Shown: positions 1 through 64,000 of the stretch, one piece after another | Layout: every line of letters starts with the position of its first letter | Position numbering within the stretch: the first letter of the stretch is position 1 | Origin: Amoebophrya sp. A120 | Taxonomy: Eukaryota; Protista; Dinoflagellata | NCBI GenBank assembly: GCA_905178155.1 | Contig: CAJINV010000004.1 | Location: 5,062,619-5,126,618, forward strand | Direction of reading: 5' to 3' | Length of the DNA: 64,000 nt | Notes under the pieces: model-generated | Told to the model about the DNA's origin: nothing | Databases searched by the model: none | What the model saw: the letters and a program-made list of their open reading frames with translations, nothing else | Translations under genes and position numbers: made by a program

Positions 1-3000
1 TTCTCGTAGACGCGCAGAACCATCCCAATACCCTTTTGCAAGACCGCCTGGACGCGGAGAAATCTCGCCTTTTCCCGCAACTGTTGGTACATTTGTTCTG
101 CTTTTTCCCTAGTACCCGCAAGAAGGGATGCATTTCTGGTGTCCTTCGCTTTCTCCGCGTACTTTTCCAACACCCACCCGGCTACGTGGTTTTTAAACCT
201 CGTCTCCTTGGCTGCAGTGGTCGGCGCAAGATTGGCGCTATTTCCACCAAAACCGATTGCGGAAAAAGCCATCCACGCGGGGAGCACCTCTCGCTCTTGC
301 AAATCGAGGTGGTAAGTCAAGCTCCCACGTGGTCCGGAATGAGAAGAACTGGTCGTCGGCAAAAACTTTTCTGACAGCAGGAAATCTAGGTTGGCCATGT
401 GGTCTGCCAGCTGTTCGCGCAGCCTGGGCGCCACCTGAGTTTTCATGTGGCTGCTCCAGTCGAGCAACTCCGCGCTCTATGGAAGTGTCAGAATCGAAAT
501 TGACAAAATCGAAAAATTTGTGATGCACAAAATCGATGTCAGTTGGAGCCTCAGTTTCCAAGTGGCGCATGACAAATTTAGAGGGTACCCAAATCCAGTC
601 TGTCATGCTGTTTGGGCAAAGAAGACTCCGCCTGTAGTGCTACTCTGGCAGCACATTGTATACAACCCCTAAACAGGCTTACAATCGGCCTCATTTGCCT
701 GCTCCCCAATACAGGCCTCCAGTGCCCTGCATTTTATGCGTCACAAATTTTTCGATTTTGTCGATTTCGATCCTGACACATCCATACACTCGTCCAATGG
801 GAAATCGGTTTCCAGATCCCGAGACGAGAAAGATCCACCCGGGTGTCATCTACTTGTACTTCTTCGACGAGCTGCCCATGCTCGCCTTCTTCACGGGCCT
901 GTTCTTCCTCGCCTTCGCTATCCACCTCCATCTCGTTCATTGGTGTGTCCTCTTCGTAGTTTCCCCTCCGGCTTTCGCGAGGCGCAGGCACTTGATGATC
1001 CTGCGAAGAACCTCCGGAGTTTGTAACACTTCGTCCACCCTGCTGCCAGGGGTATCTCTCCACGGTGGGTGTGAACGTGTGCAGGCTGTTCAAGAGTTTC
1101 GCTACTTCCGTCTCCGTCCAGGAATCCGTGATTTCGTTGTGCAAGAAAAACCGTGCCACGATGTAGGGCCAGTTGTACACCGGCTGCCCGACGAGACGGA
1201 GCCCCGCGGGGGACCGGGCGATTTCCTTCGTGACAAAGTCTCGGAACCCGGCCCCGACAGACCCTTTCGCCAGGTCGTGCAGGATCTGCAGCACGCACTC
1301 CTGCGTCTTTGAGCCTTCTTTCTTTGCTTCGAGAAGCTTTTGCTTTGGTGTTCCTTCCGCAATACGAGCTCTTTTGTTTTCACATTCCCGCATGATCTTG
1401 GGGCCCGGCCCTTGCTTGGGTTCAGCGTGATACCTTTTTACCGCATTCGCATCCCCGGACTCCGCGGTCCACAGCACTCCTCTGACCCGCTGCACCTCCT
1501 TGGTTGCACCGGTGCGCGCGGCGTCCGGGGCTGTGAAGTGCCACCAGGCGACTTCCTTGGAGATCGAGTTCAGCAGGTACCGCTCCATCACCTTCTCCAC
1601 ACTGCTGTGCTCGCGAGCCTGTGTGGAAGATTTGCTTCGCGTTTTATGCCAGTGCGGGACGTCAGCAGGAGCAGAATCGTCATTTTCAGCAGTTGCAGCT
1701 CCTGGCGCATCAACGCAAAAGTTTCGCACCTTAGTCCCTCCTGCGGTGCTAGCGTCCGTTGTTTCTTGGGAGGACGAGCTGCTGCAACGTTTTTCTTCGA
1801 GCATGGCGGTGCTCTCACGATCGATTACTCCGAAACCGCCACCGGCTGCCATACTTTCGACCAGCAGCCGCTGTGTCGCCGTGTCGATGGTCTGCCACGC
1901 GGCCCGGCGCTTCTTCTCTTCCTTGGCAAGTTGCCTTTCGGACAGATGGATAACGTCTTGCTCGCGGTCCTTCGCAACGCCGTTGGAAGTTGTGTGGGTG
2001 TGCTTTTTCAAATCGATGTGGTGCATGAGATGTAGGTTTGCGTAGCCAGAAAAGGCGAGATTGTTTGCGGCGGCCGCAACTTGCTGTGCCGGGTTGTTGT
2101 TCGCGAGCTGATCTACTTGATTTCCTTTCAACATCTTCGCAGAAGTTTCTACGCTGCCCTCGTCGAATTTTTTCTGTAACGCCTTGCCTTGAGAGTGAAG
2201 TGGATCACCACTTTCGGCCTGTTCTTTTAGATTCCTTCTCGCGGCGACGGCAATTAGTGTCGGTAGCGCGTCCAGTAGTTCCACTTCCTTCACACTGGTC
2301 AGCATTTGGTCTTTCTTGCTCGGTGTGGTTCCAAACCCGCCTGTCGTGCTGCTACTCACTACAGCCTTGCTGCGAGAAGAAGTCCCGGGTGAAGCAATCT
2401 GCAAAGAGGTACTGCCTAGTCGTGTTGAAACAATCTGCTCTTCCTTGTTTAACTCCTGGAAGTGTTTCTGAATTTCCTCAATGCCCCGGCTCTCCGACTT
2501 TTCCTGTGTACCAAAAATCTTTTTCTGTACCTTCTGGAAAGCGCAATTCAGGAACTGCGTTGCGGCAATCCGTGCCACCCCAGTTCCGTCGTCCAAGTGC
2601 GCACGCAGAAACGCGTGCTCGCGATGTCTTTGTTTCTCAGGAACGGGACCTATTGGGAGCAGCGAGTCCTTCTTGAGCTCCGATAACATCAATGCTTTCG
2701 TGCGGCGCTGGTTCTCCAGCAGAGACAGGTGGTACTTCGCATCAGTTGTGTACCGCGTAGTTGACAAGCCTGTTCCACCCAACATCGCCCCTGCTCCGCT
2801 CAGAGACCGGAACGACGCAGCTGCTCCACTCGACGTAGTACCAAGCCCCCTCGATGGCAACGAGTGCCAGAACACTGCTTGTTTCCTTGCGAAGAATGAG
2901 ACGATGGCAGCCAAAAGCGCGTTTTTCTGGAATCGATCCGCAGCATTGCCAAGAAGGACGTCCTTCGCGGAACTCTCGAGCCACTCCTCAAGGTCGGCTG

Positions 3001-6000
3001 TTTTGATGAAATCTTCCGGCGCAGGCTCGTCCTCGTCGGGGACATCAAGAGCCCCAGTGGTGGGGGAAGCCTGCAAAAAATCTTCTGCTCCCGCTTGTTC
3101 ACCCCCGCCAAACGCGCCCAGCCCAAGACCTTGCTGGCTGTGGCTCCGCTGGAAGGCCAGCTCCGGAGAGGAGTGCGCAGAGGATGTGGCTAGTGCAGGT
3201 TGATGTTGCCCTGTTACAGCTCCGCCCAGTCTATTACTTCCTTTGACGACTTCCGCCGTGCCTACAGTCCGAATAACGCGCGGCCCCCAATCGCGTTGCA
3301 TTCGGGCGAAGCTCGGAGTTCGGCCTCCGGCCCCGCTCTTGTACTTCTTACTGTCTTCGGCCAGTGATGCAGTATCCCCGTGTATGGCACAGTCCGCAAC
3401 CTCCTCTTCTAGTTTTCTGTCGCCACCGGCGCTGGTGGAAGTAGATCCACCACGAGATGAACCCGAGCCTGAACTTCCCGCTTGGTAGTTCAGCCGAAAC
3501 TGTTGCAGCAAGCTCAGAACCTCCAAATACACACTGAGCACCAGCGGCTCGGCGGCGCTATGTGCGGCTTCCTGCTTGCTTTCGCTGAACTTTTTCTCAG
3601 CAAGGGGATCGCCGTCCCTACTAGCAGCTCCTCCAAGAACCCTACTTCTGTCACTGGTCGCCTGCCACTGCGTCATCCGTCTGGCTGGCGGCCGCGGCTT
3701 CGGGTTGGTGGAGTGGAATTTCGCGTAGAACAGGATCTTGTCCAGTTCGTCGTACCAATACGCTGTCTCTTTCCGCAAGCTCGGACCGATCTGCCGTTCG
3801 GCCAACGAACGCAGGGAGGAAAAAGTCAAATGATCTTGTTCGCTGGCGGAATCTGGAGAGAGGAGGCGTCGATACGTCCGGGCGATTTCCTCGAACGGCC
3901 CGTACAGGTAATCAGTCTTCTTTCTTACGGGGGCGTGTTTTGAAGATGTTGAGGCAAATGACTTTGCGTTCTTTCCACCGTTTTGCTCCTGCGCAGGAGC
4001 AGCACTCTCAGCTGACGTCGCTGTTCCTCTCGCGATCCGGTACTGGGGGCGAAGGAGTAACCGCAGCTCGCGCTTCTCGTACAGCGCGGAGAATGCCGCG
4101 TCTTCTTGCTCACTACTATTTTCGCAGCCTCTAAAAAGCTGCTCTTCGTTTTTCTGCAAATTAGCCTTGGATGTGTCCGCCAACTGCAACGCTTCGCGAG
4201 TCAACACTACAGCCTGCAGTCGCAACCGCGCGTCGCGGAAAGTCGTCCTCGAAGTAGACAAAGTTTTTCTTGATGCTGTGCTGGTGCTGGCTGGAGAAGT
4301 GCTGGCATCACGAGGACCACCAGCTCTGATATCATTCGTTCTGGACACCTCGAGCAAAATTTGTTCGCGCTCAAACTGCACTTCGGGGTCGCTCCACAAG
4401 ACCTCCTCGTTTTCCACCACGAAGTTCACAAGCTCCATCAGATCTTGCAAGGTATTCCCATCCGCCAGGGCTGCTGCCAGCGCCGGAAACAGCTTGTGCG
4501 TTTGCTGATATAGCAGCGCAAGCTCTTCCGGATGCGTATCGTCCGCTTTGGCCTTGGAGGAGGGAGAGAGATCTTTGTAGGCGTCTTGGTCCATCATGCC
4601 TTCACCGACTTCTTTTGCGGCACGACGAGAACTGAACACTTCCTGCTGGTACGCGGCTTCCACGTCGTCCTCTGCTTGCGGAAACCATTCCTTGGTCGCT
4701 GACCACGAAAGGTGGTCTGTTCTCCTCGAGGCAGCAGGACCACGAGCTTCGTCATCATGCAAGCCCTGCAAGACGGATTCCCAAAGTTGCCTCTGCGCCA
4801 CCCGCACCCGCGCAGCATGCGCTGCGAACAGCCTCTGAATCCTTTCCACCCGCACGCGGAGGGTGGCAAAGTGCTGCAACAACCCGGTCGCACGGGTGAT
4901 GGACAGACGCGAGTTTGCCAGTTGATCGGTCAGCTCCGTTGCGACAAATTTTCGATCGTAGTTGGAAAAGTTGACGTCTGTCGCCACGACGGTCTGCAAA
5001 ATGTTTTGTCGGAGCATCCAGACCCACGATGAGGAGCTTTGATTGTTCATCCGCATGTTCTTTTTCCTGATGACATCTGCCATATGATTCGCGAGCCACG
5101 GAGCGCCAAGCCGAAGCATGGGGAGCAGCTCGGGAAGAGTTATTTGCCCGTCGTCCGCTGCGGTCGCTTCTGGGGTGCTGGAAACTGCTGCTGGAGGTGA
5201 AGACGCTAACTGCAAGACTTCTCGCAGTAATTGGTTCAGAGAACGCACACGACCGGTTGCGTCAGAATAAGCCGCGTTTTGGTCGTTTTTCGGGCCGCCG
5301 GCCAGGCCGAAGCTATTTGCTAACGCGGTTCGCGTGGACTGCACACTTTCGGCACAGCCCAGGAGTAGACAGCTGCGGTGAATCTCGGTCCACAGGAAAT
5401 CCTGCGCAAAGTGCGGAAGCGAAGGAGAAGCGTCGAGCCGGCCGGGAGAAAGATCCCGGCGCGGCGTCAGACGGTAGGTTTCCAGGAAGTCCAGGAGGTC
5501 GGCATCGATGGCTTTGGCAGCAGTTTGATGTGTATTCCCGTTCACGTGCAGAACTCCGTCGCCATGAAGAGTCTCATCTTCATCCGGGTAATTCAAAGTG
5601 GCAGCAGCACCATTTGAGAAGTCTCCTGCAGCGTCGCTGTCCACCATGTACGCCCGCAAGAGATCTTCCAGGGGAACGTTGCGGATCTGCATTCGGGATG
5701 CAACTCTACTCTGACCGCCAGAAACGACCGCGTCATACACCGTCTCGAGTTCGGCGAGTATGCGGTCCCGTACAGCCGCCCAGGCAGGTCGCTGCAGCGT
5801 AATTGCAGCTCCAGTAGTTTCGGAAGCGGCGCCCGACATAACATTACTGGTGCGTGATGCGATTATTTCCTGGTTGACGAAGCCGTCAGACGCCGTGAGA
5901 AGTCGAAACCGCCTTCGGGCAAATTGCGAATCGTCAAGCTCGCTTTGCACCATCGCATTCAGTGTGTCTTCGAAGTGGAGCTTTGTTTTTCCGCCAGGCA

Positions 6001-9000
6001 CAATTGTTCCCAAAGCCGCCACGTCTCCCGCAGTGAAGCGCAAAAAACGGTTGCGCTGCGAAGCTGTGGGAAAGATCGCTTTCCAATCCTCGTTGGCCTG
6101 AGCGAGCTCAGCGTCTTCAGTGCCGGAGATCTCGCGGGACAGTTTCTTTTCCAACGCAGCTGCTTCGCGCTCCCGCTCTTGCCTTTCTCGATTCAAAAGC
6201 CGGTGAGCGGTTGCTTTGGTTGCCTCATCGGAGAACAAAGCATCGTGATCAACCGCGAGATCAGCGACCCCATCATGAGCTGCAGAAACTCTCTCTCCAA
6301 TCACTTCGTCCTCGTCTTTCTCGCGAGCTTTGTCCTCTGCTTCAATGCGCAAGTACTCCGGCTCGAGTTGCACCGCCGGTAGCCGGGGCTCCTCGACGTA
6401 GATTTGAGCGACCGCAAGAGATTTCACTGCGTCCCACGCGACCTGTGCGTCCTGCTGTCGTGCTGCACGTGCAACTCTGCGTCCGCCTGGTGTTCTTCCC
6501 GCGATCATGATATCGTCATCAACATCATCCAACATCCCGCGCAGCGCCAGCGCAAATTCGTTTTCTACTCGAGCAAGCACGATTTTTTGCTGGGCCAATT
6601 CGTGATCCTGTTCTTGCTGCATTTTCAGCACGGTTTCTATCTTTCGTTCCAACTTCTGCCTGTGGCTCGCCCCGATGGCCGGTGCTAGATCTGTTCGGAT
6701 CAACGCTTTGGCGGTCTGCTTCGTGCGGACGGTGTCCCCATCTTTTGCTTTCCCCAGGTAGACGCTCATCTTTTTCAGCGTCATTTGTGCGATTTGAATG
6801 CGGCGCTTGTGGAGCTGCAGCCGCTCGAGGCGCGCGGCCAAGCGCGGCATCCACTCCGGCCCTGATTTTTCCCGATTTTCTGTTGGCTTCATGACAAGGA
6901 GGTCAACGGACACGAGTTCTTTGAGTACGGGCTTTTTCTCCAAGGTAGCTGAAGCGAGTGAGTCAAACACGGGCACGTCACACTTCACCAGATGTTCGGC
7001 ACTAGCGGACGTCCGGCCGGCGGCAGCAGTTGTACCAGTAGACGACGACCCCACTCCGATAAGTATGCTACGGACATAGTGGAAGAAGTTTTTTTCCACG
7101 TGTTCTGCAAAAGAGTCAATCGTTTCTGCTTGGAGCAAATCCACTTCAGCTAGTCGCCCCGCCAGTGGTTTGCTGCGATGCGCCTGTTCCATCTGTATGA
7201 GGAGTATTCGGGCATTGTCTTCTTGCACATCCGCATCGACAGGGACAGCTACTTCTGCATGGCTGCTCTCATTGCCGTCCACAAGTTGTGCCTCTGTTCT
7301 TTCACCTCCGGAATTATCGTGTCTATCAACCGGCGCCAAAGCTGCGCCCACAAGGACGTCTTCAACGCTTCCAAACCGAAAAAATTCCCGATCCACATTG
7401 ACTTGCTGCAGGGCGGAGGGCGCCAGTGCCTCCGGTCGTATGACGATCACCCGTTTTGCTCCTGCGTCGTTGGAGGTTGTGCCAGTACCTCCGACGTTCA
7501 TCATCTCTTCCACTGGAAAATCCATTTTAAACTCCTTCACGCTTTCCTCGAGCTTCTCCAGACTCTGTCGGACGTTGGTCACCAGCTCCTCATTCCTCGA
7601 GCTACCCTCCTTTGCCTCGTAAAGATTCCCAATACTCGTTTCCGCCACCAACAGTGCGCCCGCCAGCATTTTGCGTGCCTTTTGCTTTTGATAGACCGCT
7701 TTCTGCAGCAGTGTGATCTGCTCTCGGACGACCTGTTTTTTCCGGACTTCCAACGCGTGAAGCGCATCGGCAACCGTGGGATTAAGTGCCAGGTCCACGC
7801 TGTCCGAATGCAACGTCGCGTAGACAGCAGGCCCGGATTTCGATTTGTCGCTTGTTTCATTATCTCCAAAGCAGTGCTCCCAGATCGTCGCCAGAGCCGC
7901 TAAAGAAACCGAGTCAATCCGTCCGGGCGACTGTAGCTGCGGTACTAAACTCGTCGTTGTGGCAGTGCTGATCATGCTTTCTGCAGAGGTTTTTCGGTGA
8001 CCCATCAATTGCGACATGGACGAACCACGGGAGAACTTCATACTCCTTGCGGCAGTTACAGCAGTTTCTTGGTCGTCGAAGTCTTCATCTTCATCGGACT
8101 CTTCGTCTGGATCGTTCTCATCTGAGCCAGGGTTAGACATTTTTCCCGTGCTGAGTCTACGACCGAAGGACGTGGCGCTTTGCACGTTTCGCATCGTCGT
8201 TCCCGCTCCTGTGCCGTCCATGTCAGCATCGTCGTCTTCGCTGCTGGTAATTACAAAGGCCCGACGGGGGCGCACGATTTCGCCCGCCAGGAAAAGGAGC
8301 TGCTTGAGCCGTGATCTGTCGGATAATTGCTGCAGTTTGTTCTCCTCCTCGTGCCGGTAAAGTTGCGTCGCGCCCTGGGCAAGCACGAACTCGGCGTCGT
8401 CCACGTGGTCTGGGAGGGAAACCACCTGCGCTTCGGGTACTTGCAAAGTTGCTTTCATGATTTTTATGCTCCACACCGCCTTGCGCAGGTCTTCTACCGA
8501 GGTAACGCTCGCGGCCTTGCGCGGGAGAAAGCGCGCGCGCTCGGTGAACGACATGGTTGTTGGTTCGACGAGAGGACCTGCAACTTGTTGCAGAGGTAAG
8601 TCAGGAACAGGAGCCTCTTTCTGTGCAGCAGGAACTGTTGATTCATATCGCTCCGTCGACGAAGACACCAAGGAGGCGCTCTGCAAAAGCAGACTAAATG
8701 CCTGCAGAAGTCGTGCTCGGTGTTCCGTGTAGCGGGAGCGCATAGCCGCCGCATGAGGGAAGGACGCAATGAAGTCGCGCTCGAACGTTGGGCGCTCGTG
8801 AGTTTCGTAGCTGGCGGCCGCCAACAAGGTTGGTTGCTCCTCGTCCCCGCTGTCACAGTGGGTAACCGAAACGGAAAGCTCGCCTTTTTCGGGCGTCGCG
8901 TCTCTGTATTGTCTCCGCAGAATGTCGGTTTTCGGGAGCTCTAGTAGTTGGATGACCTCTAGCGGTTCCTTAGCGGCGTCTTTGTCATGGTATGCAGCAA

Positions 9001-12000
9001 AAGGCTTGAAAAAGTCGCTCACCCCAGCGCGCACTTGCGCACCCATGCGGCACTGCGACCCGGAGGTCTGGTGGTCGCCTGTAGCTGTAGGCTGACTTAG
9101 ACTTTCATCAGCGGTTGCGTCCGAGAGTCTTCCGACGCAGTACGGGGTTACCGGGATTTTGTAGAGCGCAGCAACGGCTTTCGCCTCGAGCTCCCCGGCA
9201 ATGTTAAATTGCTGTGTGTACGCAAGGTACTCTTCCACAAACTCCCTATCTTCCCCGTCGCGGCCGTCCCGAGGCGGCAGTTTTTGCTGGATGTGCTCCT
9301 GCCGGGAAAAAGTCTCAAAGGCTTTTCCCTGGGCGTGGGTTCGCAAAACCGGTCCCATGTTCGGGAGGCGGAGCATCAGTGTCGCGACCTGTTCCGCGAG
9401 CATCTTCGCCGTCAATTCCCCGCCGCCGCATTGCTGCTGGAATAGGCTGTCCTGGTCAAGAACTCCTGCGTGGTCACTGCGAGATGTTGTTGGCACTAAA
9501 TCTCTTTTCACGACCTTGCGGCTCACACCAGAACTACTGCTGCGTTGCTGTTGCGTAGCACTACTACCCAACGTAGAAGCGGAATAAAACACCCCGTTGC
9601 TCCGCCCGGTTTGGCAAAATTTTCGAACCCAGATACTATTGCGGGTCAAAACCGCGTCCACCTTCTCCGGGTGATACTTGTTCAGCTGATCTGCCAGCGC
9701 GTCGAACAGCCCTACTAGGAACACCGGCCCCTCTCCTGCCGCTTCGCCAACATTGAGGACGCCGACCACTTTCGACAGTCGCACTTGCGCAGCCTTCTCC
9801 TGTGCGTTCTTGTTCAGTTCTTGGATTTCGCTCGGCGGTAAAACACCGCCCGTCATGTGTTTGTTGGTGTTCCGGCGGTGCGTGACATCACGCTGGAAGA
9901 TTTTTTCTGTGAGGACAGTCCGTAAATCGTTGCGCACTTTGGTGGAGAGCCCGAGTTGGGCTGCTTCGTCAAAGTCCTTGATGATTCTTTGTGGAACGTT
10001 GTTTACCAGAATCTCGGTATGCAACACCCGTGCCCAATCGGATCCGGTTTTCCGCAGTTCCGGCCCCTGCTGCTTCACGCCCGCGAAGGAACTTGCGGCG
10101 TCGAACATGTTAATGAACAGTGGCAGACCGTGGACGAGAACATCCAGAAGTTTCTCCTGAACATTATTTGGCAGCCCCAGTCTACTCGTCGACAAATGCG
10201 GTGAACTGCTGTCGCTAGCTGCTGTGCGGTCTTCCAAGATGAACTTCATCCTTGCCAAGGCGTTTCGCAACCGCTGGCTCTCAGTCGCGGCAACCACCAG
10301 GTCCGCTGCGGCCAGCATAATCCGAAAGAGCTGCTCCAGTTTTTCGCCCGAGTCTGGGTTCACATCCGCCTGTAAAATTTTGTCTAAGACGAAGCGCCGT
10401 ATCTCCGTAAAGGTAGAAAGAGCGGGGTGCAGGGCTCTCTCTGAAGCAGGTTTAGCCGACGGTGTGGGGCTGCCTGCCGCTGTAAAATGCTCCAGAATAC
10501 CTCCAGTCTTGAACAAATCTTCGACTGCCACGTCCGTGAAATCGGTAACGTCTGTCTCTCTCGGAATAGCGTTCGCAGCGAGCTCGCGTTGAAGACGCGC
10601 CACGACATCAGCGTCTTGATGACCGGCTAGTTGTAGCAACGCCGGCTGAGCTATATCGGCGAAAGGTTGATGCTCTTGCTCCGCTTTCTGCCGCATAAGG
10701 TCCGTCTCCGTACTGCCTTGCACGGCCGGAAGCTTTTGCCGGTACGCTTCTTCACACTCAAGAGCTGCGAGAATTCCCGGCTCGACGCCGCGCGATGTGA
10801 GCAGCTGCCGCACTTGCTCCTTCATTGCATTGTCCACTTGTAGTCCTCTCGTCGGGTGTCCTACTTTGTCATCCAGTTCCCCTGATTTCTCGCGTTTATT
10901 CTGCCCGAGAATGAGGGCCCGGGCGGTGTCTGCCGTACGGGATTTGCCAAGATCCAGCACAATTTGTTTGGCAAAGGGATTCTGAAGCAGCTCAGCGAGC
11001 GTGTCAAATGCCGACTTCAAAACCGCGCTACTCGTGCGTCCGAGCCGTATTACCGCGCGGAAAAGAAACAGCAACTGTTCGTGAAACAATTTGCTGATGC
11101 GTTGCTGGAGCGACTCGATTTGTGCTGTAGTTGTAACAACGGAAGATAAACGCGGCTCCTGCTGGGCCTGAGACGCAGCATCTTCGCCTTCTTTGCCCTT
11201 GACTTTTAGGCGACTCTGCAGCGCGTCTGCGAGCTCATCGACATCTTGAGTCCCGCCACGTCCTGTGGCGCCCATGGAGCGACTTAGGTACGCCAGGCGC
11301 TTCAACCACGAGAGCGGCAACAAGAGGATCGCAGCCCGCTTTTTCAACCCACCTTTCGTTGCGCGGCCAAGGTACTCGAGAATGGTGAGCACCTGATTGA
11401 GTTCGATATCGCGACCCAACAGAGAGAGCTGCGACAGCCGGGCCAAGATCTTGTTCGTTTTTTCCCAGCTCGAGACCGCAGGCAAATAGGCAAAGTCCTC
11501 TACAGATACAGTCCGCTGCTCTCGTTTCTGTTTCTGCTGCCCTGATGCATCCACCTTTGCCACCGACGGTTTTTCGCGTAGTTCTTGATCGGCTTCGGGT
11601 TTTTTCGCCGCGGCTATTTTCATCAACTTGTCTTGCTCCTTTTTAAGATCCTCGTCAAGGCAGCCGGCGACAGTGATCAAGTTCAGCAGGAAGTCCGCAC
11701 TCAGGTGCATCGGCTCGTGTAGCAGGTCGCAGAGTTCGCGGAAGCGCATGTCCTCCAGAGACAATGTGCCATCAATGACAGCGTCTTCGAAGGGATTTGG
11801 GTCGTCTCTCACGAAATCTGCCGTGGTTGCGGTCATTTCTCGTGGTGCTGCCCTTAGTTTAAAGCTGTCGTCCGTGCTAGGGTCGAGTCGAGCAGGACCA
11901 TGCGTGGTGGCTTTGGCAGCAGCACTGCCCTCCCGCAGGGTATGCTGTTCGCCCGGAGACAATTGCCTGCTCCGCTGATAATTTTCGCGCCACTCTGGGT

Positions 12001-15000
12001 CTTCCTCACTAAGGGAGAGCGTCACGACGCCATTATGCCCATTCGGAATAATGTCCATGAGTTCTTCGCGAACCGCCCGGTAAATCGGATCTGATTCGTC
12101 GGCTACCGCGCCGCCCTGCCCCGAACTACCGACCGAGCTAAATTCCGATCTCCCTTCCACCGCCCGAAGGAGCATCTCCCCTTGTGCTTGGATGAAGACC
12201 AGCCGGTGCACGTTCAAGATCGCGGGAAACTTTCTTGCCCCCGTAAAAATTTGCACTTTTTGCCAGAAGAAGTGGCTGCGCTCGGCAACATCATGGAAGT
12301 CATCTACGTGCTGCCCGTGGGGCTTTTTAGGAAGCAGTTCCAAGAGATCGCGTTCTTCGGGAAAACCCAGACCAAACTTCGCTCCTGGCAACAGGGTCGA
12401 GTGGATGAATTGTAGCGTGTCTCGCCGAATGCCGCCTCCCGCGGCCAGACCCCGGGACAGCGCTTCCGCTAACAGAAGGCCCTGCGCCGTTTTCGGCTGG
12501 TTGGGCATGATCTGCGTCCCGGGAATCAGGAAGCCGCCTTGTTTCTCTAGTCTTTCCACCGCAACGACATCAGGTTTGTTCTTTGCGAAGCGCCACTGCA
12601 ACAATGTCTGCACGGCGTCATGCAACGCTCGCACATATTCGTCCAACTCAATCCTGCTGAGAAAGCTCAGTCTGCGGGCCGCTTCTTTCCGTAAGAGCTC
12701 TGCCCTGCGGGCAAGCTCTCTCGCCACGGGGTCCGCTGAAGATGCTGCTTCAGAAGGTGTCTCGGAGGTAAGTCTAGTACTACGCGCTGTCGAAGCGGGC
12801 TGTTCGGCCGGGCTCTCCCGTCTGAAAAACGGGACATCTCCGCCTGGTACAAAATCTTGTGCAGGTTGTTTCAATTTCGGGGACACACTAGGGCTGCCGC
12901 TCGGCGACGGTGTGGCGCCGGTGTCTGACCGGCTTTGCGCCGTGCGCGCCGCAACTTGCTGCAGGGCGTGGACGTACTCCCGCAACAGCAGTAGCGTCAA
13001 CGCCTCGCTCCGGGCCTCTTCTTGGCCGTGCTGCGAAGTCCGGGCGATCACGAAATCCTTCATGACCTTACCGCGCACCCGCGCGAAGCGGTCAAAGGCG
13101 CGAGCGCACTTCGTGGAGGCCGCGAGTTGCTGTTCGGTGAGCTTGGCGTCTCGGTCCTGAACCTTGCTGCGACTTTCCATCTCCAGTAGACTGCTGAAGG
13201 CCTCCAGCGTATCCGTGGACTGCGGAGGCACCGAGCGCGCCTTGCCCATCACAGGTTCTGTTCCTCCTGCTGCAGCTCCTGCTGTAACGCCCGCTCCTCT
13301 CCCGGGCCCATGATCGCGGCGCGACGAAGAAGAGAAGAACGCTCGGCCGGCTCTGGGCATGGACATGGAGTCGACGATCCCCCGCAGCAAAAACTCCGCG
13401 CCGTCGGGTAAAGAACCAGCCACATTCGAGTTCTGCATCTGCACGAACAAGCCGACGATGCTTTCGGACAAAGCAAACTCCGCTTCGCGAATCTTCGACT
13501 CATCCACAGGGAGCTGCACCGGGCCCGCGGCAAACAGGTGTCCCATTCTTTTCGGCGAGTCGGCGCTATCTTGGTAGTATGCTCCACCACTATCCTCGAC
13601 GCTGTCCGCTGAAGTTTGGCTCTTCAGGTCTTTTTTTCCCTGAGATTCTTGCGCAGCTTTCCGGAACTCCATCGAAATTTCTCGATCGAACAGCCCCGGC
13701 TGCTGCTGCGAGGAACCTTTACCTTTTTCAGCACCGACGCCCACTTCCCGCCCGACGGCACAGATTTTCCCAAGCTCGCGCTTCCCCAGGCCGAGCAGTT
13801 TTTGCAGAAGCTGCACGAGCTTTTGCAGCGTGGCCGGGGGCAGAACGGACTGACTACGTTGCTCCACCATGTACGTCACAGCCTCCACGAACTTCCGCAA
13901 CCCGTCCAGCAACACACGAATAGTATCGCCGTTGAGCCCAGAAATTGGAAGTAGCTGGTGCGCGACCTGGCTTATTCCGATTTTCCGCGAGGCCGCATCG
14001 AGCTTGAACAAAATTTCGACGGCCATCGCGTAGCGGTCAATAACGTCCACCACGCTGTCGGGAACGATTTCATTCCGCGCGTCGATTAGGTATTGCTGCA
14101 CCACCGGCCAACTCTGCTTCCGCGCGATATCGAAGGCCAGTTTCAACTGGGAGGCCGTGACGGTAGAAGTACCGAGCTGTGCGCTTGATGTAGTTCCAGC
14201 TCTTGCTCGTACTTCCAGGCCTGGTGGTACACCACGATCGCCCCCAGATCTACGTTCGTCCATGTCGACGTCTGCTGCTGAGGCGGGAGTCGCGCTGAAT
14301 GTACGTGCACGCCCTATTTGTAGTTTGGGGACCTCCACCCCCATCGAGGCAGGTCCTGTTTGCTCGCTGTGTGTACGTGCACGACCGACCGGAGGGTCGC
14401 TCAAAGAACCCAACGAGATGTTGGTACTATCCGGGGAAACACGAGAAGCTTGTTCTGGTATACTTGACATTTTGGCCCCAACATCGCTATTTCCTCCTTG
14501 CTTACTCGGCGATCCGGCAGCGGAACCGGGAAGTGAAAAGAGTCCTTGTAGTTGCGCACCTTCCGACGTCATGAGAGCGATCGCATCTCTAGTTGCGCTC
14601 TCCATCTGCCGCGCGGCCGCCTCGAACGGAATCAACATAGCGACGTCCCGCGGGAGGCTCGTTCCGCTTTGTGCCTTTCCTGATGTGGTTGCAATCACGC
14701 CACCGGATTGAAATCCTTTCGTGGCCGCGGATGAAGACGCCATTGCGTAGTCAGCCAACACGGTGAAGGCCAACTCGCGATCCGCCCGCCGCAGCGCGCT
14801 CAGGGAAGTTCGGGGCTTGGCGCTCACCACCGCAACCCGATCCAGTAAAACCGTTTTCAAAAACCGTAAGACCACATCTGGAAGAAACCTCTGCGTTGCA
14901 GGAGCTCCTTGTAGATTTTTTTCACGTGGTTGAGCGACGTTTTTCTTCGGGTTCGAACCTCCTGTGGCTTCAAAATCGGGTGTGCTGTAATCTGCAATTT

Positions 15001-18000
15001 CAGAAGCAGGTACAAAGACCCGCAACAGCTCCAACAATTCGTGCCGCGCCTGCGTGTTTAAGTGCATCAGGGTCGTCTGCGACTCTGTGACCGCCGCGAC
15101 AAGACTGTGCCACAGATCGTTCGGAATCAGCATCTCAGAAGAGAAATTTGCCTCACCAAAGGCGATCAGCAACTTTCGCAGCGACTGCAGCACGCTCGTC
15201 AGGCGCTCCGTGGCAAACAGTGCCTGCAGTTTGTTTTCACCGCTGTTTCCGCTGTCTGAAGTGCCGCTGCCGAAAGAGGGCGAGGAAGTACTAGAACCTC
15301 TAAGAACTACTCCTGTCTTGCTCATCTTCCCAGCGAAACGACTTTTACCACTGCTAGCGGCACCCGAAGAAGATGCACCAGCGGCCACTACTGCCGCCGC
15401 TCCTCCGGTCTCAGCCACGTAGCGCACCACAAGTGCGTACCCCTGGACCATCTGGTCCAAGTTCAGTGTCGGTAGTGCTTGCGCAACGATAGGAAATTGC
15501 GCCGCAATCTGCTTGGTAGGCGGCAGACGGATGTCGTTTAAGGTTTTGTGGAAGATGAGCATATCGTCTTCATCGTATTGCTCTTCATCGTTGGAAGTAG
15601 ATATTGTGTCGAGGTCGAGGTCATCGTTCTGGCTGTGCTGCAACAACGCTGGTGCTGTTTTGCCCGAAGAAGTAAAAATTGAGAAGTTTTCATCCAGCAA
15701 CCCGGATAATTCCAGCCTTTTCGCGAGCGACACCGCCGCGCGACGCTGCGCAAAGCGCCGCACGTCCTGGATGAGGGCGAGTTGACCCCCGAAGGGAGAC
15801 AGGTTCCCGCGGTCGAGATTGACCGCGGATTCTAACTCTGCAGCGACCGGCAGTTCGTGCCAGGAATTCCGCTCGTCGGGATGAACTAAATCCGTCACGA
15901 TGTTCGTTTTTCGCAATGCGATTTTCTGTGCCGAGCTCGCGACGGAGTGGTACTGGAGTAGTTTTGTGACGGACTCTGTGGTGAGTAATTCCTCCAACAC
16001 CCATTGCTGCAAACTGTCGACTAATAAAGTGGTTGCGGACAGCGAGTGTTTCTCTTCGAAACTGTAGTCCACGTTGCTGGCCCCGCGGGTGCGCGCAATG
16101 CCGTGGCGCCGCTTTTTTTCAAGCATGTCCCACAGGGGCCCGCGCGAACGGTAGTGGCAGAGGATTAATGGACGCTGGTTGTGGTGAGGTCGTAGTCCTT
16201 GCTCGTGTTGTGGCTCCTGGTGGTCCACCACGTCCATGTCATCCGCGCCTTTGCCCTGCTGCGCGCCCGCGCCACTGTTGGACCTTTTCACCTTTTGCCC
16301 CCTCGACCGGTCAGCGTCGTCCATCTCGACATCTTCATCTGAGCTATCGCTATCCTCTTCACCATCGTCAAAGTCATTGAATCCGCCGAAGAGCTGCGCT
16401 TGGATTTCCTTCTCAATGCAGTTCTCGTCGAGTTCGAGAACTCTGTCCAGTGCCAGGGCCGCGGTGGAGGTCGAGGCTTGATGCTCCTCACCTTCCAGTC
16501 TCCTTTCAGTGTCGATCATCTCATCCGAAACGCCGAATAACAACACCCGGAAAACCGGATAGGCCTCGAACAAGCGGCCGGCGGTATTCAACGAAGAACT
16601 GCTCGAGTGTAGTACTCTTTCGTCATGGTCCTGCTCGGCGACGGAAAGAATTGTCCCTGCACTTTGGCTTCGGCTCCGCGAGGTAGATTGACCGTCGGAA
16701 GGGAGGGATGTGATTTCTGGTGCGGCCTGGGTGGAGTCTGCGAAACTTAATTTCCTATTCCTTGTTGAAGTTGATTCTCGTTCGGGCAGCTGTTCTTGTT
16801 GATCTACACCGGCATCAACTTGCATCGGAACTGCTTCTGCGGCCGCTGCTGGCACAGCCTGCGCTTCTCGTTCCTTGGCTTTGTCGTCATCACTGCCATT
16901 CGGGCTTGACTGTGGCGTCTTTATCGACGCCCTGCTGGTGCCGGACCGCGACAGTTTCCAGGAAGATGAAGACCGCTTGCGCTCAACAGCGCCTGGTGTC
17001 CCAGCACCGCTGCCCGCAGCAGCACCAGAGGACGAGGACGCCAGGTTGGATAACACGAAGTACAGAAACCGGGGCAAATGGTCGAAGCCGATGAAGGAGG
17101 TGTGGTTATCTTTGGCAAGCAGTTCCAAGTACCCCTGCAGCAATGACGCGCGAATCTGCACCGCTTCGCTCTTCAGTGTGTTTTCCTCCATCGGGGCAAT
17201 TTTCCTCCAGTAGAAGAACCTGCTCGATTGCGAAGAAGACCAAGACTCATAATGCCCCTCGCCTTCGGGTTCAAAGTCCGTGCCCTGCAGCTCGAGGTCC
17301 GGGCGCGAAGCTGAATCGGTAAAGGTGGACCCGAGAAGCTGCCTCTCCCAGGCCTGGAATCGGGCCCACGACAGAATGTCGCTCAGGGCGAGAGGTAATA
17401 TCTTTTCGCTGGTGCTGCTTTTGTTATTTTCAACATCTTGCTGCAGTTTCAGCTTGTAGGATAAATGTTGCACTGCGCCAAGCAAAGCCAAGACACTGTA
17501 ACTTCGCACGTTGCGCGTGGTTTCCGTGAACCAGATCTGCCGTTCGCGTGCGATCTTCGGTTCCCGCGGCATTTTCCGGGTGATTGCGCGCGGCCAGTCC
17601 CCGCAAGCGCGCGCCATCTTTTCCGCCAGTTTCCGCTCCATGTCCCGCCGATGGTAATCCAAGAAGTGCAGGGAATGTAAAAGCCGGACCACCCGGGCCT
17701 GCTTCTGGGTCAAGTCCCGTCTTTGCTGCATCTCCTTGGCGCGCACAGGGTCGACGAACGGGAGCGAAGATGATGCGCCGCGAGCTTGTCCTTCAAGACT
17801 TGGCTCCTCGACTGCTTCTTGTTCTGCTGACCGATCCTGGTCTTCACTTGTTGTTCCACCAATCGCAGATCCCAGCGCCACGGAATCAACCTCCATCGGC
17901 ATCGGAACAGCAGCTGCATGCAGATCACCGGCTTCCGTTTCCCCCATCTTTAAGCCAGCACCACGGCGACCACTTGTTCCTGTGGTCGCAGGACCTACTA

Positions 18001-21000
18001 CTGCCAACCCGCTGAGAAGCATCTTTTGCTGGTGCTGGTGTAAATCTTCCAGCGCTTCCTGCAGCTCCTTCCTGAACCGCTCCGATTTCTTGACCAACCG
18101 CTCCACCTTCGGACGTGCCAGATCGTACAACACGCGGCCCGCGTTCGGGGTGAGCGTCATCCCTTGTGCATAGTCGTAGAGCAGCACGATTAAATCCTCC
18201 GGAAGCGCGTTCGGGACAACAACCTTGTTATCACCCGTCGACCCTTCTACCTCCGTCCCAGCCCACACATGTAGTGACAGCAGACGCAGCGCGCCCGTGA
18301 TTACGGATTTTGGTCTTGGGTACGGCTCGAGCAGTGGGTCCCGCTCTTCGAACGCAATGCGCTTCTGTCGATAAGCGTCCGGGGTGACATTTTCGTGTTC
18401 ACCAGTTCTCATATCTTGTTGATCTTGACGTAGTACTCCCGACTCCGTATCTAACGACGCCCCGGGGAAGATCTTCATGCGTTTCCTATTTTCTCTCTTG
18501 GCGAACTTCTTCAAGGACTCCGGCTCGCCCCCCTCCTCCACGATCCAGGATGGCGAAGCAGTCCAACGTTGGCCCGAGCGAAGGACGAGTCGCAGCTGCT
18601 GCTGCACGTATGGTGACAAGCTAAAGCGGTACCGGGAGGTCGTGCTCGTGGCAAGCTGCGATTCCGATTTCATCTCCGGAAGCCGCTCTTGTTGAGCGAC
18701 GGCGGAGGGCCCCGTCGCTTGCTCTGCTGTGGATGCGATTGGGTCGTTTTGATTGTAACTTGTGAAAAATTCGCAAACAGTTTTCATGGCCGAAAGAGCA
18801 ACCTGCGGAGCTGCACCAACATCTCCAGCATGCTCCACCGAACGACCGCCAGCACGATTTGACTTCATCAAGACGGTCTTGCAGTGTTTTGCCAGTAACT
18901 GGTCTGCAATTTGCGTCTGGTCCAAGAAGAGCCAGTAAGCTTCCGAAAAAGTCGTGAGCATCTGCATGGTCATCGCGGAAAACGGAACCCGATTGAGATT
19001 GTCAGAAGGCCGTGAAGTTTCTTGCTGCGCGCCAGGACTACTTTTTCCTATCACCATTTTCGGAGAAAAACGGCCGTCATAGTCACTGGCCTTGTTCATC
19101 AGTGGCGTCCGTGGTGCCGCGCCAGGCGCCGCTGCAACTCCTCCTGCACCGTTAGGCACGAGCCGGTCGTCCTGCAACCGCACCAGCGTTGGTTCGAACG
19201 CCTGCAGTAAACGGCGCCACTGCGACCACAGAACAGGCGTTCTTCGATCGCAATTACCCTCATTCACGAACGCGCGTAGCTCGTCCAACGCGTGGAGGTC
19301 TCCTGATGTGTCGCATGCTGCCCTTGACGGCTGGAAAATGCACTTCAGCGCGTTGTAGGGAAGTGAAGTTTCCGGATTTTTGCAGGAAATGTGCAGCCAG
19401 TACTGCACTACGTCCCTCCGGCTGTAGCTGTGCCGCTTCAACGCCTCGATGGCGATTTGTGAACTTTGCAACACTGGGTTATCCACGAACCAATTCGCGT
19501 ACAGGAAGCCGAGCGACAGATTCGCCGCCTCAAACATGGAGTCAGAAGTGCCGGCTTTCTCCGAGGAAACGGCTTCCTGCACCACAAATTCCTCGCTCAA
19601 CGTGGAGCGTTTCTTGAACAAACTCACCACACGGTCCAGACGCTTCTCCCACTCCTGAAACTGCACAGTCGCCTCGCTGGAGTAGAAAAAGCTTTGCTGC
19701 TCAAGCTTACTGTCAAAAGTTCTTTGTGCGAGGACTCGTTTTGATGTAGTTACTCCTGCAGCTGCTGCACGGACATGGTCGGGACGCAGCTCTCGCTTAC
19801 GCCTGTGACGGGAGGACGATACGGCTTCATGCTCATCATGTCCATCTTCCCGTAAATGTGATGCTGTCCTGGACCACCTGTGTTGGTGTTTTTGGTTTTC
19901 CTTCTTTCGCTTTCTCTCAGCCTGCCTCTGATTCATCATCAACTCGTCCGCCTCCCTTCTCGCTTCGTTCAGGGGAACCAGATTCTTCCACTCATTCAGC
20001 GCTCGCACGGCGTTTTCGCGCCGCATCTCCTTTGCCGCGTGGACGAGATTGTGGTGCGTGGAGCTGACAAACCGCGACAGCTGCAACCAAATCCCCTCCG
20101 ACAGGCCGCCGTAGTGGTCTTTGAACAGCTGCAACAACCCGATGACCTCCTTTTTCAGTTTTGACTCCACGTCCGGCCGGGGCAGGAGCGCAAGCAGCCC
20201 GAAGATGCTCGCCTCAAGCTTCTTTGCAACCTCGTAGTGCCGCAAAAACTTCTGGTCCTCGAAGGTGAGCGGTGGGGGTTCCCGTGATCGACCAGCATCT
20301 TCAGCAAAATTTCCCGACAAATTATCCGCCTGCCGCTGCCTCAATTTCAGATACTGTTCTGTTTGCTCCGGCCCCAGTTTCGCGATTAGGCGGTATTGGT
20401 AACCCAGCCGTTCAAGCGACCGCTCGTCCCGGTCGTTGTCTTCTTTTCTGGCTTCTTTCCAAACAAAGTGCAGCGTCTTCCAGTACTGCTTCTGGACTTC
20501 CAAATTGCTTTCCAAGGCCACCGCGCCCAAAAGCCGGGCAAACACGTCATTGGTGTCGGTCGTGCGGGGGATGACCCCCATCCCGGGCTCGGAATACTGC
20601 TCTCCCCAAAAGAACATATTCCGCTTGTTGCTCCAAGTGGACTCCGCTCGATCAAAGCTCTTGCTCCGTGTAACCGTCCTCGCAGCTTGGTCGATCTTCG
20701 AAGCCTCCAGCCTGCGGTCTTGGATTTGTCGGTCATCAACGGATGATAATGATGATGTTCTTCCCTGGTGGTCTTGAAGATGATGGTTGATGAAGTGAGA
20801 GGACAGCAATGGTCCCGCACCACCTATCGACGGTCTGCTACTGTTTATCGCTGCCATATCAAATGCCACCTTCTCAGCCTCCTGATCATACACTCCTGTA
20901 GTTTTCAAGCCCATGATCCTTCGGTCAAACGTCTGCTTCGCCTCCTTCATGTCCAGTGCCGTGATGCTGTCCAGCAACCGCTTCACCTTGGCCACCACCA

Positions 21001-24000
21001 GCCGGGCCAACGCCTTCAGCTTTCTGTCTTCTTCCTGCTCAGTTTTTTCCCGTTGCGTCATCGGAGGGAGGATTTCGTCGATATTCTCCGGAGTGGTGTG
21101 TTCGGAGTGGAAAAAATCCGGGTCTGGGTCCTCGTCCAGGTAATTCGTCTCAGAGCTACCCGTGAAACTACTTCTGGTGCTTTGCATAGACGCCACGCTG
21201 GCGATACTCGCGAGTGAAGCACTGGACAGCCGATTCAAACTTTTCCTGCTGGAGTTGCGTCTTTTTGACATGATGAGCGATGAGGACCTAGACCGTCCGG
21301 ATATTCCACCACTGGTCATGCTGTGACTTCTCAAGGCTGCTCGTGCGAGCCCTTCTTCTTCACTGAAGATTGAAATCCTTTTCGGCGTCTCCGCGTCAGT
21401 CAGAAACGTGCGCAGGTGCGCCCGCCTCCGCTCCGCGTCGCGGTACTCCTGCACGCGCGCCAGCCAAAGCTCCGTTTCCAGCCATGCCAAGTCTTCCGCC
21501 TCGTAGCCGCGGAACTCCCCCTTTCGGTTGTTCCACTCGCCGTAGGCAGATTTCTCGCTGTTCGGGTCCGTCTGCTCTTTCGCAACCTTGTTTTCCCCCT
21601 TCAGCTCCGCGTCGGGGAAGAAGCCAGCAGGGATGTGGAGCGAGGCGAGCCACTGGGCATTCGCCTCCACGTTTAGATTCGCCATCTTCTCGTAGCCCGA
21701 CTTCGCCCCAATCCAGCCGTACATGTGCCGGTCAAATTTCTCTTCAGCCTGCCGAATGGCGTTCTCAAGCGTCACGCTCTCAACTGTTACATGGATTTGT
21801 GTTGCAAGAATAGCACAGGTGAGAGGGTTAACCTTGCGCGTCTTGCACTAATACAGATTTGGTTCGGATTCTACTGCTATTTAGCGCGTTCATCGCGAAT
21901 TTGTCATGCGAAGTAGCTTGATCGTGGCGATGTTGTTGTTGTTGATAGTGATTTGCATGACAAATCATCTAACAGTTGAGAATGTAACGTTTGAGAACGC
22001 CATATGCCGAATGTCGTTCTTCTCTTTCGCCCACCACTCGGATTTGGTAATGCGACGGGCGATTAATGGCTTTTGTTCGGTATCCGTTTCTTGCGCAGCC
22101 GCGGTACTAGCACCGTCTTGTTGTGTTGTGCCGGCGTTGGCCGCATTTTCGCTCGGTTGTGTAGTTGTTGTGGTACTAGCGGCCTGGTAGTACGCAGCTG
22201 GAGCGGAACCGGAAGCGGATGAACCTCCCGGAAATACTCCTGTTCCAGAATGGTCCTTTTTCTGTTCCTTCGTCGCGTCCTCCATTTCGATGTCTTCGGC
22301 ATACAGCAGTTCGCGATGGTGGTAGACCAAAACTTCCAAGATCTGAATCGCGTTCAGCCGCATTTGCCAGAGTCGGCGGCGCTGAAACCGGTACAGCGTG
22401 CGCTGCTGGTAGGCGACCTCCCGGCGGAAGGCCGCGCGAGCGTCCTGGACCTGGTCGGAGAGCACTTTCTGTTCCTCCGCGGTTTTGGCCGCGTAATAAT
22501 CCGCGTTGTCACCGCCTTCGAAGTTCACGTTTTTCGCGTCAGGGTCGGTGTCGTACGCCCCTTGTTTCTCCATCGCGTAAAGAATTTTCTCCCGGAGTTT
22601 TTCCCGCTGCTTTAACGCGTAAATCCTGTATTCTTCGCTAATAGCCTCGTCTTGCCGCTCCAGCGTCTCCAAATAATGCTCTCTGTCTCTCTCCCGCTCC
22701 CTTTTCGCGGCCAACGAGGCACTGCTGCTGGTTTCTTGTGCCCGCGACCCGCCACCATAAGTCTGGTCCGCCTCCGCGCGCTGCATGGCCTCTTGCTGTC
22801 TTTCATGTGCTGTGCGTGCGATTAACCTGGCTGGCACCGCAGAAAACGCTTTCATCTCCAGCGGTTCGAAGCGAAACACCCGTTCGCCCCGGAGAAACCG
22901 CCATTTTTCCGCCAGATTGTAGTGCCGCACGTACCGGCTGGTGCTTTTCCCCTCGAGCCCGGCCGTGAGCGTCGTTTCCCCGTTGATCTCCCCCTTGTAC
23001 ATCTTCGCGGTCAAATGGGTGATTTTCCGCAGCTTCTTGTGGCGCGCGAAAGTTTTTATTGTTGGCCCTCGTATGGCGTACGTCGAGGTGGTGCCGGAAA
23101 TTTCTTCCCACGCCCCCCACCAACTTCTCGCGGCTGGTAAAAGCTCGTTGTAGAAATGGTAGTGGAACACCCCCCGGAAGGGCTGTCTCAGCTTGAAATT
23201 GTTCTTGACATCGTTTTCCACGGAGGTTTTGCGGTCTTCCGCCGAGGCCAAATCCGCACTATTGTACCAAATCCACCGCGGATGCAGGTCGTGCAGTAAT
23301 AAAGCTTCGTTGCGAAAGGAGTCGAATCCGTACCGCTCGGCGACCTCGCTGACGGCCGCGGCGCCGAACTGTTTCGTTTCTCGTCCCACGAACTGCAAAG
23401 CGTTGTCTTTCCTGAGCTGTGCTTGCTCTACTTGGGAAGATTTTTCACTAGGACTAGCAAGTCTCTCTTTGTCCTCTCTCAACTGCTGGTCTAACTCCGC
23501 AGCCACCTCTTCCTTCGTCATCGCACTCGACTTGGTGTTCGCAGCGTCGTGTCGCGTCACGCTGAAATGGGTGACCGCCCACCCCAGCTGATCGACAAGC
23601 AACCAGGGCGAGGTATTCGGCAACGCGGGAGACTGATCCAGCGTCTGGGAGTAGATCGCGGAGGAGGGGGTCACGGGGGCGGATAGAGTATGAGATGTAC
23701 TACGCGACTCAAGGCATAGCGATTCAAAAAAATAAGCTTTGCATTCTGCGACCCCGAAGCCACGCTGTATTACTGGGGCTTGGTAATGCGAATCTGCCAT
23801 CCGTCTTCTCCACCGGTCAAATTATATATCTCCTGCTTTAGAGGTGTCAATTGGATATGATATGAAAAAAGATCCGGACTTGAGCTAGCTAGTTTAGGCA
23901 TGGAAGAAGGTGAATGATTTGCATGTAAATTAGGTAGCAAAGCAACTGCATACTGGTGAACGCTAGAGAGGAGGCCCAGATTGCAGCGACGGAAACTTTT

Positions 24001-27000
24001 GACCTTGGGCAGGGGTTTGCCACTGTACAGGTCGCGACGCCGTCCCGTTTCCACGGACGACGGCAAAGGGAGGCCTGAAAGTGGTTCAAAATGATCATCG
24101 TTCCACGAGCTAACGGGATCGCTTTTGCAAAATTTACACGTATGCGATTCAAGAGGTATTGGTATTTTTTAACGTCTAAAAGTGGCCTCATTTTGGCCAT
24201 ATCTTGAATCGCATGCACCATCGGGCGACGCATCAAAAGGACCCTTATTTGGGACCTCTCCCGGAGAGGTCTAAATTAGCGGCCCTCTTGCTCTATCTGC
24301 ACGGTGTTCTCAATTCTACAAAAAAGTCAAGGCTTTTCATCTAAGCGCGATGGTATGCTGGTGCTCGGCATGCTGGTGAGCCCATCTTTTCCGCCGCTAG
24401 CTCGGTACTCCTGCAAAGCACGAGCTAGCTCTGGACTTGAACGATTTCTGTGCTGTCAAGGGGTGCCCTACCTTTATTGGAGACGAACCAGACAGGCCTG
24501 CAACACCCATTGAAGCCGGCCTCTTTTATGATAGCACTTCAGCAATGTCATTAACTAGCTAGTTCAAGTCAGGACTTGTTTTCATATCATAAACTGCATA
24601 AACCAAATCCGGCAACTGGACTTACCTTCGAATGCCGCCAGTTCTGCGTCGCGAAACAGGACGGAAACTGGAAGATGATAAAGCTGCTATATGTTTTTGC
24701 AGAGCTGATTTTTTTGAATCGCCATAGCTTGAATCGCGTAGTACATCTCATATAGAGACTGATCCAGCGTCTGGGAGTAGATCGCGGAGGAGGGGGTCAC
24801 GGGAGCGGATAGAGATTGCGCCCAAAATTGCTTGCTCCGAGTTGGTATGCATTGCAAAAATGTCTGGGTCTGGAAAAATGTAGGACTTGTCATGCTTGTC
24901 TGGCATGCCTCTCAGATCTGTGATGCGTAAGCAGGAGCGGGGCCTTTTGCCTGTCATGCAAAAACGCAGTTTGCCATGCGGAAAACGAAACACATGGCAG
25001 TGCAAAAACTTGTCATGCTTGGCTGCATATTGTAGTGCGCTCACCATTCAGAGATTTGCATCACAAATTTCCAGACCCAGACATTTTTGCATTTGATAGT
25101 TGGTAAATTGCGCGCTTGTTGTACGCGGGAAAAATTTTCAAAGGAAAAGGCAGTTGATTGTCCACCTGAAGATCGTTCACGAGAATCCTGGATTTCGTTT
25201 TCCTCCTCGTCCTCATCGTCCCCAGCAGCTACAAACAGGTTTTCCGACCGCACGGGCCTGCGGTGGAAGAACTGCGCCTCGATTTTGGGCTGGTGCCCCC
25301 GGTACACGCCCGTCGTGGAAGACCACGCCGAACTCGACCTTCTTGCCGCATCTAGGCCGGCCGCCGCCACCGCGCTCTCGTCCGCGGGGTCGGCAGAAGC
25401 TCGGGTAGTGTCTTTCTTCAGCACGTACACCGATCGCTGCAGGTCTGGTTCACCATGTTGACCCAGGGCGTGTTCACTCGCGACACGGGTGGTAACGATG
25501 TCGATCTTCGGCCCCGACAAGCCGTGTAGTCCGTGGCCGCACCGCTCCATCTCGGAGGCCCGGGGCTCGCCGAAGCGAAACTGCTCGTAGTAGTCCGTTT
25601 GCGTGTGGTCAAGCAGTGTCTCAGCTTTGTTCTTCGACGGTTTCGTCCCTTCTTGCTCGGGCAGATCGTGTTCATGATCGTCGAGCGTAGAAGCGGTTCC
25701 AGCAACTCCGGCGGCCGCAAGGGGCCGATCGAAGACCTTACTCAGCACAAAGTTGAATTTATCCTGTTGCGAAACGACCCTAGCATCGGTCGTTGCTACT
25801 ACACCAGCACTTCTACTACCAGAGGATTTTAATTGCGCCTGCTGTCGCCCGAGCCACGTTTCGTAAGCAGTTGGAAATTCGTCAAGCAGAGAATCCGACA
25901 GTCGCTCGGCCTTCGGCTTTATTACCTGCGACCCGACATCAGTTTCGGTTTCTGCCGGAGATGCAGCTGCTGCCCCTTCGTAAACAATACCCGGAATCTC
26001 CCGCTCGGTGTGCCGTTTGTAACTCATCTCAAACGCCAAATACGTGACTTCCTTATCGGTGTGCAAATCCTCCCGGGCATGTAAAGACTTGGCGGCCTCG
26101 TAGCAGTTTTGCGTCACGCGGCCCACCAACGCCTGCACGTCCAGCAACACCGAGGGTAGGGCGCCCCAGAATAAACTCGCAAGGTAACCTCGCAGGGCCT
26201 GGCTACTGCCCTGCGCCGCGACGCCCGCGTCGAGCCCCAGGCCGATGAGCCGGTTGGGTGTGTGCGTGGACTGGTCGCCTGAGTTGTTCTTGCTTGGTCG
26301 CTCGAATACCACATCCAAAACTTTTTCCTCAAACTTCTTCAGCAACTTGCACATGCGTTCCAGCAGAAGCTTGCGAGACCGGAATTTCACGTCCTCATCT
26401 TCGTAGCCTAGGGAGACGCCCTGGACGGTTCCTAGGTCGTAGGAATCATCTTCCGCAGTTTCTGTTGTACTCTCTCTATCTACCCCGGCCGTCACATAGC
26501 CAAAGAGCTGCGCAGCCAGGCCGGTCTTTTCGCCCGTCAGTAGACTCTCGGTGCAGTGCTTCGCAACCGCGGCCTTCTGCTTTTCCTCGGCTTTCTGTTT
26601 TTCCTCGGCTATCTTATCTTCTGCGCCTGCTGCAGCTCCGAATCCGATATCATCTGGCTCAGCTTGTTCTTCTGCGCGATGTAGCAACTGTGCGGTTGAT
26701 CCCTTTCTCAAGTTTTCCTTGATCAAACTCTCCCTCTCTCGCAAAACTTCGTGCATGTCTTTGTCCAGCGCCGGGTCGAAGGTGAGCAGCAACAATGCTT
26801 TTTCCACGAGCTGCTCCTTGGCGCGAATGTTTTCCAGGACGTTATTTTGCTTCAGAAATAATTCCGTCTTCAGATACTGTCCCGTTTTGTCCGACTGGTC
26901 GCCAAAGTACAAGGCCCAGGCCCGGCGGTTCGCGCGGTCCTTCTTGTTGTTGAACATGTTCTTCGCACTGTCGGTGTAGGCAAAGGCTTTGTTGAAAACA

Positions 27001-30000
27001 CCTACCCTCGCGCCCCCCGCGAGCCGGCTGAAATAGCCCGCTTGCTCGACCCCCTTGTAATACGGGAACTTGTACTTGCTGTCTTTCTCTTCGAGGACCT
27101 CCACCTCCCTCGCCTTGGAAAGAATGTAGGCCGGGCGGGTGCGCGTCGTCTCCCAGAAGCGCCACAGGTCGGACTCCGCGACAGAGAGGTGAGGGAATGT
27201 CGGGTCTTCCGGCACGGGGGATCCGTCCTTCTCTAGCTTGTACGGGCTGCTCCCACGATCCTGGTAACCGCGCAGCAACGCGGCGAGTGTGAACCGCTGC
27301 GACTGGCTCGAAAGCGGGCCCCAACGAACTAAATCGTTCTTCTCGTGGTTGTACACATTTTCGTAGAAGGCCGTTTTTTGGTTCTCCAAATCCGCTTCCA
27401 AAGTTGGGTGCACACCGATGTTGTCTCCGAAGAACAGTCTGCCCCCGCCCCGCGAGGCGAGTCCCAACGTCATGTACTTCGAATAGCGCAGGATGCGCCA
27501 CAGAACCAGCACCTGCTTCTTTGCGTAGGAAATGGACCCCGCACGAAGAAACCCGTACTGCTCGTCCTCCTCCGGTAAGGCCATGCTTTCGGTCACGCTG
27601 GCGCCGGCATGCTCCAGCTCGAATGCTGCAAGGTCGTCCGGCGCCGCGCCTGGCTTTTTAGTACCGGCGCCCTCTTGCAGTTCTGCTTCAGCTGCGCCGC
27701 CGGTAGCCTTGGTATTAGCACCAGCAGCCGCGCCGCCCTCGTGGTCCATCAAAAGATCGTTGGACAAAGCTACAGACCGGTGAAACGCTTCTTGCAATTT
27801 CCGGCTCTGCCGCTCTGTTAAACTGGCAGTGGTTGATAATGCCTGGTCTGCTACAATTGGTTCTGCGGATAGATATACTATCTCATTTTCAGCAGGCCTG
27901 TAGTTTGCGCCCACAGCTCCGGCCGCTGACGTACTCAGAAGAGAAACTTCGCTTGCATACACGGACACTGTACCTGCTCCCGCGATCATTTCGGCCCCCT
28001 TGTTCTGGGGTCTCCAACTACTATCCTCTTCCCTTTGTCTATCGCACGAAAAAAGTCGTGTTACAGTTACACATTTCTATGGAGTTTCTGCATCACAAAG
28101 TTGCTCGACATGACAAAGAAAATCTGTGATGCGCAGACAGCAAGGGAGAACAGGAATGAAATATGGATGGCAAGCATTTCCTGCATGACAGAGGTTGTCT
28201 GTCTTGCTAGTCTCCCATCAGAGTGTGTAAGTGTAACACTTTTTTCTCACGATATTGTCGCTCCTCCACCGCGGCAAACTGGAGTTCTCGCAGTTCTTTC
28301 TCTTGGTATTTCCGGATCTCGTGCTGGCGTCGTAACTCGCTGTAGTCCGAGGAGGAGGGTTTTCCGAGGTGGACGGCAGTTGAGAATGCTGCTGTTGACC
28401 CAGGACCAGCTTCGCTCTCCGGACTTTCTGCACGACGGACACCCTGGGCAGCAATATCGTCGTCCATTCGCACTGGGTGAATTTGCTTTTCCATCTCCAG
28501 GAAGTCCTCAAACCGACCACTTGTTTCGTCGCCTCCATCTAGCAAATCTGGTGTGCGCTTGGAAATATCTTCTGCCCCCGCGGCCTCATCCGGGGAACCA
28601 GACTCACCGCCAGCAGCAGAATTAATATCCCGCTCCGGCTTTGTAACTCCATCTGTATCGGCTGTCTGCTCCGCAACAAAATAATCCGCCGGCTTGCCGG
28701 TGACGAGATATTTCAGGATTTCGAAGGACGTGAAATCGAACGCGAGGTACTCCAACTCTTGTCCGATCACCTCCTCCCCGGTAATCCGGTCCTCCACTTT
28801 TTTGTGATCCCCAACGGAAATTTCGGTTGGTTGCTTGACCCAGCTCACGCGCCGCTGCTCATTGCGCATTGGTCTGTTCGTCGTTCGGATTCGCTCGAGG
28901 GACGAGAGTGTGGGGGCCTTCTCGATCAAAAACGGGGGCCACTCTTCCCGTTGTAGATCAGGGGAACGCAGTAAGGCACAACTCTGTAGCTCGGCGGTGC
29001 TTGCAGATGCAGTCATTTTTCCGGCCAGACTACTGCTGCTTCCACCTCCGTTGAAAGGCATTGACGCTAGACCACTTGACGAAGGTGAAGACGTGGCTCC
29101 GCCTCCGCCTGAAGAAGCAGACATTGATGATCCAAACATACTAACGATACTTTTCTGGGACTCCATGGCCGCCCGGAGGCGGCCCTGGGGTCCCTTGTAG
29201 AGTTCTTTGTAATTCCTCTCCGTGTTCCGCAGTGTGCCGGCCTGGCTAAAGAGAGCAGAGATGAGACTCCGGGTCACGCGCCGCGGGAGCTTGGTAGGCT
29301 TCGGATTTGTAGTTCCTGTGGTGGTTCTTCCCTCCGCCAGGGGTTCCCGGTTTTCGCGGAGACAGTGCAAATGCTCCATCTCGCGTTTCAGAGTGGCATC
29401 TGCTCCGGTTACCACTTGTGCCTTCCTTCCGCACTTTCGAGAGACCACCGGCGCTTCCAGCAAGTGGTCGTAAATTCGGTTTAACCGATCCGCATTGTCC
29501 CCGAGTAACCGCTTCTTTTCCCCTTCCTCCTCAGAGGCGGAAGATGAAAAGCTCGAACTGCGCGAACTACGAACGATGTCTTTGAACTCGAAGAGAATCT
29601 TGCTGCTTTCTATTCCGAAATATCCACAGGAAATTTCCCGCACACGTACAAATGCGGTCTCTGCATCATCATCATCATGTAGTGGACACCCGCTCCCAGC
29701 GCCGCAGGTCAAGGATCCCCTCCCCGGGGGGTGGGCGAGGAAGCACTTTCGGCAACCTCATCATACAAAAGCCGAGCGCTACCACGGCGAGTCGCCCCAA
29801 GAAAAGTGCCGACCAGTCGGGAGCTACCCACCACACCTGATCAGCACAGCCCGGCCAGCTAGCCCAGCCGAAAAATTGGTTTCTGCATGACAAAAATTGG
29901 TTTCGATCCTAGTTTAGCATGACAAGTTCTGCCCTCCAAATTCGTGAAGTTTGTGATGCATCCTGTACATGTACGGAAAATTAGTACTGCATACGAAAGC

Positions 30001-33000
30001 GTCGTCTTCCATCTCGGCCTCACTTTCCCCGGTCTCGACCCCGTACCCACGCCCGCCGATAGGCGGCGCGCCGTTGAAGGGCTCGGGCTCCTTCTCCGTT
30101 TTGACGTTCTATGAATTGCAAAAGTATCGCACTCGTATAAATGCATCACAAATTTCCTCAGCATGAGAGATAAAATTTATTAACTTAAGAGAAAGATTTG
30201 TAATGCATGACTGCAATACGAGTACGATACTTTTGCACAGGATACGTTCTCCGCCGCCACAATGTTGGCGTTTTGCGCCATGCCCTGGGCGATCGCGCCC
30301 AGCTGCAGCGTTTCCTCCGTATCCAGCTCGTCTCGCTGCGATGTTTCCATCGACATGTCTTCCTGGGCGGAAATGGACAACTCGGTCTGCGCAGACACCT
30401 GCAACGCCACCCCGGTCGACCCCGGCCGGTCCATCGGGCCGGACGTGTCTGTATCAAGAGAAAACGGGTCAATACTATCCGAATTGTCTTCGTCCTCGCA
30501 CACTGTGTCGCTATCGCCGCTGGTGGTGCCACAAGAGGTACTGCAAGATGAACCTCCGGTGGAAAGATTATCATCGTCGTCATCGTCGCGATAGGATGCT
30601 CCTGATCCGGAGGAAAACTCACAAATTTCCCACGGCACCATTGCCTTCCCTCGTTGAGCGCTCCGATTTGCGGCTAGCGCCTGGATGTTTCGGAGCCACG
30701 CTTTGCTGCCGTTTGTGGTCGTGAAATGCTGTTTCAGCAGCTCCTTCAGCTCCTCAACCACCGACTCCGAAAACGCCAAGCTACCCCCGAGTCGGGGGTA
30801 CGCATTGGCCTCGAGCACGCCGGCGGCGGTGAGGGTCTTGGATTCCTGCTGGGCGGCGAAAAATCCGTCAATCACCGTTGCCAACGTGAACCCCGAGGTC
30901 CTTTTTGCGACCAGTGCCAGCGCTTGCAGCTCGCTCCTGTCAGCGATATCTGGCGGCGAGAGTTCTTTGATCAGCTCAAGCCAGGAAGACGTTTTCAGAC
31001 TGGTGGGGGATGAGTAGAGAAGGTCCTCGGGCTTGAACATTTTGGCTTCTTCATCTTGGGGTTTCCTCTTCCCAGTGGAGGCAAGATGTTGAGCGGCTTG
31101 TAGTTCTACCTGTGGGGTGATCACATTACCATCGAAGAAGAACCCGGTGCCGATAGACTCTTCGGACAGCGTCCACGTGTCGTCTTGCTCCTCAGCTTCG
31201 TCTGTCTGCTCACCAGATGATCCCTTTATTCGGCGCGGTGGTCCACGCAATCCGAGAAACGGCACCCACCAGCGCGCGCGTTCTTCGGTGATTGGTGATG
31301 TCGCGGGATCCACCGGAAAAGATCCGTCCATTGGTTCGTCAACGTCAGCGTCGCCATGCTGATGTTGCTGTTGCTCCTCTGTCGTGCTGGGCAGGATCTT
31401 CAAGTCTGATGACTGTTTCCCGACTAGATGATTGGAAGCAGACCACGCGGAGCTGCCGAAGTAGCTCCAAAACTTCAAGTACTCGAACAGCTTGGCAACA
31501 CGCTCAGTGGGTATTCCCTGGAAATCAACCATCCCCATCCACTTTTTGCATGACAAACACACTTTTTACGTACATGTTTTGCATGACAAATTAGATGGGG
31601 ATGGTTAATTTTCAGGGGATAGTGGGTCTGCGGTAGCCACGAAGAAATTCCGGGAGGAGGAGCTGCTGTTCCGGCATGTTTATTTGACTGCTCATACCAG
31701 TACTTCCCGGCGATGGTAGCAGGATGTCTTCTCGGGTTATCGGGATGGGCAGATGTTGCGGAACTAGTTCCTGGCTCTGTTCGACCACTCTATTTTTCGT
31801 GCCCCCGGTGCCGCGCCGACGTCGGAGTAAAGGCCAGAGCGCGGTATTGTGACTGAGAAAGCCTCTTGGAATGAAGGAAGTCGAATGTGTTTCCTTACTG
31901 GTAGTGCCACTGCCACGAAGACCACCCTCTTTCGAGCTGCCAACATGCTGCTCGCTGGTCGTAGGCAAAAATCGACTCGAAAACGCCTCCTTCAAGCTTT
32001 TCTCCCGTGGATCAAGATTTATTTCATCGTCTGCTCGAGTGGTACGGATCACTTTGGGACGCAAATACCGCCCAGCGACTTGATTCATAACTTGGCGAGC
32101 CAGTACCATCCCGACTTCGATGACCGCAAACGCCGAGGCCCAGGCGCGATCGACTTTTCCTTCCGCGGCAGCGGGGTCAAACGCACGCAACGCCATCACC
32201 GCAAGCTGCTCGCGCCCTTCGTTTGTCGCCGTGACCTCAACTTCATTCTTGATGCGACCAGCGCCGGAATCAATATGCGGTGCTCTTGTTTCGGTATTAA
32301 CAACAGAAGTCTCGTCTTCATGATCTTTCCCTTCATCCAAAATGCGCCGAAAGAAGCTGACCATGGTACTAGCGCTTTCATTTTGCGCTCCATCACGACC
32401 TTGTGGCCGCAGGATGTTGTTGGCACTACTTCCACTCTCGTCAAGAGCAACACCTCCCGCGTTATGCTGCAACTCCAGCTGCAAAAGATTCTTCCAGCGC
32501 CGGTCACGCCGCGCCCGGAGAATGTTCCCAAGGCGCGCGGCGAAGTCCTGCGCCGCGAATCGGACGAACCCCGTCGCGAAACTCTCCATCACAAAGGCCT
32601 GCCGTGGGCCCGGGTCTTTCGGGCGAAACAGCACCTCCGTCATCAGTCGCTGATCTTCGTCGTGGAGTGGATGTTGATCGCCACTAGTAGTCGGAGGTAC
32701 AACAACATACCCGTCCATTTGGTTGCTGATCTCGACATCGGTCCGGAAAAAACCGTACAGCGCCAGTACACTCGCCACTTCGGTCTCGTAGTCTTCGTCC
32801 AGAATCTGTTCTACAGAAGTTGATGTTGGTGTTGCACTATCCTCACTTTGACTTTTATGTGCTTGGAGAAAAACCTCAACTTCCTTTTGGACTTGGTTCA
32901 AGAACCCTTCGTGCGTCAGCCCGCTCCCCGCCGTGGACAGCAAATTCTTCTTGCGAAGAGCCAACAACTTCCTCCGTAGATTGACGCTTGGGGAAAGAAC

Positions 33001-36000
33001 CGCGGTATCGGCGAAATTGTCCGCAATTTCCTCTGGGTGAAACTTTTCCAGTAGCGTTTTGTGATCAGGGATGGCTGGGTCGTTGATGTTCAGGAAGGGT
33101 TCTGATAAATCATCCTGCTCGTGGTCATTTGCAGTAGTGCTTGTTGTGCCGAAAAACATACCAGTGCCCCCAGCTGCTCTAACAGAAAGTAGACTGACAC
33201 CAGGACTAGTGACGCCTCCTCCCGCGGGGTTCTGCTCCCGCTGCGAACTACGTCCACCGCTCAAGCTGGACCACAAGGAGCCAGTAGTAGGCGCGGTCTG
33301 TTGTTGTCCGCTCGAAGAACATGCTGGCCCCGTTCCGGCTGTTCCATCAACTGCAGACTTCGGGTCATTTTCCTGCGTCAGTATGTTTTTGATCTTCAAG
33401 TGAAACAGACGCGAGGCCACCAGACGGTTTTGCAAGTTTTCAATACCATCCCGCTCGTCGAAATACAATTGCGCGAGTTTTCGCAGCTTTTCCATCCATT
33501 TCCCCCTTGTTTTCCTGGTGCAGGGCGTGCGCGCAAAGTACCCAGCCCAGCCGTGATACAGTTGCGGCACAAGCAGCTCGTCCGCCGGCACTCCGATGGA
33601 CGAGAACCCCGTGTGCAAACGGTTCAAAACAAACATGTCGTCGTTGGGGTGGGCGATAGTAGAACTTCTACGGCTGATAGAAGTAGTACCGTAGGGGAGG
33701 TTATGCATTGCAAATATGTCTTGGTCTGGAACGTTGCAAGACTTGTCACGCCGGTTTTCCATGACCCATGAGGTCTGGAATGCGAAACCCAGCATGACAG
33801 ATCTTTTGAGGTCTCTCTCCAGCATGCTTCTCCTGCATGAGAAACCCCCTCTCAAGATGAACTTGGTCAAAAGCGGGCAGCTTTTTGTACTCACGCAACA
33901 CAGATTCTTGCATCATTCAGATTTAGCATGACAAGTTTTAATCTTCCAGACCCAGACATATTTGCAATGCATAGAGGTTCTTGGAATCAGTTGTCTGATG
34001 GTCGTGTATGATCTCCTCGTGCTCCTGCAGCTCGATCTGTAACCCAGTCAAAACATCACCCATCACCTCCCGAGAGGGTTTGTTTGACTTTTTCAAATCA
34101 TGCTCGGACTCTTCTTCCCCTCTGTCCTGAGAAAAGCTGCTTTCATCTTCGGGCGAAGTAAAGTGGCTTCCAAACAAATCACCCGCGTCACCTCCGTTGG
34201 CTGTTGATGACCACATGCGGTTCAGGCCCGCGGTGTTGTCGAGCATTTCCATCGCTTTGCGCTCGTAGAAAGTTCGTGGCTGCAAGGGAACCGTGATGGA
34301 ATGCAGCTCCGTCTGTAGTAGGTTCAGCACCCGCTCGGATTCCGTATTCTGCTGGGGGTCGAAGCCCCGCGGAACAGTTTCACCAAACTCCGCAAGTGCT
34401 TCTCGCTCGACCGCCGACAGCTTCACGGCCACCTCGGTCTGTCGGCGCAAAACGGCCTCCGACTCTGTGGCAACGTGGTCAAAATACCACCCGCTTTTCT
34501 GCTTCGCACGCTTTTGTAGGGGTTCGTGGAAGAAAAGCTCGAGCATATCGGCCACCGTGCGATGCAACGCCGGCATCTGCTGCGGATTGATCATAGTACT
34601 CGTCCCATAATCATTTTTTTGCAACCCTGCCTGCAGCTCCTGCGGATCTTCTCGGTGAAAAGCTGCGGCCTGCTCCAAAGCCCGTTCTTTTTCTTCGCTG
34701 AATTCTCCGTTCCGGAGCAACCGCTGCTTTTCCTGCAACAAGGCTCTCCTCTTTTCTTCCCGCTTCCCACGTTTGAAAACCGCCGCCTCCGCCGCTGTCC
34801 TTATCACGTCCGTTTCGCCGCCGTAGGGATTCACCGTCACCGGCGGCCCCTCGGCGACAAACGCCTTCACAGTCAAGCGTCGGGCACCGAACCGAAAGCT
34901 GGTCCGCCGTTTTTTCCGCGTTTTTTTGCTGTCCTGATCTAGCTCGGATCTCCGCTTCTTGAACACCGTGAGCCGGGCCTGCAACCACTTGCCGCGGGAT
35001 GAGATTTCAGCCTGAAGACTAGCGGATAAGACGCTTGATGAAAAATGCTCTTCGCTCTCCTGAAATAGCCCGTACCCCTCGCGGAGTTTCAGGAGCCTGT
35101 GCTCGTACATTTCCAATTCTTGGACGGAAATGGCCCCGTCGAGCCGGTGCGCGTCCAGCAAGTCTGCCAGTCCGTCTAGCCGTTTCAAGTACTGGTGAAT
35201 AGGGGGTAATGGGACAACCGCGAGAATGTTTTCACCTTCGCTTTTTGTAGGCGGTTGCCACGCCTCGCCCGTCGCTGCACTTTCAAGAACATCGTGCACG
35301 ACTTCCACGGAAGTGGTTTTGGCTTTGGTTTTTTCATTTTCACGCTCGACCAGGTAAATTTGTATATTTGCCAGCTGCCGGCTCCGCGCTTCCCGCAGTA
35401 ACTGCTTCGGGCAGCGACGCGTTTCCAAATAGTGCTCTTGGTGCGCGACGTCCGCTAGTGTGGACAAGAAGAGCAAGTCACGATCTTGCAGGTACGCTTC
35501 CCGCTCGGCCTCTGCATCCACGCTGTGGTGGAGTTGCGCGGCTGAGAGTCGTGCTGCCACGGAAGGACGACTTCCCGATGGAGCCGAGATTCCAGCTGGC
35601 ACTGCGTTTGAGGTTCCTGTTCCCCCCACAACTCCTGGCTGCGAGGATGCGAGGTAGTCGTCGCGATATGGCAAGTTTGTCACCACCAGGTCGTCTGCTT
35701 CGGTGTTCCCAGTGTGCATCGACTCCATCGAAACCTCGAGCGCCAGCAGACTCCAAGTCCCGACGTTCGCCTTGTTGCGCACGGGTACGAGATACAGGCG
35801 GTGCAGGTGCTCGTCCTGCTGCTCGAGAAGACCAGCCGGTCGTGCAGTCGAAGCTCTAGTACTCCCAGTAGTTGTAGTGGTGGTCCCAGGAGCTGCTCCT
35901 GCGCCACCACCCGTGACGAGCACTTCCGCCGCGATTTCCCCTAGAATCGAGCCCAGGGACTTGCGGTCCAGCAGGTCCTGGTCCTGGCGCTCCTCATCTC

Positions 36001-39000
36001 GGAAAATGACCGGGCGCGTCCACGTGACTGAGCGTGCTTTGGCGGGAAGATTTTCAGCTTTGCTGGTCAGAACAGTTACGAGTTTTTCGTCTAAAATCGC
36101 ATTCATCTCCTCCCTGGCTTCTTCCTGGTGAAGGAGCAGCTGCGAAGTGGATACTCCGGATGTTCGCTGCTGCGTTTGTTGCCCGCCGGTTGGGTCTTCG
36201 GCACCATCGCCGGACGACGGCGACGTGTTGGCGGAAGCAGCAGTTGCTAGCCGCGCATTACCACCGGAAGCAGCAGGACTAGGGCCGGCTTCGCTTACGG
36301 TTGTCGCGCCGCTGTGTTGTCGCTGCGCCGGCTGTGGCTGCTCGACAGCAGCTTCGGGAGACACAAGTCGTTGCAGAAAGCCACCGCGCGCTGGTTTCGT
36401 CTGCGGCGATGCTGAAGCAAACGACTCCGTTGAGATGTTCTTTCCCACAGAGGAACCCTCGTGATCAACGTCTCGGGCAGCAGCAGCTGCAGCATTCCGC
36501 CTCGCCACAAGCTCACGTCTCGCGATCAACCGTGCCTGCCGCACCCACGCTTCGCGCTCGACAACCGCTGTAACCTTTTCGACTTGAAACTTCTCCATCA
36601 GAAACTCCGTAAAATCACGCAACCGAGGCAGTTTTCCGGGCGCGCCCACCGGCGTCACTAGTTTTGCAACGCGATCCTGGGCGCGTAGGAAATCCACGTC
36701 CGAGCCGGCAGTTGTTGTTGTGGGGGGGAGGAAGATATTATTTTTGTCGGTCATAGCGGAAAACGCGTTACGCAAGAACAGATTGAACAAGGACAGCAGC
36801 TCGCTCCGCAACAGCGCGTGCTCGCGCCCCAAGACGATCAACTCTCGGCGTCTAGTGTGTGGCCCTCGGTCTTGGTGTTGTGCGGCCGGTTGTTCTTTGA
36901 TAATACTGGAGGACTCAACTACAGGGGTAGCGTGCGCGTGGTCATCAGGTGTCGCAGACGGAGCAACATTAACACCGCGATCCTGCTGTCCAGTCTCGGC
37001 GCTCTGCTGAACTGCAGCTGGCTCTGCAGTTCCTTGATCGCAAGAATCCCGCCCCATCTGCACATCCGGCTCCTGGTCAGCTGCACCAGCAGGAACTGGC
37101 GAAGTTCTTTGGCAGCGCAAATCTTCTTCACCGCGCCTGACCTCCTGTTCCAGTTCCTCCGCACGCTGGATCTCTGCTGCAGGCAACCACGGCACAAAGT
37201 TCGAACTCGGACCGTGCACCTTGGTCAACAATAATGACACTTCTTGCAGCGACACCTGCCCGCGCAAGGACAAGAGCAACTTCTGGACAAACTGCACTTG
37301 CTCCTCCTCCGCGACCTCCTCCCGCAGGGCTTGAAGCTGCAACGTCAGCCGCTTCTGTTGCCCGCCGGTCCCGTCCTCCGCAGCAGGATTATTTTCTCCT
37401 CCGCCTCCCGGCGTCCGGGGGCGGTTTGCCGGTGTAACGCCGTAGTTTTCCTCCACCGCCGCCGTGGCGGCATCCAAGTCGCGCCTTAGCAGCGCTTCCG
37501 CCTTCAGGTCTTGGCTCAGGTGGTCCTTTAGCTGCGCAGCCCCGCCTGCAGTTGTCATATCAGCGCTGTACTGATCGTCACCGGAAGTAGCCGGGCCGGA
37601 TACTAGAATGCTCGAGACCAGATCTGCCGCCGAGAACAACGACGTCAGGGTTTGCACGAGCCCCGTCTGCACCTCCAAAGCGTCGTACCGTTTGAGGAAT
37701 ACGGAAGAATGCAGCGAACGGTCGACGCCACTTGTAGTTCCCGAAACTGATGCACCAGGCGCTGCAGCCGATGGCTCCGCGAATCCAGTTCCATCTTTGC
37801 GTTTGCCGGCGCCAGGTCTAGAAGGCACTCCGTCCACCTCCTCTCCGAGGTTATCATCCGCGATGAAAGCGAGTTCACCGATGTCGTTGAAGGAAACGGC
37901 GTCATCAAGACTAACCACTTCTTCTCCGACCACCAACATGGAATCCATCTTGCTCGTCCGGCCCAGCACGCGCTCCGCGACCGCGGACACGCGTGTGGTC
38001 GGCGTCAAAGCAGGAGTCGCTCCAGCTCTTAGCAGGCCGAGTTCCAGCTGCCGCAGCGATTCGGCGGTGAGACGACCCTCTGCAGTTCCAAGTAGATCTT
38101 GATGCTGCGCCTTGTCGTCGTCAGCACTCAAGTGGTCCTTCTCGAGAAAGTTTTTCTTGAAGTCTTCGTCACTTAAAGTTAAACTTTTGTTCGCTTCCTC
38201 GTTAAATTGGTCCTGGATGCGGGATAAATCCGGCTCGTAGTCCTCATCGACGCGCTGTTCTTTTTCCTGCAGGTCGTTTCGCTGCTGTTCCACCTCTTCC
38301 AAACCCGCGATGTGCCTCGGCGTTGTCACTACTGCGAGACGCGCGACCATGTCCCGGACGAACCGCTGGAGGTGGTGCAACAGCTGCAGGGCGGCTGTAG
38401 CTCGGGCTTTTGTTTCTTTTTCAAACGTGATTGTAGCCGCATCATGTTGATCTCCAAGTTGTTCTTCAGGGTCAACGTCCATAGGAGCCGAATCTTCTTT
38501 TTCGTGAGGAAGTAGACCTCCGCTGTGCAGAGGACGCTCTTTCTCATGCTCCTTCGCTAGTACAGATGATCTGCTAGTTTTCAACAACGCCGCAGGCTTG
38601 AGAGCGATCGGCGCGAGTCGTGCGATTTGAGCAAGCACTTCCGGAAAGTTGTCCGACCATTCCAGCAAATGCTGCGCAACTTCGGTTGTGACAGACGCGC
38701 TCTCCTCTCCCAACAGCCCATAGCGCGCCGGGAACGGCGGGATCGGATGGTTAGCCTCTCCAAAAATCTTTTCCAAGAGCGATTCCATCGTGCTGGCGAA
38801 AACGGTAGATGGGCCTGCTGTTTGCGGGTGCGAGAAATAAGCCCCCGCAGATCCTCCCGGGCGTGGCGTCTGTCCCCCGCGAGCCGACATGAGGGGCTGC
38901 GCTCCCGGGTGCAGCTGCCCAGGAGCAGCTTGTGCAACGGGATGCCTCCGGAAGAAGGAAGCGCGACGGGCATCCAACCCAGCCAGGCGCGAGGAGTGCA

Positions 39001-42000
39001 TCATGGCACCACCAGCGCTGCGCATCCCGACGGAACGGACGAATTCCGTTGCGAGTCGCACGGCCTTCTGCGTTTTCGCGGTCTCCTCAGGATTCTTCGT
39101 GCGCAGCTGCCAATCCTTCTTCTGGAGCGGCTGCAAAAGCTGTGTCGGGGTTGCTCGCGCAAGCTCCGCGCTCCAGGACCAAGAAAGCGAGTCAGCGGAT
39201 GCTGGCACTAGTGGGTCATCGTCGTCCACATTTGGGGTCAGTAAGAGGTACTCCTCTAATTCTCCATAATCAGGACCACGCGACAATCGTTCAGCCTGTA
39301 AAAGTATCTTAACCTTAACTCGGCACCTGCTGAACAGTGCGAGCAGTATGTCTGAGTTGATTCCGCTGCGCTCGTGGTTCCAGGCCCTGAGCTTGTCCTT
39401 CCTAGTTTTCTGCGCTGCTTCCAATTCCAAGTCACGATAAGGCCACATTAGGTAGTTCAGGTCAATGTTCTTTTTGTCTTCGGCTTCTCGTCCTGACTCA
39501 ATGTTGAGAACGGCCGCGTCTTCTGCTACCACTTCTTTCCAGGTTTGGATTAAAGGATAGAGCACTTCAAGCAGGCCTCTCCGGCCCAGCACAAACCCTC
39601 TCGGATCGTCTATACGCCCAATCAGCTCCCGCTTGCCCTTCTCGGTCAGCACAAGCTCGCCGGCTTCGCTCTTTGTCCTCTTTGCCCAGTCCTTGCAATA
39701 CTTGAATGTGTGGGTATTGCTATTGACATCCAATCTCACCCGCACTGTTGGCCGATTGCTATCTTCTCCGGGGTGCACCAGACCAGTGAGTAAATTTTCT
39801 TTGTGCTGCTCCACTGCCAGCAATGTTGGGCTGACGAAATCCCGCATCAGTCTTTGAAGAAGCCTGTTTGACACTGCGCGACAGGATGCTAGCTTCTCTA
39901 TCACTTCCAGGAACACGCTCTGCAGGGGGGTCCGTTTGTTCGCAGATGGGTCGTTCGTTCCGTATGGGTCAGCATTCTGTTGCTGCTCCGCCAAAGAAGG
40001 GGAGATCGAGAAGATGTACGGCGGCCACGCAAACCAATTCTCTTCCCGCTCCGCCAAACGGAACGCAGCTTCTTCCAGGAAGGCCAGCGACTTCGCATGA
40101 TTTTGCGTCTCGCACGCCAGGGTCCGATCCTTGAGCCGAACATCCGACATGTGCGCCGGCACGGCACGAATTACGCTGCGCCTATGGTCATTCACGGCCT
40201 GCCTCTGCTTCGTTGTCGGCGCGTCGCCTGATGCTGCAGCATCCCCTAGTAGAAATGTTGGATCTGATCCAAGGTAACTTCCGGCGCCCCCTTCTGAGAG
40301 TCGCGACAAGAGGGACGTCGTGCCAGGCGTAGCCTCCTCGAAGAACGACGCGAGCAAATTGTCTTTCGCCTCAATCAAAATGCTTTTCTTCTGCTCAGTT
40401 ACTGAGGAGAAGAAAGCATCCAGTAAAGTAGTAGAGGTCGTGGCGTCGCCTTGTTCAGGAGCCAACGTCGACTCTGCACTTTCCCATTGTGCAAGCGCTG
40501 CGTTGAAAATCCGCGCGACCACCTGATCGAAGAATGGCGGGGAATGATCCGAGTGTACGAGCATGCCAAATTCGTGCACGAGCTCGGTGAGAATGGCTAT
40601 TTCACTCCCGGCACCGTCCATGCCGTCCGATTGCACCCGCAAGTCTGCTTGAATCGTTTTGTGCAGCGAGCCTAAGCGGAGGCGCAGTTCCTCTTTCACC
40701 AAGTCTTCGGCTCCTGAAGCTATAGAAAAGGTAGAAGTTGAGCCTTCCCCTACCGTGCCCGTTCCAATTCCGCCTTCGTCTTCATCAACATCAGGCACGA
40801 CATCATTGGTCGGAAGTAGCTGCGAAGAACTCGTCGCGGGGACGCCGTCAGCGTCATTCTGTTTCATCGGACTGACTGCTAGCCGCAGCGGGAAAAAGAG
40901 AGCACGAAACGCTTCAGCGCCGCTGCCGACGAGCGACATCAGACCAGCGTTGATGCGCGAGCGCACGGCGTCCAAAAACGCGAGCAGCAGCGCCTCCCGC
41001 ACGATTTTCGGGTGCGCCTGGAGGTTCAGTGCGTCAAGTTTCTGGATGACCATGCTCTTGCTCATCTCGTCAGCTCCGTCTATGCGAAGCGTGTCCACTA
41101 GGCTGCGGTAGATATTCATTTCAGAGTCATCGTCTCTAGGAACCGCCGTCGCCGGTTCTTGTAGGTTCTTTTCAACATCATGTGAAGATAGAATGCGTGA
41201 CTGCAGTAGCGAATGTTCTCGTGCAGTGCGAAGCAGAGTCGTCATGACGATCAAACCGAAGTTTCCCGCAAAAATTCTGTACGGATCGACATCTGAGTCG
41301 GTTTGGCTTTTCTCCGTCCTCGTCTTCCTCGTCCGCTGTGCTTCTACCAGAAAGCTATTCACCGCAAAGGTGAGGATTTCGGACCCTGACTCGATGAGAG
41401 GTAGTTTCTTTGAGATAAAAGAAAGCTGGGCCACCTGGGCATTTTTCTTCTCAGCTGCAGCGACGTCGCGTAGCAAAAGCACATCCTGAACCAGAATTTG
41501 CGCTATGGTTCGCCGAAAGAGTGTCACGATGCGTGGATCTTCGTGCTTCCCCAACCCGAGGTCATCTTCCGAGTCCGGCTCGGGGTCATCTTCGCTGTGG
41601 ATCAACACCGCTGGGTGCAACCACCTAGCAACTTGCACATCAAAAACACCTCCTTCGTTTGTAGTCTGCTCGGTCAGTCGAAGTAGCTGGCTCATACCGA
41701 GCAAGTAGCGCGGCGTGGCAGCCAGGCTCCACGATTTGTGTGCATTGCGAAGCGCGTCCACTTTTGCGAATTGCGTTCGGCAACCCAAACGAAGCAGGTC
41801 AGTGTCGAGAGAGTCGAGCAACCCAACGTCGTGAATGCCAGTTCTCGCTTGTTCGGCCAAGTACATGTTTCGGTTGACAAACTTTTTTTGCTGTTCCAAC
41901 AGGGTAAAGCGCACAACTGCGCCAACCAGATCGCCGACTGCGTCACGCTGGGTGTCCAAGAATCGGCTCTTCATCGCCCCCGCCCCGCTTGCTTTTTTAC

Positions 42001-45000
42001 TGCGGTGATCAACTTCCATTCCGAAAAACAGCAAGGCCCGCTTCAAGTTGGTATTCACCTCAACTTCGTAAACATTTCTGTTAAAGCCGGCGAGCATAGC
42101 GAACAAATCCGTTGATATTTTGCGAACAGACGCTGTCAGTTGAGTGCGGAGCTGTTGCTTTTTTTCATCAATTACAATTTTAATATTATCCTTATTCTTC
42201 ATCAGTAGGTCTGCGGCGATCTTCAGCTTCTGATGTGCTTCAGGTACATCAACCAGTTTCTTCGCCACCGGAGACAGCATGCGTTATCAAATGCAAATAT
42301 GTCTGGGTCTGGAAATTTGTGATGCTAAAATGTGCAGCATGACCACGAAAACGCTCTCTCATGCAGGAGAGCATGACAACGAGTTTGCAGAACGTGAACG
42401 CTTCGTCATACGCGCTCCGCATGAGAAACTGCATCTTTGTATGACAAGGAAGGCTGCGACTTCTTTTGTGGGTCATGCAATACAGATCCCACAGGAATGC
42501 AAGACCAGCATTGCAACTTCCAACATTTTTCCAGACCCAGATATATTTGCAATGCATATGCGTTGCCGCAATACAAAACTGAGGTACGACAGCTGTTCCG
42601 ATGGATCTACTTCGGGGATCAAGTTGGTTCTACTTGCAGCGGGCACCGCGTTGTAAAAGCCTTGCTTCCCTCCGTCATCTACTTGGTCGACCTGTAGAAG
42701 TTCTTCGGGAAGAAGCACAGCCGCTTGCTCAGCGATCTCCCGCGCGAGTACTCGTCTCATTTGCTGAAACTCCAAGCGCTGTGCGCTCGCAATCGCAGGC
42801 ACCGTGCTCCCGTACAGATCATCGCGGCCTAAAAACACTTCAGCACGAGTTCCAAGAAACAGATGCACGCATTGAGACACGTACCGCGCGCTCGCTAAGG
42901 AGAGGTGGTAGTTCTTGCCGTGTTTATTTCTGCCTGCAGGCTTTCTCTCGTCCCCAGCAGGACCGGCACCTTTGTTCGCTCCTGCTCCGGCCGATTGCAT
43001 CGCCCCGCCCTGGATCTGCACGCTGATCATCCAGAACGAATCTAGAACCGCTTGGCGATTAGCCGCATCAAGTCGCTCCGCGATGCTTCGCAGCATGGCA
43101 CGCCGGCCTTTTGGCTGCTGGTGGTATACCATCTGAGGCGATTTTGCGTTTTCGATTTCGTGCCCAAAATCTTGCTCATGGTCCCTGCTACTTTTCTGGT
43201 GAAAACTCCTGCTGGACAAAAAAGCGGCCTGTTCTTTCACCAACATCTCCTGTTCCCAGTCGTAGTATCGCACTGCAGCGTCATTGTCTTCCCGGTACTC
43301 ATTTTCCTTCGTTGCAGCGTTCTTGACTTGTTTCTTCGGCAGCTTGAGCGCCGAGAAAAGCAGCGGCGGCTTCCGGCTGTTCATTCTGCTGATGCCCGAG
43401 GCTGCACCTCCCTGGGTGGTCGTAGTTGCCGCAATATCTTCCAACAAATCTGTTCCTGTCGCCAACGACCTGATGCCGCCGCCGTCTTCCACCCGCTGGC
43501 CCGCAACCTCGAAAGAACCGCCGCGGAAGACGCTGCCAAACAGCGACTGAGCGAACTCGCGATTGCCCGCCGCGCTGCCAACCCGCAGCACAAAACTTTG
43601 CAACAGCGCGTTGCGCGCCACCGGACCTAGTATGTCTTGCCCGTACAAGTCTTCAGAGAAGCCACCTAAAGAGACGGACGCAAAATCGGGACGAGATTGC
43701 AACAGGTCACGGTGGCGGTGCTGCGACGCGGCTTTTTGCCCCATGAACTCTTCGAAACCAGAGGTAGCACCTCCTGATGCCCCACCAGTGGCAACTACAC
43801 TTTGGGAGAGCTGCGCCAACTTCCGCTCCCGTGCTTCCTGGATTTCGTAGACTTTTTCCTTGATTTTCCGATAAAGTTTATTATGCATCGCGTTGACCAA
43901 TTCCTGATCACCTCGCCTTTGTGCAGGCCGCCTTGTTCGCGAATGCTTCTCATGCGGCCCACCCCCGGGAGGCGCGTTCATTGGAATACTAGTACTACCA
44001 CCCTGACCCCCAATACCCGGCGCGGGCTGAAGGGGCGCGCCACCAGAAGTCGGCTGCCCCCCACGACTCGCTCCTGCGTTGCTCAGGTTCTTCGCATCAG
44101 ATGCACTGCTGGTCCGACCGAAAACCAAGAGCTTCAGCAGGGTCGGGAAGAAATACTGTCTCGGCAAGCCGACTGCGACTCGTCCCGCAGTGTTTTCTAC
44201 TTCCGCATGACGAGAAGCAGTCATTTTCTTTTTCCTCGATGTCGAAAGGCTCTCATCCATGGGATTGGAATTAGACTGCCGTTCTTCCTCCAGCTCTTCT
44301 ATCAGCAGCAAATGTTCTTCGAGTTCTTCGATCGGAGCTTGCAACCCCTGCGACATCTGCAAGTTCAACCGCAAGATAGCTGTGATTTCACTGCCCACCT
44401 GCGCTCCGGACGAAAGGACTTCGAGGAACAGAGCAAGGTTGCGCTTTTTCTGCTCGGAGCGAACCCGGCTTTCCTGATCTCCTTGCGACGCAGAATTATC
44501 CTCCCCACTCATCCGGCTTGAAACGTCATCTCCGAGTACGCTGTCTTCCTCAGCTGAGGAATCGTCGACGGCCATATCAGCCGTGTCACCTGGATCCTCT
44601 TGCTCACGACCAGCAGCGGCACCGGCGTCGGAGGACTCTGCTTGATCCACATCCATCGCATTCGTGTCCTGTTCCTGCCCCGCCAACTCATCTTCATCTT
44701 CTTCGCTACCAGATAAATCACCTGAGGCGAAGGTTCCACCTCGACTGCTGTCATTCTCGCTTTTGATGTCTTCCTCCGTGAGAAGCTCCTTCTCGAGCTC
44801 CTGAAACGGCTTCCCCGAGTAGTTTTTGTGCATAAGCAGCGCCAGCCGGGCCACTACCTCGCTCTGCAGCTCCACCAGCTCGCGCACGACTTCCGGATCC
44901 AGGCGGAGGATTTGTGATGGTGAAGTTGTACTACCTCTGGGTGGAGTAGTACTTCTATTTGTACTCGCTTTAGCACTGCTTTCTTTGTCCTCCGTCGCGG

Positions 45001-48000
45001 CTTGCACGTAGGATCCCAGCATGAACTCCCGCAAAATCCGCAACAGAGCGAGAATCCGGCGGACCGCGCGCACCGAAACCCGGGCCCGCACCTCAACTTG
45101 CTCCTCGGAAGCGGCAATCACTTTCGCCTCGCTCAGTTTCTTGGCCAGTTGCGTCAACTCGGATCGCAGGTGTGGAACAAGATGCTTGTGAAGCACGGCG
45201 AAGAGCGTGTCAAAACAAGACTCGCGACGAGCCCGGAAATAGTTCATCTGCTCCTGCTGTGCGTTGTGAACATTTATTTTCGGATCTATCTTTTCTTGCC
45301 CAAGACAAGTCCGAAAGTATTGCAGCGCGTTATCCTGCTGGGCACCGAGGTGTAAGAAACGTACTGAGTCTGCTCCTGCAGCATGGAAGTCGTCCTCTCC
45401 GGAGGCACCATCCTCAGCATGATGATCGCCTGCTCTCTTCCCTTCTTGGCGCAAAGCCGTTTCTGCGGTCGTGCTGATCTTGAATTTCGCCAGCCGGTCT
45501 TCTTCGTAAAGCATCAGAAGTTCCGTGTCTCTCGCTGCCTGTTCCGCGTTTTGGAAGAAGGATAGGAGCAAGTCCACAAATTCTCCAACGACAAAACTAG
45601 GACTGTTCTCTTCCTCGCTTGCAAACTTACGCTTCGCGTCCAACGCCAAACGCGTTTTTTCCTCCTCTGGCAGCGCGGCAGTGGCAATAGGGTCAACATC
45701 TTCCTCTACTTTTGATGTTCCAGAATTTCCAAATTCGGTGTGGTGTGCCAGCGGCACGAGTTTCTGTAAGGCGAAAAGCGTAGTGTCTAGCTCGGTGTAC
45801 TTGCTGTCCCCCGCGCGGCCAGATTGTAATAAAACCAGCTTTGCGGGGTCCTCATCTTTGAGAACGTGCAGGACGAGCAAAACAAGATCTCGAAGTGCAG
45901 GCGTGAACGGCGGGTTTGGAGGCAGCTTCTGTGAAGCGGTTGCTGAGGCCATGCTGCCCGTTCCTGTCGGATGATCCAGCGGAAGGTGAGCAGTCGACCC
46001 AGAGGAAAGAGTTGTACCAGCTTGATGTTGATGTTGTGCCGCTGCTGCTAAATCTAAATCATGGCCAGGTGAAGATGTTGATCCACCGGTCTCTTGAAGA
46101 TGACTACCCCTGGAGGCGCCTATGGATTGCAAAAGTGTCTGGGTCTGGAAGGTCACAACTTGTGATGCTGTCTGTGATTCGAAAAACATTTGTATTGCAT
46201 GACCAGCAAGAGGGGTCGGGTTTGTCCTACGTGGAGATGGCATTTCTCATGCGGTAGAGAGAGTATCACAAAGCCCTCGAAAAATCTGTGATGCTACGAC
46301 ATGCATGACAGACATCATGGCTCATGGAAAATATGCATGACAAATCTAGAAATATTCCAGACCCAGACATTTTTGCGTTAGATAGCGCCAGGAGGAAAAC
46401 TACTTCCAGCTGTACTTTTACCAGAGATGGACATCAACTGACTGATGTAATCGGAGTAGTGCCTGTCGGCGTCAAAAAGCAAGAATCGCGAGGACGTCTG
46501 GGCTTCCGTTAGGGTCCTCACTTGAACGCCCTCTTTATCTTTTCCGCCGGGTGGAGCTCCGTCGTCTACATCTCCGAAAGCAGCCGCTTCCCCTGCACCT
46601 GCTGCAGCTGTCAACAACTTGTTGGGCAACGGCAGCGTAGCAAACTTCAGAAGGTCTCCACCTCGGTCCGCGAACTTTGGCTCCGCGGCTTCCAGGGCGG
46701 ATTTTTCGGCGTCTGTGGCAGGAGTTGGATTGTACACGTAGTCGTTCAGCAGTGCTGCCTTTTGGTCTTCGATCTCCAGCGACAACACGTTACGCTGGTG
46801 TAACAGCGAGTATCTGCTGACATCCAGCGGACGGTAGTGCCCGATCGTGGAGATTTGCTTTTTTTTCCCATGTTGTCCATGGTCGTCAAGAGCGTGTTCC
46901 CGCTGCGACAGCTGCGCTGTGGAAAAATCGTCGTCAAAGTGCTGATCCGAGGGACCGGCTAAACCGGGAAAGGCCAAGTTGCGCAAAAGCTTTGCCAGCA
47001 ACAAAAAGTCGCCCATTTGATACATCGTGGTCTCCTTGTCTCTCGTGATTGACTGTGGTTGATCAACCTCTTCTCGCACGCCCTCCTTGCGGCCCGGTGT
47101 GGGGGGCACGACTGGTGTGAACAGGCTGCTGGACGTGCGTCGTACCACATCATCAGACTGAGTCTGATGTTTGCCGCCAGCTCCTTCTGATTCATCGTCT
47201 TCGACTAATGCGACTACACTGCTTCTGTACAGCTTTTCCGCCGCTGCTTCGCGCAGAACCAGCGCTACATCCACTACCAGCTTGACACGAACGTGCGCTG
47301 GGATGACGGTCGGACCATTCCCGTAGGCGCTGAGACGGTCCTCGGTCATCTGCGGGATCTTTTCCAAAAAGGCTTCGTACCGTTCTTCTTGCATAAAATT
47401 CTGACTGAATTCGTGAACCTCGGCAAAATTTTCGTACATGTGCCTTCCCCACTGGAGCGCGCGAAGCGGTAAGGTGCGTTCCTGAATAGTAGTACTTGCC
47501 GATACAACAGATGGTGAAACGAGCGGGCCGAGAAGACCGTCGGAAAGAAGTTGTCGCCTGGAAGACGTCGAAGATTTGGGATCACCAGCACGCTGCCACG
47601 TCGGTCGTTCCGTGACGAGCTGCTTCACAATCTGGTACGCCAAAAGTAGTGCGCGGCGCTTCACTTCGACAGGAACAGGCGGACCGCGACGGGAAAGTAC
47701 AGCTTTTGATGCACCTGTGCTCTTAGCTTCTCCTTGCGCTCGGCTTCCTTGTCTCTGAAGCTCGAATGAGCGGTCTGTAAGCGTTTGCATCAACGACCCC
47801 AGAATCACCTTCCACAGCATGCCGGCGCGGCGGCCCAGGGGCGCATACGGATTCAGGATATTTTTAAACATGGATATTCCACGATCTTCTCCAGGTACTA
47901 GTAGTTGTGCTGCACCACTTTTATGCTTGTCCTGAGGTACTTGCTGTCGTCCTCCACCCCGCTCCTCCAACTGCAGCAATGCGCCCAAAAGCATCGCCAG

Positions 48001-48995
48001 CGGATGCGGACCGTCGTACTGGTGCGTTTTCGACAAATCTGCCCAGCACTTGTCCTCCGCGGTCCGGACACTCGATTTCACGACGTTGCGAAGCCGCTGC
48101 AACCTCGTTTCGTGCAACTTGACAACGGCAGAAGTAGGGTATGAGTTGCAAAAGCAGTGGGTAATTGTCGTACTTTTTTAATTCTTGATCCGTACGTTTA
48201 CTCTTGTTTGGTCCTCAAGAAGAACGTAGTATCTACAACTTGGTACATCAACTCTCCTCATTTTTTGGCATGGCAAATATGCTAATGCTATCGCGCTTGC
48301 ACTGCAAATAAGTAAACCATGCAAATCCATAGACAATCAATGTACAGCTGCTGTATCTGTACCACGACTGCGCTATAAACTTTTTCCCCGAAACATACGT
48401 ACTGCGCGTCCTCGATCTCAAACAAGGCTTCCCAGAACGCGGCATTCTCCGGGAAGGAGCTCCGGACGAGTGGGTCGTCTCGTCCCCCTGTACCTGCTTC
48501 TTCGCCGCGACTACTAGTGCGATGTTGTTTTCTCTGTCGCAGCTCCCAATCATGTACTAGCGGCTCCCCTTTCAGCGGCGCAAGGAAGGAGGAGATCCGT
48601 TGCTCAACCCGCTCGACGAGGGGCGCGAGGCCCTTCCACTTCGAGCCTTCCTTATAAATGTGATCGAGTGTCGGACAGATTTCGTCTTGTCCTTCTTCCC
48701 CCGGACTTGTAGAAGTTCCTTGCGGGGGGGGCGGTCGCACGTCCGAGCGGGCGGTGAACTTTTTCAAGGCATGGCTGCCAGTGAACACGGCGTTCTCATC
48801 TTTAGCCGAGCTTGCAGCTCCTGTACTTGCGACAGCGCGGTGGGAGCTGCTGCCAGCAGAAGTACTGCCTTGGGCCGCAAAAGCTTCGTAAGGAGCACAC
48901 AGCAGCGCGGCAGCTGCCACGGCAAGTGCTACGGCCGTGAAGCTGCATCCCTTCTTGAGTGGCAGCATCATGCTGCTCCGAGTGTTTTTTGCCAT
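1..48995 (-). CDS. Giant multi-exon hypothetical protein (at least ~15,000 aa, 3'-incomplete), probable N-terminal signal peptide
   Basis: Approximate exons in transcription order: 48995-48333 (link tentative), 48138-46386, 46119-42560, 42283-33975, 33700-31623, 31510-30246, 30108-29995, 29619-28256, 28038-25100, 24844-24754, 23687-22006, 21753-788, 476-1. Every TIR/TSD element removal rejoins neighbouring ORFs in frame (PPGA|SRGS, LRQR|MLSP, SKNL|PYGT, RRPT|ERVA, AENV|KTEK, DDAF|GIES, EERQ|REED, NLPT|RSKQ, NDIR|QAEE, HWTS|SAEL). 476-1 is open to the window edge. Exon 1 begins MAKNTRSSMMLPLKKGCSFTAVALAVAAAALLCAPYEAFA. No domain confidently recognised. Confidence 0.85.
478..786. mobile_element. 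Introner, family E (309 bp); intron 477-787 is GT-AG on the minus strand
   Basis: 56-bp TIR with 5 mismatches (478-533 vs 731-786), TAT...ATA ends, TSD cgctc/cactc. Homologous to 62610-62943 in the opposite orientation. Confidence 0.92.
21755..22004. mobile_element. Introner, singleton (250 bp), non-canonical intron
   Basis: ~45-bp TIR (atggcgttctcaa...aactgtta), ends AAT...ATA, perfect TSD tgccg (21750-54 and 22005-09). Removal joins the 611-aa and 7013-aa ORFs in frame; no GT-AG solution within the direct repeat. Confidence 0.9.
23629..24814. repeat. 57-60-bp direct repeat of coding sequence flanking the 1064-bp element
   Basis: 23629-23688 matches 24755-24814 with one synonymous mismatch (GCC/GCT); both copies encode LSAPVTPSSAIYSQTLDQS. 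Confidence 0.95.
23689..24752. mobile_element. Long introner-like element (1064 bp)
   Basis: ~55-bp TIR (tatgagatgtactacgcga...), TSD tagag (23684-88 and 24753-57), GCGATTCAA-type motif repeated in both TIRs and internally. Removal restores the frame. Confidence 0.88.
24846..25098. mobile_element. Introner, family A (253 bp)
   Basis: TIR core tgcaaaaatgtctgggtctggaa, TSD gttgg, TAT...ATA ends, in-frame join NLPT|RSKQ. Confidence 0.92.
28040..28254. mobile_element. Introner, family B (215 bp)
   Basis: TIR tatcg..gaaaaaagt..gttaca, TSD ttgtc. Full-length homology to 52161-52373. Join EERQ|REED. Confidence 0.92.
29621..29993. mobile_element. Introner, family C (373 bp including a 222-bp nested insertion)
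   Basis: TSD cgaaa, TAT...ATA ends. Colinear with 58934-59082 once the nested insert is removed (151 vs 149 bp). Confidence 0.9.
29667..29881 (-). mobile_element. Probable 5'-truncated non-LTR retroposon/SINE 3' end with (ATG)n tail, nested in an introner
   Basis: Flanked by direct repeat tctgcat (29660-66 and 29882-88). On the minus strand it ends ...gcgggtgtccactacATGATGATGATG; the same end occurs at 58772-58797. Confidence 0.7.
30110..30244. mobile_element. Introner, family D (135 bp); intron 30109-30245 is GT-AG on the minus strand
   Basis: TIR core tgcaaaagtatcg(c/t)actcgtat, TSD cgttc. Related to 63332-63532. Confidence 0.9.
31512..31621. mobile_element. Minimal introner, singleton (110 bp)
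   Basis: 28-bp TIR (tattccctggaaatcaaccatccccatc), TSD gtggg, two gcatgacaaa motifs. Join RRPT|ERVA. Confidence 0.92.
33702..33973. mobile_element. Introner, family A (272 bp)
   Basis: 30-bp TIR with 1 mismatch (tatgcattgcaaatatgtct(t/g)ggtctggaa), TSD gaggt. Join SKNL|PYGT. Confidence 0.93.
42285..42558. mobile_element. Introner, family A (274 bp), inverted relative to the 24846 copy
   Basis: TSD tgcgt. Left end tatcaaatgcaaatatgtctgggtctggaaatttgtgatgc is nearly the reverse complement of the right end of 24846-25098. Join LRQR|MLSP. Confidence 0.93.
46121..46384. mobile_element. Introner, family A (264 bp)
   Basis: TIR core tgtctgggtctggaa, TSD gcgcc, TAT...ATA ends. Join PPGA|SRGS. Confidence 0.92.
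48140..48331. other. Probable first intron of the giant gene (degenerate introner or ordinary intron)
   Basis: AT-rich gap between ORFs with weak TIR (tatgagttgca / tgcaaatccata) and no TSD. Removal plus 2 or 5 nt gives in-frame YIDC|PTSAVVKLHE. Alternative phase-0 GT donors with an acceptor at 48118 also preserve the frame. Confidence 0.5.
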
Positions 48996-51104
48996 ATTTT
49001 TATGGCGCGAGGATTATTTACTTTTTTTACGTTTAGATAGATGTTTGTTTTAGTTGATATTAGAAAACATATTTTAGTTGATAAAAAACATAGATAAATT
49101 TTTTTGGTGTAATATTTGTGCGGTATGGCCGCTAGATTGATTTTAGTGAAAAACGATCGTAAAAAACTGTCAGTTAGATTTTTTTGCGTATGTATCGATA
49201 TGTTTATCTCGTCCGAGGGGCGCACTCGAAAAAGTACAAAATGATTTATGATATTATGGTCGGAATACTATGGCGCGTAGAACCCAACCTGTACTGACTT
49301 TTGTTCAAGATTGAACTAGAACTATGCGATGAAAATAAAAGCTGTATCATGTGCGTCGTCGTGCACGTGCTAAGATATCGTACAAATGAAATGTTACCGA
49401 ATAACCACCTCTACGCGCGCGAGAGGGTATGCCACGATTGAGTGATTTGGCTATCAAACACAATAAACATGTAGTTCTTGATGTTTTTGTTTAAAGCTTT
49501 ATAGACTGCCGCTTCTTCGGCGACGCCAGTTTGTGTATTTACAGAAGCGCAAAAACAGAGTTAGTTCAGCGTTTCTATCACAGTAAAGAAGTAAGGTCGG
49601 CGTTAAGTAGGCGACTAGTCCCGTCAGCACTCTCGAGCACTGCGCGAGCGGTCCTCAAGCCGAGGGGTTGACGAAAGTGGTGTGTTGAAAAATGGAATTT
49701 GATGTTCAGGCCCGCTTCACAGGCACAGGGAGTTGTAATCGTGTTGAAGGTGGTATCTACTTCTATCTCTAGGTTGTTAGTTCGAGAGCTATGCGACAAC
49801 TATGTATGCTGTCCGGCTCCGAAGTGTTTGTTCTTTCTAGAACTTCTACGCGTATTTACAAAGAAAACAAAGTTTTTTTGATGTACTACTAGTTGCCGTA
49901 TTTACTTGACAATAGCTTGACAATTATGACAAACTCCAGTGGAGATGATGAAAATTTTCGGAAGATGACTTTACAGAAATCGTTCCTAGCGTTTCAGAAT
50001 GAATCCTGGTTGCGGTTTTTTTTTTCACCATGACATCACTCAGAAATTTCTCCAGCGGATAAAAAAATACGTACTAGCCGCTTACGTTGATGTGCCTACC
50101 GCTGGTACATAGTAGGTACCAGTGTTTCGAGCCCCAACATTCTCATCGAAAAATACATAGATGTGGGGAGTGTTTACTCATCATGGCAACAACTATCCAA
50201 GAATAAGAATTCTTTGCCAATTGTCTTTAGATAGAACGCGTATAGCGCACGACATACTAGCTTCTGTCGCTATTTCATCAACATCATCTGTTCTCGACGA
50301 CATAAAATTCAGCACTTTTATGTTGCAACGACCGGGATACATATAGCAGCATCTTCAGGTGAAATCATGCGCCACCACAGTCTCACATGATTGACTTCAC
50401 GAAATGAGTAGATGTAGATCTGTCCGGTGCTTCAGCTTCCAGCTTCGCGCACATATTCCACTACTTGTTTCCCTGAACGACATCGACATCGAGAGAACAA
50501 GACCAGAAGAATACTGTTTGATCAAGAACAAGATCATCTCATCTGTCTCTTGTTCATAGGATAGCAGTAGATCCACATCCTCATTCACTTTGCGATTGCA
50601 CTAGCACTACCCTAGAAACTACAGCAACACCTAGCAGAAGCAGATCTTCGACCTGAATCCAGATCTACTTGCTCTCCCGAGGGTACCTATATGGTGAAGA
50701 TCTCAACAAAACTACAAAGCCACCACCTCCTCTGCGACATCTGAGGTCTTGGTCTAGATCTACTTTGCTTGACGCGACCACTGTGATCATCTTCGTCCTC
50801 TCTCCAGGATCTAAACAACTCAACAAGATCCTTTTTTTCCGATGAGAAAGCGCAGATGAACAAGAGGAGATACATCAACACAAAGCCACCCGTAGGCTGC
50901 ATCGCGCTCGTTCACGAAGACAGCAAGAGCACCCCTATTGTTGGGTGATGATATCAATCGGCTTTTCAATGTATGTCCAACTCCATCAGACTAGTGTACC
51001 TAAGTAAGTATGCCGTAGCAAACTTGAAGATTGTGCCTGATACAAGGATCAACTGCACGATTCTCGTTCTTTTTCCTTGCCTCAACCGTGTTTTTTCATA
51101 CAGC

Positions 51105-52744
51105 TCAAAGCAATTTTTCTTCGATATTTGCCAGTGTCTTTGCATATTGGTTGTTCATGGGTCTGTGGGCCGGATGCGCCGGCACTGGATCCCCGTCAGT
51201 GACGCGAACCTTTTTCCTCAACACCCCATTTCCATTTGATGACACTTGCTCGTTTGTGGAAACCACTTGCTCCACTGTTGGCGGAAAACTCGTTTGCAAA
51301 CTCAAGATTTCGATGTTGGAGCGGTTTAGTCGGTCAATCGTCCCGGAAGAGAGACGCTTGTATGGGTGGTTCCCGATGATGACAATTTGCTCGGCACCAT
51401 CCGAGTCCGATTCATCGTCTTCTGCTGGTTTTAATATACTATCAATTGTGGCCCTGGGATCCGTCGATGCTGTCGTTGACCCTTGCTCGACATGTTCCTT
51501 GTTATTTCGTTGTAGTAGCGGCGCTTGCAGTTGCGATAGATCGTATTTGGTAAAAACTGCGACCTCGCTGGTGTTTTTACCTTGGAGTTGATAGAAAACA
51601 TTGTCGCTCGGTCGCTCACTGGAACTCGGAAACTCCCGCGTCTCGAGGTTGATGATGTGCGGGCGATGATTCATGTTGCCCGCAGCTGAAACACTTATCA
51701 CTCTCGCCCCACCCCCGAGCGACCGGTGGGGCGACATTTTACTATTCGACGCAATGGCAATAGTAGTTGACTCGGCCGCTGCTCCTCCTGCTGTCAGAGC
51801 ATCGTTCTTGTTTTGATGGTCCTTTTGCTCCGCCGCGTTTTGATCCTTCAACCAGCTGTCGTGCAATAGCAGCAGAAATCCCAGCAAGGGCGCCACGATC
51901 GCGTTGCCAAAGGCCGGCGAGTTTTCGTTCCAGCGACAGTAGAGCAGGGCCAGACACGCGCCAACCACCATCCCCGACGTCATGAGAAACGCGACGACGC
52001 CCTTTTTCATCTCTTCCACGGTCGCAATTCCCAACACGGTTTTGCTCATGGTCACCCCCACGGCGACCACCTTACCCGTGCTGCCCCAGGGCAGCATTTG
52101 CATGACGCCCTTGAGGCATAACGTGTCTTCCGCACCGAAGACCCAGACGATCAGGAGTAATATCCCACGAAAAAAGTGTGACAGTTACACACTTGTTGGA
52201 GTTTCAGCATCACAGAGTTGCTCGACATGGCAAAGAAAAGACCTGTGATGCGCAGACTATAAGGGAAAACACCAATAAAACGAGGCTGGCAAGCATTTCC
52301 TGCATAACAGAGGTTGTCTGTATTGCTTGTCTTCCGTTAGAGTGTGTAACCGTAAAGGTTTTTTCTCACGATAAGTAGCAACCACACGTTGTCCTCGATG
52401 CCGATGTAGTACTCCAATAATTCCACGCTGACCAGCATGACAAACACAATCCCGCCCCAGTGCCGCCCGTCGAATTTGAAATAGTGCTGGGAGAGCTGGA
52501 AGAGGACCACGCCCAGCATGTAATCGAACAGAACTAAAACGAGAAACAACGGTGGGATCTTCGTCTCACTCTGCCACTTCGGATCGTCCGACCCGTAGGC
52601 GCCGAGCACCCGGCCCAGGTAAATCATGTTGCCCACCATCATGTTGGCGAAAACGCCGTATTTGGAAAGCGCAATCACGTCCACCCATGCCGTGGACATG
52701 GAGAATACGGTGAGGAAGAAGAGTTTCTGGTACTGGGACGGCAT
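51105..52744 (-). CDS. DUF1275 / YoaK-like multi-pass membrane protein (~473 aa, 2 exons)
   Basis: Exons ~52744-52375 and ~52159-51105, joined as NVWLLL|LIVWVFGAEDT. N-terminal STAWVDVIALSKYGVFANMMVGNMIYLG matches the DUF1275 pattern (VD....LG.F...MTGN...LG), recognised from memory. About 6 hydrophobic segments and a long polar C-terminal tail. Confidence 0.75.
52161..52373. mobile_element. Introner, family B (213 bp)
   Basis: Aligns end to end with 28040-28254; TSD agtaa/agtag; removal restores the frame. Confidence 0.92.
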
Positions 52745-53649
52745 TTTTTTGCTGGGTTGGAAAGGGGTACTTTTTAAGGTTAAGAGTTATAAGTACTTGT
52801 GTGGTAAAAATAAGGTCGCGGCTTTAATGCGGGCTGCCGCTCATGCAATAATGACGGTGGAGATAAATGTTTAATGATACACTCACAAGGAAGAAATACA
52901 CTTACAACAAAAACTTCACAATGGACTAAAGGAGGACCTGTGAGAAGATCACGTGGGGCAGGAATCAAACTCTATGTGAATAACCGATGTTGTACATTGA
53001 AGGCAGGCGTACACACAGGAGATACGACTGAATCAAATTACCGACCACGGCTCGTGAGAACACCTCATAGATACTGTTGCCACTGGACCGAGAAAACCTG
53101 ATCATACACATGCACCGATCATGCCGATGTTGTACTACCTAGAACCGAATTTATTCTCACGTCGACGATCCAAACTGTAGTGTACTTCACAGCTTTCTAT
53201 GTTTTTATTTTCTGCTACCTTGTATTATCATTTGCTGGATGGCGCCCGTCAGTGCTGGTGCTGCTTGTTTATCACACACAACCACTGCCGGGCGCTGATG
53301 TTTAAGGACTTGTTCTTCGGACGAAAACCCCCGAGCAATCGGCGACCTTGAAACATTGTCAGTGCTGCGAGTAGCCTTCGTCGCTTCACGTTCGGATGCG
53401 GCGCAATCCATTCACTTTTGAACATGTTTTTATTAGACTTTCATCAATACGACCGAAATCCATAAGAGCAGAACACCGGTGCCTCTGCGAGCTGCGCTCG
53501 CTGCTTTCATCTCTTTGTTTTCGTAGTCACCCTGGCCCACACTATGATATACGTAGGTATACCAAAATGAAATACCCAATCGCGGCCGCGAGCCTATCCA
53601 ATCGATGGCCGCCCCGTCTGGTCGTAGTCCTCCCAGTTTCATGATTTGG

Positions 53650-54930
53650 CATCGCACTCACCACACCACGAGGCGGAGTCGAGTGGGAGAAATCGCTGCA
53701 GCAGGCAATAATCGGCTTGAACGCAGGGCCGAGCACCAGCCCGCGCGGACCGGGCGGGGTTCCGCCAAGGAAGCGAAAAACCAACTGAAAAGCTCCGCTG
53801 AATTTGTCCGCCAGGTCAGAACTGGTCCCCGGGCAGACTGACAACCGCAACGGGCCGGCCAAGGCCACCCAGCCAAACCAACACGGCCTGGCGGGGCGTG
53901 CGAGCAGGCACGCACCCCGGCCCGCGCGGCCCCCGGGCTCCCTCTCCCAGAAACGGGCCGGCACGGCAGGGCGGGCGGCAATAAATCTCCCCAAACAAGC
54001 GCCAGGGCCCACCGCCCCATCGCCGTGGCCCACCAACCGCGAGCCGACGGACCCAAGCAAGCAGCGAAGCACTCGGAGCAACAGCCTCCGCGCTGGTTCG
54101 TCGCCTCTGCGCGATACTCCGAGTAGATGGCTGATGGCAATTACCGCACAGAAGTTCTCGGCCCTGTGTCGTAGTGTGCGGATTGGCCTTGCCGCTTGCT
54201 GCAGCCAAGCAAGGCGCCGCCGCGCGGCGCTCGTTCGAAACGAACGCGCTCCCGGGATGGCGTTGGCCCGCGCGCGGGGCCCGGCCCGGCACCAGACACG
54301 AGGACGCGCCATCTCCTGGCACTCGAGGCAAAACCCGGCTCCTCGTGGCCCGTGGCAAAAATAACCGGCAAGCGCAGCCCTTTGCTCTTCATCCGACTCA
54401 TTGCAGGGGCCCTGCCTTTGCCGGGCGCTTAGGCCAATATCATAGCAGAATGTCCCCGCTTGCCCGCGCCAAAATTCGGCGTCTTCGAAGCAGGTCTGTT
54501 CATCGGGGCCGAAGCGGTGGGTTGGCCCCGGCCTTCGGCTGCGGGTTCTTTGGCGTCGTGTGCCTATGCGCCTGCCACAGGCAGACACGGCGCCCCGGAA
54601 CAAAGATGGGCGCGCCCGGCGGGGCCGGTGGCTGGGTCGGTTGGGCGCGCCGCCGAGTTGGCGGCTTCCCCGGGGTACTGCGCCCAACCAGTGAACCCTG
54701 CCCCGGTAGCAAGCTGGCACCGCCCAAAGCTGCGGGCCCGCCCCTGCGTGCCCCGCCACCGGCCGGGCAATGTCTCCGCCCCTGGCCAGCACGGCGATCG
54801 GGCTGCCCCCCCCGACTGACTCGACAGCCGGCCGGCGGTGTTCGGGTGAATATCCAACGCGGCCCCACAGATCTGCCGCGCCTCCAGTCGTTCCCTCTGC
54901 GTTGCCACTTTCGCGGGCGGCGCTGCTGGA
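53650..54930 (-). pseudogene. GC-rich island, possibly a decayed non-LTR (RTE-like) retrotransposon fragment
   Basis: Abrupt high-GC block in an AT-richer intergenic region. Minus ORF 53542-54792 contains RSFRTSAARRRLAWLQQAAR, reminiscent of the post-RT RRRLRWLGHVAR motif. No YADD seen. Confidence 0.3.
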
Positions 54931-55587
54931 ACTAGAAGAGCCACGACCCGAAATCTCATGTATTTCCGTGACCGCGCAGCACAGTTTCGTTTGTTAGATA
55001 GGCGAGTAGAAACGAGTCGACAGCTTTTCGAACAATACTTGTTTCCACGAGACCCGCGCGATGGGTTTTTCAATGCCCCGTGGCAGAGGTTCGGACAGGA
55101 GAAGCCCTCATGTACTTTTTCAAGGAGGAGCGCCTTGTTTTGTTTTCCTTACAAAATACAAACGGTCGAAAAAAAAGTTACAACATCCAATTCCAGCTGC
55201 CGGCGGGATTGCCGAAAAAATAGCTCTTCAAAAAAAAGGATCAAATTCTGGTAGCAACATCTTCATCAAGAGACTGCTGGCCACAGAATGAATAGCATGT
55301 CTGCATCGCTGTACCCACCCGGGGGACACAAGAAACAGATGAAATGGGAAAATCAAAATCACAATGAAAAACTTGCGTTCTTATCGTCGTTTCGTGACGC
55401 TGCGGAAAGCAGTAAGAAACAGCACGATAGTAGAAATGGAGAGGATTCTTTTGAGGAAGCGGACGACATTTTTATTACAGTATGCAATAGCAATAGTGTA
55501 CTAGAGAATGAGATCCCGCGTGATTGCTTTTTCCGGAAACAAAGGACAGACGAGGAGATGAAAAGTTGTAGTTAGAAAGGTTTACAA

Positions 55588-58500
55588 CTACATCAAAGCC
55601 GCTTCTTTTGCGCAGTCCGAGCACTGGCAGCCAGCGGAATGGAATCGGGCCAAGACCTTTTCGACCACTTCTTCGTCGCCATCCGCCTTGTCTATTTCAG
55701 GGTCCTTAGACAGATCGGAGTCGTCCGTGGGCGACAGCACGCTGCTTTCCGAGGACGGAGGAGAAGATTTGCTCTCGGCGTCCTGGATCGGGCTGGAAAA
55801 CTGTTGTTCTTTCGGTGCCGCGGCAGTGCCGCTCTTCTTGCTCTTTTGGACAACCGCGGGCAATGGACTCTCGTGTTGACCTGTACGATCTTCCCGTCCC
55901 GCTCGGTCTCGCGCCATCATGTTCATCGGAACACTCGTAAGCAGCTTGTTCTCGTCATCGCCACCCACGTCGCAACCTTTCATCTCTTGATCTTCTTTCT
56001 CACCTGTCTTGCCGTTGTTGTTGGAACAATTATCGGATACGAGAGGTGGGAGCAGGAACTTGCTTTGGTCAAAATCCACGACCATTTCGTTTGCGGTCGA
56101 GGCTGGAATTGCGCAGTTTGATACTGTCACTGGCATCAAACGACCGTCTCGGAAATGCAAGTCCGCATCGGCGTCGTACAGGCAGTCTCCGTGTAGTTTT
56201 CCCGCGGGAAAAAATAAACCATACTCATTCATTTCTCCTTTCTCCGAGGTACTGCTACCTAATATCACATGCGGCGGCACGACACTGTCACCGGGCTCGG
56301 CCCCTGCGAGAAGATCTTCATGCTCTCGGCGCGAAGACTTTTTGCTTTTCTTCCTTTTCTTTTTCTTCTTCTTTTTCTTTTCGACAGCTGAGGATGTAGT
56401 TGTACTCGTATTGCCCTTCGCTTTCTTTCCGTGGTGGTCCCTCTTGCCGTTATCGTTCTCATTGTCGCTTGTTCCGAGTTCTTGTTCTTCATCAACGTCT
56501 ACTTCTGCGGGTCGTTTGTTAGAAGCAGCTTTCTTTAGACGATTCTTCTGATGTGCTTTATCATGATCCCCGAAGCCGCCAGGGCCGCGCAGCAGCAATT
56601 CCTTCTGCTGCAATTTCTCGAAGACCGCGTCTGCGCTCTTGTTCATCTCGCCACCTTCCTCATCGGAACATGAAAAATTTTCCGCCAGATCGTCTGCATC
56701 CGCATGCCGCACCTCCCCGGTTTTTCGGTTGATCAAAACCGAGTGCACACTGGTGTACTGCTCAAACAACACTTTCGCCTGCCGCACACACCCCTGGAAC
56801 TTGTTCCAGTCGCGGAAATGCGTTAACTTCTTGGCCACTTTCCCTTTGGTGGTCTGGCGGAAGGGTTCCAGCCACTGTTTCGTTTTCTCGTAGTCGATCT
56901 TCGGTTGTTCTTTTTTATGTTTATTGTTCCCCTTAGCTGTACAGTCGGACCGCTTCAGAATTACAACGTCGTTGTCGCTCTTGAGGAGGGATTTCAAATG
57001 AGATTTCGTCAGTTTGTTCCCTTGCTGCTTGTTGCTGAAAGAAGTTGTGCTATTTTTCTTGTCAAAAGGCTTCTGCGCATTTTTGTCCTGCTCGTTCTTT
57101 TTCTTCATCTTGCTTTTGCTTTTCTGCAACGCAAGTTTCCTCGCCTTTTCCCTCTTCTTTTGCAGACCACTGGAAGAAGAACCTCCAAACTTGGTCCCAT
57201 TGAAGACGTCCAGCGTGTTCGGCTGCGCCGCTGCCATCTTGATGTTCTGCGTGTTCCTATCTCCCCGCAAAACCCGCACGACGTTTTCCTGCAACAGAAA
57301 CGCGCACCCCATCCCGTTGTGCTTCACATTCTCCTGCTTCGGGGCCTGCTTCGTGAAGGTGGGTAACGTGCCGTGATACAGCGGGTCCGGGTTCGTGCAG
57401 TGCACCCACACGAGCGAACCGCTGCCGCTTTTCATGGGGAGTTGCATGATACCCCCTGCGAAGAACATCCAACTGTGCCCCGCAGTGAACTTTTCGACGT
57501 TCATCTTGCCCTGCTTTTCCCAGTGGGGGCGGTAGAAGTAGATGGTCTCCAGACTGCCGTCCGCGGAAGAATCGCTGTGCACCATGACCACGTAGTTCGA
57601 ACTTTTGGACGTAATGTGGTACCCGTTGTAGCGGTCGTGTCCACGGAGCTGCTCGTGAAGAAAATGTTGATCCTGGTCGACGTCGTGTTGGACCGCGCCG
57701 GGTGCGGGTGGAAATGCAAATGGTGCACCAGAAGCTACCGCATTTTTATTAAGAACCGCGGTGGACGAGAAGCTGCTCGAAGATGAACTCGAGGCTGAGT
57801 CGCGAAGCTGAACGAAATTGGTGTTACTGTTCTTGGTTTTATCGCTGTTGTTCAAGATCATCTTGTTGCCTTCCTCAGTAGAAGATGACACTGTTACTGG
57901 GCTCACAATCTCCATCATGTCGGCATCTGGTTCTTGTGGCGCAGCAGCCGGTTGTTGCGGGTCGACGTTCTTTCCATGCGCCACGGCTCCTGCAAGATGA
58001 CCAACTTCAAGAACAAGAACTTCTCCGCTGGGGGACCCGAGTTGTTGTGCCGATGTTGAGCTACTACTTGCAGGAGCAGCTGCTCCTTCTATGGTATTCT
58101 TATTCTTGTCGCCGAGAACAACGGGGTTCTCCTCGTCCTCCCCGTTGCAGCCAAGAGCAGCTCCCGACTTCTTGTTCACTTCCGCCAAAAAATCGTCTGG
58201 AAAACTCTTCGGCAGGAGGCAAAATTCGCTCTGCGGGTCCAGGCTTTTCATGATGCACAACCGCGACGCCGCGCCGGCAGGCACCGCGCGCGCCTCCCGC
58301 TCCGCGAAGTCCGCCGCAAAGTCGTCCACAACTTCCTCCATGCCAAAGTCCCGCTTCTTCGCACCGGAAAGGAAGTTCCCGTACCGGTTCACACACTTCT
58401 GCGGCTCGTCCTTGCTGTAACTCGGCGGGACGTGGCATCCGAACATGGACATGGTGCCGAACCCGGCCTTCCCGCCCCGCCACCCAAGCGCCGTGCTTTT

Positions 58501-60303
58501 TCCCAGCGCCTGCACACTGTCCACGCGGCGCGACTTCATGTTGACCTCTGTTCCGTCGGTTGATGTAGTTGCACCACCTACAGAACTACCGGCCTTCGTG
58601 TACACCGCGTCACTTCGATGAGAGTGCACAACCCCCCGCCCCCCTCATATGTATAATTGCATGAACAGCAATACAAACACCAGCACACATGAAGCCTGTG
58701 CATAACAAATCCACGCGCATAGTCGAGTAGTACTGTTTGGGCTTCCGGAATCTGTCATGCAAACAGTGCCATCATCATCATCATGTAGTGGACACCCGTG
58801 CCACAGGGAAGCGCGTGGATTTGGAGTTTTGCATGACAAATGAGGGGGAGGGGGTGTTGTGCACTCTCATAACTGCCACCCTTGGCAAACTGCTCCGCCA
58901 CCGGGTTGGCCGCCGTGTACCCCTCAGGCAGGATATCCACAGTAAATTTCCTGTACACGTACAAATGCGGTTTCTGCATGACAAAACTTGCCCGATGCTA
59001 GTTCAGCATGACAAGTTGGCCTCTGCAAGGTAGCGAAATTTGTCATGCATTTTGTACATGTACAGAAAATTTACGATGCATACAGGAACGCGCTCTTCAA
59101 CTGCAGTGTGTCCGTGTCGTACCAGACGGCGGCGCAGTGGTACTCCTTCACATTCATCCACTGCGTCAGCGCCTCGTGCCGGAACGCCGAGTCAGTCCAG
59201 TTGTACTTTTGCGAGGCTTCTTTGCCTTTTAAATCTGCGCATTTTGCATTTGCTGTTGAGAAGCTACTGCTCTTTTTGATGTCTTTGTCGGACACCGCAG
59301 CGGTAGTATTTTCTTTATTCTTGTTGTTCATTTCCTCTTCTTCGCGCTGCAACTCTTCCACCGGCGCCATGTCGTCATCTTCTTCCTCGAGGACCACGTC
59401 TACTTCGCGATCTTGCTCTTTATCCTGCACCTGTTTTTTTTGCGCCAACTTGTTGACCCTCTTGGACCCGGTGTCGACCTCGGCGAAGAAGTGCTGCATC
59501 TCCTTCCAGACCGCGGAACTGTAGCCCACCAGCACCGCCCCGGCGTCCAGAAACGGCTGTCCGAGCGACGGAATCCGGCCAGGACTGGTCGTATTGGTAT
59601 CATCGTCACCTCCCGTGGTAAACATTTTGAATCGCGGCTCCCCGTTTTTCTCTCTCACGTCGAATACTCCCTGCTTCTGCAGCTCTTGTCTGCCCACCGG
59701 GTCCGAGCCGTCGACGAGCCCGCTCCAGTGCAACTGGTGAAACAGGTCCTCGTATTCGTCGTGGCCCGGCCGCGTCTCGACGGGGTCGGGCAGGATCGGG
59801 AACTTCAGTGTCCCCTCCGTGCAGGTTTTCTCCAGAAAAGGGAGCACCCGGACGTAGTTGGTCTTCTCGTTGGCGATTTTGTAGTTTTCGTCGTCCGGGT
59901 CGCACGTACACTTTCGCTTCGCCCGCTTGCACGCGCAGCGGTTGTCTAGTACGACGACAGCCTCCTCATCGGAAGAGGGTTTATTTGAGGGCTTGTCTGA
60001 AGGATTGTTCTTCAAGAACTCCTGTGCAGCTGTCGGGGGACCAGCGACCAGGGAAGATGAACAAGACGACGCCTTTGAAGATGCCGGCGCAGCTCCTGCA
60101 GCAGCGGTTTTTCCCGAAGTAGATTCTTGTGCTCCTGGTGGCCGTCCGACAGGTCTTTTCGGAACGCCACAAGTACACTTCTTCTTGGCCTTTTTACAGG
60201 GGCATTTGTCGTCCTCTACTTTCTTGATGTCCGCTACTTCGTCCGCCGACGCCGCGTCGGAAGCAGGAGCTTCTTTGGAAGATGATATTTTGTCCTCCGC
60301 CAT
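55588..60303 (-). CDS. Hypothetical Lys-rich protein with AT-hook-like motif and twin CxC-x6-CxC motifs (~1430 aa, 3 exons)
   Basis: Exons ~60303-59084, 58932-58873 and 58615-55588, joined as KSAFL|PEGY...KGGS|DAVY. Motifs CPCKKAKKKCTC, CACKRAKRKCTC, PKRPVGRPPG, poly-Lys NLS-like tracts and C-terminal CQCSDC. Start codon uncertain; in-frame stop at 60427-29. Confidence 0.78.
58617..58871. mobile_element. Introner, singleton (255 bp)
   Basis: ~36-bp TIR (atgagagtgcacaac...ccctcat), ends GAT...ATA, TSD acttc/actgc. Confidence 0.9.
58772..58797 (-). mobile_element. Extremely truncated (~26 bp) retroposon 3' end
   Basis: tcatcatcatcatgtagtggacaccc flanked by direct repeat gtgcca (58766-71 and 58798-803); identical to the tail at 29666-29691. 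Confidence 0.7.
58934..59082. mobile_element. Introner, family C (149 bp)
   Basis: TIR core gtaaattt(c/t)ctgtaca(c/t)gtacaaa, TSD cagga, TAT...ATA ends. Confidence 0.92.
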
Positions 60304-62235
60304 CTTCTTCACGACGTCCTCGGGGGCCACCGGCGGCCACGTCTGTGAAGATGTTGACGAGCGAGCTACTGCAGTTCCGGTCGTGTCGCCTGTGTTTCTA
60401 CTCGACGGAAGGTGCAACGGACGCGATCAACGACCCTTGGTTCGTTCTACAACGACTAGGCCTGCTTTGTCGAAGATCAAGAAGTTCTCCTACTTCTTAG
60501 GACATCAACCGAATCCTACAATCACTGTTTCCGCTGCTCAAGCTGTTCTTAGCAGTCGAGAATGGATGGAAGTTGTTGATGATCATGCAGGTATTAAGAC
60601 ATCTCTTTATCTTTTTGGAAAAGGCGAGGTTGTTCAAAATCAAAAAGCGTGGTCCTGCCTTTCTTGGGTATCAAAAAGAAGCGCAGTCGAACAATCCAAA
60701 GCAAGATTACTAGCCGAGTATTTGTTTTCAATAAGTACTTCCTCGTACAAACAGCACGAAGCTGATTGCTGTAGCTTTCTTGTCGCCCAAAAAAGACGCT
60801 AGCTCTGCTACAACTAATTTGCGGAAGAGGACCACAAAACATCATCCATGACCCGTAAACAGCAAATCGGACGAGGTGCACGATTGGGTGTAACTGGGGA
60901 TGTACGGGTAGTTGCTTTCTCAGGACGTCTAGTTGAAATCGATTTCTCTCTGTCTCTCTGCACACAGAGAAGTTGGACGAGACGAGAAACTTGTTTGGCT
61001 GTACGAACTCAATTTCTAGTACCCACAACGATTTTCATTTTCTTTGTCCAAGATGAACGGTGCTTTGACACAGTAGTTCGTCTTCGTTGTTTTGATTTTA
61101 TTTTGTACGTACTGAAGAAAGACGTCTTTAGAGGCCACACCACTATTTGATTGATACAAATCTCTGCCCTTTAACGTTGTGATTCGAAACGACGACCGGG
61201 ACCCAAGCTGATTTTCATCATTACCCCCTCGTTCTTCTTGCGACCACGTTCTGCTGGTTGCACCTGCACGCACAGTCACATTCATTCTGCAGCCATAGAA
61301 GAAAGAGCTTTTGAGATAATCGAACCAAAACCCAAGTCAACAACTCTCTCTTTGTGCGACGTCACAATACTTATTGGAAATGCAGAAGATGACAGAGACA
61401 CTGCCAGTGATTGGCACAGCCCTGAAAAAGAACACGATAACAAGCGCTCCTACTGCTGAGCGACTTGCATAGGCGTTTTGATCCTAGACATAGAGGTAGA
61501 GCCTCGGTCGTGGGTCGTTCCATTTGGCATCAATAACGGGGGAAGGGGTTTTGCATTTGCAGTACTATCAAAGATCTGACCATGAAGGCACTTGAGTGAG
61601 TTTGAAAGACGCGCATGTTTGGTTGAGATTTTTTGCTAGAAGAGTGCGCGGTGGAAAAGAAACGGGAGAACCCTGTGAAAATGAAAAAGTTTACGTTGAT
61701 GCTTTACCTTTTATGAACACGCTTATGGAAACCGTAGTGATGTTGAAAACGTCGATAAACGATATAGCCTCAATCTGCAACGCAGCTTCGGTGAAAAAAA
61801 TAAGCAACAACTGAATGTGATGAAGAGCAGCATGGGGGACAAAATCATGCCTCGAGGGGGGGGGGTTAGGAAGCTGAAAATGGTCGAAAAAATGCTTTAA
61901 TGTACTGCAAACTGATTGATACGACCATGGCGATCGTGTCGAAAACGTCCAAAGAGGTGTATATGATATTAAAAGAAAAACAATGAATTAACTAAAGATC
62001 ATTCCCGTCACCGCAGGCTCCTACTTGTGGCAGATGCAGACCATGACATCATGTTCATGTGCTGAGAATGTGCATGTGTTGAAAACTACACAAGAACCTG
62101 CTCCTTGTTGAAACATGGTCGAACTCGAAACTCACGTCTTTGCAGGCATTGTTCTACTTGCATCAAAGAACAGACGCATGCAAAGACCACGCTAGTGACC
62201 GCGAAATAAACCTAGTTGCACAACTTACGCACTCC

Positions 62236-63827
62236 TCACCATTGCGAAGCGTAGGGGACGACGGGCCCCTTTCCGTAGCCCTTCTGCCGGCGCACAGTCA
62301 TGCCACCACCCTTCATCCCCATTCCCTTGCCCCCGCCCCACCCGTAGCCCCCGCCGCCAAAGTGGTCTGCGTACTTTTGGTGCTCCTTCAGCATAGCATG
62401 GTAAATTCCGGCCATAATGACCACAGCGGCGAAGCACACCAGCACAAACACCCACCAAGCCATGCCCAGAATTTCGGTGGTGTCATCGTCACTCGTCGGC
62501 GCCGCAGTTGTGGAACTTGCATCTGCGTCGGACGACGCGTCCGTCGCCTTCTCAGTTTCGGTTTCCACAAGCGCGCCCGTCTGAAAATAGGTCCACTGGA
62601 GCGCGATTGTATGGGGGCGTCAGGATCGAAATGAACAACGTTGAAATGGTTTGCGGCGCATAAAATGCGGAGTACAAAATGCCTGTCGCGCAAGGATGGC
62701 AAGTGAGGCCGATTGTAGGTGGCCTTTTTAGGGGTAGAAAAGAGATAGAGCTGCGACGGAGCATGACAAAAGCAGCCTCCTTTGCCCCGAACAGTATCAC
62801 AGATTGGGTAGGTTCAATGCAGCCGAAGTTTGGTGTCATGCGACGCTTAGCGATTGGGCGGGGTCTACGTCCAACTGGGTTCGTTTTTGTTCATGACAAA
62901 GGATATCAGTTGTGTCGATTTCGAACCTGACTACACGCCCATAAACCGCGTCTGCGGAGTACTTCTCCGTGCACGTTTTGATCAGGAGGCAACAGTGCTC
63001 ACGTTTGGACGTGGTGCCATCGTTTGGACGCGTCCACCACTGGTCCTTTTCCACATCCGTGTACAAAGTCAAGGCACCGACTTTCCGCTTCAACGCAAAC
63101 GCGTCGCAGCCCAAACCGGCGTGGGAAGCTGGCAGCACACCCTCTGTGTCCGCCGCTTTCGCCGCCCCGAGCGTCTTCAGCTTGTGGCACAGACTGGCGC
63201 AGTAGTCGCCGGTGGCACTCCAAGCGGAGTTCGCAATGACTGCACCGTCCTCGTCGGTCTTCTCGTGTCCGTAAACATCGTCGAGATTCCCTTTCACATC
63301 GCCGTACATCCCATCGCCCAGGGTGCCCAGCTATCCTGTGCAAAAGTCTCGCACTCGTAGTTGTACCCTTTCATTGCAATCACGCATGACAAATCCAATA
63401 CCAATGCCTGCTAAGCTTAACTTAAGCACGTAACAAACTAGAATTACAGCTTCATCGTTCCGATTTGAAAGAATTTCAATTTGTAATGCAAATGCAATTT
63501 TTCATACTAGCACGATGCTTTCCCACTACATACCATCGAAAGAGCTCCTCCCCTCCTGTCTGAGCACGGACCCAGGTATTTTTTCTCGGCATCCGTGTTC
63601 TCGGTAACGTCGCACGTCATTGCTTTCAGCAGGTTATTCGCATTCGGCGCGTACGTGAGGGGGGATTTCGCGAATACCAGGGTCGTTGTCGACGTTGTTG
63701 TCGTTGTCGTGGTAGTTGTTTGCGCGTGTACAAGTACCGGCTGAAACAAAATTGAAGGCCCGACGAAAAGTAGACCCGCCGCGAGCGGTTGACGTCGCCG
63801 CAGGAAGGTGGAGATAGATCTGGTCAT
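62236..63827 (-). CDS. Type-I membrane/surface protein (~350 aa, 3 exons) with PAN/apple-like Cys pattern
   Basis: Exons ~63827-63534, 63330-62945 and 62608-62236. Signal-like N-terminus (LAAGLLFVGPSILFQPVLVHA), poly-Thr tract, CASLC...CDAF...CCLL...WTYF, acidic S/T stalk, TM segment WWVFVLVCFAAVVIMAGIY, Gly/Lys-rich tail ending in Trp. Confidence 0.78.
62610..62943. mobile_element. Introner, family E (334 bp, diverged)
   Basis: Homologous to the reverse complement of 478-786 (tcaggatcgaaat, gcataaaatgc, tgaggccgattgta, tttagggg). TSD decayed (gattg/aaccg). Removal restores the frame. Confidence 0.85.
63332..63532. mobile_element. Introner, family D (201 bp); intron 63331-63533 is GT-AG on the minus strand
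   Basis: Left end tatcctgtgcaaaagtctcgcactcgta matches the family D TIR; TSD ccagc/ccatc; join ALSM|LGTL. Confidence 0.88.
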
Positions 63828-64000
63828 GATTTTATTTTCGCGAACCGTGCTGCTGTTGGAAACTTACTTCGAGCAGAAACGACAGCCTTCTTCGTGAAGA
63901 TTTGTACACCGTATTTCGAAATTGGATTGTTAAGTACCTAGAAACAGTACTTCCTTCACCTGCTTCAAGGAAGTCCTGGCTGTAGCTGTCCTGCGTGTGA

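Follow-up and report, generated by a model that had tools for sequence, protein, structure and literature searches.

A giant gene hidden by introner-type introns in Amoebophrya sp. A120 probably encodes a SecA-motor protein of about 22,700 residues

Introner elements of Amoebophrya have been described by Farhat et al. 2021 (PMC7789003) as multicopy introns of non-canonical type that carry terminal inverted repeats and are bordered by short direct repeats, in a genome whose genes are arranged in one-directional clusters. A eukaryotic family of secA-domain proteins has been described by Duplouy et al. 2013 (PMC3639933); the examples used here are those of Bradysia (XP_037031668.1), Hyalella (XP_018022148.2) and a rotifer (CAF0875274.1). 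In bacteria, giant proteins with SecA-like domains are known from Omnitrophota and Actinobacteria, and the authors of that work propose that these domains help to export the giant protein itself (preprint 10.1101/2023.11.21.568195).

The window analyzed here is a stretch of 64,000 nucleotides from Amoebophrya sp. A120, of which positions 1 to 48995, read on the minus strand, were found to belong to one protein-coding gene and to make up its 5′ two thirds. Every long open frame between 49013 and base 1 lies on this strand (241, 599, 1257, 2781, 766, 461, 516, 1011, 618, and 7037 codons), and one more runs off the edge. Chance origin of these frames is excluded, because a 7,037-codon open frame is impossible by chance and because the exons differ from the introns and the upstream DNA (49014-51104) in GC content (56.3%, 44.7%, and 41.8%, respectively), with codon periodicity in the coding sequence (GC1/2/3 of 0.62/0.46/0.61). 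The exon value is the same as that reported for A120 exons genome-wide (PMC7789003). From the ATG at 48995 to the left edge of the window, the coding sequence amounts to 45,176 nt (15,058 codons), is interrupted by exactly 12 introns, and retains no stop codon in the spliced frame. These figures bear out the approximately 45.2 kb of continuous coding sequence with 12 frame-preserving junctions claimed in an initial annotation of this DNA (~15,075 to 15,090 codons there, with the tentative first exon). The features in the window are as follows, all on the minus strand.

Exon 1, 48363..48995, minus: frame opens at 49013, ATG at 48995; hydrophobic core and A-F-A site; 3′ end tentative
Intron 1, 48118..48362, minus: GT-AG, 245 nt, tentative; pyrimidine-rich best acceptor ...CTTCTGCCGTTGTCAAG before 48117
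Exon 2, 46385..48117, minus: open frame 46381-48177
Intron 2, 46116..46384, minus: introner, TAT...ATA, duplication GGCGC, 269 nt; unique solution, giving the required frame shift
Exon 3, 42559..46115, minus: open frame 42476-46246; its one collinear match, in the C1 paralogue, is weak
Intron 3, 42280..42558, minus: introner, duplication ACGCA, 279 nt
Exon 4, 33974..42279, minus: 8,306 nt, 2781-codon frame; collinear with the C1 and C15 paralogues
Intron 4, 33697..33973, minus: introner, duplication ACCTC, 34-nt inverted ends, 277 nt
Exon 5, 31622..33696, minus: open frame; matches in both paralogues
Intron 5, 31507..31621, minus: introner, duplication CCCAC, 115 nt
Exon 6, 30245..31506, minus: open frame
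Intron 6a, 30105..30244, minus: introner, duplication GAACG, 140 nt
Exon 7, 29994..30104, minus: small, 111 nt; open solely in the frame joining exons 6 and 8
Intron 6b, 29616..29993, minus: introner, duplication TTTCG, 378 nt, nested insertion of ~229 nt
Exon 8, 28255..29615, minus: open frame
Intron 7, 28035..28254, minus: introner, duplication GACAA, 220 nt
Exon 9, 25099..28034, minus: open frame
Intron 8a, 24841..25098, minus: introner, duplication CCAAC, 258 nt
Exon 10, 24753..24840, minus: small, 88 nt; ends in SAPVTPSSAIYSQTLDQS
Intron 8b, 23684..24752, minus: 1,064-bp TAT...ATA element, duplication CTCTA, 1,069 nt
Exon 11, 22005..23683, minus: open frame
Intron 9, 21750..22004, minus: introner, duplication CGGCA, variant 3′ end (...CCATT), 255 nt
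Exon 12, 787..21749, minus: 20,963 nt, residues 7914-14902; 7037-codon open frame
Intron 10, 473..786, minus: multicopy introner, duplication GAGTG/GAGCG, 46-nt inverted ends, 314 nt
Exon 13, first part, 1..472, minus: leads into the SecA-like motor; exon continues to G000:C4:5061851

Apart from intron 1, all the introns in the window (11 of 12) are introners of transposon type with TAT...ATA ends and a 5-bp target duplication, and excision of the element plus one copy of the duplication preserves the frame each time. This rule was applied blind to the reading frame and yielded one solution per gap; at 16 of 16 introner-bridged gaps between long frames, the length fits the required modulo 3 (chance, 1/3 each). 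Introner motifs are confined to the gaps, and none was found inside exon 12. The element of intron 10 has at least 40 genomic copies, and introns 6b and 13 are of one family (intron 13: element, 151 nt; intron, 156 nt). Exon 11 starts with the same 18 residues that end exon 10, so the 3′ edge of intron 8b could sit 57 nt further with the frame still kept. These introns share the non-canonical ends, terminal inverted repeats, short direct border repeats, and multicopy nature of the Amoebophrya elements described before (PMC7789003), with no difference in kind. Here the introner rule, with exact removal, was checked against protein homology that spans the junctions.

Such a gene had been expected to be fragmented by GT-AG gene finders, and indeed 11 of the 12 introns lack GT-AG ends and the public product is a partial one. 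The sole public protein matching the gene in the searches run, CAD7945775.1 (551 residues), departs from the present model in how intron 12 is spliced and omits portions of exon 14; although it looks homology-built, it could have real RNA as its source and to that extent speaks against the model. Word searches with exon 6 and exon 12 found nothing, and no full-length public model was found in the searches run.

The genome holds three collinear giant paralogues, namely, this gene and copies on C1 and C15. In the C1 paralogue, open frames of 14,739 and 5,348 codons are collinear with exons 3 (weakly), 4 to 19, and 20, and the counterparts of exons 4 to 15 and, weakly, of exon 3 all fall within the single 14,739-codon frame. 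Since these exon equivalents lie in one open C1 frame, the pieces in the window are one gene. A single alignment to C1 at 37% identity spans introns 10 and 11, and another at 58% spans intron 12; further ones bridge intron 14 and introns 15 to 17. The C15 paralogue is collinear too, with one alignment spanning introns 16 and 17. Across exon 12, both paralogues give long collinear matches at 21 to 38% identity. Excision of intron 12 restores the SecA motif VIVSTNL/AGRGTDY, and that of intron 17 restores the family motif TFRG/WSGYASHKAFS (slash, junction). One-directional gene clusters in Amoebophrya (PMC7789003) and further minus-strand open frames upstream at 51 to 60 kb would fit a locus of several neighboring genes, each SL trans-spliced. 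We regard this as extremely improbable, for the gaps consist of introners and nothing else with the frame kept at all 16 testable ones, eight junctions are bridged by single alignments, SecA motifs are restored across intron 12, and a single C1 frame takes in what corresponds to exons 4 to 15 and, weakly, to exon 3. The claim of one hidden giant gene was thereby confirmed, by frame-keeping introner removal and by the collinear single-frame C1 paralogue.

The start of this single gene was judged from its first exon, a 235-codon frame from the ATG (241 stop to stop) that begins with MAKNTRSSMMLPLKKGCSFTAVALAVAAAALLCAPYEAFA followed by AQG. It combines a basic n-region with a hydrophobic core of 16 residues and an A-x-A site, in agreement with the signal-peptide-like segment noticed there earlier, and this hydrophobic segment is the strongest in the whole protein. 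Intron 1 (GT-AG) is the sole ambiguous junction because several donor/acceptor pairs stay in frame (donors, e.g., 48398 GTATGT and 48362 GTACAG), and, judged from these sites, the end of exon 1 may shift by up to 12 codons. Exons 1 and 2 have no detectable match in the paralogues. Given this and the ambiguity of intron 1, the link of the signal exon rests on its position, the open frames, and an analogous N-terminal segment in C1. The same two features would also suit a translation start in exon 2 or later, with exon 1 being another small gene or non-coding and the giant protein cytosolic, a location that an ATPase motor would fit. That start is distinctly unlikely, considering that exon 1 is an ATG frame of 235 codons with a textbook signal sequence, adjoining low-GC intergenic DNA, and that the C1 paralogue likewise has a hydrophobic segment close to its N terminus.

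At the other end, the frame of exon 13, read from the ATG at 48995, leaves the window edge and goes on in adjacent DNA. With that DNA included, the gene model spans 79,660 bp (G000:C4:5031954-5111613) and comprises 21 exons and 20 introns, of which two are GT-AG and the other 18 are introners with TAT...ATA ends and a 5-bp target duplication; the joined exons form one unbroken frame of 22,663 codons (67,992-nt coding sequence; 22,663 residues). The earlier estimate of at least ~15,000 residues stands as a lower bound, the size being larger, and the C terminus of the model lies in the adjacent DNA. The last GT-AG intron, intron 17, is enlarged to 6.5 kb by a 6.2-kb LTR element present in at least 12 copies with 93 to 96% identity; 17 codons beyond its donor the frame meets a TAA. 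Were splicing blocked by this multicopy element, the product would end at window -17151 (G000:C4:5045467) with 20,393 residues, and the 2,286-residue tail would be lost or separately expressed, the downstream frame having its own ATG (1,740-codon frame). We consider this early end unlikely: both splice sites are intact and match in phase, the donor being G/GTAC and the acceptor strong and rich in pyrimidines, and the tail is open for 2,286 codons, near the 2,252 of the C1 paralogue.

The full-length protein thus modeled starts with the signal-like hydrophobic segment (residues 16-34), followed by a fast-evolving, mostly helical body of ~15,000 residues with S/A/G/T-rich linkers, in which no known domain was found. 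Its composition (A, 10.6%; L, 9.6%; S, 8.8%; E, 8.1%) and the ~10% of residues lying in hydrophobic-poor stretches rich in S/A/G/E/T fit the helical blocks alternating with linkers recognized before. AlphaFold assigned no fold to the helical body (pLDDT 43); its language-model neighbors gave weak leads only. A SecA-type ATPase motor (NBD1, preprotein-binding domain, and NBD2) follows at residues ~15,185 to 16,430, just past the window edge. Immediately past the motor comes a ~36-residue hydrophobic segment (~16,660 to 16,695), and then ~3,600 residues, a family-conserved glycine-rich hydrophobic block (~20,300 to 20,400), and a tail of ~2,300 residues. The three hydrophobic segments, the first being the signal-like N terminus, are conserved, and the C1 paralogue has hydrophobic segments at corresponding positions.

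In Pfam, the motor matched SecA_DEAD (2e-14, beginning 123 codons past the window edge) and SecA_PP_bind (6e-8), with weak P-loop_SecA matches on either side of intron 12. Its catalytic motifs are intact (Walker A GEGKT, Walker B DEVD, GVTGT, TNLAGRGTD, and GRTARQG), it carries the preprotein-binding-domain signature WSDGIHQ, and its matches to solved structures were SecA chains only. The AlphaFold model of the C1 motor has a core pLDDT of 80 to 96, and its top ~30 fold matches were SecA (E, 8e-15 to 9e-8), with other helicases at ~1e-4. Bacterial SecA (PDB 5eul, 1tf5, and 2fsf), the top fold match of this model, shares the Walker A/B, WSDG(L/I)HQ, G(M/V)TGT, TN(M/L)AGRGTD, and GR(S/T)xRQG motifs. 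In contrast to bacterial SecA, the motor is embedded three quarters along a giant protein, has no scaffold/wing domain detected by Pfam, and carries insertions of ~370 and ~300 residues within its first nucleotide-binding domain. The intact motifs also bear on a reading of the locus as a relic without expression or a decaying paralogue, left open by chance or recent duplication, as very fast evolution (paralogue body identity of just 21 to 38%), many transposon insertions in the locus, and the failure to find a full-length public model might suggest. Yet 68 kb of stop-free sequence with codon periodicity could not last without selection, and giant open frames are kept in each of three diverged paralogues, which makes a relic very improbable.

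Since the organism that carries the gene has no plastid (PMC7789003), an organellar Sec component was rejected. Among 2,313 relatives found, the best are eukaryotic proteins of 2,000 to 4,400 residues (rotifers, Hyalella, and Bradysia), to which the motor is closer (E, 1e-38 to 1e-21) than to bacterial SecA (~1e-10). They share the motor domains SecA_DEAD, SecA_PP_bind, and P-loop_SecA/Helicase_C, the post-motor block, and the glycine-rich hydrophobic block with TRxFxWxxYxKQKA; all are long and function-unassigned, and their Pfam content includes the scaffold/wing domain in none. In contrast, the Amoebophrya protein has 22,663 residues, a ~15,000-residue pre-motor region without detectable similarity to theirs, ~3,900 rather than ~800 residues between motor and hydrophobic block, three paralogues, a signal-like N terminus, and 18 introner introns. 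The bacterial giants are likewise longer than 10,000 residues and have divergent SecA_DEAD and preprotein-binding domains, but they are rich in transmembrane helices and also carry beta-helices and domains of carbohydrate-active or peptidase type, whereas the eukaryotic, mostly helical Amoebophrya protein has three hydrophobic segments only and no enzyme domain was found in it; the comparison of homology covered the SecA motor.

Taken together, a single ~80-kb gene for a ~22,700-residue SecA-motor protein is on the whole the likely explanation. The initial annotation had called the protein uncharacterised, giant, and possibly secreted; giant it is, but not wholly uncharacterised, since the motor ~120 codons past the edge places it in the eukaryotic secA-domain family. 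Its three conserved hydrophobic segments point to a product anchored in a membrane and not, as had been considered possible, to one that is freely secreted. A cleaved signal peptide or normal signal anchor would make the ATPase lumenal, which is unexpected for a SecA-like motor and counts against the mechanism considered here. In that tentative mechanism, possible rather than probable, the protein would enter the secretory pathway, and its conserved hydrophobic segments would hold it in a membrane. Beside that membrane, the motor would clamp unfolded polypeptide and move it at the expense of ATP, the substrate being either a client or the long arms of the protein itself, and the helical body would act as a scaffold or tether of very great length. 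The same role has been suggested for SecA-like domains in the giant proteins of bacteria. By its domain content, the giant protein of Amoebophrya is a roughly five-fold expanded member of an uncharacterised eukaryotic secA-domain family.

The long open frames between window positions 49013 and 1 were all found on the minus strand, with lengths of 241, 599, 1257, 2781, 766, 461, 516, 1011, 618, and 7037 codons, and an additional minus-strand frame exits the window at its left edge. Joined from an ATG at window 48995, they gave a coding total inside the window of 45,176 nt (15,058 codons) split by 12 introns, in agreement with the coding length and the 12 junctions of the initial annotation, which had proposed one hidden giant gene. 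Eleven of these introns are introners, i.e., transposon-type introns with TAT...ATA ends and a 5-bp target duplication, and the remaining one, after exon 1, is a GT-AG intron for which the choice of donor is ambiguous. Two small exons of 111 nt and 88 nt are each enclosed by two introners. No Pfam domain was found in any in-window exon. The initial annotation had suggested reading the adjacent DNA for the C terminus, and there (negative window positions, past the left edge) the frame goes on through 9 further exons and ends at a TGA. The final model comprises 21 exons and 20 introns, numbered 5' to 3', with a CDS of 67,992 nt encoding 22,663 residues:

G000:C4:5031954-5111613 (C4 being the contig of the window), minus strand: the gene, from ATG at window 48995 to TGA at window -30662, 79,660 bp

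GC content is 56.3% in exons, 44.7% in introns, and 41.8% in the upstream spacer; the exon figure equals the A120 exon value in Farhat et al. (PMC7789003). The gene is nuclear and carries both spliceosomal and introner introns. Queries in searches and folding were individual exons or individual open frames of the paralogues, and the joined 22,663-residue model was used locally for frame checks and for BLAST against paralogue frames and fetched proteins.

The gaps between the frames are short TAT...ATA elements with inverted ends and a flanking 5-bp direct duplication. Non-canonical introner introns of this kind have been described for Amoebophrya A120, where terminal inverted repeats, 3- to 5-nt direct repeats at the borders, and multiple copies define them (PMC7789003), and the introners of this gene share all three properties. 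Eighteen introns show TAT...ATA-type ends with 5-bp duplications, one of them with a variant 3' end; the duplications are exact in 16 of the 18 and differ by one mismatch in the other 2, and the genome contains 40 or more copies of the introner in intron 10. A first scoring of the borders by direct and inverted repeats left them ambiguous, owing to the palindromic nature of the element ends, and it was superseded by the rule of TAT...ATA ends plus a 5-bp duplication. Under this rule, a structure search blind to frame returned a single solution per gap. In the gene region, a strict ungapped introner scan found elements at the gaps only, and two further matches of that scan, at window -47084 and at window -47667, fall outside the gene by about 16 kb. 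Furthermore, excision of the element together with one duplicate produced the required frame shift in 16 of 16 testable gaps, the chance expectation being 1/3 per gap. The motif TNL|AGRGTD arises only after rule-based excision of intron 12, and its restoration thus serves as an internal check of the introner rule.

Two observations were made on individual elements. At window 23684-24840, a 1,064-bp TAT...ATA element with the duplication CTCTA is bordered by an in-frame 18-residue duplicate, SAPVTPSSAIYSQTLDQS, one copy closing exon 10 and the other opening exon 11. The repeat may be present twice in the protein, or the true intron may take out one copy, both being in frame. Introns 6b (window 29616-29993) and 13 (L003:4575-4730, in a fetched stretch beside the window) belong to one introner family, TATGCA.TAC.AATTTCCCGTACATGTAC...GTGCGGGAAATT...GGATA. 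The element of intron 6b is 222 nt longer than that of intron 13 (373 versus 151 nt), and the extra length fits a nested insertion.

The genome has two paralogues of the gene, both giant and both collinear with it:

G000:C1:10117285-10177755 (fetched stretches L006-L012): the C1 paralogue
G000:C15:~210000-312343 (fetched stretches L013-L023): the C15 paralogue

The C1 paralogue consists of two exons with open frames of 14,739 and 5,348 codons split by one introner, and it encodes about 20,000 residues; the size of its large exon comes close to 44,016 bp, the length of the longest exon listed for A120 (PMC7789003). Exon 3 (weakly) and exons 4 to 20 match the C1 paralogue in strict order, and single alignments to it span introns 10 and 11, intron 12 (58% identity), intron 14, and introns 15, 16, and 17. 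Thus, 15 exons here correspond to one continuous frame in the sister gene. The C15 paralogue, which has many introns, keeps its collinearity for more than 100 kb and extends past the fetched stretch; it includes a run of N at 269074-271308, and one of its alignments spans introns 16 and 17.

Intron 17 is of the GT-AG type. Its GT donor sits exactly at the point where similarity to the C1 paralogue stopped, and its acceptor, a pyrimidine-rich CAG, lies 6.5 kb downstream in the correct phase. When this intron was removed in the model, homology was restored, with TFRG|WSGYASHKAFS here against TFQGWGRYNVQKAIS in the C1 paralogue, a motif kept throughout the eukaryotic secA-domain family. A shorter model of 20,393 residues, ending at a TAA at window -17151, was rejected since the C1 paralogue continues past the equivalent point and the phased GT-AG intron that restores homology contradicts that end as well; no introner pair was found at the site of this stop. 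The large size of intron 17 is explained by the insertion, into a small GT-AG intron, of an LTR-type element that measures about 6.2 kb and has terminal direct repeats of about 530 bp:

L004:2275-2793 (fetched stretch beside the window; window about -17207..-17725): LTR repeat
L005:6579-7107 (fetched stretch beside the window; window about -22893..-23421): LTR repeat

At least 12 near-full copies of the element, with 93 to 96% identity, are present in the genome, and the stop-broken frames inside it gave no Pfam match.

Upstream of the gene, at window 51108-60426 on the minus strand, lie a further four open frames, with 359, 483, 1018, and 451 codons, in which no Pfam domain was found and among which introner motifs occur near window 58839-59049. 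Between them and the gene lie 2.1 kb of DNA with 42% GC, so that they are probably parts of another intron-split gene or of several.

For this gene, a single public product was found, CAD7945775.1, a partial protein of 551 residues from the motor region. Only those parts of exons 13 to 15 that resemble SecA are joined in it, the insertions being left out, and it runs into the introner of intron 12, by which the AGRGTD motif is lost. Its make-up suggests a gene model derived from SecA alignments.

The SecA-type motor starts about 120 codons past the window edge, and all of its motifs are intact (Walker A, Walker B, WSDGIHQ, GVTGT, TNLAGRGTD, and GRTARQG). In NBD1, GEGKT (Walker A) is at residue 15194 and DEVD (Walker B) at residue 15672; the SecA_DEAD Pfam match has an E value of 2e-14, and the motor also aligns to SecA chains. 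The preprotein cross-linking domain (PPXD) was recognized by SecA_PP_bind (6e-8), by WSDGIHQ at residue 16124, and by a 121-residue alignment with residues 298-415 of E. coli SecA. NBD2 contains TNLAGRGTD at residue 16355, rebuilt over intron 12, and GRTARQG at residue 16393, with weak P-loop_SecA matches on either side of intron 12. For the C1 motor, which is free of introns, a structural model based on 44 aligned sequences reached a core pLDDT of 80 to 96, and its top 30 or so structural matches were all SecA chains. More distant SecA-like motor matches, with 33 to 36% identity in the preprotein-binding region, were seen elsewhere in the genome at C18:142452-142760, C2:13083181-13083432, and C13:194403-194657.

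NBD1, PPXD, and NBD2 are thus common to this protein and to bacterial and plastid SecA, but the helical scaffold/wing of SecA (SecA_SW), whose two-helix finger docks on SecY, was not detected here: no match was found in exons 15 to 17, for the first two pieces even at E 10, and Pfam found none in 12 family members either. In the C1 motor model, two long helices follow NBD2 (pLDDT ~57-76), and they may represent a divergent scaffold/wing remnant. A120 has lost its plastid according to Farhat et al. (PMC7789003), which argues against an organellar Sec (SecYEG) role for the motor.

An exhaustive search with exon 14 retrieved 2,313 relatives. After two A120 fragments, the best included rotifer, Hyalella (amphipod), and Bradysia (fly) proteins of 2,000 to 4,400 residues, and the best 150 of the 2,313 showed 30 to 45% identity over the motor, with E values down to 6e-38, versus about 1e-10 for bacterial SecA chains. 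Judged by match scores and identity, the motor appears nearer to the eukaryotic secA-domain clade than to bacterial SecA. Pfam domains of the relatives are SecA_DEAD, SecA_PP_bind, P-loop_SecA, and Helicase_C; ankyrin, TPR, or HEAT repeats are found now and then as well. These relatives are the eukaryotic secA-domain clade of Duplouy et al., whose members are long, patchily distributed, prone to transfer, and of unknown function (PMC3639933). Gene and relatives have in common the motor, a post-motor block, and a Gly-rich hydrophobic block; local BLAST against family members placed the latter two at residues 16909-17131 and 20301-20403, and the Gly-rich block carries the family consensus TRxFxW..Y.KQKA. 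Members of this family have about 1,500 to 4,400 residues (PMC3639933), whereas this protein has 22,663 and the C1 paralogue about 20,000.

Residues 16 to 34 form a textbook signal-like segment. The following ~15,000 residues evolve fast, with 21 to 38% identity among the paralogues. Self-BLAST found no internal repeats in this body, and neither word-index protein searches nor BLAST against fetched family proteins found relatives of it beyond the paralogues; the word-index searches with exon 6 and two ranges of exon 12 gave no match, and exon 12 had none among public proteins of 1,210 to 12,315 residues. The initial annotation had described helical blocks with linkers and had suggested AlphaFold on segments. 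A model of residues 9780 to 10300, a block aligned with both paralogues, contained helices and coil only, and its pLDDT of 43 made it unusable for a fold search. The body is accordingly predicted, from modelling, as helices linked by coil. In two look-ups, the language-model neighbours of the body were all large helical-repeat scaffold proteins with weak scores, which we take as leads and not as evidence. Two further hydrophobic segments occur at residues ~16,660-16,695 and 20,323-20,350, at positions matching the C1 paralogue; the first of them follows the last motif of the motor at a distance of about 230 residues.

In bacterial giant proteins, SecA_DEAD and preprotein-binding domains are common, without scaffold/wing and beside membrane segments (10.1101/2023.11.21.568195). 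This protein resembles them in its more than 10,000 residues, its SecA_DEAD and preprotein-binding domains, the lack of a detected scaffold/wing, and a motor-adjacent hydrophobic segment that would correspond to theirs in the membrane. It differs in that the bacterial proteins have numerous transmembrane helices, beta-helix arrays, and carbohydrate-active or peptidase domains, whereas here there are three conserved hydrophobic segments only and Pfam found no carbohydrate-active, peptidase, or beta-helix domain in the exons examined.

What has been shown comprises the structure of the gene, the intactness of its SecA-type motor, its place in the eukaryotic secA-domain family, and the conservation of three hydrophobic segments. 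For the mechanism of the protein as a whole, we infer, tentatively and as a possibility rather than a probability, a giant held in the membrane whose SecA-like motor would use ATP to grip unfolded polypeptide and move it next to the membrane. The polypeptide moved would be the protein's own arms or a client, with the helical body serving as a long scaffold. If the signal worked normally, the ATPase would lie on the lumenal side, an unexpected place for a SecA-like motor. A further reading, which we consider unlikely, draws on analogy with the role proposed for the SecA-like domains of bacterial giant proteins: SecA-type motors would be a recurrent, cross-domain answer to very long polypeptides, and this giant would be self-translocating, threading or extruding its own multi-thousand-residue arms across or along the membrane.

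The locus offers a clean, homology-verified test of introner removal in Amoebophrya, in which the element and one 5-bp duplicate are taken out exactly. With ~22,700 residues, the product would rank among the largest predicted eukaryotic proteins outside the titin class, and three such giant paralogues are present in one genome. If it were true that the giant is self-translocating, it could belong to the secretory or invasion apparatus of the parasite. The finding links two literatures that have so far been unconnected, on the eukaryotic secA-domain family and on bacterial giants with SecA-like motors, and the question of why extreme length accompanies a SecA-type motor becomes testable in a culturable host-parasite system.
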